Origin: an uncultured Candidatus Saccharibacteria bacterium
GTDB lineage: Bacteria; Patescibacteriota; Minisyncoccia; Phycocordibacterales; Phycocordibacteraceae
DNA length: 64,000 bases
Direction of reading: 5' to 3'
NCBI GenBank assembly: GCA_964634305.1
Contig: CAZWLE010000002.1
Location: forward strand, 921-64,920
Shown: positions 1 through 64,000 of the stretch, in pieces
Layout of the letters: each line of letters starts with the position of its first letter
Numbering within the stretch: the stretch's first letter is position 1
Made by a program: the position numbers and the translations under genes
The notes under the pieces: model-generated
What the model saw: only the letters and a program-made list of their open reading frames with translations
Database searches by the model: none
What the model was told of the DNA's origin: nothing

Positions 1-462
1 GGGGCAGCTATTATTGTCGCTATCGCGCTTGGTGCATGGCTCCTTATGTCTGGTGCTGAGCGCCCAGCGCCGCAGCTCGGTGCTGCTGCGTTTAATGTGT
101 TGTCGGAAGGACAGGATGCGGGGAGTATGACGGAGCGAAAGAACTACCGCATCAAAGATGCTGAGCAACTTCAGGCGCTCTGGCAGATGGTGAAAGGTGA
201 GGATGCACCGTTTGTTGATTTTGAGCGCTACGAAGTACTCGCCATTTTCGACGGCACGCGCGCGTCAGGCGGATACTCGGTTGCAGTAACGTCGGTGGAA
301 GACACCGCGACCGAACGCGCTATCACTATTACGCGTACCGCTCCGGGTGATACCTGTATCACGACGCAAGCAATCACAAGTCCGTACACTATTGTGGTAG
401 CACCAAAGACAGATGCTCCTATCGTGCGTACTGATGTTGAAGAAGTAGTTGAGTGCGAGTAA
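1..462 (+). CDS. Partial CDS with 5' end outside the window. It encodes an N-terminal TM helix followed by a PrcB_C-like domain (tentative).
   Basis: Frame 1 is open from nt 1 (GAAIIVAIALGAWLL is TM-like) and runs into the 46..462 ORF. The segment YEVLAIFDGTRASGGYSVAVTSVE...TSPYTIVVAPKTD resembles PrcB C-terminal domain signatures from memory. Confidence 0.5.
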   Translation, partial: GAAIIVAIALGAWLLMSGAERPAPQLGAAAFNVLSEGQDAGSMTERKNYRIKDAEQLQALWQMVKGEDAPFVDFERYEVLAIFDGTRASGGYSVAVTSVEDTATERAITITRTAPGDTCITTQAITSPYTIVVAPKTDAPIVRTDVEEVVECE

Positions 463-1777
463 TTCGCCACAAGGGAGTGCATGCGTTACGATGCCCGCAA
501 TGGACGCATCAGCGCATTTTCGCGGTAAGCGCATAACCCTCACGGGACTTGGCCTTCTGGGGCGAGGGGTAGGCGACGCACGGTATCTAGCAGAGTGTGG
601 TGCCGACCTCATCGTCACTGACCTAAAAACGGCGGAGGAACTTGCACCGAGTGTGAAGGCGCTTGAAGGCTTGCAGATAACGTTTGTACTCGGCGAGCAT
701 CGTCTCGAAGATTTTCAGAATAGAGAGTTGATTATCAAAGGTCCCAAAACCCCACTCGATTCTCCATACATACGAGAAGCAGAAAAGAATGGTATTCCGG
801 TCACGATGTCGACGGCGCTGTTTGCAAAATACGCAAAGGAGGCAGGAGCAACGATTGTTGGCACGACGGGTACGCGCGGCAAAACCACTACGACAGAAAT
901 GATTGCGCACATACTGCGCACGGCAGGGAAGAAGGTACTCCTTGGCGGTAATATTCGCGGCGTCTCAACACTCGCACTACTTCCACAGGTAACGAGTGAC
1001 ACTATTGCCGTGCTCGAGCTCGATTCGTGGCAGCTCCAAGGATTTGGTGCAGAGAAGATAAGTCCAGATGTGGCGGTATTCACGAACCTTATGCCTGACC
1101 ATCAGGACTACTACGGAAACATGGATGCGTACTTTGCAGATAAAGCAGAAATCTATCGGCACCAGAATGCAGGCGGCGTATTGATTACGACCGAAGGGTT
1201 ACGTGAGCGTGTAGGTGATGCGCATGGTGAAGTGCGTATTGCCACCGCCTACGACGGAACGCTTCTTGTCCCAGGAACGCATAACCGTATGAATGCAGGA
1301 TGCGCGCTCCTTGCAACTGACGCACTTGGTGTAGACGGACGCGACGCGCTCGCCTTGTTTGCAGGCGTTGAAGGACGGCTTGAACAAGTGCGTGAGAAAG
1401 ACGGTGTTCGTTTTTATAACGACACAACGGCAACGACACCAGAAGCGACCCGTGCTGCGCTCGCTGCAGTTGAAGGCGACATTGTGCTTATTATGGGAGG
1501 CTCAGACAAAGGTCTTGATATGGGTAATCTTCTTGTTGAGATACCAAAACGAGTAAAGCGACTCATTATGCTTCCGGGTACCGGCACGGACCGCGTTCTT
1601 GAATTCCTGCCAGGTGCATCAGTGTATGACTCTATGGAGACTGCGGTGAAAGAAGCGGCTCGCTCCGCAAGCGAGGGTGATGCAGTACTGCTCTCTCCAG
1701 CATTCGCCTCATTTGGTCTTTTTGCGAATGAATACGAACGTGGTGATGCGTTTGTGCAGTCGGTTACTGCGCTATGA
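449..1777 (+). CDS. murD: UDP-N-acetylmuramoyl-L-alanine--D-glutamate ligase (MurD); the start may instead be the ATG at 491 or 500.
   Basis: Mur-ligase P-loop GTTGTRGKTTTTEMIAHIL, motif NDTTATTPEATRAAL (like NDSKATN of MurD), and a GLGLLGRG N-terminal Rossmann motif. Confidence 0.8.
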   Translation: MSASNSPQGSACVTMPAMDASAHFRGKRITLTGLGLLGRGVGDARYLAECGADLIVTDLKTAEELAPSVKALEGLQITFVLGEHRLEDFQNRELIIKGPKTPLDSPYIREAEKNGIPVTMSTALFAKYAKEAGATIVGTTGTRGKTTTTEMIAHILRTAGKKVLLGGNIRGVSTLALLPQVTSDTIAVLELDSWQLQGFGAEKISPDVAVFTNLMPDHQDYYGNMDAYFADKAEIYRHQNAGGVLITTEGLRERVGDAHGEVRIATAYDGTLLVPGTHNRMNAGCALLATDALGVDGRDALALFAGVEGRLEQVREKDGVRFYNDTTATTPEATRAALAAVEGDIVLIMGGSDKGLDMGNLLVEIPKRVKRLIMLPGTGTDRVLEFLPGASVYDSMETAVKEAARSASEGDAVLLSPAFASFGLFANEYERGDAFVQSVTAL

Positions 1778-2415
1778 ACGAGGTAGATAACGCAGCACGG
1801 GTCGTGTGGGACTACATGCTGATGCATCAGGACATACAGCCTGCGGACGCCATTGTTGTACTCGGTTCTATCGATATGCGTGTTGCTGACCGTGGGGCAG
1901 AGCTATACGCAGCAGGTCTTGCTCCTCGTGTGGTCTGCACAGGATATAGAGGAAGAGGCACTGATGGATTCTCCGATACGGAAGGACGATTGCTTGCCAA
2001 TAGACTTATCGCATTGGGCGTTCCAGAAGAAGTGATTCTGATTGAAGAAGCAGCCACAAACACTGGTGAGAATGCGACGTATACACGCTCTCTTCTTGAA
2101 CGCGAAGGTATAGCGGTGCAGAGCATTATCGTCGTAACAAAGCCCTACATGGAGCGCCGCGCATACGCGACCTTTGCAAAACAATGGCCAGAGGTAACGG
2201 CATATATTACTTCGCCGCAACTTTCTTACGACACTTATTTTCCGGACGAAGCATTCAAAACCGACACCATTACCATGATGGTTGGGGACTTGGAACGCAT
2301 ACGTCGCTACGGTGCGGAAGGGTTTCAAATTCCTCAGGACATACCAGAGTCAGTTGAAACGGCATACAACGAGCTGATTGCACTTGGCTACAACCGCTAC
2401 GTTCCTCAATCATGA
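1774..2415 (+). CDS. DUF218 (YdcF/ElyC/SanA-like) protein
   Basis: Pattern IVVLGS...CTGYRG...EEAATNTGENA is typical of DUF218. It is start/stop-coupled to murD and murI. Confidence 0.65.
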   Translation: MNEVDNAARVVWDYMLMHQDIQPADAIVVLGSIDMRVADRGAELYAAGLAPRVVCTGYRGRGTDGFSDTEGRLLANRLIALGVPEEVILIEEAATNTGENATYTRSLLEREGIAVQSIIVVTKPYMERRAYATFAKQWPEVTAYITSPQLSYDTYFPDEAFKTDTITMMVGDLERIRRYGAEGFQIPQDIPESVETAYNELIALGYNRYVPQS

Positions 2416-3173
2416 TAGGTATCTTTGATTCCGGCGCTGGCGGGCTCACGGTCCTTTCTGCAGTACGGAAGCGGTTGCCACACTCTGACGTGGTCTATTT
2501 TGGCGACACCGCGTATGCGCCGTATGGTCCTCGCACCCGTGAAGAAATCACTGCACGCACGATAGAGGCAATGCGCGTGTTGGCGCGCGAGAAAGCAACG
2601 AGTGTTCTCTCAGCATGTAACAGCGTGTCTGCCTCTCTTGCTGTCTCATTGTTTGATGCGGCGGCACTTCCTGCAGAACGACTGATTGAAATGGTAGGAC
2701 CGACAGTTGCAAGCTTTAGAGGTTCCGAAGAGCGACTCCTTATCGCAGCAACGCCCGCTACTATCGCGTCTGGAATCTATCAGAATGCATTCCAGATGAT
2801 AGGGAAGGAGGTAACGATGCTACCTATTCCCGCACTTGCTGGCGCCCTTGAACAAGGTGCTGATGAAGCAGAACTCGACCGTATCGTGCACGAGGCTCTC
2901 GCACCTCTCGACCTTACGCAGTTTGATACGCTCGTACTCGCGTGTACGCACTATCCGCTCGCACTCTCGTCATTTGTACGTGCTGTTCAGGACCGCCTAC
3001 GCATTGCGGACCCTGCAGAAGCAGTAGCGGCGCGCGTTGAGCGTGATTGGTGGCCGCGTGAGGCAGGATACGGCACGACACGCTTTCTTATAAGCGGTGA
3101 ATCGGCGCCATTTCGTACGTTGGTGGCGAACCTCTTCCCTGAGAGCGCGGAAAAGATTGAAGTGCTAGAGTAG
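2412..3173 (+). CDS. murI: Glutamate racemase
   Basis: IGIFDSGAGGLTV N-terminal motif and LACTHYPL second catalytic-Cys motif. Confidence 0.9.
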   Translation: MIGIFDSGAGGLTVLSAVRKRLPHSDVVYFGDTAYAPYGPRTREEITARTIEAMRVLAREKATSVLSACNSVSASLAVSLFDAAALPAERLIEMVGPTVASFRGSEERLLIAATPATIASGIYQNAFQMIGKEVTMLPIPALAGALEQGADEAELDRIVHEALAPLDLTQFDTLVLACTHYPLALSSFVRAVQDRLRIADPAEAVAARVERDWWPREAGYGTTRFLISGESAPFRTLVANLFPESAEKIEVLE

Positions 3174-3178
3174 CCTCA

Positions 3179-4438
3179 ATGAAGGCATATTTCGTCGGTA
3201 TTGGCGGCATCGGCATGAGCGCCCTCGCGCAGCTCATGCAGGATGAGGGTACTGAGGTATCGGGTAGCGACCGGGAAGCAAGTCCGACCACGGAGTTGTT
3301 GGAGCGAAATAATATTGTCGTGACGATAGGGCAGGCAGCGGAGAATGTGCCTGCTGATGCAGACGTCGTTATATATACGGAAGCAGCATGGGAAGACAAT
3401 GTCGAACGTATGCGGGCGAAGGAACTTGGTCTTCGTCAGATGTCGTACTTTGAAGCGCTTGGCGAAGTGTCCGCACGAAAGCGCACCATTGCCGTTGCGG
3501 GTACGCACGGCAAGACCACGACCACGGCAATGACCGCACGTATATTGCGCGAGGCAGGCGTCGCACCCTATGCGGTCGTCGGTTCCATTGTGAAGGATTT
3601 CGGTAGTAACTATCTAGAAGGAGATTCTGATTGGTTGGTCGTTGAAGCGTGTGAGTACAAGCGCGACTTTCTTACGCTTTCGCCAGAGATTTTGGTGGTC
3701 ACCAATATTGAATGGGACCACACGGATTACTATCCAAACCTTGCTGCAGTGCAGGACGCATTCCGTGCACTCATGGAAAAAGCGAACGTAGTCGTTACAG
3801 ATACGAACCATCCAAACATCGCACCGCTTCTCGTCGGTCTTTCTGCACGCGTCGTTAACTACACAGGCATGCCGACATATGAGACGAAGCTGCCAGGCGC
3901 GTTTAATGCCATGAATGCACGCGCAGCAGCCGCAGCAGCAACGGCTGCATCGCAAGACATGCCGGAAGAAACGATACGTGCAGCGCTCGCCTCGTTTGAG
4001 GGAACCTGGCGTCGCTTTGAGTACAAAGGAAAGACAAAGCGGGGCGCAGACGTCTACGACGATTATGCGCATCATCCCACTGCGGTAGCGGGTACGCTCG
4101 CTGAAATGCGAGCGCGTACGAAAGGGAACCTCTACGTGGCATTTCATCCGCACCTCTATAGCCGCACGAAAGATTTGCTTGAAGGATTTGCAACGGCATT
4201 TGCGGCAGCAGATAAGGTACTGATTGCTCCTATATACCCGGCACGTGAAATCGATGACGGCACCATGAGTAACGACATTCTTGCAAAGAAGATTGCAGAA
4301 ACTGGGAAGGACGCAAAGGCTGCAGATTTCATAGAGATTCAGCGCTACTTTGAGACAGAACCAGGAGAGGGAGATACGGTCGTCACTATGGGTGCAGGAG
4401 ATATATATAAGGTAGCGGACGAATTGGTCGCGCCATAA
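3179..4438 (+). CDS. murC: UDP-N-acetylmuramate--L-alanine ligase
   Basis: YFVGIGGIGMSALAQL...VSGSD N-terminus and P-loop GTHGKTTTTAM. Confidence 0.9.
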   Translation: MKAYFVGIGGIGMSALAQLMQDEGTEVSGSDREASPTTELLERNNIVVTIGQAAENVPADADVVIYTEAAWEDNVERMRAKELGLRQMSYFEALGEVSARKRTIAVAGTHGKTTTTAMTARILREAGVAPYAVVGSIVKDFGSNYLEGDSDWLVVEACEYKRDFLTLSPEILVVTNIEWDHTDYYPNLAAVQDAFRALMEKANVVVTDTNHPNIAPLLVGLSARVVNYTGMPTYETKLPGAFNAMNARAAAAAATAASQDMPEETIRAALASFEGTWRRFEYKGKTKRGADVYDDYAHHPTAVAGTLAEMRARTKGNLYVAFHPHLYSRTKDLLEGFATAFAAADKVLIAPIYPAREIDDGTMSNDILAKKIAETGKDAKAADFIEIQRYFETEPGEGDTVVTMGAGDIYKVADELVAP

Positions 4439-4445
4439 AACACGA

Positions 4446-4469
4446 CGGCCGGCTCGTGAGAGCCGGCCG
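4446..4469. terminator. GC-rich hairpin between the convergent murC and the minus-strand ORF; possible bidirectional terminator.
   Basis: CGGCCGGCTC gtga GAGCCGGCCG is a perfect 10-bp stem. A T-rich tract is present only on the minus side. Confidence 0.45.
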
Positions 4470-4479
4470 CGGAACGTAT

Positions 4480-5043
4480 TCAGACGTCCCGAAGGAAGAT
4501 GTTCTTGGGCCATGCAAAGCAGTACTCGGCCAGGACATCGATGATGGTTCCTGATGGAGTCGCGGCGCCACGAATCTCGACGGTAGACTTGAGGGGACCA
4601 AGCGCCTTACGCAGAGCCGCTTTTGCTCGTGGCAGATGCCACCAGCGTGCGACCACATATATGGCCTCCTTTCTTCCCTCAAGCGGCATACGCTGCATAC
4701 GCTCCTTACGAAGCATGGTAGCGAATGCCTGCATTTCTCCGGCAGTGCGGAATTGAAAGCCTTTGACGTCGATTTTCTTGATGCGCACGTGCGCGTAACG
4801 TCTCTGCTTTTTGAAGTAGTCAGTCATGACCTCCTGACCACTCTTCCTAATGCCCGGCTTGTGGCCAGCGGCAGGACAAAGCTGTGCATCCGAATGCTTG
4901 AAGTACAGGTCGGCTGCTTTCCGGCAGATTTCCTGACTGTTAGGCTTAAGGGTGACATGGACCATCGAGTGCTCCCCGGGCCCAGGTAGACGTACACGCA
5001 GTTCGTCCCAGCCGGCGAGTAAAGGGATTATCCAGGTGGTCAA
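4480..5043 (-). CDS. Hypothetical basic protein, 187 aa, family not recognised.
   Basis: Longest ORF in the 4.44–5.14 kb gap. It is divergent from rsmI. It has a single HVTL (HxT) motif, with no second copy that would support a 2H phosphoesterase. Confidence 0.4.
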   Translation of the reverse strand: MTTWIIPLLAGWDELRVRLPGPGEHSMVHVTLKPNSQEICRKAADLYFKHSDAQLCPAAGHKPGIRKSGQEVMTDYFKKQRRYAHVRIKKIDVKGFQFRTAGEMQAFATMLRKERMQRMPLEGRKEAIYVVARWWHLPRAKAALRKALGPLKSTVEIRGAATPSGTIIDVLAEYCFAWPKNIFLRDV

Positions 5044-5137
5044 TTGACCCTCCCATCTGTGAAGTTACTCCCGTAGCGATAGTGCACTGTCTTGCGATAG
5101 AGGGCAACTATGGTGCCCGGAGAGAGTATATGAGACA

Positions 5138-5824
5138 GTGTCGGCTATGGGAACCCTCTCCATTGTCGGCACGCCTATCGGAAACCTCGGGGATATCACT
5201 CTTCGAGCACTCGAGACCTTAAAACAGGCAGACACTATCGCGTGCGAAGACACACGCGTAACGTCAAAGCTTCTGGCCAAGTACGACATTCAAAAACCGC
5301 TCCTCATTTTTCATGCGCAGAGCGGTCGGGCAGCATACGAACGGGTGCTTGCACAACTTGCAGAAGGGAAGCGGGTCGCACTCGTTACTGATGCCGGAAC
5401 GCCCGGTATCTCAGACCCAGGCACCGCGCTTGTGGCAACGGTGCGTAATCGGTTGCCGGACGTGCGCATAGAAGCGATACCAGGACCGTCAGCACTCGCT
5501 GCGGCACTCTCCATTGCGGGCGTACCTACCGACGCCTTCGTATTCCTCGGCTTCTTGCCGCACAAGAAAGGCCGTCAGACGTTGTTTAAGGAGATTGCTG
5601 CGGAAGAACGTACGGTAGTGTTCTATGAATCACCGCATCGCATAGAAAAGGCACTCGCGTCCCTTGAAGAGGTGCTTCCTGCAGAGAAGCAGGTGACGGT
5701 CGCACGCGAGCTCACCAAACTTCATGAATCTCTGGTGCAGGGCTCAGCGAGTGAAGTAGCCGCCTATTTTGCCAAGAAACAGGGAGAAGTCCGTGGAGAA
5801 TTTGTGGTCATAGTCTCTGCTTGA
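5138..5824 (+). CDS. rsmI: 16S rRNA (cytidine1402-2'-O)-methyltransferase RsmI (tetrapyrrole-methylase fold).
   Basis: IVGTPIGNLGDITLRALETLKQADTIACEDTRVTSKLL is the canonical RsmI N-terminus. Confidence 0.9.
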   Translation: MSAMGTLSIVGTPIGNLGDITLRALETLKQADTIACEDTRVTSKLLAKYDIQKPLLIFHAQSGRAAYERVLAQLAEGKRVALVTDAGTPGISDPGTALVATVRNRLPDVRIEAIPGPSALAAALSIAGVPTDAFVFLGFLPHKKGRQTLFKEIAAEERTVVFYESPHRIEKALASLEEVLPAEKQVTVARELTKLHESLVQGSASEVAAYFAKKQGEVRGEFVVIVSA

Positions 5825-5836
5825 TACGATGCATAC

Positions 5837-6031
5837 ATGCAAAAGCGCACTGTTCTTGTCGTTATCGGTATCATCATCGCGCTCTCACCGTTTGCGGGCC
5901 TCCCGTATTCAGCACTCATGTGGCTCCTTCCTATACTCGGCATCATTACGGCCGTGCTCGCATATCCGTTCCGTGCGCGACCGCGGGCAGTAGAGTCAGA
6001 CGCTCCACATGAGACGACGCCCGGTATCTAG
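5837..6031 (+). CDS. Small two-TM membrane protein, 64 aa (tentative).
   Basis: Two hydrophobic helices (VLVVIGIIIALSPFAGL and LMWLLPILGIITAVLAY). It sits between rsmI and the next gene and overlaps that gene by 23 nt. Confidence 0.35.
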   Translation: MQKRTVLVVIGIIIALSPFAGLPYSALMWLLPILGIITAVLAYPFRARPRAVESDAPHETTPGI

Positions 6032-7094
6032 GACCGAACTCACCATAGTGCTCGTTGCAGTCGTAGGATTTCTCATTGGTGGTCTTGCGATACCGCGTCT
6101 TGCCTCAACCACCTACTCAAAAGGGGAGCCTATAGAGGAAGCAACGACAGGACTGTTCACGAAAAAAGAACCTGAGCCAACGTTGGATAAGGATGCGTAT
6201 GACCGCAAGATGCGGTTTCTTGCACACATTGATGAGGCAGCGACGACGTCAACCTCAACCGTGAAGTCGCTTTGGCCGGTGACTGATGCGCCGTACCCCC
6301 TTCCTGGTGCCATTCTGCCGTTTAAGCGTATCGTCGCGTACTACGGCAATTTCTACTCAACCAAGATGGGTATTCTCGGAGAGTTTGATGAAGGGACGGT
6401 GCTCGCAAAGCTAAAGAGCGAGAAAGCGGCGTGGGAAGCAGCGGACCCTGAGACACCGGTCATTATGGCCATCGACTACATTGCGATTACCGCACAAGGC
6501 TCACCGCAGGCAGATAACACGTACAAACTCCGCATGCCAGGCGAGCACATTCAGCGCGCGATTGATATGGCCCGAAAAGTAGAGGGCATCACTATTCTTG
6601 AGATGCAAATTGGCTACTCAACTCTTGAAAGAGAGTTGCCACTCCTTGAGCAATATCTGAAGGAACCTGACGTCCATCTTGCCCTTGACCCAGAGTTCTC
6701 AATGAAACCAGGTGCGCTTCCACCGGGCGATGAGATTGGTACATTTTCTTCCGCCGACATCAACTACACCATCAACTACCTATCAGAAATCGTGAAGGCA
6801 AACAACTTGCCGCCAAAGATACTCGTCATCCATCGCTTTACGCAGAATATGGTTACGGGCTACGCAAATATTCACCCAACGCCTGAGGTACAGGTCGTTA
6901 TGGTTATGGACGGGTGGGGCTTTGGGGCAAAGAAGATAAACACCTACAACCAGGTTATCTATCCTGAGCCTGTGCAGTTCACCGGTTTCAAGATTTTCTA
7001 CAAGAACGACATGAAGCCACCATCAACCCGCCTTCTTTCACCTGCAGAAGTGCTCGAACTCACGCCGTCACCTTCGTTCATCCAGTATCAGTAG
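6009..7094 (+). CDS. Membrane-anchored exported protein of unknown function; possible TIM-barrel glycosidase-like fold.
   Basis: N-terminal TM (LTIVLVAVVGFLIGGLAI), then a 330-aa soluble region with alternating hydrophobic/acidic (beta/alpha-like) periodicity. No recognised catalytic motif. Confidence 0.55.
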   Translation: MRRRPVSRTELTIVLVAVVGFLIGGLAIPRLASTTYSKGEPIEEATTGLFTKKEPEPTLDKDAYDRKMRFLAHIDEAATTSTSTVKSLWPVTDAPYPLPGAILPFKRIVAYYGNFYSTKMGILGEFDEGTVLAKLKSEKAAWEAADPETPVIMAIDYIAITAQGSPQADNTYKLRMPGEHIQRAIDMARKVEGITILEMQIGYSTLERELPLLEQYLKEPDVHLALDPEFSMKPGALPPGDEIGTFSSADINYTINYLSEIVKANNLPPKILVIHRFTQNMVTGYANIHPTPEVQVVMVMDGWGFGAKKINTYNQVIYPEPVQFTGFKIFYKNDMKPPSTRLLSPAEVLELTPSPSFIQYQ

Positions 7095-7109
7095 CGGTAT
7101 ACTACGTGT

Positions 7110-8777
7110 ATGGATAACCCGGAACGGGTAACGTACTTTGCGGCAACGGATACACGCGGCAAGCGTGTGCCGTTTGGTATTAAGGAAAAAGACCGTGCGC
7201 GTCACATGTACGTTATTGGAAAGACGGGTATGGGTAAATCGACCATGCTCGAGAACATGGCAATTCAAGACATCCAAAACGGAGAAGGCATTTCGTTCAT
7301 TGACCCGCACGGTTCTACCGCTGAAAAACTGCTTGAGTACGTTCCGGAACACCGCATCAATGATGTTGTGTATTTCGCCCCGTTTGATCTCGACCATCCG
7401 ATTGCCTTCAACGTGATGGAGGATGTGGGGTACGACAAACGTCACCTCGTCGTGTCGGGCCTCATGGCGACCTTCAAGAAGATTTGGGTGGACGCGTGGA
7501 GCGCTCGTATGGAGTACATCCTCTCGAACACCCTCCTTGCGCTGCTGGAGTACCCTGATGCAACCCTTCTCGGGGTGAACCGTATGTATGTCGACAAGGG
7601 CTATCGAAAGAAAGTCGTCGATAACGTTAAAGACCCTGTCGTGAAGGACTTCTGGGTAAAGGAGTTCAACACGTATACCGACCGTTACACCCAAGAGGCA
7701 ACGCCGGCTATTCAGAACAAGATTGGTCAGTTCACGAGTAATCCTTTGATTCGTAACATCATCGGCCAGCCGAAGTCGTCGTTTGATATTCGTGATCTCA
7801 TGGATCAGAAGAAGATTCTCATCATGAATCTTTCGAAGGGACTGGTAGGAGAAACGAACATGAAGCTTCTCGGCTCGATGCTCACGACGCGCATTTTCCT
7901 TGGCGCTATGAGTCGTGCGGATGTAGCGGCTCGCGACATGTCACGATTGCCTAATAGTTTCTTTTTTGTGGACGAGTTCCAGAACTTCGCGAACGATACG
8001 TTTGCAGAAATTCTCTCTGAGGCGCGTAAGTACAAACTTAACCTTACGATTGCGCACCAGTACATCGAGCAAATGGAGGAAGAGGTACAGGCAGCCGTCT
8101 TTGGTAACGTCGGTACAACCGTGACGTTCCGTGTTGGTCCGTTTGATGCAGAAACACTGGAGACCGTGTTTTCACCTGAGTTCGAACAAGAGGACCTGGT
8201 GAATCTTGGCTTTGCGCAGATTTACCTGACGCTGATGATTGATGGCATTGGGTCACGACCGTTCTCTGCCCTCACTCTGCCGCCTATTGAGCCGCCGCGA
8301 CGTACGTTTAAGAAGGAGGTGGTGGAAGCGTCCAGAGCGCGCTTTGCGACGCCGCGTGAGAAAATAGAAACCGCTATCTACGATGAGCTCTCACTCATTA
8401 TGGATGCGACGGTTGAAGCAGCGCCACCACCACGACCAAAATGGGACGGACAGAAAAAGAAGAAACCGCAGCAGCAAGGTGGCGGCGGGGGAGGTGGTGA
8501 GAAAAAGAAACCCGCACCACCAGCTCCTTCTGCGCCGTCGCAGGATTTGCGTGCTGCTATTGAGGCGCTCACGAAGGACACAAAGCAGCAAGAGGCGCAC
8601 AAAGAAGCGGAGAAGCGTGAAGAGCTCAAAGAGACGATTGCACACGTCATTCCTCCTCCTGCTCCGCGTCCTACGCCGCCTCCTGCGCCCCAGCAGTCCG
8701 TCCCTCCTCCTCAGCCGAAGCGTGCAGGATTTGAGGTGCCTGAGGAAGAATTGAAGGCTATTTTTGAGGAGAAATAG
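7110..8777 (+). CDS. TraD/VirD4/TrwB-like (type IV coupling protein/DUF87) P-loop ATPase with a disordered Pro/Gly/Lys-rich C-terminal tail.
   Basis: Walker A VIGKTGMGKST, then FIDPHG (TrwB-like) and a FFVDEF Walker-B-like motif. The last ~120 aa are low complexity (KKKKPQQQGGGGGGGEKKKPAPPAP...PPPAPRPTPPPAP). Confidence 0.55.
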   Translation: MDNPERVTYFAATDTRGKRVPFGIKEKDRARHMYVIGKTGMGKSTMLENMAIQDIQNGEGISFIDPHGSTAEKLLEYVPEHRINDVVYFAPFDLDHPIAFNVMEDVGYDKRHLVVSGLMATFKKIWVDAWSARMEYILSNTLLALLEYPDATLLGVNRMYVDKGYRKKVVDNVKDPVVKDFWVKEFNTYTDRYTQEATPAIQNKIGQFTSNPLIRNIIGQPKSSFDIRDLMDQKKILIMNLSKGLVGETNMKLLGSMLTTRIFLGAMSRADVAARDMSRLPNSFFFVDEFQNFANDTFAEILSEARKYKLNLTIAHQYIEQMEEEVQAAVFGNVGTTVTFRVGPFDAETLETVFSPEFEQEDLVNLGFAQIYLTLMIDGIGSRPFSALTLPPIEPPRRTFKKEVVEASRARFATPREKIETAIYDELSLIMDATVEAAPPPRPKWDGQKKKKPQQQGGGGGGGEKKKPAPPAPSAPSQDLRAAIEALTKDTKQQEAHKEAEKREELKETIAHVIPPPAPRPTPPPAPQQSVPPPQPKRAGFEVPEEELKAIFEEK

Positions 8778-8819
8778 GAGATTTGAGAAAGAACCTCATT
8801 CATCCTATGCTAGGCATTC

Positions 8820-9671
8820 ATGGCTAAGAAGATACTCGTTACCGGTGGGGCAGGCTTTGTCGGCTCCGCCCTGTGTCGTCGCCTCAAGGAAGAGGGACAT
8901 ACCGTCATATCCCTCGATAACTATTTCACGGGCTCAAAGGACAACCATATCGAAGGGGTCGAATATCGCGAGGGACACACCAAGAACATAACGACGCTTG
9001 TTCCTGAGACTCCTGACCTTGTCTATCACCTTGGTGAATACTCACGTGTCGAGAAGAGTTTTGAAGACCCAGAATTGGTATGGGACCTCAACAAGGCGGG
9101 TACGTTTGGCGTTGCAGAATTCTGCAGAACACGTGGAGTGAAAATGGTATATGCCGGGTCTTCGACAAAGTTTGGTGATGGTGGTCTAGGCCGTGATCAG
9201 TCACCCTATGCTTGGACAAAAGCAACGAATACCGAGCTCGTACGTAATTACGGTGACTGGTACGGTATGAACTATGCCGTGACGTATTTCTATAACGTCT
9301 ATGGTCCTGGTGAACGTTCTGGTGCGTATGGAACGGTTATCGAGATTTTCCGTCAGAAACGAATGAAGGGAGAAACACTCATGGTTAATGCGCCAGGTAC
9401 GCAAATGCGCAATTTCACGCATATAGATGATATTGTCGACGGATTGCTGTTAGTGGGTGAGAAGGGAGAAGGAGATGATTTTGGTATTGGCGATGAGCGC
9501 GCGTATACCATACTCGAAGTGGCTCAAATGTTTGGTGGCGAGGTAGTGCTTGGTCCAGAAGTGCGTGGTAATCGTCAGACGAGCGAAATAGACACCTCAA
9601 AGACACGCGCACTAGGGTGGGAACCAAAACGTAGTCTTGCTGACTACATCAACCAGTCGCTACAGTCGTAG
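8820..9671 (+). CDS. NAD-dependent epimerase/dehydratase (extended SDR), UDP-sugar-modifying.
   Basis: VTGGAGFVGSALCRRL Rossmann motif and a YAWTK catalytic YxxxK motif. Confidence 0.8.
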   Translation: MAKKILVTGGAGFVGSALCRRLKEEGHTVISLDNYFTGSKDNHIEGVEYREGHTKNITTLVPETPDLVYHLGEYSRVEKSFEDPELVWDLNKAGTFGVAEFCRTRGVKMVYAGSSTKFGDGGLGRDQSPYAWTKATNTELVRNYGDWYGMNYAVTYFYNVYGPGERSGAYGTVIEIFRQKRMKGETLMVNAPGTQMRNFTHIDDIVDGLLLVGEKGEGDDFGIGDERAYTILEVAQMFGGEVVLGPEVRGNRQTSEIDTSKTRALGWEPKRSLADYINQSLQS

Positions 9672-10538
9672 CCCGCGACTTTCAATAATTGAGTGCTCAG
9701 CAGCACCGAGAATCTGTACAATGTCGCGTCCAAGCGTTACGTCGCTGTAAGGGCGGGTCCTATATTCGACTGTCTCGAGGAACGCACGTAGTTCTAGCGT
9801 GAGTGGCCACTCTGTAGCAAAGGGAAGGGACTCACTGCTGCCTTCCTTAGTGATGCGGGTGAGAGTCTTTGCTACATCGTCGTAGGTAAGTGACCCTTCC
9901 GTACCAATCACCTGAAAGATTCGTTTCTTTTCCGGTCCAATCCAGTCGCTCCGAATGGTGCCGTGTACATCATGGTTGAACATAAGTTCGAGTAACCCGC
10001 GGTCGTAGATGGTGCTCTCTGGTCGCGATAGTGCTTCTCCTTCTGCGCGAACCTCAAGTGGGAAGCCGGCGATATCAAGCATCATGGATAGGTCGTGCGG
10101 TGCTGAGTCCCAGAGCGTTGAATAGTCAGTACGTACCGGCCCTTCGTGTGATTCAGTGCCTTGCAAAGATATGAGCGTCCCTATTGAGGGAAGGGCGTCT
10201 TTAAGCGCGCGGAACGCAGGATTGTAGAGATGAACGTGCCCAACCATTACCGGTACGCCGGTCTTCTCTGAGGCGGCTACCAGGGCGTTCGCTTCCTCAA
10301 ACGAAAGCGTCATCGGCTTTTCTATGAATACCGGAATACCCTTCTCTATGAATGCGAGTGCTATCTCTGCATGTGTGGAAGGTGGAGTAGCAATGATAAC
10401 GCCGTCGATATCATCGTTCTCAAGTAACATTCGCCACTCGTGTGTTGCTTCATGCGCGAGCTCGCACGGAAGCGTCGCAAGTGTGGCGCGTATCTTTTGT
10501 CCCCATCTTCCAGCTCCGATGAGTGCGAGACGGGGCAT
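9660..10538 (-). CDS. Gfo/Idh/MocA-family NAD(P)-dependent oxidoreductase (sugar dehydrogenase).
   Basis: LALIGAGRWGQK N-terminal dinucleotide-binding motif and IATPPSTHAEIALAFIEKGIPVFIEKP. Confidence 0.8.
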   Translation of the reverse strand: MPRLALIGAGRWGQKIRATLATLPCELAHEATHEWRMLLENDDIDGVIIATPPSTHAEIALAFIEKGIPVFIEKPMTLSFEEANALVAASEKTGVPVMVGHVHLYNPAFRALKDALPSIGTLISLQGTESHEGPVRTDYSTLWDSAPHDLSMMLDIAGFPLEVRAEGEALSRPESTIYDRGLLELMFNHDVHGTIRSDWIGPEKKRIFQVIGTEGSLTYDDVAKTLTRITKEGSSESLPFATEWPLTLELRAFLETVEYRTRPYSDVTLGRDIVQILGAAEHSIIESRGLRL

Positions 10539-10541
10539 AGG

Positions 10542-11612
10542 TTATGTTGTGGTGTAACGCTCGTCGGTTTTTGCCCAATCGATGAAGCGACGTATGCCGT
10601 CCTCAAGAGATACTTCTGACGCGTATCCAAGATGCTCGCGTGCTTTGCTCAAATCTGGGCAGCGGCGCTGTGGTTCTCCTGCAGGGTAGGTATCTGGATA
10701 CGGAATGAGCGCATATGAAGCGCCACCGCCTTCAATGTCTGCAAAAAGCTTAGCGAGGTCCTTCATCGCTATCTCGTTATCTGCATTTCCAATGTTGTAC
10801 GCCTCTCCTGGCTTACCGGAGACCAAGACCTTAAGGAATCCAGTCATGGCATCAGTGATGTAGCAGAACGTGCGGGTCTGCACGCCGTCGCCGTGCACCG
10901 GAATGGTCTGCTTGTTAAGTGCTTGGTAGGCAAACATAGGAAGCACGCGTCGGTCTGCGTGTCCCATACCTGGTCCAAAGACATTGAACGGACGAACAAT
11001 TTTTGTTGGGACACCAAAACGTTCGTTGTAGATAGTCGCAATAGTTTCGCCAAGACGCTTCGATTCGTCGTAGCAGGCGCGTGGTCCTACTGATGACACA
11101 TAGCCGTGATACGTCTCTGGAGTGGGGACCGCAGAAGGGTCTGGATCTCCATAAATCTCACTCGAACTAAAGAAGAGAAAACCCTCAAGTTCCTTTTGCT
11201 TGCGTGCCAGTTCAAGAAGATTCTCGATGCCGCTAATAGCACTCTTGATGGTCTCCATTGGAAACTGTTTGTAATAGACCGGAGAAGCAAGACCTGCCGC
11301 GTGAATGATGTAGTGGATGTCTTCTCGAATAGGAAGAGGATGAGACACATCGCCCCATACCTCCATGATGTCAGCACGACCCTTATGATCGAAATGGGGA
11401 TGCGCCGAGCCGGTGATGAAGTTATCAACCGAGATTACCTTGGCAGGAGTCGTGAATACATGGTCATTGAGGTGGGCAATGGTGCCGATAATGTATTTAC
11501 CGAGGAAACCTGAGCCTCCAGATACGAGTATCGTTTTGCCCTCGAGCTTTTTGGCATCAGCGCCAAGCCCCTTCGCGATAGCCGCGATGTCTTCTTTTAC
11601 GATTGCCGACAT
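10542..11612 (-). CDS. NAD-dependent epimerase/dehydratase (UDP-glucuronate decarboxylase / 4,6-dehydratase-like extended SDR).
   Basis: VSGGSGFLGKYII Rossmann motif and a YDESKR catalytic YxxxK motif. Confidence 0.8.
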   Translation of the reverse strand: MSAIVKEDIAAIAKGLGADAKKLEGKTILVSGGSGFLGKYIIGTIAHLNDHVFTTPAKVISVDNFITGSAHPHFDHKGRADIMEVWGDVSHPLPIREDIHYIIHAAGLASPVYYKQFPMETIKSAISGIENLLELARKQKELEGFLFFSSSEIYGDPDPSAVPTPETYHGYVSSVGPRACYDESKRLGETIATIYNERFGVPTKIVRPFNVFGPGMGHADRRVLPMFAYQALNKQTIPVHGDGVQTRTFCYITDAMTGFLKVLVSGKPGEAYNIGNADNEIAMKDLAKLFADIEGGGASYALIPYPDTYPAGEPQRRCPDLSKAREHLGYASEVSLEDGIRRFIDWAKTDERYTTT

Positions 11613-11651
11613 GATAGGGGGATAGTAACAGAAACCCCCGCAGAGCGATAC

Positions 11652-12830
11652 TTACACCTCGCGTGGAGGAATGGGGATGAGATACCGATATGCGTTACCG
11701 GTTTTCTGTTTTATATCCTCAATATATTCGTAGGCGAATACCACCAAAAGGTCTGGCTTCTCAGCGTCGAGATGTTCTTTAGGGACGATAGGGATGTGCT
11801 TACCGGGACTCGTGCGTCCTTGTTTCAAGGGACTGTCATCGACGATGAATGGAATGAGGTCTATGCCAATGTCACCGAAGTTCGTAATGGTCGCAACACG
11901 AGCAGGAGAGCTGTAACCCGCTACCTTCACTCCCTCTGCCTTGTATGCTTCGAGCTTTTTCTTGAAGTCAGTAACATATTGCGTCGATGTCTCACAGAAT
12001 TCGATGAGTTTTGGAAGGGTGAGGGTCTCTGCTTCTTCTTTAAGCATTGTGGCGACGGCAATCGATTGTGCGGCAGAGGCGCTTTCTTTTTGAATGTAGA
12101 CCTGCAAAGAACCACCATGGGGTTCGATGTGCTTCACGTCAGTAATCTTCATGCCGTGACTCTTGAAGAGGTCGCGCAAAGATGTGAGTGAATAGTAGAA
12201 GGGCCGATCAAAGTAGAACCGTTCAAACTGAACTTTCTGCACAATGTCAGCGAGATACTCGACTTCGATAATGAAGACGCCTTCGTCAGTGATGAGATTT
12301 TTAACGTCCTCAATCACCTGATGTGGGTCTTCAAGATGCGTGAATACCGATGAGCAGATTATCGCGTCAGACTTTCCATACTTCTCAGTAATCTCTGTAA
12401 CACTCTCGGCATTGAAAAACGAGGTGATGGTTTCTAGCCCTTCGTCGTTAGCAAGCTTCGAAACGTTAATAGATGGTTCGACACCTACCGCTTGTACTCC
12501 TAGCTTCTTGAGTGGACGTAGCAAGATACCGTCATTTGAACCAATGTCGACCACCAATGCTGCATCTTTGAGTGTTTCCGCGAGTGCATCAAAGTGACGT
12601 ACGAGGCCAGGATTTACCGAAGAGAGATAGTAGTAGTCCTCGAACATCTCTTCGCGCGATATGAGTTCACCAAGCTGCACATTTTTGCAGGTCGTACAAA
12701 AAAACACCTGCATAGGATAGAACTTTTCTGCAGCAATCTGTTCGGGCTTTGGATACTTGTTAGCGAGGGGTTGCTGGCCGAGGCTGAAAAACTCTACTGC
12801 GGTATCGTTGTGGCAAAGACGGCATTCCAT
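11652..12830 (-). CDS. NDP-hexose C-methyltransferase (TylCIII-like), with an N-terminal Zn-ribbon and a C-terminal Methyltransf_14-like domain.
   Basis: N-terminal CRLCHNDTAVEFFSLGQQPLANKY (CxxC...GxQPLAN) and a class-I SAM motif VVDIGSNDGILL. Confidence 0.7.
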   Translation of the reverse strand: MECRLCHNDTAVEFFSLGQQPLANKYPKPEQIAAEKFYPMQVFFCTTCKNVQLGELISREEMFEDYYYLSSVNPGLVRHFDALAETLKDAALVVDIGSNDGILLRPLKKLGVQAVGVEPSINVSKLANDEGLETITSFFNAESVTEITEKYGKSDAIICSSVFTHLEDPHQVIEDVKNLITDEGVFIIEVEYLADIVQKVQFERFYFDRPFYYSLTSLRDLFKSHGMKITDVKHIEPHGGSLQVYIQKESASAAQSIAVATMLKEEAETLTLPKLIEFCETSTQYVTDFKKKLEAYKAEGVKVAGYSSPARVATITNFGDIGIDLIPFIVDDSPLKQGRTSPGKHIPIVPKEHLDAEKPDLLVVFAYEYIEDIKQKTGNAYRYLIPIPPREV

Positions 12831-12895
12831 ATGCGTCGAAGTCTATCCCGCGCTGCCTTTTAATAAAAGCGCCCTAATAAGGTAGGCTCTAGGGG

Positions 12896-14113
12896 ATGAA
12901 GAAGGTGCTCATCCTCTCCCTCAACTATTACCCTCGCTTTATAGGTGGGGCAGAGGTGGCTATAAAAGAGATAACCGACCGTATATCGCCGGAGGACATC
13001 GAGTTCCATATGGTGACCTTGCGGTTTGATGCGTCGCTTCCTGAGGTAGAGCAAATAGGGAATGTATTGGTACACCGTATTGGATTGACTCGTCAGAATC
13101 CCTCCATAGCTGACCTTCGTCGCTACCCGCTTCACCTAAATAAATACCTATTCCAGTTTATGGCAGCAGGGAAAGCCCATGCGCTCCACAAACAGCATCG
13201 ATACGACGCTATATGGGGCATGATGGCGCACGCAAGTGCTATTCCTGCTGGTCTGTTTAAAAAACAGCATCCCGACGTGCGCTACCTCCTTACGCTTCAG
13301 GAAGGTGACCCGCCAGAACACATTGAGCGTCTCATGCGACCAGTGTTTGGTCTTTTTAAACAAGGGTTTCGTAGTGCTGATGCCATGCAAACGATTTCTA
13401 CTTTTCTTCTCGCATGGGGTCGTCGTATGGGTTTTGAAGGACATGGCGAAGTGGTGCCAAATGGTGTCGACAGTAAACGATTCTCTACCGTACATGCACC
13501 CGAAGACATAGCACGGATGCAGCAGTCGCTTGGAAAGAAGGAGGGGGACGTATATATCGTGACGACCTCACGTCTGGTGCATAAGAACGGACTCGATGAT
13601 GTCATACGGGCGCTACCGCTCCTACCGGACACGGTGTCCTTTCTTATATATGGTATTGGTCCGGAAGAAGAAGCGTTGAAGCGCCTAGCAACCGCGCAGG
13701 GCGTCATGCATCGTGTTCGTTTTATGGGCACGATTACGCATGAAGATATGCCACGCATGCTTGCGGCATGTGACATTTTTGCTCGACCATCGCGCTCGGA
13801 GGGTATGGGTAACTCATTTGTTGAAGCCATGGCTGCCAGTATCCCCGTTATTGCAACGCAAGAGGGAGGATTGTCTGACTTTATTTTTGACAAAGAACGT
13901 AATCCACATAAGCCTGCGACGGCATGGGCGGTTGATAAAGATGCGCCCGAGCAAATAGCCACAGCAGTGAAGGCGATACTTGCGGACCCCTCTGCTACGC
14001 ATAAAACGGTCGCAACGGCCAAGGCACTTGCACTCTCCGAGTACGATTGGAATCTCGTTGCTACTAAGATGAAGGCAATATTCAGTCGTCTGTTTAAGGG
14101 CGGTAATATATAG
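12896..14113 (+). CDS. Glycosyltransferase family 4 (GT-B).
   Basis: C-terminal EGMGNSFVEAMAASIPVIATQEGG (E-x7-E GT1/GT4 motif). Confidence 0.8.
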   Translation: MKKVLILSLNYYPRFIGGAEVAIKEITDRISPEDIEFHMVTLRFDASLPEVEQIGNVLVHRIGLTRQNPSIADLRRYPLHLNKYLFQFMAAGKAHALHKQHRYDAIWGMMAHASAIPAGLFKKQHPDVRYLLTLQEGDPPEHIERLMRPVFGLFKQGFRSADAMQTISTFLLAWGRRMGFEGHGEVVPNGVDSKRFSTVHAPEDIARMQQSLGKKEGDVYIVTTSRLVHKNGLDDVIRALPLLPDTVSFLIYGIGPEEEALKRLATAQGVMHRVRFMGTITHEDMPRMLAACDIFARPSRSEGMGNSFVEAMAASIPVIATQEGGLSDFIFDKERNPHKPATAWAVDKDAPEQIATAVKAILADPSATHKTVATAKALALSEYDWNLVATKMKAIFSRLFKGGNI

Positions 14114-14116
14114 ACG

Positions 14117-15133
14117 ATGAAGTTGGTCATTGCGACACCGTTGTATCCTCCGGAACCGGGAGGCCCTGCAACGTACGTAAAACTTCTAGAAGAAGGATTA
14201 CCTTTGCGCGGTATTGAGGTGACCGTCGTTAAATTCTCCGATGTGCGTCGCTTCCCGAAAGTGTTTCGTCACATCGCATATCAAGGGAAGGTGACGAAGG
14301 CGCTCAAAGACGCCGATGCGGTGCTTGCACTTGATCCAGCATCTGTTGGCTATCCGGTAATGCTTGCTGCAAAGAAAGCGAAGAAACCCTTTTTTGTAAA
14401 AGTGGTAGGTGACTATGCGTGGGAACAGGGAACACAGCGGTTTGGCGTGACGCTCCCTCTCGATGAGTTTGTGAAAACAAATGACATACCGTTCCCGGTC
14501 AGTATGTTGCGAAAGATGCAGACGCTCGTCGCACGTGAGGCAAAGCGCGTCATTGTACCGAGTGACTATTTAAAGGACATCGTTACGGCATGGGGTATCT
14601 CGACAGAGAATATTGATGTCATCAATAACGCCATAGAGATTCCAGATGCATTACCAACGATTCCGCGCACGAGCACTGAATTTCTTGTGGTGTCGGTTGG
14701 TCGCGATGTGCCGTGGAAGGGATTTGATGCGATTCGTCGCATTGGCGCACGACATGTCGAAGATGGGTGGCGCGTAGAAATTATTTCCGACAAGACGCGC
14801 GATGAGGCGCTGGGGTGGATGAAGGCGGCTGACGTGTTCGTACTCAATTCTCGCTACGAAGGCTTCCCTCATACGTTGGTGGAAGCGATGACTATTGGAA
14901 CGCCTGTTATCGCTGCGGATAATCGGGGGAATGCCGCTCTCATAGAAAAAGGGAAAACGGGACTGTTGGTTCCTCAGGATGATGACGATGCGCTTGAGCG
15001 TGCACTGTTGAACGTTCGCGGACATCGCGCAGACGCCATGATGCGCGCAAGCATTGCCCGCGAGCGGGCGGAGGTATATACCGTTCCTCGCATGCTTGAT
15101 GCGACTGCGGCGTTCCTAAAAACGCATGTATGA
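14117..15133 (+). CDS. Glycosyltransferase family 4 (GT-B).
   Basis: EGFPHTLVEAMTIGTPVIAADNRGNAALI motif. Confidence 0.8.
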   Translation: MKLVIATPLYPPEPGGPATYVKLLEEGLPLRGIEVTVVKFSDVRRFPKVFRHIAYQGKVTKALKDADAVLALDPASVGYPVMLAAKKAKKPFFVKVVGDYAWEQGTQRFGVTLPLDEFVKTNDIPFPVSMLRKMQTLVAREAKRVIVPSDYLKDIVTAWGISTENIDVINNAIEIPDALPTIPRTSTEFLVVSVGRDVPWKGFDAIRRIGARHVEDGWRVEIISDKTRDEALGWMKAADVFVLNSRYEGFPHTLVEAMTIGTPVIAADNRGNAALIEKGKTGLLVPQDDDDALERALLNVRGHRADAMMRASIARERAEVYTVPRMLDATAAFLKTHV

Positions 15134-16254
15134 AAGCGCTCTTTATAAGTAACGACCCTAGTGCTTTTAATGCGTCGAGCGCAACTCGTGCCCGTCTGCG
15201 CGCGTATGCTGCGGTGATAGGTGAACTACATTTCCTTTCGCGCGGCAAAGGGAATGAGGAGCAGGACGGCTCGCTTTTTTTGCATCCTCTCTCTGGCGGC
15301 AAGGTCTCTGCGTTACTCTCCATGAAAGGGAAGGCGCGGAAGATAATTACGGAATGTGGTATCGAGGTCGTCTCAGCCCAAGACCCCTTTGAGCATGGAT
15401 GGATAGCGATGCATGCCGTACGTGGTACGAACGCGAAATTGCATCTTCAAGTGCACACCGATTTTCTCTCACCGTGGTTTGTGCGCTCAGGCATCTTCCG
15501 CTCCATGAAGATAAGTGTGCCACTCCTTAACCGTGTTCGATTGCATATTGCTGATGCTGTCGTGCCGCACGCGCACGGCATTCGTGTAGTCTCAGAGCGT
15601 ATTAAAGCGTCGCTGGTAGCAAAGTACCCAACGGCACCGATGCCGTCAGTGATTCCTGTATATGTAGAACCTACGGCGCCAGAACCAGTACCGTTTCCAG
15701 AACACGCCTTTTCATTCACCTTTGTCACAAGCGGAAGACTCGAGCCTGAAAAACGTATCGAGGACATCTTAATGGCACTCGGTCTTATTCAGCAGCACTA
15801 TCCGTCAGTAGGACTCGTTGTGATTGGTGATGGGAGCGAACGAGCGAAACTCGAGACGCTTGCGAAGAAACTCGGTCTCTCTGCTCGCGTCATGTTTATG
15901 GGTGAGCAAGGTATGAAGGCGTGGGCGTTCATCGGTAGTGCGCATGCGTACATACAAGCGAGTGCCTATGAAGGATACGGACGCACGCTCATTGAAGCAG
16001 CGCTCGCACGCGTACCTATAATTACGACCGACGTAGGTATCGTCGGGGAAGTGCTAAAAGGCTTTGAGCATGTGCTCGCAACCCCTCCTGCAGATGCTAA
16101 AAACCTCTCGGTACATATGGCAAGCCTCGTTGCCGACCAACAACTCCGTCGTTCACTGGTTCTAAACGCTGAAGCAGCAGTACGCGCTCATTTAGCAGCA
16201 TTTACTGACCAGCCACGATTAGTCGCCGAAGACCTTGCGAAAGCGGTACAATAG
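15130..16254 (+). CDS. Glycosyltransferase family 4 (GT-B).
   Basis: EGYGRTLIEAALARVPIITTDVGIVGEVL motif; start/stop-coupled with the upstream GT. Confidence 0.75.
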   Translation: MKALFISNDPSAFNASSATRARLRAYAAVIGELHFLSRGKGNEEQDGSLFLHPLSGGKVSALLSMKGKARKIITECGIEVVSAQDPFEHGWIAMHAVRGTNAKLHLQVHTDFLSPWFVRSGIFRSMKISVPLLNRVRLHIADAVVPHAHGIRVVSERIKASLVAKYPTAPMPSVIPVYVEPTAPEPVPFPEHAFSFTFVTSGRLEPEKRIEDILMALGLIQQHYPSVGLVVIGDGSERAKLETLAKKLGLSARVMFMGEQGMKAWAFIGSAHAYIQASAYEGYGRTLIEAALARVPIITTDVGIVGEVLKGFEHVLATPPADAKNLSVHMASLVADQQLRRSLVLNAEAAVRAHLAAFTDQPRLVAEDLAKAVQ

Positions 16255-16272
16255 AGGTACTACGGCATCTAC

Positions 16273-17238
16273 ATGAGAAACGTCGTGACCATAGGGGGCG
16301 GCACGGGCACCTTTGTCGTGCTCTCCGCCCTCCGTCGTATCCCAGGGCTCTCGCTTACTGCAATCGTCTCGTCCGCAGACGATGGAGGGTCTACGGGGCG
16401 TCTTCGTGATGCCTATGGTTTCTTGCCGCTTGGTGATGCACGCCAGGCGTTGGTGGCACTTGCGGAGGACGGTCAGGTCCTCCGTGACCTCTTTGCGTAC
16501 CGTTTTGCAAAGGGAGACATCCAAGGTCATAACCTCGGCAATCTCTTTCTTACAGCTCTTACCGACCTTCTTGGTTCGGATACGGCAGCACTTGAAGAAG
16601 CGTCAAAAATTCTACGTGTCTCGGGTCGGGTGATTCCTGCATCAGAAAAAGCAGGAACGCTCGTTGCCACATTTGCTGATGGCACTGAACTTGAAGGAGA
16701 ACATCATCTTGATGAGGTGGAGCCAGAGCGTGCACGCATTACCGCCCTTCGTCTCAAAGAATCGGTTGCTGCATCGACGGGTGCGCTACAAGCGCTTACA
16801 GAAGCCGATGTCATCATCATTGGTCCTGGTGACCTCTATGCTTCATCAATTGCGCCGCTCTTGCCAGAAGGCATGAAGGAGGCAGTCGCAACCTCAAAAG
16901 CGAAACTGGTATATATCGCAAACCTGTTCACTAAATCAGGTCAAACCGGTGGCATGACAGCCTCAGAGCATGTTGCTGAACTTACCCGGTACGTGGGTCG
17001 TGAAGCTGATTGTATTCTCTTTCATACAAACGGTGGTTTTGGTGCAGACGTTCTCGAGCTCTATGGGAAAGAGGGGGAAGAACCGATAGTTGATGATTTT
17101 GGTGATGACCTGCGTGTTACACGTACGTCAATAGCGTCGGTGCATATGGTACCTCCAGTCCCCGGTGACCCGGTGCCTCGCTCGCTTGCACGCCATGACC
17201 CTGAAAAGCTGGCCGCTGCGCTCACTACTTTGCTATGA
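16273..17238 (+). CDS. YvcK/CofD-like (UPF0052) protein; 2-phospho-L-lactate-transferase-family fold.
   Basis: VTIGGGTGTFVVLSAL...SSADDGGSTGRLR is the family hallmark. Confidence 0.7.
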   Translation: MRNVVTIGGGTGTFVVLSALRRIPGLSLTAIVSSADDGGSTGRLRDAYGFLPLGDARQALVALAEDGQVLRDLFAYRFAKGDIQGHNLGNLFLTALTDLLGSDTAALEEASKILRVSGRVIPASEKAGTLVATFADGTELEGEHHLDEVEPERARITALRLKESVAASTGALQALTEADVIIIGPGDLYASSIAPLLPEGMKEAVATSKAKLVYIANLFTKSGQTGGMTASEHVAELTRYVGREADCILFHTNGGFGADVLELYGKEGEEPIVDDFGDDLRVTRTSIASVHMVPPVPGDPVPRSLARHDPEKLAAALTTLL

Positions 17239-18101
17239 AGCGCATCGGATTCATTGGTCAAGGATGGATAGGAAAGCACTACGCTGATGATTTTGAGCGT
17301 CGCGGCTACGATGTTACGCGCTATGCGCTCGAAGAACCATATGCAAAAAATAAGAATGCGATTAAAGAATGCGATATTGTTTTTGTCGCTGTTCCTACTC
17401 CTACCACTAAAGAAGGCTTTGATGCGTCAATTGTACGTTCAGTACTGCCTCTTATTGGAGAGGGGAAGATAGCGGTATTGAAATCAACATTATTGCCTGG
17501 TACCACTAACGCTCTACAAGAAGAATTCCCTGACGTTATCGTTCTTCACTCTCCAGAGTTTTTGCGTGAAGCAAATGCCGCATATGATGCTGCACATCCA
17601 ACGCGAAATCTCGTTGGTATCCCTGAAGACAACGAGCGGTACCAGACAGCTGCAAAAGAGGTGCTTGCCGTTCTTCCACTCGCACCGTTTTCTGAAGTAA
17701 TGTCTGCGACGACTGCTGAACTTGTTAAGTACGCGGGCAATGTTTTTCTTGCTATGAAAGTCGTGTACGCCAACATGCTCTACGATCTCTCAGCACAGCT
17801 TGGCGTGCCGTATCAAGAATTGCGCGAAGCGCTTGGAGCAGACCCACGCATAGGTACTTCACATCTTTCTCCCGTTGATGCGAGCGGACATACTGACCAA
17901 AAAGGACGGGGCGCAGGAGGACATTGCTTCATTAAAGATCTCGAAGCATTTCGTCGACTCTACGCGGCTGAGGGAGATGCGGAAGGTGCTGCATTACTTG
18001 CTGCGATTGTTCGAAAAAACAACAAACTCCTCATAGACTCGGGTAAAGACGTAGAGCTCTTGAAGGGCGTGTACGATACAGAAAATGAAGTACTTCCTTG
18101 A
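17235..18101 (+). CDS. UDP-glucose/GDP-mannose dehydrogenase-family protein, short form (288 aa) lacking the C-terminal UDP-binding domain.
   Basis: IGFIGQGWIG NAD motif, SPEFLREANAAYDAAHPTRNLVGI, TAELVKYAGNVFLAMK, and a GAGGHCFIKD active-site Cys motif. The ORF stops ~100–130 aa short of canonical length. Confidence 0.65.
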   Translation: MKRIGFIGQGWIGKHYADDFERRGYDVTRYALEEPYAKNKNAIKECDIVFVAVPTPTTKEGFDASIVRSVLPLIGEGKIAVLKSTLLPGTTNALQEEFPDVIVLHSPEFLREANAAYDAAHPTRNLVGIPEDNERYQTAAKEVLAVLPLAPFSEVMSATTAELVKYAGNVFLAMKVVYANMLYDLSAQLGVPYQELREALGADPRIGTSHLSPVDASGHTDQKGRGAGGHCFIKDLEAFRRLYAAEGDAEGAALLAAIVRKNNKLLIDSGKDVELLKGVYDTENEVLP

Positions 18102-18678
18102 TTTTGATAGAACTCTGTTTGATACCGACGCATTCAATGCATCCTTGCCGGACGAGCCAGGCTGCGCCGCGTTTAAGGATGATTTAGAACGAGTACTTGC
18201 ACAAGGTCGTGACGATACACTCGCACCACCAGAACAACGTGCAATCGTATGGGAACGGATAACTCAAGCACTCAATTCTGGGGAGCTTTCCTTTGCGCCA
18301 GGATATCTTGAGCGATTTGTATATCCTGACGTTGCTGCATTTTTCTCACGCATTGATGATGAGGCAATCGTTGTTACCTATGGCGAAGAAACCCGTCAGC
18401 GTGCAAAAATTGAGAGTGCTCTCGCCAATGTCACCTCAGTACCTGTCCTCTATACGGGGGAGTTACCAAAAGCGGAGTTTCTTGCGTCCTGGTCAGGATA
18501 TAGCGGCGAGGAAGCGTATTTTATTGATGACCGAACACCCGAGCTGGTTAGAATCTCTGAACGATTCCCTGCACTCACGCTATATCGTATGCAGCGCAAC
18601 GGTGCACGCACTACTATCGAAGAACAGGAGCAGGAAACACGCTGGACGGATATTCATTCACTTGCAGAGCTCTCATGA
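18085..18678 (+). CDS. HAD-superfamily hydrolase-like protein (tentative).
   Basis: N-terminal DFDRTLFD matches HAD motif I (DxDxT). Confidence 0.45.
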   Translation: MKYFLDFDRTLFDTDAFNASLPDEPGCAAFKDDLERVLAQGRDDTLAPPEQRAIVWERITQALNSGELSFAPGYLERFVYPDVAAFFSRIDDEAIVVTYGEETRQRAKIESALANVTSVPVLYTGELPKAEFLASWSGYSGEEAYFIDDRTPELVRISERFPALTLYRMQRNGARTTIEEQEQETRWTDIHSLAELS

Positions 18679-19694
18679 GGTTACTTATAACCACGCAGAC
18701 GGTCGACATGCACAATCCAGGTCTTGGATTCTTTCATCATTGGCTTGAAGTATTTGCACCTCGCTTTGAATCCATTGAGGTAATCTGCCTGTCGGAAGGT
18801 ACGCACGCCCTGCCTGCGAATGTGCGAGTGCATAGCCTTGGCAAAGAAAAGGGAGGGAATCGATTCCAGTACATCACGCGCTTTCTGTCATTGGTATGGA
18901 AGCTACGTAACAACTACGACGCTGTGTTTGTTCATATGAATCCCGAGTATGTACTTCTCGCTGCTGATATATGGCTGCTGACACGAAAGAGAGTAGCTAT
19001 TTGGTACAACCATGAAGTTGGTTCTCTTGCGCTACGGCTTGCAGCTCCCGTTGCGTCAGTTATTTTTCACACCTCACCGTATGCATACACTGCTCGATAT
19101 AAGAAAGCAGTGCGTATGCCGGCAGGTATCGACACCACGCTTTTTAGTCCTGCTTCTGTTGTGCGCGACCCGTTTGGGGTGTATTTCCAAGGTCGCGTAT
19201 CAAAAGCGAAACGTGTCCATGTACTCCTTGCGGCGTTACGTAGATTACGTGACCGGGTACCAGCAAGTGTCACCGTTGTTGGGCCAGAAGATGCGTCATA
19301 TGTAACGCACTTGCGACACGAGTACAACGACCTTATTGATGCAGGTGCTCTCCGATTTCTGGGCCCTAAGAAAAACGAGGAGACACCAGCACTCTATAGT
19401 GCGCACGCAGTTGCCATTAATCTGACCGCTGACGGAAACTTCGATAAGACGGTACTCGAAGCTGCTGCATGTGAGACACCGGTCATTGTCTCCTCAAAAG
19501 CGTTTGAAGGAATCATCCCTTCTGACTGGACCGTGCCACATGACGAGATACCAGCACTCGTAGACACCCTTGAGCGATTCCTGTTGCTTACTGAAGAAGA
19601 ACGCAAGGCACTGGGAACCGCAGAGCGCACTGCAGTAATGGAGCAGCATAGTCTCACTGCACTAAGAGACGCGCTCGTAGCAAACCTCACCTAA
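18675..19694 (+). CDS. Glycosyltransferase (GT-B, GT1/GT4-like).
   Basis: DKTVLEAAACETPVIVSS matches the acceptor/nucleotide-binding motif region; co-operonic with GT genes. Confidence 0.55.
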   Translation: MRLLITTQTVDMHNPGLGFFHHWLEVFAPRFESIEVICLSEGTHALPANVRVHSLGKEKGGNRFQYITRFLSLVWKLRNNYDAVFVHMNPEYVLLAADIWLLTRKRVAIWYNHEVGSLALRLAAPVASVIFHTSPYAYTARYKKAVRMPAGIDTTLFSPASVVRDPFGVYFQGRVSKAKRVHVLLAALRRLRDRVPASVTVVGPEDASYVTHLRHEYNDLIDAGALRFLGPKKNEETPALYSAHAVAINLTADGNFDKTVLEAAACETPVIVSSKAFEGIIPSDWTVPHDEIPALVDTLERFLLLTEEERKALGTAERTAVMEQHSLTALRDALVANLT

Positions 19695-19701
19695 CCGTTC
19701 T

Positions 19702-20796
19702 ATGGATGCAGGGACTACCGAAACACGCAGCCGTGATATCGTGCTCGATTTTTGGCGCGGCGCGAGTATTGCGCTCGTCGTGTTCCATCATCTGGTGTAT
19801 TTCCGGTACCGCGCAGACCTAGAAGCTTTCATGAGTGTATTGCGTGCGACCGGCGAGACATTCGCAGGTGCCTACGCTACGGCGATACTTCTCATGCTTG
19901 AAATTGCTGAGCGCGTCGGTCCATACGGAGTGAAGTTCTTTTTCGTCATTAGTGGGTACCTCATCACGAAACTCATGATGGAGGATGAAGAACGGAAGGG
20001 AAGTATGAGCCTTTTTCGTTTTTACGCTCGACGCGTCTTTCGCATCCTTCCCGCCTATGTCGTATATCTGCTTGCAGTGTTACTTGCGGGAGCTGTAGGT
20101 CTTATTGCTCGTGAGCCAGGGGAAGTCGCCCTTGCGGGCGGGTTTATGTGTAATACCGGGTTAGGGGGGTGTGGATGGGCAACGGTTCACACCTGGACGC
20201 TCGCTATAGAGGAGCAATTCTATATTGTCTGGCCGTTAGTATTTTTGCTTATTCCGCAGCGGTTCCGTACGCCATTTCTTGCAACGGTGCTTGGTCTGCT
20301 TATTCTCGCAAGTGCAAACGGTCTCTTGGTCGTGAACGGGTGGCTTGATAACGCGCTTGCGTTTGCCTGTATTGCCGCAGGTGCGCTATATGCTGCAAGT
20401 GGCAGAGTACGTACGGTGGTAACGAAGCGGGGGGTTCTCATCATTGCGCTCTTATCGTTGGTAGTGGCGGTTGCAGCGCTTGTGTCGGTCGATATAGCGC
20501 GTGTACTTTTCTATGCCTTTGTACCTGCGCTCCTCCTCATCATTATTATGAGCACGTACCGTCTGCCGAGCATCGTGCGCACCAGGGTGTTTTCACTCGT
20601 TGCGACACTAGGCCTCGTCTCATATAGCTTGTATCTCTGGCAGCAACTATTTCTCGCTACCCCTGATTTCTACACGTTTGAGATACATCCCTTGGTTACA
20701 CTATTCCTCATACCTATTACCCTCGCGTCCTACTTTCTGGTAGAGAAACCTGCGATACGATGGGGTAAATTGCTGCTTGCTCGCCACCATGCCTAG
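19702..20796 (+). CDS. Acyltransferase family 3 (membrane O-acyltransferase).
   Basis: N-terminal LDFWRGASIALVVFHHL and ~10 predicted TM helices. Confidence 0.75.
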   Translation: MDAGTTETRSRDIVLDFWRGASIALVVFHHLVYFRYRADLEAFMSVLRATGETFAGAYATAILLMLEIAERVGPYGVKFFFVISGYLITKLMMEDEERKGSMSLFRFYARRVFRILPAYVVYLLAVLLAGAVGLIAREPGEVALAGGFMCNTGLGGCGWATVHTWTLAIEEQFYIVWPLVFLLIPQRFRTPFLATVLGLLILASANGLLVVNGWLDNALAFACIAAGALYAASGRVRTVVTKRGVLIIALLSLVVAVAALVSVDIARVLFYAFVPALLLIIIMSTYRLPSIVRTRVFSLVATLGLVSYSLYLWQQLFLATPDFYTFEIHPLVTLFLIPITLASYFLVEKPAIRWGKLLLARHHA

Positions 20797-21859
20797 CCCG
20801 TTAAAACTCTACGTAAATAAAGCACTCGCCGCTCCAGGCATGAGTCATTTACCATTGCTCTATCCGTTCTGGGGGAGAATACAGAAAGACACGGTGCTCT
20901 ATATGGTGTCTGCAACTGAGCAACATGGGTACGACGCCACTTGCTTTACCTTTGTTGAGGATAGTGCTGACGCTGAATACGTCCTGATTCCTCACGACTA
21001 TTTTTTGCTCCGTAGCAGGCGCCCTGACTTGCTCGCGCGCATGATAGAAGAGGCGCAAACGGCAGGAAAGCCCATACTCATCGATGCCTCAAGTGACCAT
21101 GCTGGGGTTGTGTCTGTACCCAATGCCGTAGTGCTTCGTATCAATCAATATCGTTTCGAACTCCCGCCCTACGAGATTACGGTTCCGGTTGCATGCGAAG
21201 ACCTACTCGAGCAATACGGGAACGGCACGCTCCAGATACGTGAGAAACAAGAGCGAGCATCGGTGGGGTTTGTGGGGTGGGCGAATATGAAGCTCGTCCA
21301 ACGAATCCGTTCTCTTACTAAGGAGCTGCCCGTGCGGTGTATGTCACTGTTTGATGCGCGACAGGCAGCAAAGATAAAAGGAGTATTTTGGCGTGAACGG
21401 GCCAACCCTCTCTTTGTACGTTCCGCGCGCGTGGACGCTCATTTCATTATTCGCTCTTCCTATTCAGGACATACCGGAACCGTTGAGGGCGATGCTAAGA
21501 AGAATCGTCAGGAATTTATCGATAACCTTCTTGCTAATGATTACGCGCTCATTATTCGAGGTGACGCAAACGCTGCTACTCGTTTTTATGAGGCCCTTTC
21601 TCTTGGACGTATACCGGTCATTATCGATACGGCAATGGTGTTCCCGTTAGAAGACCGTATTACGTATCAGGAGTTCTGTCTCATCATTCCTCATCAAGAG
21701 TTTGAACGAGCGCCAGACATTCTTGCAGATTTCCACGCTTCGTTGTCGCCAGAGGCGTTTATTGCAATGCAACGTAAAGCTCGAGAGGTATTTGAGCAGT
21801 ACCTTCGATTCGATTCGTTTTCGCCTTACTTGGTTGACATGCTACGTAGCCGTCTATGA
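20777..21859 (+). CDS. Exostosin (GT47)-like glycosyltransferase (tentative).
   Basis: C-terminal IIRGDANAATRFYEALSLGRIPVIIDTAMVFPLED resembles the exostosin C-terminal signature (S.RFFEAL..GCIPVI...LPF) from memory. Confidence 0.45.
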   Translation: MLATMPSPLKLYVNKALAAPGMSHLPLLYPFWGRIQKDTVLYMVSATEQHGYDATCFTFVEDSADAEYVLIPHDYFLLRSRRPDLLARMIEEAQTAGKPILIDASSDHAGVVSVPNAVVLRINQYRFELPPYEITVPVACEDLLEQYGNGTLQIREKQERASVGFVGWANMKLVQRIRSLTKELPVRCMSLFDARQAAKIKGVFWRERANPLFVRSARVDAHFIIRSSYSGHTGTVEGDAKKNRQEFIDNLLANDYALIIRGDANAATRFYEALSLGRIPVIIDTAMVFPLEDRITYQEFCLIIPHQEFERAPDILADFHASLSPEAFIAMQRKAREVFEQYLRFDSFSPYLVDMLRSRL

Positions 21860-22668
21860 TTAACCCCGCTCTATCGTTTATGAAATGGGTGAACGGGATG
21901 CCGTTCCCGTTCACCATGCGTCACTATCAGATATTTGGTGCCTCCACAGACCACATGAAAGATGCAGCGCTCATGTCGTCTGATTCGTGGGATACGCTAC
22001 GTGAAGAACATCCCTTCTTTGCGATAGCAGAGACGCGTGAGGCATGGCTTGAGGCGAGTGAATTACGAATAAAAAAGGATGGGCAAGATGAGCGTCTCAT
22101 TGAGCGCGCTAAGGATATTGCGACACTCGTTACCAATCAAGGATTCGACCGTATTTTTTCTGTAGGCGCAGGTGGTGCTGCACTTGAGTACCAACTCACC
22201 AAGCTTCTTCCAGGCGTACCTATTGTTTGTTCTGATTATTCCAGTACTACGGTAGAGCGACTCAAAACGGTGTTCACTGAGGCTGCAGATGTAGTCACGT
22301 TCGATATTTTGGAAGGCGATTGGCGTAAGGTAAACGAAACGTATCTTGGCCAGAAAGGACTCTGTCTTATCTATCGCCTTGACGCAGGATTCTCTGACGA
22401 CGATTGGCGTCGTATCTTTGCTCGTATGCATGACGCCGCTATTCGTAACGTTCTTGTTATACCGACCGGAACGCTTACGTTGCTCTCTGTGTACAACCGG
22501 AAGCGCCGAGAGCTCAGTTGGGTGGTTGCGGGAACGAAGCGCATTTGGAGTGGGTATGTTCGCACTAAGACCGCATTCCTGAAGCAATGGAGTAAGGGGT
22601 ATCACGCAAAAGAGGGGAGATTTGGAGGTCTTGTCGGCTTCCTCCTTCAGGACCACCGAGGTTCGTAG
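21856..22668 (+). CDS. Hypothetical protein, possibly a class-I SAM-dependent methyltransferase.
   Basis: FSVGAGGAALEYQL is a possible GxGxG motif I; weak. Confidence 0.4.
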   Translation: MINPALSFMKWVNGMPFPFTMRHYQIFGASTDHMKDAALMSSDSWDTLREEHPFFAIAETREAWLEASELRIKKDGQDERLIERAKDIATLVTNQGFDRIFSVGAGGAALEYQLTKLLPGVPIVCSDYSSTTVERLKTVFTEAADVVTFDILEGDWRKVNETYLGQKGLCLIYRLDAGFSDDDWRRIFARMHDAAIRNVLVIPTGTLTLLSVYNRKRRELSWVVAGTKRIWSGYVRTKTAFLKQWSKGYHAKEGRFGGLVGFLLQDHRGS

Positions 22669-23959
22669 TACTATGCCCGCATCTATGTCAGGCACCGATA
22701 TTCAACGCGCAGCGATAGAACCCCTTTGCCGCACCGTATCTACGTGTCGCATGTGTCATTCGAAGGAATTGGCCCTCTACCTTGATTTAGGTACGCATCC
22801 GCCGTCTGATCAGTTCCGTACTAAGGAAGAGCTCGATATACCGGAAGTTCGCTACCCGCTTCGGGTCCTGCTTTGCACTACTTGCGGACTCTCACAGCTT
22901 TCCCATGTCGTTGACCCTCGCGTGCTGTATCAACATGACTATCCCTACGAATCATCGACCACCAAGACGGGTAAGAAGCATTGGGATGAGTTAGCAGCAG
23001 CAGTAAAAGCACGACTCTCATTGCCGGAAGGTTCTCTGGTGGTTGATTTCGGCAGTAACGTAGGTACATTACTCGATTCATTCAAATCAGTTGGTATGAA
23101 GGTCGCGGGTATCGACCCGGCGCCGAACATGGTCGAGAAAGCGAATGCAGCAGGCATTCCCACTATTTGTGACTTCTATGGCAGTGCTGCTGCAAAACAG
23201 GTACGTGCCACACATGGCAAGGCAGCGGTCATCGTTGGTACGAATGTGTTTGCTCACATAGATGACCTCGACGCCGTTATGGCAGCACATAAAGAACTAC
23301 TCGCAGACGATGGAGTGTTTATCTTTGAGTCGCCACACATGGGTCCGCTTGTAGAACACCTTGAGTACGACACGGTGTATCACGAGCATCTCTCCTATCT
23401 TTCCCTCGAACCGGTAACGCTCTTTGCGGAGCGTCATGGGTTGGAAGTATTTGCCGTTGAAGAGAGTCAGATACACGGAGGTTCATTCCGCGTATATATC
23501 GGTGCGAAGCATCAACACCCGATTGATGCTAGTGTTGCAGCGCTTATCGAGCGTGAACGAGCGCAAGGTCTTCATAACCTTGAGCAACTGCATGTATTTG
23601 CAGAGTGTGTACGACAAAATCGAGAAGCGCTTCGTCGCTTAGTCGAAGGTGTGCTCGCAGAAGGGAAGACTATTGCTGCGGTGTCAGCACCAGCGAAAGG
23701 CATGACCCTCCTTAATTACTGTGGATTTACTACTCGTGAGCTTCCGTTTGTTACTGAGAAAGCAGCCATAAAGATTGGGCGGTACACTCCTGGCGGCTAT
23801 ATTCCGATTGTTGCAGATGAGGAGCTACTAGTACGCAAACCAGATTACGCACTGTTGCTTGCATGGAATTTTGCAAAGGAAATCATGGAGAATAATGCGG
23901 CGTATCGCGAGGCGGGAGGCAAATTTATCATTCCTGTCCCCGCCCCAAAAATCGTGTAG
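22622..23959 (+). CDS. NDP-hexose C-methyltransferase (TylCIII-like), second copy. The true start is probably the ATG at 22673, just after the upstream stop.
   Basis: CRMCHSKELALYLDLGTHPPSDQF Zn-ribbon motif, a VVDFGSNVGTLL SAM motif, and a Methyltransf_14-like C-terminus. Confidence 0.7.
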   Translation: MEVLSASSFRTTEVRSTMPASMSGTDIQRAAIEPLCRTVSTCRMCHSKELALYLDLGTHPPSDQFRTKEELDIPEVRYPLRVLLCTTCGLSQLSHVVDPRVLYQHDYPYESSTTKTGKKHWDELAAAVKARLSLPEGSLVVDFGSNVGTLLDSFKSVGMKVAGIDPAPNMVEKANAAGIPTICDFYGSAAAKQVRATHGKAAVIVGTNVFAHIDDLDAVMAAHKELLADDGVFIFESPHMGPLVEHLEYDTVYHEHLSYLSLEPVTLFAERHGLEVFAVEESQIHGGSFRVYIGAKHQHPIDASVAALIERERAQGLHNLEQLHVFAECVRQNREALRRLVEGVLAEGKTIAAVSAPAKGMTLLNYCGFTTRELPFVTEKAAIKIGRYTPGGYIPIVADEELLVRKPDYALLLAWNFAKEIMENNAAYREAGGKFIIPVPAPKIV

Positions 23960-23961
23960 TA

Positions 23962-24357
23962 TTGAGCACAATGGATATCCAGCGCAAAGAGCCAAATCAC
24001 ACGGATGACCGAGGTGAGATACGTGACATCCTCGCGCACGAGGAATTCGATGCGGTTACCTATATTACGTATACGAAGGGTGCCATCCGTGCGAACCACT
24101 ACCACGAGAAAACAGTACAGTGGGACTACGTTATCTCTGGTTCTTTGGAATGCTATTCCCGCGATGGGTTCGATGCGCCAGTAGAAATGCATATCATTGG
24201 CCCTGGAGATTTGGTCAAACATCCGGTAGGTGAGCATCATGCTCTTCGTGCGCTTGAGGATTCAGTTACGCTCGCGCTTGCGAAAGGTCCGCGTCAGGGC
24301 GATGAGTATGAGAACGATGTAATTCGTCTTGAGGGCGACCAGAAGCTCGTTTCTTAA
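23962..24357 (+). CDS. WxcM/FdtA-like cupin (NDP-4-keto-6-deoxyhexose 3,4-ketoisomerase-like).
   Basis: 131 aa. DDRGEIRDIL...ANHYHEKTVQWDYVISGS is a cupin His-rich motif, and the size matches FdtA/QdtA. Confidence 0.5.
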   Translation: MSTMDIQRKEPNHTDDRGEIRDILAHEEFDAVTYITYTKGAIRANHYHEKTVQWDYVISGSLECYSRDGFDAPVEMHIIGPGDLVKHPVGEHHALRALEDSVTLALAKGPRQGDEYENDVIRLEGDQKLVS

Positions 24358-24362
24358 CGTAT

Positions 24363-25484
24363 ATGCACGTCCCTGTCGGAAAACCCCTCTTCGGTGACGT
24401 AGAGCGAGAATATGTTAATGATGCGCTCACTAAGACGGAAATCTCCGGCTTTTCGGGTGGATACACTACGAAGTTTGAGCAGGCATTCGCTGCGTTTTGC
24501 GGCACTAAAGAAGCGGTAACGGCATCAAGCGGTACCACGGCGCTTCATCTTGCGCTTGCCGGTCTTCGTATCGGTCCTGGCGATGAAGTCATTACACAGT
24601 CGTTTACCAACATGGCGACCTTTTTCGCCATTCTCTACCAAGGTGCTGTTCCGGTACCAGTCGATTCAGAACCAGATACGCTCAACATCGACCCTGCTCT
24701 TATTGAGGCGAAGATAACGTCACGCACAAAAGCGATTATGGTGGTCCATATATATGGTCACCCTGTCGACATGGGCCCGGTCATGGAGATAGCGCGTAAG
24801 CATAATCTGCTCGTCATTGAGGACGCAGCAGAAGCGCATGGCGCAGAATATAACGGTCAACGGGTCGGCAGCTTCGGAGACGCTGCGTGCTTTAGTTTTT
24901 ATGCCAACAAGATAATCACGACAGGGGAGGGTGGCATGGTGACCACGAATAATCCAGAACTTGCCGCACGTATGCGAAGTCTGAAGGGTCTTGCCTTTGG
25001 TAAGGAAAACAAGTTCATGCACGAAGATATTGGATACAACTACCGTATGACCAATCTCCAGGCAGCGTTTGGGGCAGCACAGATGACGCATGCCGAAGAC
25101 TTGGTAGCGCGTAAACGTGCTATCGCGGCGTACTACCTCACACACCTTCAAGGTCTTTCAGGCGTTCGTCTTCCTGTAGAGAAGCCCTATGCAAAGAATG
25201 TGTACTGGATGTTCAACGTAGTACTCGAAGGTGCCCTTGAAGGAAAGCGTGCTGACGTTATGCGTGAACTTCTCGCGCGCGGTGTGGAAACGCGAGAAGA
25301 TTTTCTTCCTGCAAACGACCAGGACATCTTCCAGGCTCGCGGGTTCACGAAGGCTGAAGACTGTCCCCATGCAAGCTACGCAGGGAAGAACGGATTCTAT
25401 CTCCCAAGTGGCACTGATATTAGTGAAGAGGAGCAAGCGCATGTTGTGACGATGATGAAAGAGGTCGTCGCTACACTGACGTAG
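24363..25484 (+). CDS. DegT/DnrJ/EryC1/StrS-family PLP-dependent sugar aminotransferase.
   Basis: SSGTTALHLALAGL, DAAEAHGA, and SFYANKIITTGEGGMV (PLP-lysine motif). Confidence 0.85.
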   Translation: MHVPVGKPLFGDVEREYVNDALTKTEISGFSGGYTTKFEQAFAAFCGTKEAVTASSGTTALHLALAGLRIGPGDEVITQSFTNMATFFAILYQGAVPVPVDSEPDTLNIDPALIEAKITSRTKAIMVVHIYGHPVDMGPVMEIARKHNLLVIEDAAEAHGAEYNGQRVGSFGDAACFSFYANKIITTGEGGMVTTNNPELAARMRSLKGLAFGKENKFMHEDIGYNYRMTNLQAAFGAAQMTHAEDLVARKRAIAAYYLTHLQGLSGVRLPVEKPYAKNVYWMFNVVLEGALEGKRADVMRELLARGVETREDFLPANDQDIFQARGFTKAEDCPHASYAGKNGFYLPSGTDISEEEQAHVVTMMKEVVATLT

Positions 25485-25485
25485 T

Positions 25486-27755
<2,270 letters not shown>

Positions 27756-27828
27756 CTTTCTTTTTCGCAGGAACGTGTTATTTTGTGAGTCCCTGACCTC
27801 ATGGTCGTAGTCGAAAAGGGAGGCGTCT

Positions 27829-28143
27829 ATGGCGCTTTTGCACACCGTCCTTGTGTCATTTTGGGATGATGTTACTCCCGACACCACGAGGGAATACATC
27901 TACAAGAAGTATCAGACGCTTGCCGAAAAATGCGGTGGCGCTGATGCAGGCATCCTGAAATGCCATGTCGGCTGGAACAAGGACCTTCGGAAGAAGGTCG
28001 GGAGAGAGTGGCATCTCTCAATAGTCATTTGGTTCCGTGATGACGATGCTCTCCAGGCATTCCGACGCCATCCAGAACATACGGAGCTCACCAACCTTCT
28101 TCGCACGTGCGGTGATTGGGTGGTGGCTGACATCGACATCTGA
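27829..28143 (+). CDS. Dabb-like stress-responsive alpha/beta-barrel protein.
   Basis: 104 aa; the LHTVLVSFWDD...AFRRHPEH pattern matches the Dabb family. Confidence 0.5.
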   Translation: MALLHTVLVSFWDDVTPDTTREYIYKKYQTLAEKCGGADAGILKCHVGWNKDLRKKVGREWHLSIVIWFRDDDALQAFRRHPEHTELTNLLRTCGDWVVADIDI

Positions 28144-28228
28144 TTGGTAGTCAGCAATACACGCCTCGGGACATAGTTCCTGGGGCGTTGCTGTTACCTG
28201 TATTCGCAAAGGGTATACTGCCCCTATC

Positions 28229-29308
28229 ATGAGGATTACCTACCTCTCTACTGCCCGTATTCCCGATGAATGGGGGCATGTCATACAGATACTGAAGATG
28301 TGTGAGGCGTTTGCGGACCTCGGTCATACGGTGGAATTAGTAGTGCCTATGCGCGCTGCTACACCAACCACTGACCCATACGAGTACGTCGGCGCAAAGC
28401 GGAATTTCCGTATCACAAAACTTCCATGTCTCGATTTCTCTGCGACCGGAGAGGGAAAGTTTTTCTATTGGCTCCGTACACTCTCGTTTCTCATAGTTGC
28501 GTGTCTCTATCTTTTCTTTCGTCGTAACGAACTTATATATACACGCGAGCCTGCTGCTTCGCTCTTTTTCCGTGACTTTGCCTTTGAAGCACATGCAGTG
28601 ACGCCCGGCCTTAGTGGAGCATTAAAAAACGCTCGCACCGTTATTGCGATTACCTCATTCATAAAAGAGGAACTCGTCGCGGCAGGAGTGCCTACAGAGC
28701 GTGTCTTCATCGCGCCTGACGCAGTTGATCTCGCACCGTTCTCTTCGACCGAAGGGAAAGCAGAAGCTCGAGCACGTCTTGGTCTGCCTGATGGAAAGCT
28801 TGCGCTCTACCTTGGGCGCGTCGACGCGTGGAAAGGGTATGACGCACTGTTTGGTGCCGCTGTGCTTCTCGAGGACGTGACCGTTGTGGTAATAGGCGCT
28901 GAAGAAAAAGACCTTCCGTCCTTGCGCGCTGCGCACCCACGCGTAGTGTTTGTGCCGTTCCGACCATATAAAGAAGTAGCGGACAACCAGGCTGCTGCTG
29001 ACGTATTGCTCCTTCCCAACACTGCAAAGAACTCGATGTCCGCTCGGTATACGTCGCCGCTAAAACTCTTTACCTACATGGCCTCTGGCGTACCAATCGT
29101 TGCGTCCGATTTGCCATCGATACGGGAAATTCTCGATGAGTCGACGGCGTATCTAGTGTCGCCTGATGATGCCAAGGCACTCGCGGTAGGTATACGTACT
29201 GCGCTCGCACATTCTGACGAAGCAAAAGCACGTGCCAAGGCTGCTCGAGAAAAGGTAGAAAACTACACGTGGCGCAGCCGTGCAGAGCGTATCCTTGCTT
29301 CGTTGTAA
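28229..29308 (+). CDS. Glycosyltransferase family 4 (GT-B).
   Basis: N-terminal Glyco_trans_4-like region, and a C-terminus with NTAKNSMSARYTSPLKLFTYMASGVPIVASD. Confidence 0.75.
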   Translation: MRITYLSTARIPDEWGHVIQILKMCEAFADLGHTVELVVPMRAATPTTDPYEYVGAKRNFRITKLPCLDFSATGEGKFFYWLRTLSFLIVACLYLFFRRNELIYTREPAASLFFRDFAFEAHAVTPGLSGALKNARTVIAITSFIKEELVAAGVPTERVFIAPDAVDLAPFSSTEGKAEARARLGLPDGKLALYLGRVDAWKGYDALFGAAVLLEDVTVVVIGAEEKDLPSLRAAHPRVVFVPFRPYKEVADNQAAADVLLLPNTAKNSMSARYTSPLKLFTYMASGVPIVASDLPSIREILDESTAYLVSPDDAKALAVGIRTALAHSDEAKARAKAAREKVENYTWRSRAERILASL

Positions 29309-29921
29309 TATGGCGCACGACACACAGACTGATTTTTTTAAAAAGCAGATAACGCGTATCTTCGCTGAGAAGAAGGTAATTATCGATATTGGCGGGGGAT
29401 TGCGTATCGACCAAGCGCGGAACAATCGGTACGAAGAAGGCTACACATGGATTCATCCCTATTTGGATACGGTTGACTACAAAGTGCTCGACAAAGTCTC
29501 CGATTTCAACCCAGACATTGTTGGCGACATCCACGCACTCCCGCTTCCTGATGAGAGCGTTGATGCGATTGTATGCATCGCCGTGCTCGAACATGTTGAG
29601 GAGCCACAGAAAGCCGTACGAGAAATGCATCGTGTGCTAAAGCCTGGTGGATACTGTTTTATCTTTGCACCGTTTCTCTACTACTATCACGCAGAGAAAG
29701 GCTACTACGGTGACTTCTATCGATTCACGGAGGACGGTATGTGGTACATGACCAAGGAGTTTTCTTCCGTCGAGATTGACCCTGTACGTGGTCCTATCAC
29801 CACACTCCTTAATCTCATCCCGTTCTTTTCAAAGCGTACGGGGTGGGCATCATTTCTTGATCGATTCGCGCGACCAGGCAGTAAGCAGGTGAGTGGCTGC
29901 AATGTGTTCTGCATAAAATAG
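29280..29921 (+). CDS. Class-I SAM-dependent methyltransferase.
   Basis: IDIGGGLR motif I, and the post-I/II region DAIVCIAVLEHVEEPQKAVREMHRVLKPGGYCFI. Confidence 0.7.
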   Translation: MQSVSLLRCNMAHDTQTDFFKKQITRIFAEKKVIIDIGGGLRIDQARNNRYEEGYTWIHPYLDTVDYKVLDKVSDFNPDIVGDIHALPLPDESVDAIVCIAVLEHVEEPQKAVREMHRVLKPGGYCFIFAPFLYYYHAEKGYYGDFYRFTEDGMWYMTKEFSSVEIDPVRGPITTLLNLIPFFSKRTGWASFLDRFARPGSKQVSGCNVFCIK

Positions 29922-29923
29922 TC

Positions 29924-30616
29924 ATGACCCATTTTGACCATCTCCAAAGTTTAGTGCCAGGGCTTTCAAGTAAACGCATCCTTGATTTGGGAGCAGGACG
30001 TGGAGGCTTTCTCATAGGACTCGCCAAGCAGGGTATTAGCGCTAAGGGTGTCGAGTATAGCGACACGTATATAAAAGAGGCAAAGGAACGAGCTGAGAAC
30101 GAGGGAGTTGTCATTGATGTGGTGCAGGGTGCCGCAGAAGCATTACCTTTTACTGAGGGATCATTCGATTTTATTAACGCCTGTGAGGTGATTGAGCACG
30201 TGCAGAGTCCTGAACTTATGCTCAGAGAGATACATCGCGTACTTGTATCAGGCGGTGCAGCGTACGTATCAGTCCCAAATCGATTTGGCATGAAAGACCA
30301 ACATTTCCATCTATATGGTGTTAACTGGGTACCACGCGCGTGGTCAGATACATACATTAGCCTCTTTGGAACACATAAGAAGTATGAGGACGCATCCGCG
30401 GGCCATCAGCGACTTCGTAGCATGCATTACTACACATTTACGACTATATGTGCACTTGTGGAATCAGCCGGATTGCAGGCACAAGACATACGGCTTCGTC
30501 GGATACGTTCGGAGTACAGCGGGCTAAAGCGTAGTTTCGCGTTGATACTATACCCGTTTCTTCGCTCCTTCTATTTTGATTCTTTTCACCTTCTTCTAAT
30601 AAAACCACAGAAGTAA
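29924..30616 (+). CDS. Class-I SAM-dependent methyltransferase.
   Basis: ILDLGAGRGGFL motif I and FDFINACEVIEHVQSPELMLREIHRVLVSGGAAYVSVP. Confidence 0.75.
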   Translation: MTHFDHLQSLVPGLSSKRILDLGAGRGGFLIGLAKQGISAKGVEYSDTYIKEAKERAENEGVVIDVVQGAAEALPFTEGSFDFINACEVIEHVQSPELMLREIHRVLVSGGAAYVSVPNRFGMKDQHFHLYGVNWVPRAWSDTYISLFGTHKKYEDASAGHQRLRSMHYYTFTTICALVESAGLQAQDIRLRRIRSEYSGLKRSFALILYPFLRSFYFDSFHLLLIKPQK

Positions 30617-30661
30617 GAATGCATGACGATACATCTTGGCATATAAGCGCCACGTAGGTAT

Positions 30662-31930
30662 TTATGAATTTACCGGATGTTTATAGAAATGTACGAGACC
30701 AGAAAGAAGTATTAAATTAAACAAACGACCGAGAATGCGTGCAACAATCGCACCCATGAGCCCATATCCTATGATTCCAACCACCAGAACTATCATCTGA
30801 AAGATTGGACTCAATATATTGAATATATATAGTTCACGTTTTGCGGCCTGGGCTTCAAGCAGAGTATATGGAATTGCATTTGAGATTAATAACAGTGAAA
30901 TGGCAAACACCTGTGAGTACAGCACAGCTTCTGGATATGCAGGGAAGAGAATACGGAAGATAAACGGTGCAAGTACGATGTAAACGAGTGCAACTAGTGC
31001 AAGCATGAGAGTGAATAGCCCCATTCGTTTCCAGAAATTACCAAGTACTTCATGCATTGGTCGATTTGAGAACTTAGGAAAGGCCAATGTGGCTACACTG
31101 TTTACTGTAGATTTTGCCTGTTCTGGCAACGCAGTAGCAAATGTGTAAACAGCCAAAGGAACCGCTCCAAGAAAGTGAAAAACGAGAATCTTGTCTGCTT
31201 GTTGTGAAATGGTGCTAATGACATTCATGGCACTGAAGTGTGCTGAAAGAGAAAAGAGCTCAGGACTTGTGTCGCCTTGTGGTTTGTAGATGCGATAGGT
31301 GTGTAAACACAGCAATAGACCAATAACGATGTTGCCGCCTAAATAAGCAAGTAAGAACATGACAGGGTCACTGGTTACTGTCATGAGTCCAAGAATCAGG
31401 GCACCAGTTACAGCATTCAGTACAATGCCGTAAAGCGCCATGCGTTTAAAATCCTTCTTACCTTCCAAAAACGACCCATAAAGCAGAGATACCTGCATGA
31501 GTGGTCCAAGGACCGCTATGGTGAGCATGCCACCTGCGAGCAGCAGATTATCGTTGAGTGCGTAATAGCCGGACATCGCAAGCGCTATCACAAGGAGTGG
31601 AGTACTGCCCATGAGACTAAGCGTGAATGCTTTACGGTACGTACCATCGAATCCACGGGCTATTGCACGTGAGAGAGCGGTCGGCAATCCAGTTAGTGAA
31701 AATGCGGTTAGTACCCAGAAGACAGAGAGCAAAAAGCGGTATGTACCATACGCATCTTTGGGAACTAAGTGAGAGAACGCGACCGAGAGTCCGAGCGCTA
31801 TGAGTCCGAGCGCAATCTGCCCTAAAGTGAGCCAAAAACCCCCTTTCACGAGATAACGCATATCAGTTTTTGTTACGCGCTCAGCTATCCCAAGACCCCG
31901 TTGGAGTAGTCGCTCAGATGAAGGGTCCAT
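30662..31930 (-). CDS. Wzx-type oligosaccharide flippase (MOP/polysaccharide biosynthesis protein). The start is placed at the internal Met (MDPSSER...); the longer 32149 start would overlap the divergent gene by 180 nt.
   Basis: ~12 predicted TM helices. The polar N-terminal extension of the longer ORF is unlikely to be real. Confidence 0.7.
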   Translation of the reverse strand: MDPSSERLLQRGLGIAERVTKTDMRYLVKGGFWLTLGQIALGLIALGLSVAFSHLVPKDAYGTYRFLLSVFWVLTAFSLTGLPTALSRAIARGFDGTYRKAFTLSLMGSTPLLVIALAMSGYYALNDNLLLAGGMLTIAVLGPLMQVSLLYGSFLEGKKDFKRMALYGIVLNAVTGALILGLMTVTSDPVMFLLAYLGGNIVIGLLLCLHTYRIYKPQGDTSPELFSLSAHFSAMNVISTISQQADKILVFHFLGAVPLAVYTFATALPEQAKSTVNSVATLAFPKFSNRPMHEVLGNFWKRMGLFTLMLALVALVYIVLAPFIFRILFPAYPEAVLYSQVFAISLLLISNAIPYTLLEAQAAKRELYIFNILSPIFQMIVLVVGIIGYGLMGAIVARILGRLFNLILLSGLVHFYKHPVNS

Positions 31931-31970
31931 TGGAGCAGTATACCGAGGGTAAGTGGTATAGTCTCCCCAT

Positions 31971-34121
31971 ATGGCATTAAAAAGCGTGGCGCTCTGGACC
32001 GTCCTTGGTGCGTTGTTTATTATCCCGTTCCTCCCTTTATACGTAGCCAGTGACCTATTTTTTCCGTTTATTTCCTCCAAGGGCTTTGCATTTCGCATCA
32101 TTATTGAGCTTGCCGCAGGCGCGTACCTCCTTCTTGCCATTGCCGACAAGCGCTATCGTCCGCGCTGGTCATGGACCCTCGTTATCTATGGAGCGTTTGT
32201 AGCATGGATGTTCATTGCGAATCTCTTTGCTGAGAATGCACACAAGGCATTCTGGTCTAATTACGAGCGCATGGACGGGTGGGTCACGCTCGTCCACGTC
32301 TTCGTTTTCTTTATTATTGCCGGTGCAGTCTTGTCTGCTGACAAACTCTGGAAGCGGTGGTGGCTGACGGTACTTGGTGCCTCTGCGCTCGTATCCGTTC
32401 ATGGTGTCTGGCAGCTCTTAGGATACGCAGAGATTCACCAAGGTGGTGCGCGTCTTGATGCGAACTTCGGTAACGCCATTTACCTGGCGGTGTATCTGAT
32501 GTTCACCATCCTGATTGCGACATGGCAGGCAGTCGTGTCGAAGGGGTGGTTACGATGGTGTCTCATTGCTCTTGCTGCGCTCCAAGTCGTTCTGCTCTTT
32601 GCTACCGCAACTCGTGGTGTGGTACTGGCGCTGTTTGGTGCCTCAATTTTGATGGGCCTTGCATGGGTAGCGACGTCAGCTGCAGGGAAGGGAAAGGTGA
32701 TTGCGGGCGCTGCGGTAGGGCTGTTGCTCGTTCTTGGTGCAGGGTTCTATCTGGTGCGTGATAGTTCCTTTATTCAAAATGAACCCGCGCTCGCACGTCT
32801 TGCAACGGTCTTTAATTCCAACGAACTCACGGTACGTGCAACGCTCTGGAGCATGGCCTTTGAGGGGGCAGCGGAGCGTCCTATTACCGGTTGGGGTCAG
32901 GAAGGTTACAACTTTGTATTCAACACGTATTACAAGCCAACGCTCTACGGTCAGGAGCCGTGGTTTGATCGTGCGCACAATGAATACCTTGATTGGCTTG
33001 TTGCGGGCGGATACCCAGCATTGCTTCTCTTCGTAGCGTTATTGCTCTCGGTGCTATATGCCTTCTTCAAAAAGAAGGATGACCCGGTAGCACGTGTCTT
33101 TTTGGGTGGGGTATTGGTTGCATATGCTCTACAGGCCGTCACTGCTTTTGATAACCTGTTGTCATATATTCTTGCTGCTGCGCTCTTTGCAATGGCGCAC
33201 GATGCGAGTGCGCGCCCCATTCCCGCGCTTGAGCGTGCAGAGGAATCACGTGGAGATACGCTTGCAACCATAGGTGCGCCCGTGGTGCTTGTAGTGACGT
33301 TTGCAGTGGTGTGGTTTGTAAATGTGCCGAACATCAGTGCAGGCACCGACCTTATTCGCGCAGCCGGTGCAAAAGACGCATCTGCAGCTCTTGCTGCGTA
33401 TGAGTCTGCACTGGCGCATGAATCGTTTGCTCGCCAGGAGATACGAGAACAATTACTTAGCTTTGCAGGCAGCATTGCACAGAACGGGAGTATACCGGTC
33501 GAGGTGCGCCAGGCGGCTGTGAAGCTTGCGTTCGAACAGGCAGAGGAAGGGATTGCTGAAGTACCAAACGACGCTCGCGGCCACCTTATGTATGCGCAAG
33601 CACTCCGTCTTGCTGGAAACGGTGAAGGCGCCCTACGTGAAATAGATGCTGCACTTGCACTTTCTCCAAAAAAACAAACGACACTCATGCAGCGCGGAGC
33701 GGCAAAATGGCAGATTAATGATATGGCAGGTGCCGTAGCCGATTTTGAGGCAGCATATAACCTCGATCGTCGTAACAAGAATGCTGCGGGCTATCTTGCA
33801 GCAGGGCGTATTCTTCAAGGCGACGTTGCAGGTGGTAAGGCGCTACTCCAAGAAGTGTATGGCTCAACCGTTGTGGACCTTGATGTGCTGCGTGCTGCCT
33901 ACTTTGAGACGAAGCGCTATGCTGATCTTGTTGAGGTAGTGAAACTTTCGTCGCAGAACGAGCCTGGAAATGTACAGAAGCGTCTCCTTCTGGTACAGGC
34001 GTATGCACTCGCTGGACGCGCTGCTGAAGCGCGCACAGAAGCGGACGCGATTCGTGCAGCGCACCCAGAAGCTGCAGCGACGGTTACCACACTCTTGGTA
34101 CAGCTCGGCCTTTCGAAATGA
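31971..34121 (+). CDS. O-antigen ligase (Wzy_C/PglL-like) family membrane protein with a C-terminal TPR-repeat periplasmic domain.
   Basis: ~11 TM helices in the first ~430 aa, with a large loop containing WSMAFEGAAERPITGWGQEGYNFVF...RAHNEYLDWL (Wzy_C-like). The C-terminal ~280 aa form TPR-like helical repeats (AYNLDRRNKNAAGYLAAGRI...). Confidence 0.75.
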   Translation: MALKSVALWTVLGALFIIPFLPLYVASDLFFPFISSKGFAFRIIIELAAGAYLLLAIADKRYRPRWSWTLVIYGAFVAWMFIANLFAENAHKAFWSNYERMDGWVTLVHVFVFFIIAGAVLSADKLWKRWWLTVLGASALVSVHGVWQLLGYAEIHQGGARLDANFGNAIYLAVYLMFTILIATWQAVVSKGWLRWCLIALAALQVVLLFATATRGVVLALFGASILMGLAWVATSAAGKGKVIAGAAVGLLLVLGAGFYLVRDSSFIQNEPALARLATVFNSNELTVRATLWSMAFEGAAERPITGWGQEGYNFVFNTYYKPTLYGQEPWFDRAHNEYLDWLVAGGYPALLLFVALLLSVLYAFFKKKDDPVARVFLGGVLVAYALQAVTAFDNLLSYILAAALFAMAHDASARPIPALERAEESRGDTLATIGAPVVLVVTFAVVWFVNVPNISAGTDLIRAAGAKDASAALAAYESALAHESFARQEIREQLLSFAGSIAQNGSIPVEVRQAAVKLAFEQAEEGIAEVPNDARGHLMYAQALRLAGNGEGALREIDAALALSPKKQTTLMQRGAAKWQINDMAGAVADFEAAYNLDRRNKNAAGYLAAGRILQGDVAGGKALLQEVYGSTVVDLDVLRAAYFETKRYADLVEVVKLSSQNEPGNVQKRLLLVQAYALAGRAAEARTEADAIRAAHPEAAATVTTLLVQLGLSK

Positions 34122-35134
34122 TGCTCAAGGAACGTGTGCCTCTCGCTACACTGACGACCTTGAAGGTTGGCGGTGAAGCACGCTACGTCGCGTTTGTAGA
34201 AAGTGAACAGGACGTACATGAGGCGGTGACGTTTGCGCGTGAGCACGACGTTTCGTTCTACGTACTTGGTGAAGGGTCCAACGTGCTCCCAAGTGATGCG
34301 GGATATGACGGGGTAGTAATTGTCATGCGTATCGCTGGTATGGAAACGAGTGAAGAGAAAGGTGTTGTTCGTATACAAGGTGGCGCCGGCGTCTCATGGG
34401 ATGCGGTAGTGCGCGAAGCAGCGGCGCAAAACGCATGGGGTATTGAAAACCTTGCCGGCATTCCTGGCACGCTTGGTGCCGCACCAGTACAAAATATTGG
34501 TGCGTACGGTGCAGAGCTTGCACAGGTTCTTGAAGAAGTGCGAGTGTATGACACAACGTCTGGAGAAGTGCGTACGTTATCTGCTGCAGACTGTACGCTT
34601 GGCTACCGTGATAGTCGATTCAAGCACGATGCATCACTCATCATTATTGGCGTTACGCTCGTCCTTCGTACTGATGCAAGCGCACGACTCGACTACAGTG
34701 ACTTAGCGCGTGCCAAGGAAGCAGGCGAAGACCTGTCGACGCCGGCAAAGATAGGGGACGTGGTGCGCGCGATTCGTGCCAAGAAATTCCCTGACCTTTC
34801 TGAGTACGGGACGGCAGGGTCATTCTTCAAAAACCCGGTCATGAGTGAAGAAGTGTATTCGGCTCTTTCAGAGAAGTATGGCGAAGCACCACGATTTCCG
34901 AACGTGAATGGTGTAAAAGTTCCGCTTGCGTTCATCCTTGATAAAGCACTCGGACTCCGTGGGTTCCGTCTTGGTCCTGCATCTCTCTTTGGCGCACAGC
35001 CACTCGTGCTTGTGGCTGAACGTGGTGCTACCGCACAGGATGTTGATGCGCTTGCCCGCGAAGTAGAATCACGCGTGTATGACGCAACAGGCATTACGAT
35101 TGAACGCGAAGTGCGCACCATGCCGCAGAAATAA
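34118..35134 (+). CDS. murB: UDP-N-acetylenolpyruvoylglucosamine reductase.
   Basis: LATLTTLKVGGEARYVAFVESEQDV, FYVLGEGSNVL (FAD-binding), and a C-terminal MurB_C-like region. Confidence 0.85.
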   Translation: MMLKERVPLATLTTLKVGGEARYVAFVESEQDVHEAVTFAREHDVSFYVLGEGSNVLPSDAGYDGVVIVMRIAGMETSEEKGVVRIQGGAGVSWDAVVREAAAQNAWGIENLAGIPGTLGAAPVQNIGAYGAELAQVLEEVRVYDTTSGEVRTLSAADCTLGYRDSRFKHDASLIIIGVTLVLRTDASARLDYSDLARAKEAGEDLSTPAKIGDVVRAIRAKKFPDLSEYGTAGSFFKNPVMSEEVYSALSEKYGEAPRFPNVNGVKVPLAFILDKALGLRGFRLGPASLFGAQPLVLVAERGATAQDVDALAREVESRVYDATGITIEREVRTMPQK

Positions 35135-35311
35135 TTTCTTTTCGTAAAAAATTATTTGTAAGAGTTATCCACAGCTACAACTTTTTTCGTACAAAAAAGT
35201 TTTTTGCGCGCAATAATAGTTTGTAGAACACTTTGTACGAGAAAACATTTCGCAAGAAACATTTTCTCGCACCTAAGTGGGTCGATTATTCGTCATTCTA
35301 ACTATCGCACC

Positions 35312-35386
35312 ATGGCTGCAAAGAAGAAGGCAAAGAAGACCGCAAAGAAGACCACCAAGCGCAAGAAGACCGCTAAGCGCAAGTAG
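35312..35386 (+). CDS. 24-aa poly-lysine micro-ORF (MAAKKKAKKTAKKTTKRKKTAKRK); candidate leader peptide or small basic peptide.
   Basis: ATG at 35312 and TAG at 35384. 11 of 24 codons are AAG/AAA Lys. A strong intrinsic terminator starts 13 nt after the stop. The upstream part of the 60-aa ORF (35204..) is AT-rich and not protein-like. Confidence 0.3.
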   Translation: MAAKKKAKKTAKKTTKRKKTAKRK

Positions 35387-35397
35387 TCCGCTTTAAC

Positions 35398-35433
35398 GAA
35401 AACCCCCGCACTCGCGGGGGTTTTCGTTTTCTT
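35398..35433 (+). terminator. Rho-independent terminator or attenuator hairpin, 16 nt upstream of the secA start.
   Basis: AAAACCCCCGC actc GCGGGGG TTTTCGTTTTCTT: a 7-bp G/C stem followed by a U-run. Confidence 0.7.
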
Positions 35434-35448
35434 GTATAGTGCCCTGAT

Positions 35449-37968
35449 ATGGCGAGCTTTCTTGGCCGCATCTTCGCCCAGAACGAATCCGCGGCCTTTA
35501 TAAAGGGTGCGGCCCCTATCGTATCCCGTGCTGCAGCTCTTGAGGCAGAGCTTGAAGTGCTTTCCCGCGATGAGCTTGCGGCTCGTCTCCTCTATATAAA
35601 GGAACGTGTCGGTGGGGTACCTACGGCTGAGGCAGATATTGCAGAGGTGTTCGCCCTGACGCGTGAGGCAGCACGTCGTACCCTCAAGCAGCGTCATTTT
35701 GATGTGCAGCTTATTGGTGGGTTTGCGCTCTCCTCGGGCAAAATCGCTGAGATGCGTACCGGTGAAGGAAAGACGTTGGTGGCAACCTCTGCTGCCGTCC
35801 TTCGCTCACTTTCAGGAAAGGGGGTGCACGTTGTGACGGTGAACGATTATCTTGCTCGTCGCGACGCCGCATGGATGGGGCAGGTATATGACTACCTTGG
35901 CCTTTCGCTTGGTGTCATCACAAGCCAGGGTGCATATCGCTACGACCCGTCGCACGTAGAAGAAGGAGAGGATGAAAAACGTGATGAAGAAGGGTCCTTT
36001 AAGGTGTTCTACGATTACCTTCGTCCCGTTAGTAAGAAAGAGGCGTATGACGCTGATATCACGTATGCGACGAACAATGAGCTCGGCTTTGATTACCTTC
36101 GTGACAACACCGCGTACGAGACCTCACAGATTTCGCAGCGCGGTCATCACTTTGCGATTATCGATGAAATAGACTCGATTCTTATCGACGAGGCACGCAC
36201 GCCGCTTATCATTTCTGGCCCCGCAGGTGATGCGGAAGGACTCTACGAACGATTCTCTGGCATTGTACGTTCCTTTGAGGAAGGTCCTGATTACTCTGTC
36301 GATGAGAAACAGCGTGCTGTGCAGATTACTGAAGACGGTATACGTAAAGCAGAAACAGCCCTGGGTATTGATAATCTCTACACCGAAGGCGGGATGCGCT
36401 ACGCACATCACCTTGAGACGGCCGTGCGCGCGAAGGCGCTCTTTAAGAAAGATAAGGAGTACGTCGTTAAAGACGGTGAAATCATCATCGTTGATGAATT
36501 CACAGGTCGCCTCCAGCCAGGACGTCGCTGGTCAGAAGGGTTGCATCAGGCAGTGGAAGCAAAGGAAGGCGTACCGGTTCGCAAAGAGACCCGCACCTAT
36601 GCGAGCGTGACGTTCCAGAACTACTTCCGTATGTACGAAGGTCTTGCGGGCATGACCGGTACAGGTGCCTCTTCTGAGGAAGAGTTTTATACGGTGTACA
36701 AGCTTGAGGTGGTCGTAGTGCCAACCAACCGTGAAGTAAAACGTATTGACCGTGATGACCTTATCTTCCAGACCGTACGGGGTAAGTACGAAGCCCTCAC
36801 GGCACAGGTAAAAGCACTCCACGAGAAGGGACAGCCGGTACTTATTGGTACGGTCGCGATTGAAGATAACGAAGTAGTGAGTGACGCGCTCCGTAAGGCG
36901 GGCGTACCGCACGAAGTACTGAACGCAAAGAACCACGAGCGCGAAGGAGAAATTATTGCGCAAGCAGGACGAAAGGGTGGGGTAACGGTTGCAACCAACC
37001 TTGCTGGTCGTGGTGTCGACATTAAGCTCGGTGGCGCCACTGCGTCCTCGGAAGAACGAGACGAGGTGGTGTCGCTTGGCGGTCTCTATGTCATTGGTAC
37101 CGAGCGTCACGAGGCACGTCGTATCGATAACCAGCTACGTGGTCGTTCTGGTCGTCAGGGTGACCCCGGCGAGACAAGATTCTATGTCTCTCTTGAAGAC
37201 AAGCTCATGCGTGTCTTCGCTTCCGATATGGTCAAGAACGTTATGGGTACGTTCAAGATTCCTGAGAATGAACCGATTGAGAGCGGGATGATAACGCGCT
37301 CCCTTGAGACGGCACAGAAGCGTATCGAGGGCTTTAACTTCGACTCTCGCAAGCAGGTCTTGGCCTACGACGACGTACTGAACACCCAGCGCCTCACAAT
37401 TTACGCACGTCGCCGCACTGCGCTCCAGGGCACGGCTGATGAAGTAGAAGCAACTATTCGCGCGATAGTGCAGGGCGATGAGGCTGCAGAGAAAGCAATA
37501 GAGGAGAAGCGCGCCCTCTTTGGTGATTCGTTCCCACACGTACTGCGCCGCTTGCTTCTTCAGGTCGTCGATAGTTTCTGGCTTGAGCACCTGGAAACCA
37601 TGGATTATCTACGTCGCTCCGTATCCCTTCGTGCCTACGGTCAGCGCGACCCACTTATTGAATACCGAAAGGAAGGTCTTGCGCGCTTCCACCAGCTTGA
37701 AGCGTCTATTGATACCGCTATTCGCGAAGCGCTCCCTCGCATACGTCCTGCTGATGATGCAGCGGTAAAAGCGCAAGAAGAGAAGACGCGTAAAGCGCTC
37801 CTTGCCGCTTCTTCTGGAAATGGAGAGTCGACCGCACAAGAACCGGTAAAGAAGGCAGATGCACCAGGACGTAACGATACTGTTACTATTCGCAGCGGCG
37901 ATAAGACGATGACTCTCAAGTACAAGAAGGCAGAGCCATATATTGCTGAAGGGTGGGAGCTCGTGTAG
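35449..37968 (+). CDS. secA: Preprotein translocase ATPase SecA.
   Basis: 839 aa. Contains ALSSGKIAEMRTGEGKTLVAT (Walker A), DEIDSILIDEARTPLIISG (DEAD-like), and LAGRGVDIKLGG. Confidence 0.95.
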   Translation: MASFLGRIFAQNESAAFIKGAAPIVSRAAALEAELEVLSRDELAARLLYIKERVGGVPTAEADIAEVFALTREAARRTLKQRHFDVQLIGGFALSSGKIAEMRTGEGKTLVATSAAVLRSLSGKGVHVVTVNDYLARRDAAWMGQVYDYLGLSLGVITSQGAYRYDPSHVEEGEDEKRDEEGSFKVFYDYLRPVSKKEAYDADITYATNNELGFDYLRDNTAYETSQISQRGHHFAIIDEIDSILIDEARTPLIISGPAGDAEGLYERFSGIVRSFEEGPDYSVDEKQRAVQITEDGIRKAETALGIDNLYTEGGMRYAHHLETAVRAKALFKKDKEYVVKDGEIIIVDEFTGRLQPGRRWSEGLHQAVEAKEGVPVRKETRTYASVTFQNYFRMYEGLAGMTGTGASSEEEFYTVYKLEVVVVPTNREVKRIDRDDLIFQTVRGKYEALTAQVKALHEKGQPVLIGTVAIEDNEVVSDALRKAGVPHEVLNAKNHEREGEIIAQAGRKGGVTVATNLAGRGVDIKLGGATASSEERDEVVSLGGLYVIGTERHEARRIDNQLRGRSGRQGDPGETRFYVSLEDKLMRVFASDMVKNVMGTFKIPENEPIESGMITRSLETAQKRIEGFNFDSRKQVLAYDDVLNTQRLTIYARRRTALQGTADEVEATIRAIVQGDEAAEKAIEEKRALFGDSFPHVLRRLLLQVVDSFWLEHLETMDYLRRSVSLRAYGQRDPLIEYRKEGLARFHQLEASIDTAIREALPRIRPADDAAVKAQEEKTRKALLAASSGNGESTAQEPVKKADAPGRNDTVTIRSGDKTMTLKYKKAEPYIAEGWELV

Positions 37969-38011
37969 AGCGCGTATCGCGCACACGGGAAGCGTGGTAG
38001 GGTGATTTTAT

Positions 38012-38992
38012 ATGGCGTTTGTAGACGAGATACGTATTCACGCACAGGCCGGCCACGGTGGTCCGGGCGTTGTGCGTTGGCTCCATATCCGTGGCAAGGA
38101 TAAGGGTGGCCCATCGGGAGGCGACGGCGGTCGTGGTGGTGACATTGTGCTCGAAGGAGTCCGTGACCTCGCCGTGCTCGCAAGCTATCGCTTCACAAAA
38201 AAAGTGCGCGCAGAAAATGGTAAACCAGGAGGCAGCAACGATAAGCATGGTGCCGACGGTGTTCCAACGGTGTTGAAGGTACCTGTAGGTACGGTCGCGC
38301 GCGTCGTGACGACTCGTGAGGAATTTGAAATCCTTGAGGAAGGACAGCGTATCGTCATCTTTAAGGGTGGTCCTGGTGGATACGGGAACGCCCACTTTAA
38401 AAGCTCCACAAATCAGAATCCCGACTCTGCAAAGGAGGGTAAAAAGGGACAGGTTGGGGATATCGAAATCACCCTAAAACTCATTGCTGACGCTGGGTTT
38501 ATAGGGTTCCCAAATGCCGGGAAGTCGTCTCTTTTGAATGCGCTTACCCGCGCTGATTCGAAGGTGGGCGCGTACCCCTTCACCACCCTCGACCCTCACC
38601 TCGGGGACTTCTATGGCCACCTTCTTGCTGACATTCCGGGTCTTATTGAGGGTGCCTCGTCAGGCCGAGGTCTTGGTTCTAAGTTCCTTCGTCACGTAGA
38701 ACGTACAGGTTTGCTTGTACATCTTGTCTCGGCTGAACAAGAAGACGTCGCCGCATCCTATAGGGCCATACGAGAGGAACTTTCTGCCTTTGGTCGCGGT
38801 CTCGCAGAGAAAGCAGAGCTCGTCGTGCTCTCAAAGTCCGACCTTGTGACTCCGGAAGAGCTCGAAGAACGCCGAACGGCGCTCCAAGCTGCGGTAGGGG
38901 AGCGGGAGGTAATCACTCTTTCGGTCATCGACGATGACGCCCTAAAGGCCTTTTCGGACCGACTTGCTCGCTTGCTCGAGACTAAGTCCTAG
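38012..38992 (+). CDS. obg: GTPase Obg/CgtA.
   Basis: N-terminal Gly-rich Obg fold (GGPGVVRW...GGDGGRGGDIVL), and G-domain motifs GFPNAGKSSLLNAL and DIPGLIEGAS. Confidence 0.9.
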   Translation: MAFVDEIRIHAQAGHGGPGVVRWLHIRGKDKGGPSGGDGGRGGDIVLEGVRDLAVLASYRFTKKVRAENGKPGGSNDKHGADGVPTVLKVPVGTVARVVTTREEFEILEEGQRIVIFKGGPGGYGNAHFKSSTNQNPDSAKEGKKGQVGDIEITLKLIADAGFIGFPNAGKSSLLNALTRADSKVGAYPFTTLDPHLGDFYGHLLADIPGLIEGASSGRGLGSKFLRHVERTGLLVHLVSAEQEDVAASYRAIREELSAFGRGLAEKAELVVLSKSDLVTPEELEERRTALQAAVGEREVITLSVIDDDALKAFSDRLARLLETKS

Positions 38993-38998
38993 GGCAGG

Positions 38999-40405
38999 AT
39001 GAGGGCAATGAGCCCCTCCTATCGCCCGACCATAGGACTTGAGATACACGCGGAATTGAAGACGCAGACGAAGATGTTCTGCGCCTCAAAAAACGACCCT
39101 GACGAGGAGCGTCCGAACACCAACGTATGTCCGGTGTGTCTTGCGCACCCTGGTACACTTCCGGTCGCAAACAAAGAAGCGGTTCATCATGTGCTTCGGG
39201 TCGGTACCGCACTTGGCGCAACACTTGCTGACTACACAGAGTTTGACCGTAAAAGTTATTTCTACCCGGATATTCCAAAGGGGTATCAGATAAGTCAGTA
39301 TGAGCACCCGCTTGTTGCGGGCGGTAAGCTCAACGGCGTCGCGATTACGCGGGTACACCTTGAAGAAGACACGGCACGCTCATCACACGCAAAGGATGCG
39401 TCACTCGTTGATTTCAACCGTGCTGGTGTACCGCTTATGGAGTTGGTGACTGAACCGGTTATTCATGATGCAAAGACAGCGGGGGAGTTTGCACGCGAGC
39501 TACAGTTGCTCCTTCGCTCGCTTGGGGTATCCGACGCAAATCTTGAAAAAGGAGAGATGCGCATCGAAGCGAATATTTCTGTCTCAAAAACGGAAGAGTA
39601 TGGAACTAAGGTCGAGGTCAAAAATCTCAACTCCTTCCGTTCAGTTGAACGTGCGATTGAATATGAAATTAGCCGACAGAGCAAATTGATTGAATCGGGG
39701 GGTGCGGTCCAGCAGGAGACCCGCGGCTGGAACGAGGAGAAGCAGGAAACCTTCCATCAGCGGTTCAAAGAAGGCAGTGCAGACTACCGGTACTTCCCAG
39801 AACCTGATTTGCCTAAGCTCGTCATTTCGGAGATTCCAGAATTTGCGCACGATGTGCTGCGTGCCTCAATGCCAGAGCTTCCTTGGGAAAAGCGTGAGCG
39901 ACTCATTGCAGAAGGTATCAACGTTGAAGCAGCAAATATTCTTGTGAGCGATGCTGACTACGGCGCTCTCTACGACGAAGAAATTGCTGGTATCACCGAT
40001 ACTAAAGCCCGCATCGCCGCCGTTAATATACTCATGAGTGATGTACGCGGTAAGAATCCTGACGGTGACATGCTTACAAGACTGCGTGGCGCGTTTACGC
40101 CGGTGATGACGCAGTTTGTAGAAGGTAAGCTCTCATCGACGAATGCAAAGGCTGCTATCACGGACGTTATGGCAGGAAAGAGCGTAGAGGAGGCTCTCGC
40201 CGGCAAAGTACAGGTAAGTGATGAAGGAGCGCTTCTAGAGGCCGTCAGAAAGGTGATTGAGGAGCAGCCTGCAGCGGTAGCGGAGTATCAGGGCGGCAAA
40301 GAGAATGCACTCCAGTTCCTCGTAGGACAGGGTATGAAGGCTACCAAGGGAGCAGGCAATCCAGGTGTTCTGAGGGAGCTTTTCGCGAAGGAACTCGGGA
40401 AATAA
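38999..40405 (+). CDS. gatB: Asp-tRNA(Asn)/Glu-tRNA(Gln) amidotransferase subunit B.
   Basis: IGLEIHAELKTQTKMFC...CPVCLAHPGTLPV, then GatB/YqeY C-terminal domain-like sequence. Confidence 0.9.
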   Translation: MRAMSPSYRPTIGLEIHAELKTQTKMFCASKNDPDEERPNTNVCPVCLAHPGTLPVANKEAVHHVLRVGTALGATLADYTEFDRKSYFYPDIPKGYQISQYEHPLVAGGKLNGVAITRVHLEEDTARSSHAKDASLVDFNRAGVPLMELVTEPVIHDAKTAGEFARELQLLLRSLGVSDANLEKGEMRIEANISVSKTEEYGTKVEVKNLNSFRSVERAIEYEISRQSKLIESGGAVQQETRGWNEEKQETFHQRFKEGSADYRYFPEPDLPKLVISEIPEFAHDVLRASMPELPWEKRERLIAEGINVEAANILVSDADYGALYDEEIAGITDTKARIAAVNILMSDVRGKNPDGDMLTRLRGAFTPVMTQFVEGKLSSTNAKAAITDVMAGKSVEEALAGKVQVSDEGALLEAVRKVIEEQPAAVAEYQGGKENALQFLVGQGMKATKGAGNPGVLRELFAKELGK

Positions 40406-40489
40406 GCCACTAATTCCAAGACATCTCGTCTTGCACAGATTGGTGAAAAGTCTCTTCTAAAAGAGACGAGATATCCTATACTTCAAGGA

Positions 40490-41320
40490 ATGGATGAGCT
40501 TACTATCGATGGGAAAATCTATGTATCGTCTAAACGGGCCGCTGCCATAACCGGGTATGCGAAGGACTACATAGGGCAGCTGTGCCGTGAGGGGCGTGTT
40601 GAAGCGAAATTAGTGGGACGCAGCTGGTACGTATACGAGCCGTCTCTCAAGAAGCATCGCTTTAATGATGAGGAAGAGCAGCCTGAGGTGCCAAAAGCAG
40701 AGACAGCGTGGGGAAGTCTTCCAACAGAAGAGCCAATACCAGCTCCTTCTTCTCCTGAACTATCCGAAAACACTAGTATTCAGGCCGTTTGGGATGCACC
40801 AACCTACGCAGCAGAGGAAGTAGAACCGCTGCCTGAACTTGAGCCAGTCGTTGAAGAACCAGCTCAAGAACCACTTACTGATATGCAGTCAGCGTGGCAG
40901 GAATGGTTTGCAAACCGCCCTGAAGAGGCGCCAGTAACCGAATTAGTGGCAGAAGAGGTTGTAGAAGCTCCTAGAGCTCCTGAAGAGTCAAAAGAAGAAC
41001 CTAAAGAGGCCCCTGTAGCAGAAGCAGTACCGTTGAAGGTCATTGTGAGCGATATACAGCCTGTACGGGAGGAACGTGTAGTACCTGCAGCCCCTGCTGT
41101 GCGAGTAGCGCCAGTAGCATCACCTGTACGTATCCTGCAGAGAAAGACGGTCAAAAAGGGAAATAATCGCCTTATGGAAGCAGCGCTTATCTTGGTTATG
41201 GTGGTGAGTGCATCAATAGCTCTCATTTCAACAGGCGCTATAGAGATGCTTCATGTTGGTGGTACCTCAAGCGTGCCTCCTATCCAATATCTTGAAGGTT
41301 CGATACTGATAGAAAGATAG
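40490..41320 (+). CDS. Membrane protein with an N-terminal excisionase/MerR-like HTH (HTH_17-like), an acidic Pro/Glu-rich linker and a C-proximal TM anchor. Its N-terminus is paralogous to that of the giant protein.
   Basis: SSKRAAAITGYAKDYIGQLCREGRVEAKLVGRSWYVYEPSL aligns with ISTRDASALSGYHSDYLARLCREEKIVGSRIGRSWVLDRASL of the 41864 gene. The TM is AALILVMVVSASIALISTGAI (nt ~41180–41245). Confidence 0.7.
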   Translation: MDELTIDGKIYVSSKRAAAITGYAKDYIGQLCREGRVEAKLVGRSWYVYEPSLKKHRFNDEEEQPEVPKAETAWGSLPTEEPIPAPSSPELSENTSIQAVWDAPTYAAEEVEPLPELEPVVEEPAQEPLTDMQSAWQEWFANRPEEAPVTELVAEEVVEAPRAPEESKEEPKEAPVAEAVPLKVIVSDIQPVREERVVPAAPAVRVAPVASPVRILQRKTVKKGNNRLMEAALILVMVVSASIALISTGAIEMLHVGGTSSVPPIQYLEGSILIER

Positions 41321-41402
41321 CCTATATATTGATTATCTCGTCTCGTATAAACGAGTAGCTAAAAATAGCTCAGGTACAGCGAAAACGTACTAAAGAGAAA
41401 AC

Positions 41403-41434
41403 GACCTGAGTAATTCAGGTCGGTTTCTTATTAT
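41403..41434 (+). terminator. Rho-independent terminator after the 40490 gene.
   Basis: GACCTGA gtaa TTCAGGTC followed by GGTTTCTTATTAT. Confidence 0.55.
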
Positions 41435-41633
41435 CGTCGTAGAAAATGTCATTACTGCGTAAATAAAGCGTGTTTTTAGTCTGTAGTTCACAAAAATAAG
41501 ACGTGCGTATGGATTATGAGAACAATCTACTCTGAAGCTCTCTTCTTTTGAACTCAATGACTGGTTGTGCAGAGACTTTTATAGCCGAGATTCTATATGG
41601 CTTATTTATTACTTATTTCGGATAGATTTTATG

Positions 41634-41861
41634 ACGCGTGTTTGTGATGTTTGTTCAGAAATTACATCCACAGACTCATTTTTGACTTCAAATGTTCTTT
41701 AAACACGCGTGAATGATGCTTGCGTAAGTACGTTGTTAAAACGTTTTGAAATATATTTTTTACTTCAACGTAGTTGCGTGAAATTTTTTTCATTTTATCC
41801 CCAAACTTTTCTAGGTACATGCGAATTTCACGCGATAAAATCTAGTTACTTCGGATATCCG
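41634..41861. promoter_or_regulatory. AT-rich leader of the giant gene carrying three perfect palindromic/inverted-repeat elements; candidate operator/promoter region.
   Basis: IR1 is ACGCGTGTTT (41634–41643) / AAACACGCGT (41701–41710). IR2 is GCGTGAAATT (41776–41785) / AATTTCACGC (41825–41834). A 10-bp palindrome CGGATATCCG (41852–41861) ends 2 nt before the ATG. Confidence 0.3.
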
Positions 41862-41863
41862 AC

Positions 41864-44800
41864 ATGTCATTGCTCCTTGATTCAAATCTAATTTCTACTC
41901 GAGACGCATCGGCGCTTTCTGGGTATCACTCCGACTATCTCGCGCGCCTCTGCCGCGAAGAAAAAATTGTTGGAAGTCGCATTGGTCGTTCATGGGTACT
42001 CGACCGTGCATCGCTTGATGCGTTTATACGCGACCAAGAGCTCGCAAAGAAAGAACATGCCGTTGCTCTTACTCGTCAGCGTGAGCAGGAATACCGTGAA
42101 GCACAGAAAGTACACGAGACTATCGCCGTTGTAGAGGCAGAACAGGCTTCAGAGACGCCTGTAGAGGCTCCTGAAGTAGTTTCTGTGCCTGTTACAACAC
42201 CCGTATCAGCACCAGAACGCTCGTACGTGCCGATTCCAAGTCCATACGCGGAGCTTCACCCGATTCGTAACAGTGCCGTTGCTGCTCTGATTGCAGTTGT
42301 TTCTGTTGGTAGTGGCTTGGTTGCTGCTGAGGCTCGCATTGTTGAGCATGTAGCACGCATTTCAGTAGAAAACGTAGCAATTGCTAGCGATATCGGATAC
42401 GAAGCGCTCGCATCTGCAGCTACAGCGACGCTCGCGTTTGAGACAGAACTTGGCCGTTCCATCATTAGTGGTGTCGATACCCTCGCTACTCTCACGCGCG
42501 CCGAGCATCAAAGCGACACGGCTGCCTCAATTCGCTTTGCCTATGACGCAGGGGCACTGCTCCATGCACCAACGCTCCAGACCATTCCGGAGGCACTGTA
42601 TGGAGCACAACTCTCAATCGGTACTACGCTTATCGGAACATCTGATGCAATACTCGCAGCGCATCACACCGGTACGAATGCATGGGTTGAGGGTAGCGAC
42701 ATTGTGCCGCGTCGCGTTATTGCTGCTATCTACGGCGTTGGTGATGAGTTCCAGCGTGTTGCACTTCTTGCACCGCACGCTGCTGCAACGACTGCAGATA
42801 CTGCTATTGTTGCGCTCGCCGGCGAGACGCGCACCGTTGCAAACAACGCCGTTGATGCGATTTCATCGTCGCGTGATGTATTCGCACGAGCATTCAACAC
42901 ACGATTGGTTGAGCCGCGCGCAACACTTGCAGCGGTACCGCATGAAGACACGTTGGGCCCTGCACGTGCGCTTGCACTCTTTACGTACGAAACACTCAAC
43001 AGCTTCTTTGACGCGACGAGTCGTACGCTCGCAATGCTTTTCGCACCGCTTGCGCCAAACGTTGCCTACGCACCAGAACTTACTGTGCCTGGTACAGGTA
43101 CCACTTCTGTCTCTCGCCAGGTCGTTGAAGTCAGCCGAGTAGTAAATGAAATAACGAACGTTACGTACTCAAGCCCGATTACCTACGTGTACGGTGGCGT
43201 CACTATGGAGTACGTTCGTGCGGCTATAGAGAACCTCCGCGATGACGTTGCTGATGCTGATTATGGCTCAGGGGATGGCGGCCTCGCAGACATCACTGGC
43301 TCCTCTATAGAAGAGCTTTCTGACGTGGGTACCATGGCTAAGACCTGGGGCGATTTACTCTTCTGGGATGGTACTGAGTGGTCGAACCTCGCAACATCAA
43401 GCCTTGGTATTACGGGTAGTGGTATTCCAGGTGGCGCACCAGGCTACGTGCAATACAACGTTGGTGGAAACTTTGGAGGTGACGCCGCTTTTACGTTTGA
43501 TGCTGCTGCAGACCGCCTCTCCTTTACGTACGGTTCGACCACCGCATTTTCAACGGGATTCCTGAATGCAACGAGCGCAGTCATCGATACACTCTCATCA
43601 ACGGTTGCAACGGTCACCAGTCTTATTGCAACGAATGCTACTACTACTAACGCAACGTCGACGAATCTCACAGCGCTTAACTCGTTCGCACTTGGTGCTG
43701 ACCGCATCACTGATCTCACCGGCTCAGGTCTAACAGTAACGGCAGGTGCGCTCGCTGTTGATGATGTAACGCCGGCGATGCTTCAAGCGGCAGACTTTGG
43801 TGATTTCACTTGTAACGGTACGTCATGTTCATTTGATGCGGACACAGTGTCTGACAGTGAGCTCGATTACGGCACGGTCACACTAACTGACTTCACCAAC
43901 GATGCAGGGTTTATCACTGGTATTGGTGCGTTCTCGATTGAAGACCTATCGGATGTTGCCGCGATGACAGAGAGCTATGGCAACCTTCTCTCCTGGAACG
44001 GGAGCGCGTGGACGAACATTGCGACCTCGACGTTGAACATTGCCCTCAGCAACACGACAGGCATTCTTCCTATTAGTAGAGGAGGCACCGGTACTTCTAC
44101 CGTTCCGACCTACGGACAGCTACTCGTAGGTGACGGCCTCGGGGGCTATGCACTACTTGCGACCTCTTCTCTGGGTATTTCCGGCAGCGGCGGTACGCCA
44201 GGTGGGCTTACAGGTCAGGTGCAGTTTAATAGCGCAGGTACGTTCGCAGGAGACACTGGCTTTACCTACGACGCAGCGGCTGACCGTTTGACTGTAACCT
44301 ATGCGTCTTCGACAGCCTTCTCCTCTATATATGCCTCGTCAACGAACGTATTTGCGGGGAATCTGACCGTTGGCTCACTCACGGGCATCTTGAAAGCTAC
44401 GGGCGGGGTAGTCTCTGCAGCGACTGCCGGTACTGACTATGAGAACCCCCTTACCTTTGCCTATCCTCTGACGCGCTCAGTGAATACTGTTTCTCTCGCG
44501 TTTGGTACCACGACGACTAACACCTGGGTACATCAAATCTTCTCGTCCCTCGTTGCAACAAATGCGTCTTCAACCAACGCCACGACGAGCCAGCTGGCCG
44601 TCACGTCACTGCCGTCACAGCTCCTACGCACGGATGGTACGGGACGCCTTGCAGGGACGACTATAGGTACGGGCCTTACCTTCGACGGTACGACGCTCTC
44701 AGCAACAGGTGGCGGCGGGACAGGTAACGTTTCAACCTCAAGCAGTGAGACCGCAGGACAGGTACCGTACTGGACGACCACGGCAGGCTCTCCAGCGCGT

Positions 44801-47800
44801 CTTGGTAGTGTTGCGACCACAACCTTTGCCGTTTCTGGTCCGTTTAACGTCTCTGGAAGCCTTGGCTCGCTCATTGGCGGTACGAACGCGACGATTTCAT
44901 ACTACGGCCTTGCTACTACCTCGAATATTAGTCAGGGTCAGGTGCTCTACGGCACGAGTGCTTCAGGGGTCGCCTCAGTTGCTACTTCAACACCAGCACT
45001 TTCTACGGCCTTTAGTTACTCTGGCACGCTTGGTTCGTTTGTAGGTGGAGCCTCAGGTACGCTCTCGCTTGCAAATAATGGTGTAGCGCTCACCAATCTT
45101 GCGCAGATTGCAGCGAACACTGTTCTCGCTAATCCAACGGGAGCAATCGGTAACGTGCAAGCGATTGCGACCTCAACCTTCTTTGGAACAGGCACCGGTG
45201 GCTACGTGCTTGCTTGGAACAACGGCGCACCAACGTGGGTAGGTACCTCATCTATACAAAACGGCGTCGCAGCAATAGGTCCTGCAGGACAGACACAGAC
45301 GGGTACGGTACTTATTGCTACGAGCACGAGCGGTACTGACATTACGGTAACGGCTACTGGTGGCACTATTACCTTTAATATCCCATCAGCATCCGCGTCT
45401 GCACGCGGTCTTCTTACCAGTACCGACTGGAACACCTTCAACAACAAGATTAGCTCTACCTCGCTCTCTGGTGGTACGGGTATTAGCTACAACAGTGGCT
45501 CAGGTGTCATCACCAACACCGGTGTTACTTCGCTCTCTGGTACGACCAATCAAATAACGGCATCTGCGGCTACCGGTGCGGTTACGGTCTCTCTTCCTGG
45601 TCTCGTCGCATTCCCGAACGCCTACACCGCAAGCTACGGCACTACCACCTACGCCTCTTCAACGGCGCTCTCCTCCGTATACGCATCGTCAACAAACGCA
45701 TCCTTTGGAAATCTTTCAGTTGGCACACTGACTGGTCCGCTCCAGGCTGTCAACGGCGTTGTCTCAGCATCGTCGACACTCTCTGTTGTATATGGCGGCA
45801 CTGGCTGGAACGCAGTGCAGTCTGGTGCGCTTTTGTACGGTAATGGCGCTGGTCGTTTAGCGACGACAACGCAAGGTACCGGTGGTCAGGTGCTTGCGTG
45901 GTTGAACGGTATCCCTACGTGGACTGCGACGTCCTCCATACAAAACGGTGTGTCTTCAGTGCAGCAGTCCTTTGGCGCTGCACAAACCGGTGCCATCACA
46001 CTCGCCACAAGCTCAGACACAAACGTGCTGCTCTCCATTACTAACTCTGGTGGCACCTTTACCTTTACTCCGTCGTGGACAGGTACGCTTGCGTACGGTC
46101 GTGGCGGTACAGGCACAACGACTGCGCCCGCAGGTCAGTTGTTGTATGGCGGTACGACAGCCTATCAGTCGGTGGCAACATCAACGGTTTCTGCAGGAAC
46201 GGGTATTGGGTTTACGGGTACGCCAGGGTATCTCGTGGGAGGAACTAATCTCACGATTACCAACAACGGTGTCACAAGTATAAGTGGCACCACTAACCAG
46301 ATAACGGCATCTGCTGGTACTGGTGCAGTAACGTTGTCGCTTCCAGGTCTCGTCGCATTCCCGAACGCCTACACCGCAAGCTACGGCACTACCACCTACG
46401 CCTCTTCAACGGCGCTTAGTGCGGCGTACGCTTCATCTACCAATCTCTTCGTCGGCAATTTCACTCTCGGTACGCTTAATGGTCCATTGCAAGCAAACAA
46501 CGGTGTCGTATCAGCGACTACCACTATTGGTGCGATTTATGGTGGTACTGGTCAGAGTAGCTACGCAGCAGGCGATCTTCTCTATGCAGATTCCGCGACG
46601 TCACTTGCACGTCTGCCAGTTTCAACCAACGGCTTGGTCTTGAAGCTAGTGGGTGGGCTACCAAGTTGGCAGCCAGACCTTACGACGGGTGGCGGTGGTG
46701 GTGCGGGAGCGTGGAGCACGACGACTGATAGTCTCGCAATTTACCCTTCAGATACCTCTGACGTGGTCATTATAGGAGCCTCGGCTACCTCCACCACAGG
46801 CAGCATCTTTGAAGTCGCAGGTCGTTCCTATTTCTCAAACACACTCAGTATCGGTACCACCTCTGGTTCATCGCTATTCCGTCTTGCGGTGCAGGGTAAT
46901 GGCCTTTTCTCCGGAAATCTTTCAACGGCGAATCTTACTGCGACGGGTACAGTATCAACGGCAAATCTTACTGCAACGGCGGCAACCACCACGTACCTAG
47001 GCATCAACAACGAAACCTTCACCGACCTCACTGGCACGGGTCTTCAGAACGTTGGTGGTGCGCTTACGATTAACGCTACCGGCGATTGGACAGGAACATT
47101 TGACGGACAGGAAGGCACCTATTATCTCAACCGCGCAAATCACACAGGCACGCAGCTTGCATCGACGATTTCTGACTTCGATGGTGCGGTCAATACCTAC
47201 ATCGCTGGTTCCACCACGATTCCAAAGACCTATAGCGCGAACACCTTCACCGGCGCTCAGGTATTTAGCAGCGGCGTTACTATAGGTACCCTTAATGGTC
47301 CTTTGCAGGCAAATAATGGTGTCGTTTCAGCTACGACGTCTGTTGGCGTCCTCTACGGAGGCACTGGTCTTACTACTGCACCAAGTTACGGGCAGATTCT
47401 CGTGGGCAATAGTAGTGGTGGGTATACCCTGACCGCTACCTCTTCACTTGGTTTGGTTACGAGCGCAGTTACCGCTATTGGTCCGGCAGGGCAGGCACAA
47501 ACGGGACCAACGGTAACGTTCGCGACGAGCTCAACGGCGTACAACGGTCTTACGGCGTCAACGACGATTACAGCAACAGGAAACACTATTACATTTGCTA
47601 ATACACTCGCTGGTCTCCTTGGTGTAGCAGGTGGCGGTACTGGTTCAACAACGTTGGGCGGTATTCTCACCGGTAACGGCACCGGTCAGGTAACGAGCGC
47701 GACGGTGTCTGCGCCCCTTAGCTTCAGTGGCAATACGCTCTCTATTTCGCAGGCCAATGGCTCGACCAACGGCTATCTTTCTTCAACCGACTGGAACACC

Positions 47801-50800
47801 TTCAACAACAAGATTAGCTCTACCTCACTTTCTGGTGCGTCAGTGATTAGCTACACCTCTGGTACTGGTGTCATTACAACGACCGGTGGCACGTTTGGCG
47901 CTGGTAACTACGTGTTCCCGTCAGCGCTCACGGTCCAGGGTGCCTCAAGCTTCCAGAACGCATCAACGACGAACTTGTCGGCTAACACGCTTGCGGTGGG
48001 CGGCACAGGTACTACAAGCGTGAGTGCAACGGGTGCACTCACGACACCATCACTCACCATTGGTTCTCTTACCGGTATTCTTAAAGCAACCGCTGGCCTC
48101 GTCTCGGTGGCGACCGGTGGCACTGACTACGAAAATCCGCTCACTTTCGTATATCCGCTCACACGTGCGGTTAACAGCATCTCGCTTGCGTTTGGTACGA
48201 CGACTGCAAACACATGGGGCGCTCAGCAAACGTTCAGTGGATTGTTTGCCACAAATGCATCAACGACGAACGCGACGACCACCTCGCTTGGCATCAACAA
48301 CGAAACCTTCACCGACCTCACTGGCACGGGTCTTCAGAACGTTGGTGGTGCGCTTACGATTAACGCTACCGGCGATTGGACAGGAACATTTGACGGACAG
48401 GAAGGCACCTATTATCTCAACCGCGCAAATCACACAGGCACGCAACTTGCGTCTACTATCTCGAACTTCGACGCCACGGTTAATGCGTACATCCATGGCT
48501 CAACGACAATCCCTAAGACATATACCGCAAATACATTCACTGCAGCGCAGGTATTTAGTGGTGGGGTAACCATTGGTACGCTCAACGGTCCTCTGCAAGC
48601 AAACAATGGAGTAGTGAGCGCGACTACGTCTATCGGTGTACTTTATGGCGGCACAGGCCTTACGACGGCGCCTACATACGGTCAGATTCTCGTGGGTAAT
48701 AGCTCTGGCGGCTACACGCTCACTGCGACATCCTCACTTGGTTTGGTAACGAGCGCAGTTACCGCTATTGGTCCGGCAGGGCAGACACAAACGGGACCAA
48801 CCATAACGCTTGCGACGAGCTCTACTGCATTCAATGGTCTGACAGCGTCTACGACCATAACTGGTACCGGGAATGTCATTACATTCTCAAACACCCTTGC
48901 CGGTGTGCTTGGTGTAGCAGGTGGCGGTACTGGTTCAACAACGTTGGGCGGTATTCTCACCGGTAACGGCACCGGTCAGGTAACGAGCGCGACGGTGTCT
49001 GCGCCCCTTAGCTTCAGTGGCAATACGCTCTCTATTTCGCAGGCCAACGGCTCGACCAACGGCTACCTCAGCAGTACTGATTGGAATACCTTTAATAATA
49101 AGATTTCTTCAACGTCGCTCTCTGGCGGTACCGGTATTAGCTACAACAGTGGCTCAGGCGTCATCACCAACACCGGTGTTACTTCGCTCTCTGGTACGAC
49201 TAATCAAATAACGGCATCTGCGGCTACGGGGGCAGTCACGCTCTCTCTCCCGGGTCTCGTTGCGTTCCCGAACGCATACACAGCAACATACGGCACCACT
49301 ACGTATGCCTCTTCGACGGCACTCTCAACTGTCTACGCCTCATCAACAAACGCATTCTTCGGCAATCTCTCTGTCGGTGCACTTACGGGTCCACTCCAAG
49401 CTCTCAACGGGACCGTAAGCGCATCGTCGACGCTCTCGGTTGCCTACGGGGGCACTGGCTGGAATAGCATTCAAGCGAATGCCGTACTCTACGGCAACGG
49501 CGCCGGACGCCTCGCAACGACATCTGCAGGCACGAACGGTCAGGTTCTTGCGCTAGTCAACGGCGTACCAACGTGGGTAGCAACGTCGTCGATAAACAAC
49601 GGTGTCTCCTCGATACGGCAAAGTTTCGGTGCTGCACAAACTGGTGCCATCACACTCGCCACAAGCTCAGATACAAACGTCTTGCTTTCCATTACTAACT
49701 CTGGTGGCACCTTCACGTTCGCACCAAGCTGGACGGGTCAGCTTGCGGTGGCTCGTGGTGGTACGGGCGCTGGGTCGTTTACCTCTGGTCAGCTGGTCTA
49801 TGGTGCAGGTACCGGAGCTCTACAAAGCGTAGCGACCTCAACCTTTGCGGTCTCTGGTCCATTTACTACCTCAGGTACGCTCGGTTCACTGGTCGGTGGT
49901 ACAAATGCGACGGTCACGTACTACGGTCTTGCAACTACTTCTGCTATTTCTCAAGGTCAGGTGCTCTACGCAACTGGTGCGGCAGGGGTTGCGTCCGTCG
50001 CTACGTCAACACCAACGCTCTCCGCAGCCTTTAGCTACTCCGGTACGCTCGGCAGCTTTGTAGGTGGAGTCAATGGCACGCTCTCACTCGCTACCAATGG
50101 TGTTGCGCTTAATAATCTTGCGCAAATTGCAGCAAACACGGTACTTGCAAATCCAACGGGGGCAACAGGGAACGTGCAGGCCATTGCCACCTCTACCTTC
50201 TTTGGTACGGGTACGGGTGGTCAGGTGCTTACGTGGAATAACGGGGTTCCTCAGTGGGTAGCAACGACGACGTATGCAAACGGTACCGGTATCTCTACAT
50301 CGTTTGCAAACGGACAACTTACGATAACGAACACTGGTGTTACGTCATTGTCTGGTACGACTAATCAAATAACAGCGTCAGCGGGCACGGGTGCCGTCAC
50401 ACTCTCACTGCCATCCTTGGTGGCATTCCCGAACGCATATACCGCAACATATGGCACCACTACGTATGCCTCGTCGACTGCGCTCTCGTCGGTGTACGCA
50501 TCGTCAACGAACGTCTTTGCAGGAAACCTCAGTATCGGCGCTCTTACCGGCATCCTCAAGGCAACGGCAGGCGTAGTGTCTACTGCGGTTGCGGGGACAG
50601 ACTATGTAGCTGGTGGAGCAGGTGCCGCTACGACCACGCTCTCCTTCAGTGGTCCATTCACTACGTCTGCAACGCCAGTAGTGTTTGGTTCCTCACCAAT
50701 TACGACAACGTACTATGGCCTTGCAACGACCTCAGCTATTTCTCAAGGTCAGGTGCTGTACGGCACCTCTGCCTCAGGTGTTGCTTCAGTTGCAACCTCT

Positions 50801-53800
50801 TCTGTGTCTGCGGGAACGGGGATTGGTTTTACTGGCACGCCAGGGGCGCTGGTTGGTGGAACGGCACTCACCATAACGAACACCGGAGTTACCTCGCTCT
50901 CTGGCACTACTAATCAGATTACTGCTTCTGCAGGTACAGGCGCTGTAACCCTTTCTATCCCGTCTCTCTTCTCCATACAGCAGGCATCAACGACGATGTT
51001 GTCATCAAATGGTCCTTTCTTTGTCGGTACCACCTCAACGACAACCATCTGGGGTAATGCAACATCGACGTTCTCAGGCGGCATCAATTTGACTAATGGT
51101 GGATGCTACGCCATTGGCGGAACGTGTATTGGTGCACTGGGTGCATCCGGTACCGTTAATAACGGTACAACAGGTCAGATTCCGTACTACGCTGCAAACG
51201 GAAATATTCTTACTGCCACCTCAAGTATCTTTATTGCAGCTAGTAGTGACGTAGGTATTGGAACGAACGCGCCTACTAACTACGGTGCAGGATATAGAAC
51301 ACTTGCGATAGATGGTGCAGCGTCGGGTGTGCTTGATGTGATGAGTAACGGTACGCTTTCCGGAACCCTCTATAACGATGGTTCGACGTTCCGTGTAGGA
51401 AATAGGAACCCAAGTGCATTTGAGCTTATTACTGACAATACACCGCGCCTTACCATAAGCGGCGGTGGTGATGTCACCATAAACGGTGGTTCGCTCACCA
51501 TCGGCACCCTCTCAGGCCTTTTGAAGGCAACGAACGGTCTTGTCTCCGCTGCCACCGCAGGCACCGACTACATCGCAGGGGGCGCAGGCGCTGCCACCTC
51601 TTCTGTCTCCTGTGCGGGTACCGCGTCCTGTACCAGCTTTGTCGCGTTCTCTGCAACCCCTATTACGATTACGGGCACCGGTCTTTCTGCATACGATGCG
51701 TGGACGCATCCCGCAGCAGGGCAGTCAGCAACGACGTCACTTATTCTTCTTGACGGCAACGCCTCAACCACACAGCTCTCTGCAACGCGTGCGTATTTTG
51801 GTGGTACGGCCACTTCAACGTTCACCGCTACCGGCGCACTTGGTATTGCCACTACCTCTCCTCAGGGATTACTGGAAATAGGCAATAACGATACGGGCAC
51901 CATTGGCGCATACATCACCAACGCGAATACGTCTATTGGTACGCCCCGAGCCTTACTCTCTATTCGTAATAACTACGCTGCTACCGGTCTCAACCTCTAT
52001 GCTCTAGGTTCTAGTCACTTTAATAACGGACGATTCCGCCAAGATGGCGCGCTCATAGAAGCTGGTTCTAGCCTCTCTGGTGGTCTCTCAATAGCAACAG
52101 AGACGACTGCGCCGATACGTTTCTATACTAATGGTGATAACGAACGTCTCCGTATTACAGAAACAGGACTCGTTGGTATTGGTACCACCTCCCCTCAATT
52201 CCTTCTTCAGCTAGCGGCTGCGACCAGCCCTCAACTCACGCTCTCAGACGGCTCCTTGACCGCTGCACCGTTCAATTTCCGTGCAATCAATAATACCCTC
52301 TATCTCTCAACGTCTTCTCCGACGACGTTCGCTACTACCTCGACTGCATTTGCCTCATTCAACAATACAACTGGCTCTACCAGTCTCCTCAAACTTGATG
52401 TTACGGGCAGTGCTACCTCATCTTTCGCTGGAGGTATTAATCTTACGACTGGCTGCTACGCCATCAACGGCACTTGTTTGCCAACCACTGCTGGTCTTGC
52501 GTCATACGACGCCTGGACGCATCCCGCAGCAGGGCAGTCAGCGACCACGTCTTTGATGTTGTTCAACGGTAATGCATCAACGACTCAGCTCTCTGCAACG
52601 CGTGCGTATTTTGGTGGTACGGCAACGACCACTATCACTGCCGCAGGCTTTGTGGGTGTCGGCTCCTCAACTCCGTGGGCACAGCTGTCAATCAATCCTA
52701 CGAGTGCAAATGGTTCCGCGCCGTCGTTTGTAATTGGTTCGTCTACGGGTACTCGATTTGTAGTCAGAAACGACGGTGCGGTCGGTATTGGTACTGCTGC
52801 GCCAACTGACGCACTGTATATCCAAGACCCTAATGGAAGAGGAATGACCATTAATCAGGGTTCTATCAGTCTCTTAAATCCATCAGGAAACGCCGGACGC
52901 CTTTCCTTTAATGGCGGTAGTGACACGAGCCGATTCTGGTTTAGTCCGAGCCACGAACAAAACTACATCTCATTTGACGATGTAGGTGATGGATATTCAC
53001 ACGTACTTGCAATTGAGGGAGGAGCAGGAACAGATACAGGACTGCTGTACTTCGACTCTAGTGAAAATCTGGGAGTTGCGACCAGCTCCCCATACGCGCG
53101 TCTCTCGGTCTGGGGCAATTCGACGGGGAAAATCTTTGAGGCAGTCACTGCTGCTTCCTCAAGCGCTCTGTCTGTCTCTGCAACTGGGTTTGGTACGACG
53201 ACCGTGTCAGGTCTTACGATTTCGGGTTCGGCAACCTCTACGTCGAACGTTGGTTTCAACATCACCACTGGGTGTTATGCCATAAACGGGACGTGTATCT
53301 CTGGGGGCGGAAGTGGCCTCTCTTCATACGACGCCTGGACTCACGCGTCTATCTATCAGTCAGCAACGACATCGATGATGGGCTTTGGTACGACGACGCC
53401 ACGATGGGCACTCCAAGTTGCGTCGTCAACCGCGCCGCAACTCACGCTTTCTGACGCTACTGGTGGTCATTGGTCATTCCGTTCTATTAATGGCAACCTC
53501 TACATCGCGACCTCAAGTGCTACGACCTTCGCGACTACGTCAACTACGGCACTGACGATTAACACGGTAGGCAATATAGGTATTGGTAGTAGTTCTCCAT
53601 GGGGTCAGCTTTCTATCAATGCGAACGGTGGCGTCACTGGTTCTAATCCTCTCTTTGCTATCGGTTCGTCGACATCAAATCTCCTTGTAGTTGATTACGC
53701 GGGTCGCATGGGACTTGGAACCACGTCGCCGTATGCGAAGCTCTCGGTCGTTGGTGAGACCGTATCTACCTTCTTTACAGCAACGTCGACGAGCGCCACT

Positions 53801-56800
53801 TCAACGTTTGCGGGCGGGTTGAATGTTGGCTCAGGAGCACTCACGCATGACTTTACGTCAGGCGTGACGTCGATAGGCAATCTTGCTATAGGCGCAATGA
53901 CGTTTGATACCAACTCAGGTGTTATTTCCTGGGTTGATATGCCTGTTACTTCTACTGCTTCTGCCGGCACGGTCCAAAGCTATAGTGCGCAGTTGGATGG
54001 TACTTCGGTGCTTACCGTCTATGCGGTTTCAGATGGCGCTGGAGGTATCGCCTCGACCTCTGTGGGTATTTCTTCATCAACACCGTGGGGTATGTTCTCG
54101 GTTGAGCAGACAAACGGTACGACCTCACCTGTCTTTGTTGTAGGTGATCAGGGAACCTCTACGCCGCATCTGTATATCGGTGCAAACGGAAGGGTAGGTG
54201 TTGGTACGACCTCGCCATGGGCCCGTACGTCACTCAATGCTCCTGCAGGGGAAGCAGCATTTGCTATCGGTTCTTCGACACGCAACCTCTTCTATGTAAC
54301 ATCGCTTGGCACCACCACCATTGGCCGTGGCCTCGACATTATTGGCGCCGTTGCTACTTCCTCTTCCAATGTGGGTTGGAATATCACCACTGGATGTTAT
54401 GCCGTTAATAACACGTGTCTTTCAGGTGGCCTCTCCTCATACGACGCATGGACCCACGCGTCTATCTATCAGTCAGCAACGACGTCGATGATGGGCTTTG
54501 GCACCACGACCCCACGATGGGCACTCCAAGTTGCGTCATCCACTGCGCCGCAGCTCGCACTCTCTGATGGTTCGCTTACTTCAAATCACTGGACTTTCCG
54601 CAACGCAGGTGGCGGTCTCTTTATCGGTACCTCCTCACCGCTTACCTTCGCCACAACCAGCATCTCCGCACTCACCATTAACGCAAGCGGCAACCTTGGT
54701 ATCGGTACCACCTCACCGTCCTCACGACTTACCGTTGCAGGCTCCGGTTTCTTTGAAGGCTCCAACAACTATATAAACTTCGCAACGACAACAGGTGCGA
54801 ACGGCTACGGCTTCCGCGATAACGGCGGTGTTATGGAGTTTAAGAACATGGGCGGCACGTGGCAGGGCGTCACAACGGCAACAACAGGGCCGAGTTTCTC
54901 AGTACATAAAAACAGCTCTGATCAGACGGTCACTGCTGGTATCGATACGCTCCTCACGTGGGCTACTGAGGAATATGATACGAACAACAATTTCAATCTC
55001 GGTACTGGACGGTTCCAGCCGACGGTCCCTGGTAAATACGTCATTTACTTGCAGGTTCGTACTACTAACGGTAGTTCAGCGGTTGCATCGATATATAAGA
55101 ACGGCAGCTTGTATAAACTGGGAATTGTCAGCAGTGCTCTTATTGCAAATGTGACTGCTGTTGTCGACATGAATGGTAGTACCGATTATGTTGACGCATA
55201 CGTAACAAACACAGGTGGCACGACTATCAGCGGTAACATCACGCAAACATATTTTAGCGGCATTATGGTTGCTCCACTGAACAACAACGTCGCCACCAAC
55301 CTTAACCTCCAATACGATGGCACGCAGACTACGCAAGTGGACCAGACCAAGTTCTTCGGTCTCGGTACGTCGACGCCATGGGGTCAGTTTGCTATAAATC
55401 CGCTCGCATCCAACGGTAATGCTCCGTCGTTCGTTATTGGTTCTTCGACTGCTACCAACTTCATTGTTACAAATGCAGGAAATGTCGGTATCGGAACCAC
55501 AAGCCCTGCAAGTAAGCTCCACATTTTTGCGAGCACTGGAGCAGCACAGCTTGACTTTGATGCATCGGCAAGTCAATTCCGTGGCTTCACCGTTAAAACT
55601 GGAAACTCTACACGTTGGGCGGTGGGCGGTGGTACAAGTGTTGCAGAAAGTGGAAGTAACGTTGGGTCGAACCTGTTCATAGATCGTTACTCCGACTCAG
55701 GTTCCTATCTTGGCACTGCGATGACCTTTATTCGCAGTAGCGGTTATGTAGGTATCGGTACTACGACCCCCGCGTGGAATTTAAACATAGCCGACGCTAC
55801 GAGATCGCAGCTTACGCTTTCTGACGGATCTGTAACTCAGAACCCATGGAGCTTCCGCAGTATTAACGGCAACCTATATATTGCAACCTCGTCACCCTCT
55901 ACGTTCGCAACGTCGACCGTTGCTGCGCTCACTATAAATAGCAACGGTACGGTTCTTGTAGGTAATGGTCTTGGCAAACTCACCATTGGTACCTTGGACC
56001 CGGTCTACACCGTCAACGGTACGGCGTACGCAACGTACATGGCAGGCATGATTGGTGTAAAGGAAGAAACAACCGGTAATGCCGTTATTGACACACCCCT
56101 TACCGCTGAAGATGGCAGTACGGGATACGTCGCCGTACTCGACTTTGATGAATTAGAGCCAGGCAGTGACTTGTGGCTCTTCTCGCAAACGACTCATATT
56201 CGCAAGAACATTGATAAGCTCGTCGTGCTTCTCACTGCAGAAAATGGTGGGAAGGTTTGGTATGAGATAGACAAGGCAGAGCGTAAGGTCTACCTCTTAG
56301 CCGATAGACCAACGCGTGTCTCGTATCGTATGACGGCGCCGCGGTTTGATTCTGAATCATGGACAAACTTCAACCATGACGGCGTCATCGGCTTTACTCC
56401 ACCGTCTGATGATTTAACGGTGTACTTCACTGACGAACATGCGTTGTCGTTTGGTAATGCAAACCTGGTCTCCGGCACGTCAACGCTCGCAACGTTGCTT
56501 GAGGAATATGACGAAGAAGGTGAAGAAGAACTCAAGCCATGGACCGCGGCACTCGTTGAGGCAAGTGACGGGTTGAAGACCGCTATGGATGACCTGTCGA
56601 ATCAGGTGATTGAAGTCATGCACGGCGCTCAGTACTTTGCTGACGGTATCTTTAAGCGCATCTTTGCGCAGGAAGTATATACAGACAAAATCTGTGTGAC
56701 CGACGCAGAGGGAGAGACGTGTCTGACTCGTGCGCAGCTTAACCAGCTCTTATCAGGCGCAGCGGCCTCTGGCGGTGGCAATACTAGTGGTGGTTCTGGT

Positions 56801-56983
56801 GATACTTCTGGCGGAGACACAGGCGGCGGAGATACCGGTGGTGGCGAAGGCGATACTGGCGGAGGTGATACGGGTGGTGACACCGGCGGCGGAGATACCG
56901 GCGGAGGCGACTCTGGCGGAGATTCCGGAGGTGGCGGAAGTGAGGGTGGGGACTCGGGCGGCGGAGAGGGTGGCGCTCCTTAA
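41864..56983 (+). CDS. Giant (5,039 aa) repeat-rich cell-surface protein with an N-terminal HTH_17-like domain and a single TM anchor. The ~4,850-aa predicted extracytoplasmic region is rich in Ser/Thr/Gly/Ala/Asn and built from beta-solenoid-like modules. It ends in a conserved C-terminal domain, a Cys pair, and an acidic Gly/Asp/Thr tail.
   Basis: A single uninterrupted 15.1-kb ORF. The N-terminus is paralogous to the 40490 protein. The TM is AVAALIAVVSVGSGLVAA (aa ~135–155). Repeated modules include LTGILKATxGVVSAATAGTDY, LYGGTGxTTAP, SYDAWTHPAAGQSATTSL and GCYAINGTC. The tail is GGDTGGGDTGGGEGDTGGG... Confidence 0.85.
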   Translation: MSLLLDSNLISTRDASALSGYHSDYLARLCREEKIVGSRIGRSWVLDRASLDAFIRDQELAKKEHAVALTRQREQEYREAQKVHETIAVVEAEQASETPVEAPEVVSVPVTTPVSAPERSYVPIPSPYAELHPIRNSAVAALIAVVSVGSGLVAAEARIVEHVARISVENVAIASDIGYEALASAATATLAFETELGRSIISGVDTLATLTRAEHQSDTAASIRFAYDAGALLHAPTLQTIPEALYGAQLSIGTTLIGTSDAILAAHHTGTNAWVEGSDIVPRRVIAAIYGVGDEFQRVALLAPHAAATTADTAIVALAGETRTVANNAVDAISSSRDVFARAFNTRLVEPRATLAAVPHEDTLGPARALALFTYETLNSFFDATSRTLAMLFAPLAPNVAYAPELTVPGTGTTSVSRQVVEVSRVVNEITNVTYSSPITYVYGGVTMEYVRAAIENLRDDVADADYGSGDGGLADITGSSIEELSDVGTMAKTWGDLLFWDGTEWSNLATSSLGITGSGIPGGAPGYVQYNVGGNFGGDAAFTFDAAADRLSFTYGSTTAFSTGFLNATSAVIDTLSSTVATVTSLIATNATTTNATSTNLTALNSFALGADRITDLTGSGLTVTAGALAVDDVTPAMLQAADFGDFTCNGTSCSFDADTVSDSELDYGTVTLTDFTNDAGFITGIGAFSIEDLSDVAAMTESYGNLLSWNGSAWTNIATSTLNIALSNTTGILPISRGGTGTSTVPTYGQLLVGDGLGGYALLATSSLGISGSGGTPGGLTGQVQFNSAGTFAGDTGFTYDAAADRLTVTYASSTAFSSIYASSTNVFAGNLTVGSLTGILKATGGVVSAATAGTDYENPLTFAYPLTRSVNTVSLAFGTTTTNTWVHQIFSSLVATNASSTNATTSQLAVTSLPSQLLRTDGTGRLAGTTIGTGLTFDGTTLSATGGGGTGNVSTSSSETAGQVPYWTTTAGSPARLGSVATTTFAVSGPFNVSGSLGSLIGGTNATISYYGLATTSNISQGQVLYGTSASGVASVATSTPALSTAFSYSGTLGSFVGGASGTLSLANNGVALTNLAQIAANTVLANPTGAIGNVQAIATSTFFGTGTGGYVLAWNNGAPTWVGTSSIQNGVAAIGPAGQTQTGTVLIATSTSGTDITVTATGGTITFNIPSASASARGLLTSTDWNTFNNKISSTSLSGGTGISYNSGSGVITNTGVTSLSGTTNQITASAATGAVTVSLPGLVAFPNAYTASYGTTTYASSTALSSVYASSTNASFGNLSVGTLTGPLQAVNGVVSASSTLSVVYGGTGWNAVQSGALLYGNGAGRLATTTQGTGGQVLAWLNGIPTWTATSSIQNGVSSVQQSFGAAQTGAITLATSSDTNVLLSITNSGGTFTFTPSWTGTLAYGRGGTGTTTAPAGQLLYGGTTAYQSVATSTVSAGTGIGFTGTPGYLVGGTNLTITNNGVTSISGTTNQITASAGTGAVTLSLPGLVAFPNAYTASYGTTTYASSTALSAAYASSTNLFVGNFTLGTLNGPLQANNGVVSATTTIGAIYGGTGQSSYAAGDLLYADSATSLARLPVSTNGLVLKLVGGLPSWQPDLTTGGGGGAGAWSTTTDSLAIYPSDTSDVVIIGASATSTTGSIFEVAGRSYFSNTLSIGTTSGSSLFRLAVQGNGLFSGNLSTANLTATGTVSTANLTATAATTTYLGINNETFTDLTGTGLQNVGGALTINATGDWTGTFDGQEGTYYLNRANHTGTQLASTISDFDGAVNTYIAGSTTIPKTYSANTFTGAQVFSSGVTIGTLNGPLQANNGVVSATTSVGVLYGGTGLTTAPSYGQILVGNSSGGYTLTATSSLGLVTSAVTAIGPAGQAQTGPTVTFATSSTAYNGLTASTTITATGNTITFANTLAGLLGVAGGGTGSTTLGGILTGNGTGQVTSATVSAPLSFSGNTLSISQANGSTNGYLSSTDWNTFNNKISSTSLSGASVISYTSGTGVITTTGGTFGAGNYVFPSALTVQGASSFQNASTTNLSANTLAVGGTGTTSVSATGALTTPSLTIGSLTGILKATAGLVSVATGGTDYENPLTFVYPLTRAVNSISLAFGTTTANTWGAQQTFSGLFATNASTTNATTTSLGINNETFTDLTGTGLQNVGGALTINATGDWTGTFDGQEGTYYLNRANHTGTQLASTISNFDATVNAYIHGSTTIPKTYTANTFTAAQVFSGGVTIGTLNGPLQANNGVVSATTSIGVLYGGTGLTTAPTYGQILVGNSSGGYTLTATSSLGLVTSAVTAIGPAGQTQTGPTITLATSSTAFNGLTASTTITGTGNVITFSNTLAGVLGVAGGGTGSTTLGGILTGNGTGQVTSATVSAPLSFSGNTLSISQANGSTNGYLSSTDWNTFNNKISSTSLSGGTGISYNSGSGVITNTGVTSLSGTTNQITASAATGAVTLSLPGLVAFPNAYTATYGTTTYASSTALSTVYASSTNAFFGNLSVGALTGPLQALNGTVSASSTLSVAYGGTGWNSIQANAVLYGNGAGRLATTSAGTNGQVLALVNGVPTWVATSSINNGVSSIRQSFGAAQTGAITLATSSDTNVLLSITNSGGTFTFAPSWTGQLAVARGGTGAGSFTSGQLVYGAGTGALQSVATSTFAVSGPFTTSGTLGSLVGGTNATVTYYGLATTSAISQGQVLYATGAAGVASVATSTPTLSAAFSYSGTLGSFVGGVNGTLSLATNGVALNNLAQIAANTVLANPTGATGNVQAIATSTFFGTGTGGQVLTWNNGVPQWVATTTYANGTGISTSFANGQLTITNTGVTSLSGTTNQITASAGTGAVTLSLPSLVAFPNAYTATYGTTTYASSTALSSVYASSTNVFAGNLSIGALTGILKATAGVVSTAVAGTDYVAGGAGAATTTLSFSGPFTTSATPVVFGSSPITTTYYGLATTSAISQGQVLYGTSASGVASVATSSVSAGTGIGFTGTPGALVGGTALTITNTGVTSLSGTTNQITASAGTGAVTLSIPSLFSIQQASTTMLSSNGPFFVGTTSTTTIWGNATSTFSGGINLTNGGCYAIGGTCIGALGASGTVNNGTTGQIPYYAANGNILTATSSIFIAASSDVGIGTNAPTNYGAGYRTLAIDGAASGVLDVMSNGTLSGTLYNDGSTFRVGNRNPSAFELITDNTPRLTISGGGDVTINGGSLTIGTLSGLLKATNGLVSAATAGTDYIAGGAGAATSSVSCAGTASCTSFVAFSATPITITGTGLSAYDAWTHPAAGQSATTSLILLDGNASTTQLSATRAYFGGTATSTFTATGALGIATTSPQGLLEIGNNDTGTIGAYITNANTSIGTPRALLSIRNNYAATGLNLYALGSSHFNNGRFRQDGALIEAGSSLSGGLSIATETTAPIRFYTNGDNERLRITETGLVGIGTTSPQFLLQLAAATSPQLTLSDGSLTAAPFNFRAINNTLYLSTSSPTTFATTSTAFASFNNTTGSTSLLKLDVTGSATSSFAGGINLTTGCYAINGTCLPTTAGLASYDAWTHPAAGQSATTSLMLFNGNASTTQLSATRAYFGGTATTTITAAGFVGVGSSTPWAQLSINPTSANGSAPSFVIGSSTGTRFVVRNDGAVGIGTAAPTDALYIQDPNGRGMTINQGSISLLNPSGNAGRLSFNGGSDTSRFWFSPSHEQNYISFDDVGDGYSHVLAIEGGAGTDTGLLYFDSSENLGVATSSPYARLSVWGNSTGKIFEAVTAASSSALSVSATGFGTTTVSGLTISGSATSTSNVGFNITTGCYAINGTCISGGGSGLSSYDAWTHASIYQSATTSMMGFGTTTPRWALQVASSTAPQLTLSDATGGHWSFRSINGNLYIATSSATTFATTSTTALTINTVGNIGIGSSSPWGQLSINANGGVTGSNPLFAIGSSTSNLLVVDYAGRMGLGTTSPYAKLSVVGETVSTFFTATSTSATSTFAGGLNVGSGALTHDFTSGVTSIGNLAIGAMTFDTNSGVISWVDMPVTSTASAGTVQSYSAQLDGTSVLTVYAVSDGAGGIASTSVGISSSTPWGMFSVEQTNGTTSPVFVVGDQGTSTPHLYIGANGRVGVGTTSPWARTSLNAPAGEAAFAIGSSTRNLFYVTSLGTTTIGRGLDIIGAVATSSSNVGWNITTGCYAVNNTCLSGGLSSYDAWTHASIYQSATTSMMGFGTTTPRWALQVASSTAPQLALSDGSLTSNHWTFRNAGGGLFIGTSSPLTFATTSISALTINASGNLGIGTTSPSSRLTVAGSGFFEGSNNYINFATTTGANGYGFRDNGGVMEFKNMGGTWQGVTTATTGPSFSVHKNSSDQTVTAGIDTLLTWATEEYDTNNNFNLGTGRFQPTVPGKYVIYLQVRTTNGSSAVASIYKNGSLYKLGIVSSALIANVTAVVDMNGSTDYVDAYVTNTGGTTISGNITQTYFSGIMVAPLNNNVATNLNLQYDGTQTTQVDQTKFFGLGTSTPWGQFAINPLASNGNAPSFVIGSSTATNFIVTNAGNVGIGTTSPASKLHIFASTGAAQLDFDASASQFRGFTVKTGNSTRWAVGGGTSVAESGSNVGSNLFIDRYSDSGSYLGTAMTFIRSSGYVGIGTTTPAWNLNIADATRSQLTLSDGSVTQNPWSFRSINGNLYIATSSPSTFATSTVAALTINSNGTVLVGNGLGKLTIGTLDPVYTVNGTAYATYMAGMIGVKEETTGNAVIDTPLTAEDGSTGYVAVLDFDELEPGSDLWLFSQTTHIRKNIDKLVVLLTAENGGKVWYEIDKAERKVYLLADRPTRVSYRMTAPRFDSESWTNFNHDGVIGFTPPSDDLTVYFTDEHALSFGNANLVSGTSTLATLLEEYDEEGEEELKPWTAALVEASDGLKTAMDDLSNQVIEVMHGAQYFADGIFKRIFAQEVYTDKICVTDAEGETCLTRAQLNQLLSGAAASGGGNTSGGSGDTSGGDTGGGDTGGGEGDTGGGDTGGDTGGGDTGGGDSGGDSGGGGSEGGDSGGGEGGAP
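45481..45669 (+). repeat. Intragenic repeat patches: 45481–45572 matches 49135–49226 with two mismatches (each at a codon third position, eye-aligned), and 45601–45669 matches 46348–46416 perfectly (69 bp).
   Basis: Direct alignment by eye of the quoted DNA stretches. Confidence 0.7.
47001..47755 (+). repeat. Copy A of a ~1.29-kb-period intragenic direct repeat; mosaic of perfectly identical and synonymously diverged patches relative to copy B.
   Basis: 47001–47146 is identical to 48291–48436 (146 bp). 47619–47755 is nearly identical to 48909–49045. The intervening segments encode the same peptide with many synonymous differences. Confidence 0.75.
48291..49045 (+). repeat. Copy B of the ~1.29-kb-period intragenic direct repeat.
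   Basis: See copy A; the offset between copies is 1,290 nt. Confidence 0.75.
53330..53460 (+). repeat. Near-identical ~130-bp patch repeated at 54437–54567 (period ~1.1 kb) inside the SYDAWTH/GCYAxNxTC module series.
   Basis: The stretch tacgacgc(c/a)tggac(t/c)cacgcgtctatctatcagtcagcaacgac(a/g)tcgatgatgggctttgg... is present in both. Confidence 0.65.
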
Positions 56984-56986
56984 TAT

Positions 56987-59338
56987 ATGCGATACCTATC
57001 CTTCATTCTCATCACGATAGTGCTGGTAGCAGGAGGTGTCGCATACCTACGTCCTGAGCATATTAGTCAGCTTGTTGCTCCGCCGCTCGTGGTGACAAAA
57101 ACCACGACTATTCCGAGTGCACCCTCGACTGCTACTACCAGTATTAATCACTACCATTACGAGACGGTAGGGGTTTCCTATGACTATCTTGAGCGCCGGC
57201 TTGCTGAACTCATGGTTGAACGAACTATCATTATTGATAGACGTAGTGAAAGCGGCAGTAGACGTGGTGGTTCGAGCGGTGGGTCTGCGACGGTTGATGA
57301 CGTCACGCCAGACCAACTTGCTGCTGCTGATTTTGGTGACTTTACCTGCAACGGTACTACGTGTGATTTAGATATAGAGAGTTATGGCCTCGAGGACCTT
57401 TCTGATGTGGGAGCGATGACTGAAACATTTGGTGATGTACTTATGTGGAATGGCACTATGTGGACCAATGTTGCTACGTCATCGCTTGGTATTGGGGCAG
57501 GTAGTGGTTCGCCAGGCGGTGCAAACACGCAGGTCCAGTTTAATAACGGTGGCGTGTTTGCGGGTGATGCTGGATTCACCTACGACGCTGCCGCAGACCG
57601 TGTTACCGCAACGTATGCATCTACGACTGGCATTAGTGCATCATATGCATCATCAACGAACGCATTTTTCGGTGCACTTACGCTTGGAGGTGACACACTG
57701 ACTGATTTCACTGGCGCAGGTCTCTCTGTTTCAAGTGGCGCGCTCACTATATCTACCGCGGGCGACTGGACGGGACTCTTTGATGGTCAGGAGGGTAGTT
57801 ACTATCTTGCTAATTCATTTAGTTCGACATCGGCTACGCATTTCGTGCACTCTTCAACAACGATTCCAAAGACGTATACCGCCAATACATTTACCAGCGC
57901 TCAAGTGTTTAGTGGTGGAGTAACGATTGGAACGTTGAACGGACCGCTCCAGGCAAATAATGGTGTTATTTCCGCTACCACCTCTGTTGGTGTGTTGTAT
58001 GGAGGTACAGGACTTACGACGGCACCGACGTACGGACAGGTACTTGTCGGTAATGCCTCTGGAGGGTATACGCTTACGGCGACGAGTTCGCTTGGTCTTG
58101 GAGGCAGTTCCGGTCTCACTTCCTATGATGCCTGGACGCATCCAGCAGCAGGGCAGTCTGCGACAACCTCACTGATGTTGTTTAATGGGAACGCGTCCTC
58201 GACACAGTTCTCTGCGATGCAGGCGTACTTTGGCGGCACCGCAACGACGACCTTCACCGCAGCAGGGTTCCTTGGTGTCGGTTCCTCAAGTCCATGGGCA
58301 CAACTCTCGATTAATCCGACAAGTGCAAACGGCAGTGCACCAGCGTTTGCTATTGGAAGCTCAACTGCAACAAGTTTTGTTATCACAAACGCAGGTAATG
58401 TTGGTATCGGATCGACCTCACCGGCAGCGCGCCTTGGCGTTGCGGGCAACATCTATACAACAGGTGATTTAGTGCTTGGTGGTGGTACCGGAAAACTCAC
58501 CGTCGGTACGGTTGACCCGGTCTACACGGTCGACGGCGTGAACTACGCAACGTATGTCTCGGGCATGGTGGGTATTAAAGAAGAGGTGACGGGTGCCGCA
58601 GATATTCATACACCAGTCACGGCAGATGATGGCAGCTCAGGCTACGTTGCAGTGCTCGATTTTGATGATGAGCTTCCGGGAAGTGACTTGTGGCTCTTTG
58701 CACAAGCAACACATATCCGTAAGCATATAGACCGTCTGATAGTGCTCCTCTCCGCAGAGAACGGTGCACGAGTCTGGTATGAAATCGACGAAGCAGAACG
58801 AAAGGTGTATCTCCTTTCGGATACCCCAACCCGCGTGTCGTACCGTATGACGGCACCACGCTTTGATACCGCCGAGTGGACGAACTACAACCTTGATGGC
58901 ATCACGGGCTTTAAACCGCCGTCAAACGACATAGGGGACTATTTCTCTGAATTGTTCACACTGTCGTTTGGATCTACGACCGCGTATCTCTCTGACGGTC
59001 TTACGGAAGCGCTTCGCACATGGTTTGCAGACGCAACAAACGGTATTGGGTCCATGATGGCGAATGTGTTTAGCGCTAAGGAGAAAATCTGTGTCGATGG
59101 CGAATGTCTTACGAAGGATGACATTCGAGTACTACTTCGTCTCGTGGGAGAGGAACGGGGAGGAGCGGGCGGCGGAGAACCACCAGTGGAACCAGAGGAC
59201 CCACCGGTTGAAGAAGGGCTAACCCCGACTCCAGAGACCCCCCTTCCTGAAGAAGAACCTGAACCTGAGCCAAAAGTGCCAGAAGAGCCACCAAGTACTC
59301 CCGAAGAACCTGCAGGTGAGACGCCGCCTGGTCCGTAG
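56987..59338 (+). CDS. 783-aa paralog ('mini' version) of the giant protein. It has an N-terminal signal-anchor TM, the same repeat modules and the same conserved C-terminal domain, and ends in a Pro/Glu-rich acidic tail.
   Basis: TM is MRYLSFILITIVLVAGGVAYL. VDDVTPDQLAAADFGDFTCNGTTC matches VDDVTPAMLQAADFGDFTCNGTSC in the giant protein. The C-terminal ~170 aa (KLTVGTVDPVYTVDGVNYATY...RVSYRMTAPRFD...) are ~70% identical to the giant's C-terminal domain. The start codon is 4 nt after the giant gene's stop. Confidence 0.8.
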   Translation: MRYLSFILITIVLVAGGVAYLRPEHISQLVAPPLVVTKTTTIPSAPSTATTSINHYHYETVGVSYDYLERRLAELMVERTIIIDRRSESGSRRGGSSGGSATVDDVTPDQLAAADFGDFTCNGTTCDLDIESYGLEDLSDVGAMTETFGDVLMWNGTMWTNVATSSLGIGAGSGSPGGANTQVQFNNGGVFAGDAGFTYDAAADRVTATYASTTGISASYASSTNAFFGALTLGGDTLTDFTGAGLSVSSGALTISTAGDWTGLFDGQEGSYYLANSFSSTSATHFVHSSTTIPKTYTANTFTSAQVFSGGVTIGTLNGPLQANNGVISATTSVGVLYGGTGLTTAPTYGQVLVGNASGGYTLTATSSLGLGGSSGLTSYDAWTHPAAGQSATTSLMLFNGNASSTQFSAMQAYFGGTATTTFTAAGFLGVGSSSPWAQLSINPTSANGSAPAFAIGSSTATSFVITNAGNVGIGSTSPAARLGVAGNIYTTGDLVLGGGTGKLTVGTVDPVYTVDGVNYATYVSGMVGIKEEVTGAADIHTPVTADDGSSGYVAVLDFDDELPGSDLWLFAQATHIRKHIDRLIVLLSAENGARVWYEIDEAERKVYLLSDTPTRVSYRMTAPRFDTAEWTNYNLDGITGFKPPSNDIGDYFSELFTLSFGSTTAYLSDGLTEALRTWFADATNGIGSMMANVFSAKEKICVDGECLTKDDIRVLLRLVGEERGGAGGGEPPVEPEDPPVEEGLTPTPETPLPEEEPEPEPKVPEEPPSTPEEPAGETPPGP

Positions 59339-59356
59339 TGTACTAACGCCCTCCCT

Positions 59357-61696
59357 ATGCTGGTACGATTGCTATACTACGGACATATGGTCAGCAGAGC
59401 AGCAGTCCTCATGGTGCTTCTAGGTATCGTCGGTACCACGTTTGCGCCGTCGCTTCACGCACAGGAAGCACCCGTACCCGAGCTACTGACGAGTACGCTT
59501 TCCAGAGGCGACGAATCAGCAGAGGTGCGATTGTTGCAGGAGTGGCTTGGTATCGAAGCACCAAACGGCATCTATGGTGATGCAACCGTTGCTGCGGTGG
59601 AGGCATACCAAGAAGAACAGCGGGTGATACTCCTTAGTCCATCCGGTGACCTTGGGTATGGCATTGTTGGACCGCTTACGCGCGCAAGTCTCAATAGTGA
59701 ATTCTCAAACACGCAAGGCGGTACGCCGCTCGTCGAGGCAGCATACGGTGATGCAGCAAAATTCGATGGCACCTCATTTGTACCGTTTACCGAAGCAACG
59801 TACGAAGTAAGCGGCACACTGACGAGTCGTATGGATGTATGGGTAAAGCCGACTGCACTCACGGATTACGACACCATACTCTTCACTAACGAAGACAATC
59901 ACCGGATTGGCCTTACGGAGAATGGAAAGATATTTGCTGATGCACCGGCTGGTCGTGCTATCACCAAACGCGCGTACATAACGGCAGGGGAGTGGCAGCA
60001 TCTTTCTATTCTCTATACCCGTGATGATGCGGTGTTCCTCCATAACAATCAGGTGGTTGAAATAGTCCCGCTTACGACGGTTGGTGTCATTCCAACCTTC
60101 TTCGAGCGATTCTTTAAATCTGCATCGGATTCCATAGTGTCCATTTTTACTCCAAAGACGAAAATGACACCTACGACGATGCTTGAGCGTAGTGAATATA
60201 CCGGTGAAGCACCAAAAGCACCTGGCATCTTTGGCTCCATCGTTTCTTTTGCTAAAGGTCTTTTTGGGGGTGATACCGGCACGACTCCCTCTGAGCCGGT
60301 CCCTGCGGCCGGTCCGGTAGTGCTTGAGCCAGCACCAGTAGTGGTAGAGCCGGCGGTTGAACCAGCGCCCGTTCTCCCGGTGATTCCAACCAAGCCGCTC
60401 ACATCGCCATTACAGCCAAAGCCGTCTGACACCGCACCGCTTATTACGACAACGGTTGTGACGGTACCCGCGACAACGACTACTAGTACAAGCACCGCTA
60501 CTTCTACGACGACCGTCATTGCAAGTGCAGGCAGCACTACCACTGTATCGACTACGAGCGGGTCAAAAGGTTCCTCAGGTGGTGGTTCAGTCAGAAATTC
60601 AACGCCTGTTATTAAGCTCGTAGGTAGTTCGAAAGTAACGATACAGCTTGGTGAAATTTATACCGACCCAGGCGCCTCTGCCGAAGATAAAGAAGATGGT
60701 GATATCTCAAATAACGTGGTCATTGGTGGTGATGTTGTTGATCATAATGATGCTGGCACCTATATCATCACGTATAACGTCACTGACTCGAGTGGTACAA
60801 AAGCAAAAGAAGTAAAACGCACCGTAATCGTTAAAGCGCCACCAAGTCTCTCTCAGGGAGAACAGGAGCCAGAATATCCGCTTGGACCTGCAGGACAGTC
60901 AGTGTCACTTTCCGTTTCAAACGCCTCAGGCGCAGATCCGAAATTCTCATCGGTTGATATCTCGCCGCTTCATGTGTACGTAGGTGATACACAAACCTTT
61001 ACAGTGAAAGTCAGCTCGGCTAGCGGAATTGATTCGGTGACTGCAGTGACGAAACTCGATACCTCAACGCATACGCTTCCACTCGTTGAGACATCACCTG
61101 GTACGTACTCAGCATCATGGGTGGTGCATGACACACACACGCAGATTTACCGCACCAAGTTCACTGCCGTAAACGGGAACGGCGATACGAACTCGGTAAC
61201 TATGGCATGGTCCGATCCGTGTTCAGGTATTACGCAAGGCAGTAATGGATCGTTGAGTGCCGATTGTGCTGTTTCGATTGTAGACGGTCTTGATTCCGGA
61301 ACGTTAACTATTCCCGCAGGCCGTACTTTGACCATTAATAACGGCGGTACGTGGGCATTTAATCCCGGCACTTCTATTATCGTTGACGGCGCAATCGTAA
61401 AGGCAAGCGGTGGGCAGTTGAAGAAGGGATACCTTTACTATGTAGGTGCCACCAATGCTTCCGCAAATACGGGGACCATGGTCTTCGATACAGCGTCGAG
61501 CTTGTCAGGCCATGTACGTGTTGGTACCTACACGCAAGCGTCTTACTACAGCCAAGGCTACTATCAGGGGTATTACTACGGCCAGGGATATTACCAAGGC
61601 TATTATTATGGCCAAGGCTACTACTACGGTCAGGGCTATTACTATGGCCAAGGGTATTATGAATCTCAGTACTACTCTCAGGTGATGTACAAATAA
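59357..61696 (+). CDS. Exported multidomain protein: signal/TM, a PG_binding_1-like domain, a LamG/ConA-like domain, a Pro/Thr/Ser-rich linker, an Ig-like (DUF5011-like) domain, a beta-rich region, and a C-terminal Tyr/Gly-rich (GQGYYY)n tail.
   Basis: LSRGDESAEVRLLQEWLGIEAPNGIYGDATVAAVEAYQ (PG_binding_1-like). DGTSFVPF...GEWQHLSILYTRDDAVFLHNNQVV (LamG-like). PVIKLVGSSKVTIQLGEIYTDPGASAEDKEDGDIS...YNVTDSSGTKA (Ig-like/DUF5011-like). C-terminus SQGYYQGYYYGQGYYQGYYYGQGYYYGQGYYYGQGYYESQYYSQ. Confidence 0.8.
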   Translation: MLVRLLYYGHMVSRAAVLMVLLGIVGTTFAPSLHAQEAPVPELLTSTLSRGDESAEVRLLQEWLGIEAPNGIYGDATVAAVEAYQEEQRVILLSPSGDLGYGIVGPLTRASLNSEFSNTQGGTPLVEAAYGDAAKFDGTSFVPFTEATYEVSGTLTSRMDVWVKPTALTDYDTILFTNEDNHRIGLTENGKIFADAPAGRAITKRAYITAGEWQHLSILYTRDDAVFLHNNQVVEIVPLTTVGVIPTFFERFFKSASDSIVSIFTPKTKMTPTTMLERSEYTGEAPKAPGIFGSIVSFAKGLFGGDTGTTPSEPVPAAGPVVLEPAPVVVEPAVEPAPVLPVIPTKPLTSPLQPKPSDTAPLITTTVVTVPATTTTSTSTATSTTTVIASAGSTTTVSTTSGSKGSSGGGSVRNSTPVIKLVGSSKVTIQLGEIYTDPGASAEDKEDGDISNNVVIGGDVVDHNDAGTYIITYNVTDSSGTKAKEVKRTVIVKAPPSLSQGEQEPEYPLGPAGQSVSLSVSNASGADPKFSSVDISPLHVYVGDTQTFTVKVSSASGIDSVTAVTKLDTSTHTLPLVETSPGTYSASWVVHDTHTQIYRTKFTAVNGNGDTNSVTMAWSDPCSGITQGSNGSLSADCAVSIVDGLDSGTLTIPAGRTLTINNGGTWAFNPGTSIIVDGAIVKASGGQLKKGYLYYVGATNASANTGTMVFDTASSLSGHVRVGTYTQASYYSQGYYQGYYYGQGYYQGYYYGQGYYYGQGYYYGQGYYESQYYSQVMYK

Positions 61697-61738
61697 GGGC
61701 TGCTTTAGGGGCTGCGCGAAAACGGGTACAATGCCCTC

Positions 61739-62947
61739 ATGATTGAGCGGCGCCGGCTCCTTTTTTCACTCGCATTCCTTCTGGTTGTAGGGTCTATAGG
61801 CGCTGTCGGGCTTTGGTACGAACGACAGCAGCAGACCTACCCTGAGATGGCCGAGCTTGCTGCAAGCAACCGTACATTCCAAGAATATTCGGATTATTTC
61901 CGCCGCCTCTCGGAAGAGAAAGGTGCTGAATATGCCTATCAGGTATTACTGCGTGCACCTCTTGCGACAGGGACTGATTTGCACCTTCTTGGTCATGTCG
62001 TCGGCGATATGCTCTATAAGCAGCAGGGCATTAAAGGCATCAATAGTTGTACACAGGATTTTCGTAACGCGTGCTCGCATTCAGTGGTTATTGGCATACT
62101 GAGTGAACATGGTGAAGGCGCGTTGAGTGAAATAGCAGCAACGTGCAAGAAGGCACCAGGAGGGCAAGGCGCATATACGATGTGCTTCCATGGTCTTGGA
62201 CACGGTGTCCTTGCGTACAACGGATATCGCCTTGAGCGCGCCGTAGAGATGTGCAAATTAACTGGCACGCCTGAATACGGGTATCAGGAATACGCACAAT
62301 GTGTCGGTGGCGCCAGTATGGAGATGGTGGCAGGCGTACACGATCGAGAAGTATGGCAGAGCCAGTACGGGAATTATTTTAGTGACACCGACCCGCTCGC
62401 TCCATGTAACCAAACATATATGGATGACGCGGTACGTCCATTTTGTTACATGCACCTGACGCCACGGCTGTTTGAAGCAGCAGGTATGGACCTGGGTGCA
62501 CCCGACCCGTCAGTGCTTCCAGAAGCTTTTTCCTATTGTGATGCCATTCCTGTTACCGATGAGCGAGATAGAGCAGCGTGCTATGGCGGGTTTGGTAAGG
62601 AATTCATTGTGCTTGCACAATGGCGCGATATTCGCCAAATAAGTGAAACCGACGAGGCAACGCTCCGTACCGTACGCGAATGGTGTGCGTACGCGGGTGA
62701 CGAGACGGGAGAAGATGACTGTAACTCGTCAGCGCTCGACTCGTTATATTGGGGAGGAGAGATTGAACCAGACGCCGCGTTTCGTTTTTGTGCGATTGCA
62801 GAAGGAGGTGAACAGGCTGCGTGTTACGACAAACTTGCGACGCTGACTAGCTATTTCCTCCCGAAAGGATTGAAGCGTCATGCGGTGTGTGAACGATTGC
62901 CGGAAGAATATCAGGAACGATGTAAAGCTATGGATACCGGCATATGA
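61739..62947 (+). CDS. Cys/His-rich membrane-anchored exported protein, unknown family; paralog of the next gene.
   Basis: N-terminal TM LLFSLAFLLVVGSIGAVGLW. 18 Cys. Shared motifs with 62944 include LLGHVVGDMLY / LLGEAIYD and CFHGLGHG / CQHGLGHG. Confidence 0.7.
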   Translation: MIERRRLLFSLAFLLVVGSIGAVGLWYERQQQTYPEMAELAASNRTFQEYSDYFRRLSEEKGAEYAYQVLLRAPLATGTDLHLLGHVVGDMLYKQQGIKGINSCTQDFRNACSHSVVIGILSEHGEGALSEIAATCKKAPGGQGAYTMCFHGLGHGVLAYNGYRLERAVEMCKLTGTPEYGYQEYAQCVGGASMEMVAGVHDREVWQSQYGNYFSDTDPLAPCNQTYMDDAVRPFCYMHLTPRLFEAAGMDLGAPDPSVLPEAFSYCDAIPVTDERDRAACYGGFGKEFIVLAQWRDIRQISETDEATLRTVREWCAYAGDETGEDDCNSSALDSLYWGGEIEPDAAFRFCAIAEGGEQAACYDKLATLTSYFLPKGLKRHAVCERLPEEYQERCKAMDTGI

Positions 62948-63924
62948 CGGCCCGCACGTATATCCGCACAGCCCTGGTGATTGGCCTTCTTGCTCTCGGT
63001 ATCTATGCGATGGTGCAGTATGTTCGCCCAGAACCAGTTGTCAGTTCTGTGTCTGCTACGCGTGAGGGTATTGAAGCGTTGGTAAAAAAAGAAGGTCCTG
63101 CAGATGCCTACGTAGTGCTCAAGAAACAGTACGCGGGTACCAACTACGATTTACAGCACAACGTATCGCATCTTCTTGGGGAAGCTATTTACGATGCTGA
63201 CGGTCTTGCGGCGGTGCGCGTATGCGATGCAGAGTTTAACTACGGGTGCTATCACGGCTTCTTTAAGAGAGCGGTATCCGAACAGGGCGTCAGTGTTCTA
63301 CAGGAGCTCGATGGCGAGTGTGCGCAGTTTACTGACGGACGTTCGTCACAATGCCAGCACGGACTTGGTCACGGACTCATTGAGTTCTTTGGCATGAAAG
63401 GACTACCGAAGGCACTGGAAGCATGCGCAACCCTTCCACAACCAGACCCAGTCGCGGGATGCTCGTCGGGTGTCTTCATGGGTTACAACTTACGATTCGA
63501 GCCAACGGGGAAGGATGGCTTTATAACCGTGGCGCGTCCGATTGCGTCTGGTGAATCGGCATACACTCCATGCGATACGGTAGCTGAATCGTTTGCCGAA
63601 TCCTGTTACTACCAACTACCACAGTGGTGGAACCAGGTGTTCGATAAGGACTTCTCAAAATTTGGGTCACTCTGTGCGGCTCTCTCAAGTGACGTGGTGC
63701 GGTCGCGATGCTTCCAAGGCATCGGCAACATCGCAGCCTCGTCTGGAGGATATGACGTCGCGCGTACCAAGGAACTCTGTGCACTCATGCCAAGTGCTGA
63801 AGGAGAGGCAACGTGTGTGGTCGTTGCAAGTTGGGCATTTGAGAAAAATATCTTTGACCACGAGAAAGCACTCGAGATGTGTGCAGACGTTGCGCCAGAC
63901 GCAAAAACCTATTGTCCTGTATGA
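62944..63924 (+). CDS. Cys/His-rich membrane-anchored exported protein; paralog of 61739.
   Basis: N-terminal TM ALVIGLLALGIYAMV. Conserved CxHGLGHG motif and a similar Cys spacing. ATGA start/stop overlap with the next gene. Confidence 0.7.
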   Translation: MTARTYIRTALVIGLLALGIYAMVQYVRPEPVVSSVSATREGIEALVKKEGPADAYVVLKKQYAGTNYDLQHNVSHLLGEAIYDADGLAAVRVCDAEFNYGCYHGFFKRAVSEQGVSVLQELDGECAQFTDGRSSQCQHGLGHGLIEFFGMKGLPKALEACATLPQPDPVAGCSSGVFMGYNLRFEPTGKDGFITVARPIASGESAYTPCDTVAESFAESCYYQLPQWWNQVFDKDFSKFGSLCAALSSDVVRSRCFQGIGNIAASSGGYDVARTKELCALMPSAEGEATCVVVASWAFEKNIFDHEKALEMCADVAPDAKTYCPV

Positions 63925-64000
63925 CGTCTCGCTCCTACACCTATATAGGTATCGCACTTGCAGCGCTCGTAGGTGGATGGCTCATCCTGCATGCTCTGTA
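63921..64000 (+). CDS. Partial CDS (3' end outside window) beginning with a TM-like segment.
   Basis: ATG at 63921 overlapping the upstream TGA; encodes MTSRSYTYIGIALAALVGGWLILHAL... Confidence 0.4.
   Translation, partial: MTSRSYTYIGIALAALVGGWLILHAL

Follow-up and report, generated by a model that had tools for sequence, protein, structure and literature searches.

The gene at 31971..34121 of the window, by which we mean the whole stretch of 64,000 nucleotides that was analysed, encodes a protein of the Wzy_C superfamily (WaaL/PglL) that most plausibly transfers glycans en bloc on the outside of the cytoplasmic membrane. The best reading of its function, held with slightly less than even confidence, is that of a protein O-oligosaccharyltransferase analogous to WsfB and PglL. 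The gene and the parts of its product are located as follows.

31971..34121, + strand: Wzy_C-TPR ligase gene, 716 aa (ORF list, Pfam, AF2 model)
31971..33368, + strand: membrane core of the ligase, aa 1–466 (AF2 secondary structure, Foldseek)
32571..33035, + strand: Pfam Wzy_C region with the putative catalytic Arg/Arg/His, aa 201–355 (Pfam, hhalign)
33369..34118, + strand: TPR domain of the ligase, predicted to be extracytoplasmic, aa 467–716 (seven helical hairpins)

The first-pass annotation had described the product as a Wzy_C protein with a long C-terminal TPR domain, and both parts were recovered. The Pfam profile Wzy_C (PF04932) matched aa 201–355 with an E-value of 9e-19 (68 bits, cutoff 31.7), and the fragment searched alone reached 73 bits against this profile. 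NCBIfam and single-sequence searches matched no curated ligase or OTase family and returned only TPR noise. In the AlphaFold (AF2) model (pLDDT 94, pTM 0.90; a second AF2 model had a pLDDT of 90), the membrane core consists of 13 TM helices, of which 12 are WaaL-like and TM13 (aa 428–466) is additional, and a large outer loop (aa 262–337) follows TM9. The top membrane match of the model in Foldseek was WaaL (7tpg_B, E 1.8e-6, TM 0.50/0.57, 443 columns), and the next-best matches were the SEDS polymerases FtsW with an E-value of about 1e-2. Against the PDB sequences, the family profile (A1) matched WaaL at an E-value of 3e-6; a more diverse, TM-only profile (A3) gave no match. WaaL (7TPG) is the sole solved relative of the ligase, by fold and by profile.

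The correspondence of residues, for which purpose only hhalign was run against the single E. coli WaaL sequence, was read from a weak alignment (E 0.07) and gave the pairs R215/R215, R288/R289, and H338/H336 (E. coli WaaL/ligase). Of 73 family sequences (29–61% identity), at least 97% retain R215, R289, and H336 of the ligase. R276 is also invariant in this set, as are the motifs KAFWSNxERMDGW (92–104), GWGQE (307–311), and FDN (393–395). The Arg/Arg/His trio is required for activity in both WaaL and PglL (PMC3643930).

The density of K+R in the loops was 0.19 on the inner and 0.06 on the outer side. This bias, together with the 13 helices of the model, places the TPR domain outside the cell, in agreement with the periplasmic location suggested earlier. 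According to the AF2 model, the TPR part (aa 470–711) comprises 14 helices forming seven hairpins. The family profile matched consensus-TPR structures (E 7e-39) and the TPR domain of OGT (2e-12), which this part of the ligase resembles. Its family-invariant polar residues are E490, E493, R536, S565, K568, and Q569. When the TPR domain was removed from the model, the confidence decreased in the loops 91–100 and 321–340, which suggests a contact between the domain and the active site. TPR domains are found on, or next to, several transferases of glycans to proteins, namely WsfB, PglL, and the wsaA/wsaB pair (PMC2943079); TPR domains serve as scaffolds of polysaccharide export machines, too (reference cited in PMC2943079).

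WaaL of C. metallidurans (7TPG) and of E. coli has the 12-helix core and the large outer loop after TM9 in common with the ligase, at a sequence identity of about 17%. In contrast to the 716-aa ligase, however, WaaL is about 400–420 aa long and has neither the 13th helix nor an outer domain. The gene for WaaL belongs to the LPS core locus, and the acceptor of the enzyme is lipid A-core. The first-pass annotation had seen no lipid-A/core machinery here, and indeed no lipid A, Kdo, or heptosyltransferase genes were detected among the scanned ORFs of at least 150 aa in the 64-kb window. The few CPR bacteria described so far are monoderm (PMC8871954). A monoderm host and the extra domain argue against WaaL proper, and the database label "O-antigen ligase family protein" carried by this family cannot be literally correct because the organisms are devoid of LPS.

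A lipid acceptor of another kind has to be considered as well. The enzyme might be a TacL-like ligase of the lipoglycan/LTA type, which would join the flipped Und-PP glycan to a membrane glycolipid anchor in a WaaL-like reaction and use the TPR domain as a scaffold instead of a substrate binder; we regard this as rather unlikely, but as a serious rival. TacL of S. pneumoniae is a Wzy_C ligase that, in a monoderm, joins an Und-PP-linked polymer exported by a Wzx-family flippase to a glycolipid (PMC5727136), and the nearest solved fold to the ligase, WaaL, is a lipid-acceptor enzyme. By their Wzy_C domain alone, O-OTases and ligases with a lipid acceptor are indistinguishable (PMC12645811). Secreted LCAT/PGAP1-like lipid-active hydrolases are encoded directly after the ligase in two related loci, and a faint Glyphos_transf match was obtained in one related glycan cluster. 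Size and architecture, however, set the ligase apart from TacL, which has 397 aa, is devoid of a TPR domain, and is accompanied by teichoic acid genes. With about 400 aa, both TacL and WaaL are devoid of an extracytoplasmic domain (PMC5727136), whereas the family studied here always carries the extra helix and the TPR domain. In addition, the scanned ORFs of the window included none for a glycolipid anchor or for teichoic acids.

The likeness to enzymes with protein acceptors extends to the C-terminus. PglL of Neisseria and PglS combine a Wzy_C core and the same Arg/Arg/His trio with a C-terminal periplasmic extension (PMC3643930, PMC12645811); for PglL, a TPR motif was reported within this extension (PMC2943079). 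Their glycan specificity is relaxed and their donor is a Wzx-flipped Und-PP glycan. Unlike these proteins, which occur in proteobacteria, the ligase of the monoderm CPR bacterium has a full TPR superhelix of seven repeats as C-terminal domain. The PglL_A motif (PF15864) was not found in the ligase even at E-values up to 10, nor among the precomputed domains of 120 homologues, and Wzy_C_2 (PF11846) stayed below the threshold (11.8 bits, E 0.23, cutoff 28.5, 53 profile positions covered). The proposal of a protein O-oligosaccharyltransferase made in the first-pass annotation therefore stands in part: the features of a ligase that is neither an LPS ligase nor a polymerase and bears an outer TPR domain were retained, but not the sequence signatures of the PglL branch.

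Two S-layer systems of monoderms resemble the ligase in architecture and cell type, as judged from their description. WsfB of Paenibacillus alvei possesses Wzy_C and a C-terminal TPR motif, and WsaB of Geobacillus stearothermophilus is a Wzy_C protein with an adjacent TPR protein, WsaA (PMC2943079). In both systems, the genes neighbour a glycan cluster, and a large S-layer surface protein serves as acceptor (PMC2943079). The ligase shares with them the combination of Wzy_C and TPR encoded beside a surface-glycan cluster. The Geobacillus system differs in exporting its glycan via the Wzm/Wzt ABC transporter (PMC2943079), whereas the ligase gene adjoins a Wzx flippase gene. The design of a polytopic transferase with a C-terminal, non-cytoplasmic TPR domain is also known from TfpW of P. 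aeruginosa, which glycosylates proteins (bioRxiv 10.1101/2020.04.19.049825). The fold and chemistry of TfpW (ArnT-like, DDX motif) are unrelated to those of the ligase, so that this is a likeness of design and not homology. The same applies to the eukaryotic TMTC enzymes, which are GT-C protein glycosyltransferases with a C-terminal TPR domain.

Upstream of the ligase, a flippase gene and a large glycan cluster were identified.

30662..31930, − strand: Wzx-type (Polysacc_synt/MOP) flippase gene, divergent, 422 aa (Pfam E 2.5e-18)
8820..30616 (about), strand not assigned: glycan biosynthesis cluster (Pfam)

The listed flippase ORF (30662..32149) overlaps the ligase gene. Its homologues have a length of 417–436 aa, and the start was therefore set to the Met at 31930, which leaves a gap of 40 bp between the two divergent genes and bears out the adjacency noted previously. 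According to Pfam, the cluster encodes seven GT4 glycosyltransferases, a GT47-like enzyme, an acyltransferase, C- and SAM-methyltransferases, a DegT aminotransferase, and dehydratases/epimerases. Presumably, it supplies the donor glycan of the ligase. A priming phosphoglycosyltransferase was not among the scanned ORFs of at least 150 aa in the window, so that we infer the Und-PP donor itself. The same ORFs contained no second Wzy_C protein, no LCP ligase, and no match to a Wzz/GNVR co-polymerase. The start of the window holds murD, murI, and murC. A tRNA search and an Rfam search of the window returned nothing.

The ligase family is very large in the Paceibacteria (CPR), with 1753 clusters at 50% identity; 931 close homologues have a length of 705–740 aa, and the family as a whole ranges from about 700 to 820 aa, with the extra helix and the TPR domain of 250 aa always present. 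One ORF of 1492 aa (locus L072), in which a secreted protein appeared to be fused to the ligase in a topologically sensible manner, was rejected as a scaffold-gap artefact containing a run of X. Our literature search found no paper on this family in CPR bacteria.

The position of the ligase gene is fixed in 80 related loci, in which the neighbours were annotated by BLAST to the window proteins (LPS genes are not detectable in this way): variable glycan genes are located upstream and a conserved block downstream. The identity of the ligase across these loci is 29–63% while the adjoining glycan genes change, and only 49% of the upstream genes in the near clade and 21% in the far clades have any homologue in the window. 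This pattern bears on the question whether the enzyme might be a Wzy-type polymerase producing a surface polysaccharide, with the TPR domain as a chain-length or export scaffold. Some polymerases contain Wzy_C, the Wzx gene adjoins the ligase gene, FtsW polymerases are the next-best fold matches, and the glycan cluster of the window holds no other multi-TM polymerase candidate. However, Wzy polymerases are highly divergent and specific for their repeat unit (PMC12004945), and a conserved ligase in a fixed position beside glycan genes of which 51–79% are without a homologue in the window argues against such an enzyme. Neither was a Wzz/PCP protein found among the scanned window ORFs, and the upstream regions of other loci encode extra flippases, PMT_2 GT-C enzymes, and, in many cases, unassigned multi-TM proteins, which are possible polymerases. 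A polymerase is thus considered improbable. An enzyme that stays conserved and in place next to varying glycan genes is rather in keeping with a ligase whose donor specificity is relaxed and whose acceptor is constant.

The region downstream of the ligase gene contains the following features.

34118..35134, + strand: murB (NCBIfam equivalog, 300 bits)
35395..35428, + strand: terminator-like hairpin between murB and secA (15-bp stem, nine G-C pairs, T tail)
35449..41320, + strand: conserved block of secA, obg, gatB, and a 276-aa gene (BLAST to Pfam-annotated loci)
41864..56983, + strand: gene for a giant protein, candidate acceptor, 5039 aa (composition, domain scan, related loci)

The start of murB overlaps the stop of the ligase gene by 4 bp, which indicates that both genes are probably co-transcribed. 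The hairpin, a consensus match only, sets this unit apart from secA and was counted against the reading as a protein O-oligosaccharyltransferase. A further reading is a ligase directed at the cell wall, with peptidoglycan or a derivative of lipid II as acceptor and with the TPR domain docking on proteins of wall synthesis. In its favour, the ligase gene is translationally coupled to murB in the window and the closer clade, murD, murI, and murC lie at the window start, and an LCP ligase was not found among the scanned ORFs of the window. In the larger, more distant clade, however, murB is missing from the position beside the ligase gene, and MurB itself is a cytoplasmic enzyme acting many steps earlier. 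We know of no Wzy_C enzyme that ligates to peptidoglycan, which also counts against a cell-wall ligase. In monoderms, glycan-to-peptidoglycan ligation is the reaction of LCP enzymes (PMC5727136). An acceptor in the cell wall is therefore very improbable.

The results show the fold of the ligase, its catalytic residues and topology, its conservation, and the context of its gene. For the preferred protein O-oligosaccharyltransferase, we infer a lipid-linked donor, the transfer reaction, and a protein acceptor, which might be combined in the following mechanism. The enzymes of the variable upstream cluster would assemble an oligosaccharide on undecaprenyl phosphate, and the resulting Und-PP-glycan would be flipped outward by the adjacent Wzx. 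There, the arginines R215, R289, and probably R276 of the ligase would bind it, and H336 in the large outer loop would mediate its transfer to the hydroxyl group of an acceptor. The 13th helix would carry the TPR domain with its seven repeats outside, probably over the catalytic loops, where it may recruit the acceptor. Most likely, the latter would be a surface protein that is rich in Ser/Thr and exported by Sec, for example the giant protein encoded downstream, and the enzyme would be a general protein O-oligosaccharyltransferase.

The order of the downstream genes in the 80 related loci is (murB)-secA-(obg)-gatB-276-aa gene-giant Ser/Thr-rich protein. SecA, Obg, and GatB were named by BLAST comparison with loci in which the corresponding genes have precomputed Pfam matches. 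The 276-aa product is a membrane protein with an HTH-like N-terminus. In the giant protein, a cytoplasmic, HTH_17-like domain at the N-terminus is followed by a TM helix (aa 137–155) and then by a Ser/Thr/Gly-rich exterior. The first-pass annotation had placed the ligase gene between the glycan cluster and the gene of the giant protein and had assigned more than 30% Ser/Thr to the downstream surface proteins. The ligase gene does lie between the two but does not adjoin the giant gene, because murB, secA, obg, gatB, and the 276-aa gene intervene. The Ser+Thr content had been overestimated: it amounts to 27.6% in the giant protein as a whole, reaching 28–36% only in central windows of 250 aa, and to 22% in the next two proteins. 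At the level of loci, Ser/Thr-rich giant homologues were present downstream of the ligase in 34 of the 45 loci with enough sequence; their median Ser+Thr content is 30%, compared with a background of 11%. However, this synteny runs through unrelated housekeeping genes and may reflect inherited gene order instead of functional linkage. Genes for PglL are often not adjacent to those of their substrates (PMC12645811).

For pili, the other glycan target proposed earlier, a search of all frames of the window for the leader motif of type IV prepilins, G[FYMW][TS][LIVM][IVLPM]E, gave no match; the ligase gene accordingly does not adjoin a pilin substrate gene as those of TfpO/PilO do.

In 54 of 59 loci, one of the first two genes of 200 aa or more after the ligase gene encoded SecA. 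This near-invariant adjacency could point to glycosylation coupled to translocation, for which the eukaryotic OST/PMT-Sec61 arrangement is an analogue. A vertically inherited, near-universal system of general protein O-glycosylation would then exist throughout the Paceibacteria, with the conserved ligase at the edge of a hypervariable glycan island coating giant, membrane-anchored, Ser/Thr-rich surface proteins with strain-specific glycans at the Sec exit; in these episymbionts, attachment to the host or evasion of phages would depend on the coat. We consider this extended proposal unlikely.

CPR bacteria represent a large fraction of bacterial diversity. Their life is spent attached to other cells, yet hardly any work has addressed their surfaces. 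The Wzy_C-TPR ligases are among the large envelope families that are conserved in these bacteria. If the enzyme is a protein O-oligosaccharyltransferase, it would be part of the first protein glycosylation system defined in the CPR radiation, would account for a variable glycan island fixed beside a conserved gene block, and would provide glyco-engineering with a new O-OTase scaffold that is guided by TPRs. A glycolipid ligase would instead suggest that these organisms, which are believed to scavenge their lipids, possess a lipoglycan that has escaped notice.

In three of the 59 loci, secA did not follow downstream of the ligase gene, and in two loci a gene was inserted between the ligase gene and secA. 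No consistent type of substrate was encoded beside the ligase in these loci; the neighbours comprised the LCAT/PGAP1-like hydrolases, an fn3/Gly-rich protein, a topoisomerase region, and an unassigned Ser/Thr-rich anchored protein.

The 716-aa ligase is a member of the WaaL/PglL-superfamily ligases. Residues 201-355 match Wzy_C significantly (Pfam; E 9e-19, 68 bits, cutoff 31.7). The Pfam TPR matches in the C-terminus were weaker than this, and the TPR assignment is made solid by a family profile (alignment of 71 homologues), which matched consensus-TPR structures (E 7e-39) and the OGT TPR domain (E 2e-12). A Wzy_C ligase with a long C-terminal TPR domain next to a divergent Wzx flippase, as described in the first-pass annotation, was thus confirmed. 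The mechanically listed start of the flippase runs into the ligase ORF; because its homologues are 417-436 aa long, the start was placed at 31930. The features of the region are the following:

about 8820 to 30616, sugar-modification and glycosyltransferase cluster upstream of the ligase
start at 31930, divergent, Wzx flippase (Polysacc_synt, Pfam), upstream of the ligase with a 40-bp gap
31971..34121, + strand, ligase gene (ORF, 716 aa)
start 4 bp inside the ligase end, overlapping its stop codon, murB (NCBIfam equivalog, 300 bits)
35395-35428, terminator-like hairpin (15-bp stem, 9 G-C pairs) in the 315-bp murB-secA gap, dividing ligase-murB from secA
40490-41320, 276-aa protein with an HTH_17-like N-terminus followed by a single TM helix
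41864..56983, giant protein (ORF, 5039 aa)

No tRNA or Rfam family was found across the whole window.

The ligase family is very large and uncharacterised. The best 120 of 931 close homologues are all 705-740 aa long, originate from Paceibacterota, Minisyncoccia and Parcubacteria MAGs, and carry 'O-antigen ligase family protein' as their fullest name. At E<=1e-30, 1753 representatives were retrieved from a library clustered at 50% identity, the best 150 of which are all full-length (~700-820 aa). Eighty genomic loci were fetched, and their called ORFs were compared with the window proteins. The gene order is near-invariant: variable glycan genes (often with the divergent flippase), ligase, (murB), secA, (obg), gatB, the 276-aa protein and the giant protein, with murB and obg being confined to the closer clade. 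When genes of at least 200 aa are counted, secA is the first or second after the ligase in 54 of the 59 loci with sufficient room, and it lies further downstream in two more, once after murB and a 213-aa ORF and once after two inserted genes. Of the genes upstream of the ligase, only 49% (closer clade) and 21% (distant clades) are matched by any window homologue, compared with 88% and 77% downstream. These patterns make the ligase a core gene with vertical inheritance, located where a hypervariable glycan island meets a conserved block.

An AlphaFold2 model calculated from the family alignment (pLDDT 94, pTM 0.90) displays 12 membrane helices (helix 9 is followed by a large loop, aa 262-337), a long 13th helix (aa 428-466) and seven TPR hairpins (14 helices, aa 470-711). 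Among 73 family members, the K+R density is 0.19 in inside-assigned and 0.06 in outside-assigned loops, and the loop preceding helix 13 is positive, which places the N-terminus inside and the large loop and TPR domain outside. The TPR domain, delivered by the 13th helix, is accordingly modelled facing outward, in agreement with the extracytoplasmic location proposed before. In a Foldseek search with a TM-only model, WaaL (7tpg_B) was the sole convincing membrane relative in the PDB (E 1.8e-6, TM 0.50/0.57), followed by the SEDS polymerases FtsW (E ~1e-2); a sequence search with the family profile likewise retrieved 7tpg_B (E 3e-6). The residues shared by at least 97% of 73 sequences (29-61% identity) include R215, R276, R289, H336, the outer-loop motif KAFWSNxERMDGW (92-104), GWGQE (307-311), E329, WFDRxH (331-336), FDN (393-395) and, in the TPR domain, E490, E493, R536, S565, K568 and Q569. 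A statistically weak hhalign alignment pairs R215, R288 and H338 of E. coli K-12 WaaL with R215, R289 and H336, respectively. These WaaL residues are reported to be essential and are conserved in PglL (PMC3643930); the catalytic Arg/Arg/His trio is intact in the ligase. Without the TPR domain, model confidence for loops 91-100 and 321-340 drops from 91/85/75 to 72/53/70, which cautiously suggests that the domain packs onto the catalytic loops.

Among the scanned window ORFs of at least 150 aa, no lipid A or core genes (as previously stated), LCP ligase, Wzz, priming phosphoglycosyltransferase or second Wzy_C protein were detected. Since a priming transferase is lacking in the window, the Wzx flippase alone points to an Und-PP-linked donor. 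Wzy proteins are notoriously divergent and repeat-unit-specific (PMC12004945); a Wzy polymerase is therefore unlikely, because the ligase stays conserved next to changing glycan genes and Wzz is missing from the window. A true WaaL is likewise unlikely, because LPS machinery is not in view, the few CPR described so far are monoderm (PMC8871954), and the extra helix and outer TPR domain, both absent from WaaL, are constant features of the family. With both readings unlikely, the ligase would be a WaaL-fold en-bloc transferase whose acceptor stays constant and whose donor specificity is relaxed. Because TPR domains are modules for protein interaction and direct precedents exist, a protein O-oligosaccharyltransferase (O-OTase) is tentatively ranked first, with a protein as the candidate acceptor. 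Alternatively, the acceptor may be a glycolipid as in TacL, a Wzy_C ligase of a monoderm (PMC5727136), and Wzy_C and WaaL-like domains by themselves cannot tell O-OTases from WaaL (PMC12645811).

The precedents for the O-OTase reading include PglL and WsfB, an S-layer O-OTase from the monoderm Paenibacillus alvei; for both, a TPR motif at the C-terminus of a Wzy_C protein has been described. In the case of WsaB, the adjacent gene encodes a separate TPR protein (PMC2943079). A C-terminal periplasmic TPR domain is also present in TfpW, an unrelated pilin OTase (bioRxiv 10.1101/2020.04.19.049825). These precedents support the earlier O-OTase proposal. PglL_A is absent from the ligase and the best 120 of 931 homologues and Wzy_C_2 is not significant (Pfam), which places the ligase outside the PglL family. 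The window contains no pilin. TfpO and TfpM lack PglL_A and Wzy_C_2 as well (PMC12645811).

The candidate acceptor, the giant protein, contains 27.6% Ser+Thr (28-36% in central windows) and the two following proteins 22%, so that the former figure of >30% for the surface proteins was slightly high. The glycan cluster does lie upstream of the ligase, but five genes intervene before the giant gene. Of the 45 loci with room, 34 encode a homologue of the giant N-terminus downstream of the ligase; the median Ser+Thr of these homologues is 30%, versus a background of 11%. This synteny may be simple inheritance, because secA, obg and gatB intervene without an obvious functional link. The giant (E 3e-4) and 276-aa (E 0.046) proteins share an HTH_17-like (excisionase-type) N-terminal domain, followed in the giant protein, too, by a single TM helix; both are thus anchored in the membrane and carry a DNA-binding-like head on the cytoplasmic side. 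Most related Paceibacteria loci keep the pair. The tail of the giant protein (aa 5001-5039; 56864-56980) is 56% glycine, and a weak C1q-like match (E 9e-4) is located at ~aa 4359-4436 (~54938-55171).

At the domain level, the combination of Wzy_C and TPR had been annotated before, and an O-OTase role for monoderm proteins of this architecture was put forward by 2010 at the latest. Added here are the size and conservation of the family in CPR, its constant location bordering a variable glycan island, the outward-facing TPR domain on a 13th helix, the intact catalytic trio, and the conserved Ser/Thr-rich giant protein within the same block.

An unassigned 361-aa ORF (6009-7094) and the gene for a VirD4/TrwB-like type IV coupling protein (7110-8777, E 5e-8) separate murD-murI-murC from the glycan cluster. 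A CofD/YvcK-family protein (16273-17238, E 8e-73) lies amid the glycosyltransferases. At 17235-18678, a UDP-glucose/GDP-mannose dehydrogenase-like gene is seemingly split: its N-terminal and central domains lie on a 288-aa ORF, which is overlapped by a 197-aa ORF without Pfam match; the split may be genuine, because the pair recurs in the related loci L014 and L015.

Where the ligase is followed by an inserted gene or by something other than secA, the neighbours are heterogeneous. In two such loci (L052:12275-15208, L074:12285-15152), the insertion lies immediately between ligase and secA and encodes a secreted ~960-aa protein whose alpha/beta-hydrolase domain is LCAT/PGAP1-like. In a further locus (L072:4962-9440), a secreted protein seemed to be fused to the ligase in an ORF of 1492 aa, which was rejected as an artefact of a scaffold gap (N run translated as X). 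Many loci of the distant clade encode 536-626-aa multi-TM proteins without Pfam match directly upstream of the ligase (L005:8363-9970, L049:6208-9960, L055:8079-9788, L073:4318-6120, L061:2225-3874, L074:6413-9932), which could be unrecognised polymerases or GT-C enzymes; PMT_2-type GT-C enzymes occur nearby in L010, L027 and L005:6493-7785. Contigs titled 'Bacillota bacterium', 'Legionellaceae bacterium' or 'Candidatus Saccharibacteria' show a gene order typical of Paceibacteria (L084, JBLNCF010000015.1, and many 'uncultured Candidatus Saccharibacteria' records among L003-L082), and their taxonomic labels are probably wrong.

What the first reader, a model, noticed from the sequence alone, without database searches (positions are those of the whole stretch)
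40490..64000. Co-directional ~23.5-kb module of novel envelope proteins built around a giant repeat protein; candidate cell-surface attachment system
Six consecutive plus-strand genes with coupled or near-coupled starts encode only membrane-anchored or exported proteins that lack recognisable enzymatic domains. They are: (a) a small HTH-TM protein; (b) a 5,039-aa protein that shares (a)'s N-terminal domain; (c) a 783-aa mini-paralog of (b) with the same C-terminal domain; (d) a protein with peptidoglycan-binding, LamG and Ig-like domains and a Tyr/Gly-rich tail; (e) and (f) two Cys/His-rich paralogs. The cluster lies directly downstream of a 25-kb glycan-biosynthesis cluster. In CPR-type episymbionts, giant surface proteins are suspected to mediate host-cell attachment. 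This combination of domains, including an HTH-anchored giant adhesin and a PG-binding/LamG/Ig/YG-tail partner, is not a described system to my knowledge.
Basis: partly seen in the sequence, partly recalled or inferred. Interest (0 to 1): 0.85.

Follow-up and report, generated by a model that had tools for sequence, protein, structure and literature searches.

The report
Membrane-anchored tail-fibre-like surface fibre locus
An ultrasmall Patescibacteria (Parcubacteria-type) bacterium carries a conserved gene cluster for a giant cell-anchored fibre related to phage tail fibres and to the prey-binding fibres of Bdellovibrio, and the fibre's particular tip domain travels together with a set of partner envelope proteins, but what any of them does is still untested.

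Summary
All six genes and their paralogies are real. The cluster is not a chance neighbourhood. The order gatB, a, b, (d), e, f recurs at the same chromosomal site in many Paceibacteria genomes.

- **b and c** are tail-fibre-like proteins. They share sequence with Bdellovibrio MAT fibres (Bd3182, E 5e-16).
- **The b anchor** is a cytoplasmic TraN-like winged HTH plus one TM helix. At least 232 protein clusters share it, some up to 7,275 aa.
- **The fibre C-terminus is mosaic.** It carries a new 150-aa 'tip' domain, an S74 chaperone, an Ig domain or something else.
- **d, e and f accompany only the tip variant.** They follow 3 of 3 tip-type giants and 0 of 4 non-tip giants at the orthologous locus.
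- **e and f** are confidently modelled disulfide-rich alpha-solenoids from a conserved, Patescibacteria-only family.
- **d** is a PG-binding/LamG/Ig protein with a Tyr/Gly-repeat tail.

No phage genes are present. The tip and e families were not found in IMG/VR. Host attachment is plausible but unproven, and the tip is unusually conserved.

Verdict: a new variant of a known kind (tail-fibre/MAT-like surface fibres) with several undescribed parts.

The parts
40490..41320 (+). Gene a. Small tail-anchored protein: N-terminal TraN/excisionase-like winged HTH (residues ~1-60), acidic/Pro-rich linker, TM helix at residues 228-246, short external tail.
   Evidence: ORF. HTH_17 at 14.4 bits. Paralogous to the b N-terminus, E 9e-9. 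TM. Orthologues follow gatB in L003, L020, L070, L078, L085-L089. Relatives carry two tandem HTH copies.
41321..41863 (+). 543-bp AT-rich spacer between a and b. It holds a terminator-like hairpin (41402-41422) and short inverted pairs (41634-41643/41701-41710; 41776-41785/41824-41833) that could be operators.
   Evidence: No Rfam match. A spacer of 160-540 bp is also present in the relatives I measured.
41864..42049 (+). b residues 1-62: cytoplasmic winged HTH (HTH_17 / TraN-like).
   Evidence: HTH_17 at 21.4 bits. Excisionase PHROG. Profile A4 hits TraN/AM32 in PDB, E 4e-5. 1,600 library hits with b1-460, of which 232 at E<=1e-10.
42272..42343 (+). b residues ~137-160: the single TM helix (signal anchor). 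Everything downstream of it is extracytoplasmic.
   Evidence: Hydropathy scan. 44 of 49 large relatives have a TM within the first 300 aa.
43241..51163 (+). b residues ~460-3100: type-A fibre modules (GGTG / ATSSLGI motifs), built by segmental duplication (for example 1701-2000 matches 2131-2430 at 90-92%).
   Evidence: Shared with c and with Parcubacteria 'tail fiber domain-containing' proteins.
51164..55963 (+). b residues ~3100-4700: type-B beta-helix modules (GIGTTSP, SYDAWTH motifs, CxxxxxxC loops).
   Evidence: Weak PDB hit of the equivalent part of c to Bd2133.
54938..55171 (+). b residues 4359-4436: probable C1q/TNF-like jelly-roll insert.
   Evidence: Pfam C1q at 19.9 bits, sub-threshold. 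Weak PDB hits to adiponectin and C1q-related factor, E 0.005-0.02.
55442..55795 (+). b residues 4527-4644: beta-helix domain homologous to the distal domain of the Bdellovibrio MAT fibre Bd3182.
   Evidence: phmmer against PDB 8OJN/8ONB/8ONC: E 2e-13 with the long query and 5e-16 with the short query, alignment shown.
55934..56443 (+). b residues ~4691-4860: 'tip' domain, a new ~150-aa alpha/beta domain.
   Evidence: 50% identical to the c tip. See the c tip entry.
56654..56983 (+). b C-terminal extension: conserved Cys-pair motif (KICV...C, Cys 4944/4953) and a Gly/Asp/Ser-rich low-complexity tail.
   Evidence: The motif is shared with S74-type proteins.
56987..59338 (+). Gene c. 783-aa mini-fibre: N-terminal TM anchor (no HTH), type-A and type-B modules, tip, KICVDGECLTKDD motif, Pro/Glu-rich tail.
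58454..58915 (+). c residues ~490-643: tip domain core.
59357..61696 (+). Gene d. Secreted partner protein: signal/TM, PG_binding_1 (~59444-59731), Laminin_G_3 (59717-60136), Pro/Thr linker, Ig-like (60611-60832), conserved C-region (60854-61516), (GYYYGQ)n tail (61520-61693).
   Evidence: Orthologues lie between the tip gene and e in 11 of the 79 genome loci and in L086 and L087. Some orthologues end in a Hint domain placed directly after the Tyr-rich stretch.
61739..62947 (+). Gene e. N-terminally anchored, disulfide-rich alpha-solenoid (8 Cys pairs, invariant His motifs).
62944..63924 (+). Gene f. Diverged paralogue of e (7 Cys pairs). Its start overlaps the e stop by 4 nt.
   Evidence: An f-like paralogue lies directly downstream of e in 52 of 75 loci. 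Arrays of up to about six e/f-family genes occur in relatives.

Best explanation
**What the locus makes.** It specifies a cell-anchored surface fibre of the tail-fibre/MAT kind, presumably trimeric, together with its partner proteins.

**Shown.**
- b is a type-II membrane protein. A small TraN-like winged-HTH domain stays in the cytoplasm. One TM helix anchors the protein. About 4,880 residues of mosaic fibre modules lie outside the membrane.
- The fibre ends in a beta-helix homologous to Bdellovibrio MAT fibres, followed by a new 'tip' domain.
- c is a short TM-anchored version with the same tip.
- At the orthologous gatB locus the anchor pair a+b is constant, while the fibre length and the C-terminus vary.
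- The tip variant is inherited together with d, e and f.

**Inferred.**
- The tip sits where sister proteins carry the self-cleaving S74 folding chaperone.
- d, e and f therefore act in trans on tip-type fibres. They could be assembly factors or docking partners at the membrane-wall interface. The analogy is the phage tail-fibre assembly genes, which are swapped together with the fibre's C-terminal part.
- d would link to peptidoglycan through its PG-binding domain.
- The Tyr/Gly repeat tail of d may be held by the e/f solenoids.
- The exposed fibre could reach about 200 nm, scaling from the Bd2133 tip fragment (370 residues, about 142-150 A). It then contacts other cells or surfaces through lectin-like modules (tip, C1q-like, LamG).
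- The cytoplasmic HTH domains of a and b either bind DNA at the membrane or act as an internal anchor.
For: **Fibre identity.**
- b 4527-4644 matches Bd3182, E 2e-13 and 5e-16.
- c matches Bd2133, E 7e-4.
- 205 homologues of c are Parcubacteria proteins, many named tail-fibre proteins with S74.
- MAT fibres are trimeric, surface-located and mosaic-tipped (PMC10769870).

**Anchor.**
- The HTH is followed by a single TM.
- 24 of the 120 listed c homologues share the N-terminal HTH.
- 232 clusters match b1-460 at E<=1e-10. In that search 49 of the 144 newly retrieved hits analysed are >=1,000 aa, and 44 of those 49 have an early TM.

**The tip replaces S74.** P0344 has the same flanking motifs with S74 in between.

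**Synteny.**
- Searching 553 kb upstream and 635 kb downstream of e gave tip genes 25 upstream and 0 downstream. The same counts were HTH 9 and 0, d C-region 14 and 1, and YG-repeat proteins 27 and 5.
- L086 and L087 reproduce Wzy_C, MurB, SecA, Obg, GatB, a, b(tip), d, e/f.

**Cassette behaviour.** Tip-type giants (window, L086, L087) are followed by d and e/f. S74, Ig or other-ended giants (L085, L088, L089, L090) are not.

**Not phage.** Flanks are housekeeping genes. There are no tail-fibre or virion PHROG matches, only weak excisionase- and endolysin-type hits. No tip or e homologues were found in the IMG/VR scans.

**Extracytoplasmic character.** Paired Cys occur in b, c, e and f.
Against: - No oligomeric state, localisation or binding was tested.
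- The trans-partner role of d, e and f rests on co-inheritance only. The independent sample is small (2 tip-type against 4 non-tip, plus the window).
- The e family also occurs in 42 of 65 loci with no tip gene within 10 kb upstream, so e and f must do more than serve this fibre.
- e and f have no similarity to known chaperones.
- HTH_17 is below Pfam threshold in the window proteins.
- The tip is conserved at about the rate of e. That argues against a rapidly co-evolving host receptor as its ligand.
Confidence: 0.6

Rival explanations
1. One reading: a host-attachment system. The fibre tip binds a receptor on the host cell of this episymbiont. d, e and f are further adhesins or wall proteins that merely share the operon.
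For: - Homology to prey-binding MAT fibres and resemblance to phage receptor-binding fibres.
- Lectin-type modules are present (LamG, C1q-like, Ig).
- The tip also occurs on type IV pilin-like proteins.
- The literature expects large CPR surface proteins to mediate attachment (PMC5220378, PMC13059738, PMC10633639).
Against: - The tip is 54-71% identical between species in the closest relatives, much like e (47-62%). Receptor-binding tips of phages and MATs are their most variable part.
- e and f are conserved alpha-solenoids anchored in the cell's own membrane.
- Strict co-inheritance of tip with d, e and f suggests a self-encoded partner.
- No host is known.
Confidence: 0.2
2. A contact-sensing signalling device. 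a and b are membrane-tethered transcription factors (ToxR-like, or Notch-like after proteolysis). Load or ligand on the giant ectodomain changes DNA binding by the cytoplasmic HTH.
For: - The HTH profile matches TraN/AM32, a proven DNA-binding repressor with two tandem wHTH domains (PMC6158623).
- a-like proteins in relatives have two tandem HTH copies.
- The HTH-TM architecture is conserved in at least 232 clusters.
- The long a-b spacer holds inverted repeats.
Against: - No DNA target is known, and the short repeats could be chance.
- HTH-TM proteins such as RodZ use the HTH for protein contacts (my own knowledge).
- No protease or other signalling gene is in the cluster.
- A 5,000-aa sensor would be unprecedented.
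Confidence: 0.12
3. A purely structural envelope component: a coat of glycosylated fibres and wall-tethering proteins for cell integrity, with no role in cell-cell contact.
For: - Thr/Ser/Gly-rich composition (41% of b).
- A 25-kb glycan cluster and Wzy_C lie nearby and stay syntenic.
- d has a PG-binding domain.
- e and f are highly conserved.
Against: - Fibre length and C-terminus vary strongly between close relatives (1,091-7,275 aa). That is atypical for a structural coat.
- Homology is to adhesive fibres.
- Many genomes have e and f without a fibre gene nearby.
Confidence: 0.06
4. A prophage or tailocin remnant, or a chance adjacency of unrelated genes.
For: Databases call relatives 'tail fiber domain-containing protein'. 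The HTH resembles excisionases.
Against: - There are no capsid, terminase, baseplate or integrase genes. Flanks are secA, obg and gatB.
- No tail-fibre or virion PHROG was matched.
- No tip or e homologues were found in the scans of 2.9 million IMG/VR contigs.
- GC content shows no island apart from the AT-rich spacer.
- Order and orientation are conserved across orders.
Confidence: 0.02

Closest known systems
Bdellovibrio bacteriovorus MAT (mosaic adhesive trimer) fibres: Bd3182 (S74 type), Bd2133 and others (non-S74 type); Caulton et al. 2024, PMC10769870
   Same: - Cellular (non-phage) tail-fibre-like proteins of a bacterium that lives on other bacteria.
- Significant sequence homology of the distal beta-helix (E 5e-16).
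- A constant N-terminal anchor with mosaic C-terminal tips.
- An S74 / non-S74 dichotomy, in which a beta-rich domain replaces the S74 chaperone.
   Different: - The anchor here is a cytoplasmic HTH plus a TM helix, not a signal peptide plus an N-terminal surface-binding domain.
- Size reaches 5,039-7,275 aa against about 1,000 aa.
- The tip is a different, conserved domain.
- A fixed chromosomal locus with partner genes (a, d, e, f) has no reported MAT counterpart.
- The phylum is different (Patescibacteria).
Phage tail fibres with a swappable C-terminal part and a downstream assembly chaperone (Mu/P1 S-U cassettes, lambda Tfa, T4 gp38), and fibres with the S74 intramolecular chaperone (my own knowledge; one search lists T5 pb1, PMC4690869)
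   Same: - Repetitive beta-rich fibre modules.
- The C-terminal domain and the genes just downstream are inherited as one cassette.
- Variants with an S74 chaperone lack the downstream genes.
   Different: - There is no virion context.
- d, e and f have no sequence or fold similarity to Tfa, gp38 or gp57A.
- e and f are membrane-anchored solenoids conserved far beyond fibre loci.
TraN (pIP501) / AM32 (pAMbeta1): tandem winged-HTH repressor of a conjugative T4SS (PMC6158623)
   Same: It is the closest solved relative of the a/b HTH (E 4e-5). Tandem duplication of the HTH is also seen in a-like proteins.
   Different: TraN is a small soluble cytosolic protein. Here the domain is tethered to the membrane and, in b, fused to a giant ectodomain. 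DNA binding is untested.
Single-pass HTH-TM proteins: ToxR/CadC-type membrane-bound regulators and RodZ (my own knowledge)
   Same: A cytoplasmic HTH, one TM helix and an extracytoplasmic domain.
   Different: The HTH class is different (HTH_17 rather than OmpR-type or XRE). The ectodomain is a fibre of thousands of residues.
Helicobacter cysteine-rich proteins (Hcp, Sel1-like repeats) (my own knowledge)
   Same: Exported alpha/alpha repeat proteins with one disulfide per repeat.

Membership tests
MAT superfamily (Bdellovibrio fibre adhesins) | Homology of the fibre beta-helix region | tested here: met
   b 4527-4644 against Bd3182 (8OJN/8ONB/8ONC), E 2e-13 and 5e-16. c against Bd2133 (8OND), E 7e-4.
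MAT superfamily (Bdellovibrio fibre adhesins) | Mosaic C-terminal tips, with or without the S74 chaperone | tested here: met
   The tip replaces S74 between identical flanking motifs. Orthologous giants end in tip, S74, S74+Ig or another domain.
MAT superfamily (Bdellovibrio fibre adhesins) | Invariant N-terminal MAT anchor domain after a signal peptide | tested here: not met
   The b N-terminus is HTH_17/TraN-like plus a TM helix. The paper describes a secreted protein (construct 21-1031) whose N-domain has no PDB homologue.
MAT superfamily (Bdellovibrio fibre adhesins) | Homotrimeric fibre on the cell surface | not testable with these tools
   Only monomer prediction was available. Trimer-forming domain types (S74 in sister proteins, C1q-like) are indirect hints.
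Bacteriophage tail fibre | Encoded in a viral or prophage genome with virion genes | tested here: not met
   Housekeeping flanks. No tail-fibre or virion PHROG. No tip or e homologues found in the IMG/VR scans.
Peptidase_S74 (intramolecular chaperone) fibres | S74 domain at the C-terminus | tested here: not met
   No PF13884 hit in b or c. It is present in sister proteins P0344, P0350, P0083 and in L085, L088, L089.
HTH_17 / TraN-like winged helix | Sequence match to the family | tested here: inconclusive
   The window proteins are below the Pfam cutoff (21.4 and 14.4 bits against 27). Homologues carry precomputed PF12728. Profile A4 hits TraN/AM32, E 4e-5.
HTH_17 / TraN-like winged helix | Sequence-specific DNA binding | not testable with these tools
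   Only candidate inverted repeats in the a-b spacer.
ToxR-like membrane-bound transcription regulators | OmpR-type wHTH, one TM, periplasmic sensor | tested here: not met
   The topology is analogous, but the HTH belongs to a different family.
PG_binding_1 / Laminin_G_3 / Bact_surface_Ig-like (protein d) | Pfam domain matches | tested here: met
   Ig 5e-19. LamG_3 30.1 bits on d121-260. PG_binding_1 is weak in the window (18.4 bits) but 23.6-36.5 bits in five of the six d orthologues scanned, four of them clearly above the 23-bit cutoff.
C1q/TNF-like domain (b 4359-4436) | Pfam or PDB sequence match | tested here: inconclusive
   19.9 bits against a 23.7 cutoff. PDB E 0.005-0.02.
Sel1-like / Hcp cysteine-rich repeat proteins (e, f) | Sel1 repeat signature | tested here: not met
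Phage tail-fibre assembly chaperones (Tfa / gp38-like) | Sequence homology | tested here: not met
   No tail-fibre assembly or chaperone PHROG/Pfam hit for d, e or f; d has only weak endolysin-type PHROG hits from its PG-binding region. Only the genomic logic is shared: downstream position and co-inheritance with the fibre C-terminus.

The most novel reading that the evidence does not exclude
The HTH-TM-fibre proteins would be a new class of bacterial surface receptor. A fibre up to 7,000 residues long would be wired directly to a cytoplasmic DNA-binding domain, so that contact with a host or sibling cell is read out at the chromosome. This could work as in ToxR, or as in Notch after cleavage.

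In this reading the conserved tip does not bind a host receptor. It binds the co-inherited, self-encoded d/e/f complex. The e/f solenoids would grip the Tyr/Gly repeat tail register by register. That gives a latch, or a cell-cell coupling system, specific to Paceibacteria.
Probability: 0.12. Interest if true: 0.9.

Novelty: new variant of a known kind. Interest (0 to 1): 0.64.

Why it matters
Paceibacteria (Parcubacteria) have very few cultured members, and how they contact other cells is unknown. This locus offers concrete, conserved candidates.

- **A fixed chromosomal site.** It lies after gatB and holds the organism's largest surface protein.
- **A recurrent anchoring solution.** A cytoplasmic HTH plus a TM helix anchors hundreds of giant proteins.
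- **Three undescribed domain families.** These are the tip, the e/f Cys-pair solenoid and the Tyr/Gly repeat tail.
- **A natural experiment.** Tip and S74 variants at one locus link the tip to d, e and f.

The locus also extends the Bdellovibrio MAT concept to a second lineage that lives on other microbes. It raises a testable question: can a surface fibre be coupled directly to DNA binding?

Tried and rejected
**Searches that found nothing.**
- NCBIfam and PADLOC gave no hits for any of the six proteins, and PHROGs gave no tail-fibre or virion match (only weak excisionase and endolysin hits).
- The exact-sequence contig look-up for c failed, although the cluster table shows a 133.7-kb NCBI contig. 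The source organism is therefore not named. Its closest e orthologue among the genome loci is 62% identical, and an 89% hit exists in Logan assemblies.
- PDB sequence and profile searches for e found nothing.
- Rfam found nothing in the a-b spacer. The promoter scan was uninformative.

- The afdb50 library was unavailable.
- A whole-protein self-BLAST of b returned nothing. I replaced it with a chunked search.

**Ideas rejected.**
- Prophage or tailocin remnant.
- Assembly artefact.
- Defence system.
- Chance adjacency.

**Literature.** Searches found no description of this locus, only general statements about large CPR surface proteins.

Full report
**1. Observation**

The six plus-strand ORFs are present as described.

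| Gene | Coordinates | Length |
|---|---|---|
| a | 40490-41320 | 276 aa |
| b | 41864-56983 | 5,039 aa |
| c | 56987-59338 | 783 aa |
| d | 59357-61696 | 779 aa |
| e | 61739-62947 | 402 aa |
| f | 62944-63924 | 326 aa |

BLASTP confirms the three paralogies:
- a against the b N-terminus, E 9e-9.
- c against the b C-terminus, 47% identity, E 5e-84, plus shared repeat modules.
- e against f, E 4e-16.

Each protein has one hydrophobic segment. It is near the C-terminus in a, at residues 137-155 in b, and N-terminal in c, d, e and f.

The junctions b/c, c/d, d/e and e/f are 3, 18, 42 and -4 nt. The a/b junction is different. It is a 543-bp AT-rich spacer with a terminator-like hairpin, so a is its own transcription unit.

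The glycan cluster is real and about 25 kb long (8820-34121). It holds seven Glycos_transf_1-family glycosyltransferases, a GT47, DegT, sugar dehydratases and epimerases, methyltransferases, an acyltransferase, a flippase and Wzy_C. MurB, SecA, Obg and GatB lie between it and the module.

The DNA repeats inside b are diverged (60-90% identity). This argues against an assembly artefact.

**2. The fibre proteins b and c**

Pfam sees only a sub-threshold HTH_17 and a sub-threshold C1q-like stretch in b, and nothing in c.

The large protein search found 205 relatives of c. Wherever they carry a name they come from Parcubacteria, Paceibacterota or Minisyncoccia. Many are called 'tail fiber domain-containing protein' (Peptidase_S74) or 'helix-turn-helix domain-containing protein'.

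Against PDB sequences:
- c hits Bd2133 (E 7e-4).
- b residues 4527-4644 hit Bd3182 (E 2e-13, and 5e-16 with a short query). The alignment includes the GNVGIGTTSP and SNLxIxRYxDxG motifs.

These are the 'mosaic adhesive trimer' (MAT) fibres of Bdellovibrio. They are surface-located, phage-like and trimeric. They have an invariant N-terminal anchor and swappable tips, with or without the S74 chaperone (PMC10769870).

The internal map of b:

| Residues | Content |
|---|---|
| 1-460 | Unique region: HTH, TM, stalk |
| ~460-3100 | Type-A modules with recent segmental duplications (up to 92% identity) |
| ~3100-4700 | Type-B beta-helix modules |
| 4359-4436 | Probable C1q-like insert |
| ~4691-4860 | Tip |
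| After the tip | Cys-pair motif and a Gly/Asp-rich tail |

Scaling from the Bd2133 tip fragment (370 aa, about 142-150 A) gives roughly 200 nm for b and 30 nm for c. This is an inference.

**3. The anchor**

A profile of the HTH domains (A4) hits TraN/AM32 in the PDB (E 4e-5). TraN is a DNA-binding repressor made of two tandem winged-HTH domains (PMC6158623). a-like proteins in relatives carry two tandem HTH copies, whereas the window's a has one.

A search of 1.84 billion representatives with b1-460 gave 1,600 hits, of which 232 had E<=1e-10. I analysed the 144 newly retrieved hits among the best 150:
- 49 are >=1,000 aa, 26 are >=2,000 aa and 6 are >=4,000 aa. The longest is 7,275 aa.
- 44 of the 49 large ones have a TM within the first 300 residues.
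- 29 of the 49 carry c-like modules.
- Only 3 have the tip. At least ten of the longest (≥2,400 aa) end in an Ig-like domain.

The HTH-TM module is therefore a widespread N-terminal anchor for Patescibacteria surface giants, and their C-termini are mosaic.

**4. The tip**

The shared C-terminal domain of b and c has 114 homologues, nearly all from Patescibacteria. It usually sits at the very C-terminus of short fibre proteins. Two homologues have type IV pilin N-termini, and one has a Shufflon_N match.

P0344 and P0350 share both flanks with c (GNVGIGTTSP before; NGIG..ANVF.AKEKICVDGECLTKDDI after). They carry an S74 domain exactly where c has the tip.

**5. Protein d**

d contains:
- PG_binding_1, weak in the window but at or above threshold in five of the six d orthologues scanned.
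- Laminin_G_3, 30.1 bits on the isolated segment.
- Bact_surface_Ig-like, 5e-19.
- A conserved C-region.
- A (GYYYGQ)n tail.

Seven orthologues instead end in a Hint/PT-HINT autoprocessing domain. Its catalytic Cys (CFAPET) directly follows a Tyr-rich stretch. In both variants the mature protein would therefore end in a Tyr-rich tail. This is an inference.

**6. Proteins e and f**

e belongs to a family of more than 1,100 proteins. The listed best hits are 47-89% identical over ≥90% of the query, are found in Patescibacteria only, and have no Pfam domain. The family has 16 invariant Cys in eight pairs and invariant His motifs.

f is a diverged paralogue with seven Cys pairs.

**7. Synteny**

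Scanning one genome per GTDB species with the e alignment gave 79 loci from Kaiser-, Nomura-, Adler-, Colwell-, Sungii- and Spechtbacteria, UBA2163 and others.

| Feature relative to e | Loci |
|---|---|
| f-like gene directly downstream | 52 of 75 |
| Tip-bearing gene upstream, same strand | 23 of 65 |
| Full d orthologue between the tip gene and e | 11 of 65 |
| Tyr/Gly-repeat protein upstream | 21 of 73 (7 immediately adjacent) |
| At least one of these upstream | 33 of 65 |

An internal control compared 553 kb upstream with 635 kb downstream of e:

| Feature | Upstream | Downstream |
|---|---|---|
| Tip | 25 | 0 |
| HTH | 9 | 0 |
| d C-region | 14 | 1 |
| YG-repeat protein | 27 | 5 |

ORF maps show the order (obg), gatB, a-like, HTH-fibre-tip, [d or small secreted YG-repeat proteins], e, f and further e/f paralogues.

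L086 (a 742-kb contig) and L087 reproduce the whole window arrangement from the flippase and Wzy_C through MurB, SecA, Obg, GatB, a, b(tip) and d to the e/f genes.

**8. Cassette behaviour**

I looked up giants chosen through the HTH search. At the same gatB site, the giants in L085 (7,275 aa, S74+Ig), L088 (5,467 aa, S74+Ig) and L089 (5,704 aa, S74) keep the a orthologue. They run straight into the GAPDH-RpiB-Rpe-transketolase block, or nearly so, with no d, e or f. L090 (3,295 aa) ends in another domain and also lacks them.

Tip-type giants (window, L086, L087) all have d plus e/f. That is 3 of 3 against 0 of 4. My own Fisher exact calculation gives p about 0.03 including the window, or about 0.07 without it.

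The locus therefore has three parts:
- a constant anchor pair (a plus the b N-terminus);
- a variable shaft;
- a swappable 3' cassette, in which the tip travels with d, e and f.

**9. Mechanism**

Shown:
- b and c are fibre homologues with the stated topology.
- The locus is conserved.
- The C-termini are mosaic.
- The tip is co-inherited with d, e and f.
- The genes do not come from a phage: flanks are housekeeping genes, no tail-fibre or virion PHROG was matched, no tip or e homologues were found in the IMG/VR scans, and there are no PADLOC hits.

Inferred:
- The fibre is trimeric and surface-exposed.
- d, e and f act in trans on tip-type fibres, because the tip replaces the intramolecular S74 chaperone. 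Phage fibre C-termini are swapped together with their downstream assembly genes in the same way.
- d bridges to peptidoglycan.
- The e/f solenoids may hold the Tyr/Gly repeat tail.
- The HTH domains bind DNA or an internal partner.

The tip is about as conserved as e in the closest relatives (54-71% against 47-62%). This fits a self-encoded or otherwise conserved ligand better than a diversifying host receptor.

The e family also occurs without a nearby tip gene in 42 of 65 loci. Its role cannot be limited to this fibre.

**10. Comparison and novelty**

The closest characterised system is the Bdellovibrio MAT superfamily. Homology of the beta-helix and the mosaic S74/non-S74 tips are met. The MAT N-terminal anchor is not met, and trimer formation and surface location were not testable.

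The locus is not a phage tail fibre. It has no viral context and no S74 domain in b or c.

I found no publication on the HTH-TM anchor, the tip domain, the e/f family, the Tyr/Gly tails or the locus as a whole. The literature only notes that CPR bacteria carry large surface proteins with lectin, FN3 or similar domains.

I rate it a new variant of a known kind, with several new parts and one striking unexplained feature: a DNA-binding-type domain at the cytoplasmic end of giant surface fibres.

Noticed in passing
window 7110-8777 (+), with 6009-7094 (+): A 555-aa TrwB/VirD4/TraG-like type IV secretion coupling protein follows a 361-aa ORF that has no Pfam match. The pair sits between peptidoglycan-synthesis genes (MurD, racemase, MurC-like) and the glycan cluster.
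   Followed up: no
L007, L008, L013, L016, L017, L024, L050, L086, L087 (d orthologues): d orthologues end in a Hint/PT-HINT autoprocessing domain. Its catalytic Cys directly follows a Tyr-rich stretch ('...SYYSEPSY|CFAPET'). The window's d lacks Hint and ends in (GYYYGQ)n.
   Followed up: partly
L026 3008-3715, L042 3183-4295, L056 846-1757, L062 9041-9928, L064 3375-4457, L078 9125-9892: Small proteins made largely of Tyr/Gly(/Gln) repeats lie immediately upstream of e orthologues in many Paceibacteria. In the window's lineage the same repeat is fused to the C-terminus of d, directly upstream of e. This is a Rosetta-stone-like link between the YG repeat and the e family.
   Followed up: partly
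P0247, P0266, P0256 (homologues of the tip, window 58454-58915): The tip domain also occurs at the C-terminus of proteins with a type IV prepilin N-terminal methylation motif, and of one protein with a Shufflon_N match. It can therefore be displayed on pilin-like proteins as well as on fibres.
   Followed up: partly
L008 8236-14318, L013 7602-13350, L017 5217-10776, L086 22525-28340, L087 20316-26389: The e/f family forms tandem arrays of four to six paralogues in relatives. The window shows two before it ends at 64000, so more may follow.
   Followed up: partly
window 41321-41863: The a-b spacer contains two perfect 10-nt inverted pairs (ACGCGTGTTT/AAACACGCGT, 57 nt apart; GCGTGAAATT/AATTTCACGC, 38 nt apart). 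They could be operators for the HTH proteins or could be chance.
   Followed up: no
window 59054-59137 and 56654-56758; P0344, P0350, P0353, P0356: A strongly conserved post-tip motif (NGIG..ANVF.AKEKICVDGECLTKDDI) is shared by tip-type and S74-type fibre proteins. Its role is unknown.
   Followed up: no
window 16273-17238 (+): A CofD/YvcK-family gene (E 8e-73) is embedded among the glycosyltransferases of the glycan cluster.
   Followed up: no
L002 2263-4807: secA is split into six short ORFs on this JGI contig. These are probably sequencing frameshifts rather than biology.
   Followed up: no
L021, L031, L043, L051, L052, L058, L061, L075 and many 'Saccharibacteria'-titled loci: Genome records carrying the Patescibacteria-specific e family are titled Nanoarchaeia, Bacteroidetes, Gammaproteobacteria, Verrucomicrobiia or Saccharibacteria. 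These are likely placeholder names or mis-binned contigs.
   Followed up: no

Follow-up and report, generated by a model that had tools for sequence, protein, structure and literature searches.

The window, the whole 64,000-nucleotide (64-kb) stretch of DNA analysed here, comes from an uncultured Candidatus Saccharibacteria bacterium and carries adjacent genes for a small bitopic protein, termed p276, and a giant protein. The neighbours of the pair include murB, secA, obg, gatB and surface-protein genes (Table 1). Patescibacteria are ultra-small and mostly uncultured, and many are thought to be attached to other cells. To our knowledge, little is known of their regulation and cell organisation, and we know of no described function for this gene pair. 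Comparison with related genomes shows the two genes to form a conserved module in Patescibacteria of the Paceibacteria type; both products are predicted to be bitopic with a cytoplasmic N-terminal winged helix-turn-helix (wHTH) domain, here called the head. The window contains only these two copies of the head, and an Rfam scan of it recovered no RNA family.

Table 1. Features of the locus; positions are those of the window
Feature	Positions	Strand	Basis
Composite ATCTTGTCTCG-N5-ACAAGA, inside the obg coding sequence	38721..38742	+	74 orthologues
GAGACGAGA element, p276 promoter region	40463..40471	+	at most 1 mismatch upstream of p276 in 51/81 loci
p276, bitopic protein of 276 aa	40490..41320	+	translation, hydropathy, orthologues
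wHTH head of p276, residues 12-58	40523..40663	+	profile, paralogy, orthologues
Predicted TM helix of p276, residues 226-256	41165..41257	+	hydropathy, charge bias
Composite TCTCGTCTCG-N5-ACGAGT, 16 nt past the p276 stop	41336..41356	+	locus comparison
Terminator-like hairpin with T run after p276	41402..41432	+	sequence
TTATCCCCAAA box, -68 from the giant ATG	41795..41805	+	at about -68 in 50/76 loci
TAAAAT, -10-like box, about 25-30 nt before the giant ATG	41836..41841	+	upstream-region alignment
TTACTTCGGATATCCGAC, abutting the giant ATG	41846..41863	+	fixed position in most of 76 loci
Giant ORF, 5,039 aa	41864..56983	+	ORF call and translation
wHTH head of giant, residues 9-58	41888..42037	+	HTH_17, AF2, Foldseek, invariant residues
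Long helix after the giant head, residues 48-96	42005..42151	+	AF2; orthologue conservation
Predicted TM helix of giant, residues 136-160	42269..42343	+	Kyte-Doolittle peak 2.14
783-aa paralogue of the giant's repeats and C-terminal domain	56987..59338	+	sequence comparison

The giant protein is predicted to comprise the wHTH head, a long helix, a linker, one transmembrane (TM) helix, which anchors it some 80 residues beyond the head, and an extracellular fibre of about 4,880 residues; the segment originally singled out (41864-42340) corresponds to its residues 1-159 and takes in both the HTH and the TM helix. A hydropathy scan detected one strong TM segment in each of the two proteins, which in nearly all orthologues of the giant lies at residues 100-200 or thereabouts, and found no hydrophobic segment at the N-termini, which are therefore not signal peptides. 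Lysine and arginine are more frequent in the 15 residues before the TM helix than in the 15 after it, both in 71 giants (2.0 vs 0.93) and in 78 p276 orthologues (4.1 vs 0.9), and each of the three sets examined showed a positive-inside bias. Hydropathy and the positive-inside rule thus predict cytoplasmic heads, as the original prediction had proposed in placing the HTH inside and the remainder of the giant outside. The long helix is conserved to about residue 80 with the pattern Q..RK.E.A..LA..RE.EY..A (71-73 orthologues), and might form a coiled coil or serve in dimerisation. Conservation among the giants is confined to the cytoplasmic residues 1-80: the linker is poorly conserved, and the TM helix and juxtamembrane region are unconserved.

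The giant is repetitive and rich in Thr, Gly, Ser and Ala (16%, 13.6%, 11.6% and 11.6%, respectively), and its C-terminal part is fibre-like, matching the phage tail-fibre family phrog_9942 of PHROG (E 4e-9). C1q gave a weak match (19.9 bits vs a cutoff of 23.7), and a single orthologue, at locus L010, combines a Peptidase_S74 domain, found there only, with a surface Ig-like domain. The Peptidase_S74 domain and the weak C1q match suggest that the fibre may be trimeric, in which case three heads would be brought together, an odd geometry for a palindromic operator. The downstream 783-residue paralogue (48% identity to the giant over 338 residues, E 9e-82) has a plain N-terminal signal anchor without an HTH. 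The suggestion that the head had been repurposed as a secretion or sorting determinant finds no support here; this paralogous fibre manages without the head.

The p276 protein is composed of a wHTH head, an acidic Pro/Glu-rich linker that includes the motif WQEWF, a TM helix close to the C-terminus, preceded by RKTVKKGNNR, and a short tail of about 20-30 residues predicted to lie outside. The position of the TM helix agrees with what had been proposed for this protein; with so short a stub outside, p276 is not a ToxR-type or anti-sigma-type sensor. Anti-sigma Pfam domains of the zf-HC2/RskA type were not matched in the window proteins, and no sigma-factor gene was seen among the neighbours scanned. 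Orthologues of p276 occur in 236 species-level Patescibacteria genomes, and an exact-sequence lookup of p276 returned no record. Its head is nearly invariant in orthologues that are otherwise less than 50% identical, an invariance that is partly an ascertainment effect, as the search patterns (MDE[LI]TIDG and GYAKDY[VI]G) were drawn from the same stretch.

Several lines of evidence confirm that the two heads are paralogous excisionase/MerR-type wHTH domains, the class to which they had been assigned from two peptides that are indeed found at the places given for them. Residues 1-67 of the giant, taken alone, matched the Pfam family HTH_17 (PF12728) with 29.1 bits (E 1.2e-6; gathering score 27 bits) over residues 10-58, corresponding to profile positions 2-50 of 51. 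This membership is borderline, with the isolated head above the gathering score and the score dropping to 21-24 bits in longer sequence contexts. Orthologous giants scored 26.6-29.8 bits and two-domain relatives 29.4-34.4 bits, the threshold being reached in both groups (27.3-34.4 bits), whereas the head of p276 remained under the threshold on its own (14-18 bits). The second profile suggested at the outset, TIGR01764, was weak for the giant and p276 heads (18.4 and 12.6 bits, respectively, vs the NCBIfam cutoff of 28.8). The excisionase family phrog_1840 of PHROG matched the giant head with E 6e-5, and the presence of a paralogous domain in p276 is borne out by 38% identity between the two heads over 50 residues (E 2e-13).

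The fold is equally consistent with this assignment. An alignment-based AF2 model of the head had a pLDDT of 91.8 and the expected beta-alpha-alpha-beta-beta-alpha topology (a model from the single sequence was poor, pLDDT 54), in which beta1 spans giant residues 9-11, alpha1 12-19, the recognition helix alpha2 23-31 and the wing 37-47. The nearest structures retrieved by Foldseek were TraN (28-30% identity, rmsd 2.3 A), Xis (Pukovnik Xis, TM-score 0.72-0.74), BldC (0.70-0.75) and RacA; nearly all of the nearest solved structures are DNA-bound proteins of the excisionase/MerR class. Residues Y21, D24, Y25, R31 and W44 of the giant are invariant across the family, and the subfamily is recognised by the signature GYxxDY[ILV][GAS][QR]L[CA]R...G[RKN]xW[YFL][IV]. 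Pfam MerR, HTH_25, DUF4115 and Trans_reg_C were unmatched in the window proteins. The architecture departs from that of MerR regulators in that the wHTH and long helix are followed by a disordered linker and a TM helix, with no effector domain.

Giant residues 1-85 and 1-480 matched nothing in word-indexed searches for homologues, and an alignment query for relatives returned short fragments only; it was an exhaustive search with a family profile built from the giant and p276 heads that exposed the family. This recovered 7,127 cluster representatives at E<=1e-3 (3,433 at E<=1e-10), giving an uncurated family of at least 7,127 clusters at 50% identity. The best 150 of the 7,127 have one or two heads, a linker and a single TM helix, with one TM helix following the head in 143 of these 150. 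Most top-scoring relatives have two heads in tandem, whereas the window proteins have one each. One stand-alone relative of 77 residues (P0174) lies on a contig full of broken genes. At 75 of 80 species-level Patescibacteria loci, the gene after the p276 orthologue is a very large ORF with the head domain at its start, and 71 of these 75 ORFs exceed 2,000 residues or run off the contig. In an independent metagenome scan seeded with the giant head, 13 of 16 close relatives had p276 upstream. Starting with the head domain is thus a regular trait of large proteins in this Patescibacteria lineage, a point on which the original prediction had called for a survey. By the number of representatives and the recurrence in related genomes, the arrangement of the head is far beyond chance. 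Assemblies usually break within the giant gene, so that protein databases systematically contain giant proteins in shortened form or lack them.

These comparative data bear directly on two trivial accounts of the locus. One is that the fusion is an artefact, be it a wrongly called start, a small HTH gene joined to a fibre gene during assembly, a signal peptide or the excisionase of a prophage lying beside a tail-fibre gene; the phage tail-fibre similarity of the fibre and the excisionase similarity of the head could be cited in its favour. The same fusion and ATG context recur in the 75/80 independent genomes and the 13/16 metagenome contigs, the N-terminus is not hydrophobic, the synteny with obg and gatB is kept across relatives, and no integrase or phage genes were found among the neighbours of the pair in the window. 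We therefore give this account next to no credence, a fusion artefact and a signal peptide being refuted by the comparative data and the non-hydrophobic N-terminus, and an origin from a mobile element or prophage by the conserved housekeeping-gene synteny and the lack of an integrase. The other is that the heads act as excisionases, which was rejected on the missed TIGR01764 cutoff, the absence of an integrase nearby and the same conserved synteny.

TraN of plasmid pIP501 contacts bases through R23, N24, Q28, H82 and R86, and the minor groove through the wing residues G47-G48 and G100-K101 (PMC10877727). When aligned with the heads, most of these residues have counterparts in the family: the second variable residue (x) of GYxxDY, the invariant Asp, the Gln or Arg found in IGQL or LxRL, and a conserved Gly-Arg in the wing; R86 sits in an insertion of TraN relative to the head family. 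The p276-type (K, D, Q) and giant-type (S, D, R) heads differ at exactly the mapped contact positions. These correspondences are among the grounds on which we infer that the heads bind double-stranded DNA. Two features count against this: the net charge of the giant head is close to zero (median +1 over 60 residues), lower than would be expected of a protein that binds DNA, and the recognition helix contains an invariant Asp.

The same features raise the prospect of a protein-protein adaptor, in which a repurposed wHTH would bind a cytoplasmic partner, for instance part of the cytoskeleton, divisome or secretion apparatus, or else the other protein's head. The MerR-like CbpM binds CbpA and is a precedent for such a role; a CbpM-CbpA J-domain complex was among the fold matches of the head, albeit with poor rmsd. 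An adaptor would have the same topology as RodZ, and would be compatible with the near-zero charge of the giant head, the invariant Asp, within a family-wide Asp-Tyr, in the 'recognition' helix, the location of secA 2.5 kb upstream and the near-invariance of the p276 head, which would also fit a conserved protein partner. We consider this explanation rather unlikely: the RodZ-type HTH_25 and DUF4115 were unmatched in Pfam, the closest relatives of the heads are DNA binders whose contact positions are retained (PMC10877727), and the conserved cis elements beside both genes would be left unexplained.

These elements were identified by comparing 20-kb neighbourhoods at 81 loci (the 80 and the window) upstream of p276 and at 76 loci upstream of the giant gene. 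Upstream of p276, GAGACGAGA precedes a -10-like box, TATACT, situated some 8 nt from the ATG, and a near copy of GAGACGAGA in the opposite orientation lies at 40424-40432. Beyond the p276 stop codon, exact TCTCGTCTCG occurs within 60 nt in 54 loci, always in the same orientation. The copy of the composite within obg, 1.8 kb upstream of p276, has fixed synonymous positions (Ser TCG in 74/74, Val GTC in 70/71 and His CAT in 72/74 orthologues), and the adjoining codons use 4-6 synonyms. In all, three to four TCTCGTCTCG-type sites are clustered within 2.7 kb.

The terminator-like hairpin after p276 implies that the giant gene has its own promoter. The intergenic region preceding it is long and AT-rich, with motifs at fixed positions in 50-57 of 76 species (chance about 0-3); TAAAAT, with the consensus TAnnAT in orthologues, is the probable -10 box. 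The TTATCCCCAAA box belongs to a family with the consensus TTATCC[AC]CA that resembles a DnaA box and also occurs upstream of an unrelated small basic-protein gene, and it may belong to DnaA or another factor. A replication origin at this site was rejected because the GC skew does not switch, being positive on both sides outside the giant gene, and the flanking genes are co-oriented. TTACTTCGGATATCCGAC, which occurs once in the window, has the consensus TAATTCGGATATCCGAC and contains the palindrome CGGATATCCG (41852-41861). Among the palindromes at 41634-41861 proposed earlier as binding sites, this last one is conserved across species and the others are not, and the conserved elements otherwise differ from them. 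A conserved RNA hairpin at this palindrome was also dropped, as changes in the left arm are not compensated on the right. The recognition helix of p276 and its candidate site are both invariant, and the motifs are tied to the heads only by proximity and co-conservation.

The explanation that we tentatively prefer, though it falls somewhat short of being probable, is that the membrane-tethered heads act on these nearby sites, in autoregulation or as a tether between locus and envelope. The heads would bind double-stranded DNA while held at the membrane, like ToxR and CadC though with a different HTH class, their targets being the TCTCGTCTCG-type sites flanking p276 and within obg and, directly next to the giant start codon, the TAATTCGGATATCCGAC element. 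Expression of the module would thus be under feedback from the quantity of head present at the membrane, and, as a by-product or the main purpose, the locus would be held at the envelope where the product of the 15-kb gene is inserted. Which protein binds which element, and with what regulatory outcome, are putative assignments, as is the role of one-component regulator proposed at the outset.

A tether without regulation, as in RacA, would have the heads hold the nucleoid or the locus at the membrane or fibre base, by binding either the small cluster of conserved sites or DNA generally, for segregation, positioning or mechanical coupling. DNA-bound RacA is among the nearest folds, a long helix follows each head as in RacA and MerR proteins, the TCTCGTCTCG-type site in a coding region is unlikely to be a simple operator, and conservation as extreme as that of the p276 head is typical of core cell-biology factors. 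Nevertheless, two elements lie exactly at promoter and start-codon positions, as operators would, no DivIVA- or ParA-equivalent partner was found in the window, and the sites are known from 20-kb neighbourhoods only; such a tether therefore seems to us a fairly improbable account.

A releasable transcription factor, comparable to Notch or SREBP, would be freed by intramembrane proteolysis upon contact or tension on the fibre, with p276 as a decoy or co-factor. The cytoplasmic head, poorly conserved linker, single TM helix and huge outside part would permit this, and operator-like sites are conserved. Yet the window yielded neither a site-2 protease nor a cleavage motif, the TM and juxtamembrane regions, in which substrates of regulated proteolysis usually keep helix-destabilising residues, are unconserved, and the cells are so small that the DNA could be reached without release. 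This reading is conjectural throughout, and we hold it to be very unlikely.

Distinctly doubtful, too, is the notion that the giant fibre physically connects the cell surface with the chromosome. In a cis 'transertion' version, the nascent head would bind the element at its own start codon, keeping the 15-kb gene at the membrane during export of its product and limiting new rounds of expression; were the head instead released on host contact, it would report attachment to the genome, with p276 setting the threshold through its own sites.

The present findings define a large, uncurated protein family of at least 7,127 clusters, together with a gene pair in at least 75 species, in which the most conserved part of a surface fibre of several thousand residues is an 80-residue cytoplasmic head of DNA-binding type. 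Our literature search on the combination of head, TM helix and giant fibre in Patescibacteria turned up no relevant report. Binding of the heads to the adjoining sites, if it occurs, would make this the first direct connection between DNA and a giant surface structure to be described in these organisms, and the elements would be concrete, testable operators.

The relationship of the window proteins to known systems may be outlined as follows. 1) TraN (PDB: 4p0y, 4p0z, 4pm3, 6g1t; AM32) is the best PDB match of the head in both sequence (profile match, E 0.013) and structure, sharing the excisionase/MerR-type wHTH, the base-contact positions and the wing Gly-Lys/Arg. It has a tandem pair of domains, like most top relatives of the heads; unlike the window proteins, it represses a conjugation operon as a small soluble protein of the cytosol, without linker, TM helix or extracellular part. 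2) Xis, TorI, RdfS and BldC (HTH_17, excisionase family) have the same beta-alpha-alpha-beta-beta-alpha fold, with the profile at or just above threshold. Excisionases are small, stand-alone, integrase-linked proteins of mobile elements, whereas the window heads, with their housekeeping neighbours, form a distinct, tightly conserved subfamily that always heads a membrane protein. 3) ToxR, CadC, TcpP and PsaE are bitopic, with a DNA-binding winged helix at the cytoplasmic N-terminus and a single TM helix, beyond which the chain lies outside, a topology that the window proteins are predicted to share. These factors act on DNA while membrane-bound and their genes often neighbour that of a further, small bitopic protein. 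They use an OmpR/PhoB-type DNA-binding domain, in contrast to the MerR/Xis type of the window heads, for which only HTH_17 was detected, and their outside part is a compact sensor of 100-250 residues where the window proteins have a stub (about 20-30 residues) or a fibre (about 4,900). 4) RodZ likewise places an HTH at its cytoplasmic N-terminus, ahead of a linker, one TM helix and an extracytoplasmic part, and its HTH binds MreB, a precedent for a protein-binding HTH; it differs in its Xre-type HTH_25 and DUF4115, neither of which was detected in the window proteins or their relatives. 5) RacA of B. subtilis, which tethers specific chromosomal sites to the envelope, anchoring origin-proximal ones at the cell pole, has a MerR-like wHTH that leads into a long helix or coiled coil. 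Unlike the window proteins, RacA is soluble and reaches the membrane via DivIVA; it is 7% identical to the head in structural alignment.

The N-terminal domains (heads) of the 276-residue bitopic protein, p276, and of the 5,039-residue surface fibre protein encoded downstream of it on the same strand, the giant, share 38% identity over 50 residues (E 2e-13), in agreement with the original prediction of paralogous domains, whose quoted peptides lie where it placed them; these are the only two copies in the window. The 543-bp gap before the giant ORF is AT-rich, with 35% GC vs 52% for the window. Scanned alone, giant residues 1-67 scored 29.1 bits (E 1.2e-6) against Pfam HTH_17 (PF12728; gathering score 27), with residues 10-58 covering profile positions 2-50 of 51, while the same head within longer pieces scored 21-24 bits. 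The anticipated profile assignment was therefore borne out for the isolated giant head, but less so for p276, whose residues 12-50 reached only 14-18 bits, and for TIGR01764, which matched both heads weakly. None of the curated Pfam or NCBIfam models beyond these two matched the heads of the window proteins or of the relatives scanned; a PHROG excisionase family matched the giant head (E 6e-5).

An AlphaFold2 model of giant residues 1-97, built from an alignment of 28 family sequences, had a mean pLDDT of 91.8 and displayed the expected winged-helix fold. Foldseek searches of the PDB recovered TraN of pIP501 (28-30% identity, rmsd 2.3 Å), Xis of mycobacteriophage Pukovnik and BldC (TM-scores of 0.72-0.74 and 0.70-0.75, respectively), and further GlnR, RdfS excisionase, MtaN and RacA in its DNA-bound form. 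Their E-values were weak (at least 0.025), as expected for a domain of 50 residues, but the matches were mutually consistent, nearly all being members of the MerR/Xis class bound to DNA; a profile search of PDB sequences gave TraN (listed as AM32) as its sole match (E 0.013). Both N-termini are genuine winged helices of the Xis/MerR/TraN class, predicted to be cytoplasmic. By domain the head is an HTH_17 member, at threshold; it is not a MerR regulator by architecture, nor an excisionase by context, which excludes a prophage excisionase.

Features of the gene pair and its surroundings (window positions unless residues are named)
Feature	Position	Strand	Remarks
GT4 glycosyltransferase and Wzy_C genes	28229-34121		upstream of murB
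24-aa basic-protein ORF	35312-35386	+	between murB and secA; region 35165-35428
Terminator of basic-protein gene	35401-35428
obg ORF	38012-38992
Element (c), composite of element (b) type	38721-38742		inside obg, 1.8 kb upstream of p276
Near copy of CGAGACGAGA	40424-40432		opposite orientation to element (a)
Element (a), CGAGACGAGA	40463-40471		two CGAGA copies; about -35 to -20 from p276 ATG
p276 ORF	40490-41320	+	276 aa
Element (b), TCTCGTCTCG-N5-AC[GA]AGA	41336-41356		reverse-oriented composite, after p276 stop
Terminator-like hairpin	41402-41432		between p276 and giant gene
Element (d), TTATCC[AC]CA	41795-41803		fixed at -68 from giant ATG
Element (d), TAnnAT box			about -28, upstream of giant gene
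Element (d), TAATTCGGATATCCGAC	41846-41863		directly before giant ATG; unique in window
Giant ORF	41864-56983	+	5,039 aa
Paralogue of fibre C-terminal part	56987-59338		783 aa; 48% identity over 338 aa, E 9e-82
Secreted protein	59357-61696		779 aa
Adjacent Cys-rich proteins	61739-63924		402 and 326 aa; ORFs overlap 4 bp
Giant head, AlphaFold2	residues 9-47		beta1 9-11; alpha1 12-19; alpha2 23-31; beta-hairpin wing 37-47
Single long helix after wing, AlphaFold2	residues 48-96

Hydropathy scans revealed one strong segment per protein (giant 136-160, p276 226-256) and no hydrophobic N-terminus in either, which excludes a signal peptide. In the 15 residues on either side of the TM helix, lysine and arginine together number 2.0 before and 0.93 after it among 71 giant orthologues, 4.1 and 0.9 among 78 p276 orthologues, and 3.8 and 1.26 among 144 further family members. 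This predicts cytoplasmic heads, as originally proposed, and an outside portion of ~4,880 residues for the giant; a rival reading takes the head to be a releasable factor. The outside part is repetitive, with Thr, Gly, Ser and Ala making up 53% of it; a PHROG tail-fibre family matches the final 1,039 residues (E 4e-9), a C1q match is weak, and one giant orthologue has both an Ig-like surface domain and Peptidase_S74, an intramolecular chaperone. The 783-residue paralogue begins with a plain signal anchor in place of a head, so the head is dispensable for the export of such proteins. The giant ends in a low-complexity Gly/Asp/Ser/Thr tail (window 56840-56980, residues ~4990-5039; GGDTGGGDTGGG...), unlike the Pro/Glu-rich tail of this paralogue.

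In a p276-seeded scan with each species represented by a single genome, relatives turned up in 236 genomes, every one carrying a Patescibacteria label (Paceibacterota, Parcubacteria, Kaiserbacteria, Minisyncoccia, or a generic 'Saccharibacteria' bin name); 80 species-level loci (L001-L080) were taken from these. A same-strand ORF led by a head follows p276 in 75/80 loci at 260-1,780 bp (median ~540 bp), a recurrence that answers the suggested survey of large Patescibacteria proteins and excludes a fusion artefact. In these ORFs the domain starts within the first ~25 residues, usually at residues 3-7, and a TM helix lies at residues ~100-200 in nearly all the giants; 71 of the 75 exceed 2,000 aa or run off the contig end, and examples of closed orthologues measure 2,067, 2,369, 2,690 and 2,732 aa. 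A metagenome scan that started independently from the giant-type head placed p276 upstream in 13/16 close relatives; it also added more closed giants (1,457-2,738 aa) and some small relatives (108-148 aa). The p276 and giant genes thus constitute a conserved two-gene module. Contig ends in these loci mostly fall inside the giant gene: 68/75 downstream ORFs reach the locus end, ~45 at a true contig end and the rest at the 10-kb locus boundary. Short-read assemblies break because the gene is repetitive, and this probably explains why a search with the giant's first 480 residues gave no homologue from a 5.8-billion-protein collection.

Alignment of 71 giant N-termini confined conservation to residues 1-80, namely the head and a helix patterned Q..RK.E.A..LA..RE.EY..A, with none in the linker, the TM helix or the first 360 outside residues. 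In a surface protein of several thousand residues, constraint is thus highest on the cytoplasmic head, and this argues strongly for a functional rather than an artefactual fusion.

Both heads belong to a very large, undescribed Patescibacteria family: a profile built on the two window heads and run against 1.84 billion cluster representatives gave 7,127 hits at E<=1e-3, of which 3,433 reached E<=1e-10. Among the best 150, exactly one TM helix follows the head(s) in 143, the median linker is 106 residues with a median of 46 beyond the helix, and most have tandem heads, recalling the two-domain build of TraN. The signature is GYxxDY[ILV][GAS][QR]L[CA]R...G[RKN]xW[YFL][IV], with Y21, D24, Y25, R31 and W44 (giant numbering) invariant. 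Seven proteins with a single head (232-283 aa) are plainly orthologues of p276, almost invariant over their first 58 residues and less than 50% identical beyond, with a second small motif, WQEWF, in common. Our literature searches found no paper describing the head-TM architecture. Tandem two-head relatives in the loci (L010 19980-20882, L027 13576-14598, L042 13533-17462, L039 11178-19391, L062 12661-18501) include large proteins (at least 1,310, at least 1,940, and 2,732 aa), the common form being ~320 aa; several of their genes sit just downstream of the giant gene.

DNA binding by the heads has two lines of circumstantial support. The first is that most positions contacting DNA in the TraN-DNA crystal structure (R23, N24, Q28; H82, R86; wings G47-G48, G100-K101; PMC10877727) align by profile to conserved family positions: the second x of GYxxDY, the invariant Asp, the Gln/Arg of IGQL or LxRL and the wing Gly-Arg; R86 falls within a TraN insertion and has no counterpart in the family. 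It is exactly at the base-contact positions that heads of the p276 type and of the giant type differ (Lys/Asp/Gln vs Ser/Asp/Arg), as would be expected if the paralogues had different target sequences.

The second line is a set of short elements conserved across species in otherwise unalignable intergenic DNA. A TATACT box follows element (a), and the composite of element (b) stands 7-20 nt past the p276 stop and is exact in 54 loci. Within obg, element (c) fixes the codons for His-Leu-Val-Ser as CAT CT[CT] GTC TCG across 74 species (Ser TCG in 74/74, Val GTC in 70/71, His CAT in 72/74), while the Leu, Arg and Thr codons nearby draw on 4-6 synonyms. At the CGGATATCCG palindrome the left arm varies without compensating changes on the right, so the constraint is on sequence rather than on an RNA hairpin; the other palindromes noted originally (41634-41710, 41776-41833) are not conserved as such. 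A replication origin was excluded as a trivial explanation for the region. These elements, tied to p276 and the giant through proximity and co-conservation only, could plausibly serve the two heads as operators or as tether sites; the p276 head and the candidate sites are both invariant and so offer no variation to compare, the invariance of p276 being due in part to the search patterns used to obtain the loci.

We infer that the heads bind DNA while membrane-tethered and would act on the conserved elements around the module, with feedback control, locus-envelope tethering, or both as possible outcomes. A rival would make them a pure chromosome-envelope tether like RacA. Another, a protein-binding adaptor like RodZ or CbpM, would account for how little the p276 head varies, for the giant head being roughly neutral in charge and for the invariant Asp, yet would leave the conserved cis elements unexplained.

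The motif TTATCCACA occurs in 85 copies in 1.25 Mb (the 80 loci and the window), all oriented like the downstream genes and none opposite (e.g. window 35165-35173 and 41795-41803; L027 13525; L042 13482; L039 19575), upstream of the giant gene, further HTH-TM genes and a small basic-protein gene; the set resembles a small regulon under the control of DnaA or another factor. The last of these genes encodes a Lys/Ala-rich protein (MAAKKKAKKTAKKTTKRKKTAKRK) resembling a histone-H1-like or nucleoid protein, with orthologues of 22-70 aa in ~50 loci; some 140 nt upstream of each stand an exact copy of TTATCCACA, the DnaA-box consensus, and a conserved GCGCGCAATAATA. Elsewhere in the window, the 779-residue secreted protein combines a weak peptidoglycan-binding match, an Ig-like surface domain and, at the C-terminus, an unusual run of GYY repeats (QGYYQGYYYGQGYY...); the two Cys-rich proteins, membrane-anchored or secreted, lack a Pfam match and look paralogous. 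The GT4 gene and that for an O-antigen-ligase-like protein with TPR repeats suggest a surface-glycan locus.

The module is classed among membrane-tethered HTH proteins, its topology being closest to ToxR-type membrane-bound regulators or RodZ. It lacks both the OmpR-type head and compact sensor that define the former, and both the Xre-type head and DUF4115 that define the latter, while TraN, the nearest characterised relative, is a soluble plasmid repressor. For one feature of the module we found no precedent described: a tether in the form of a giant surface fibre, the best-conserved part of which is a head of DNA-binding type.
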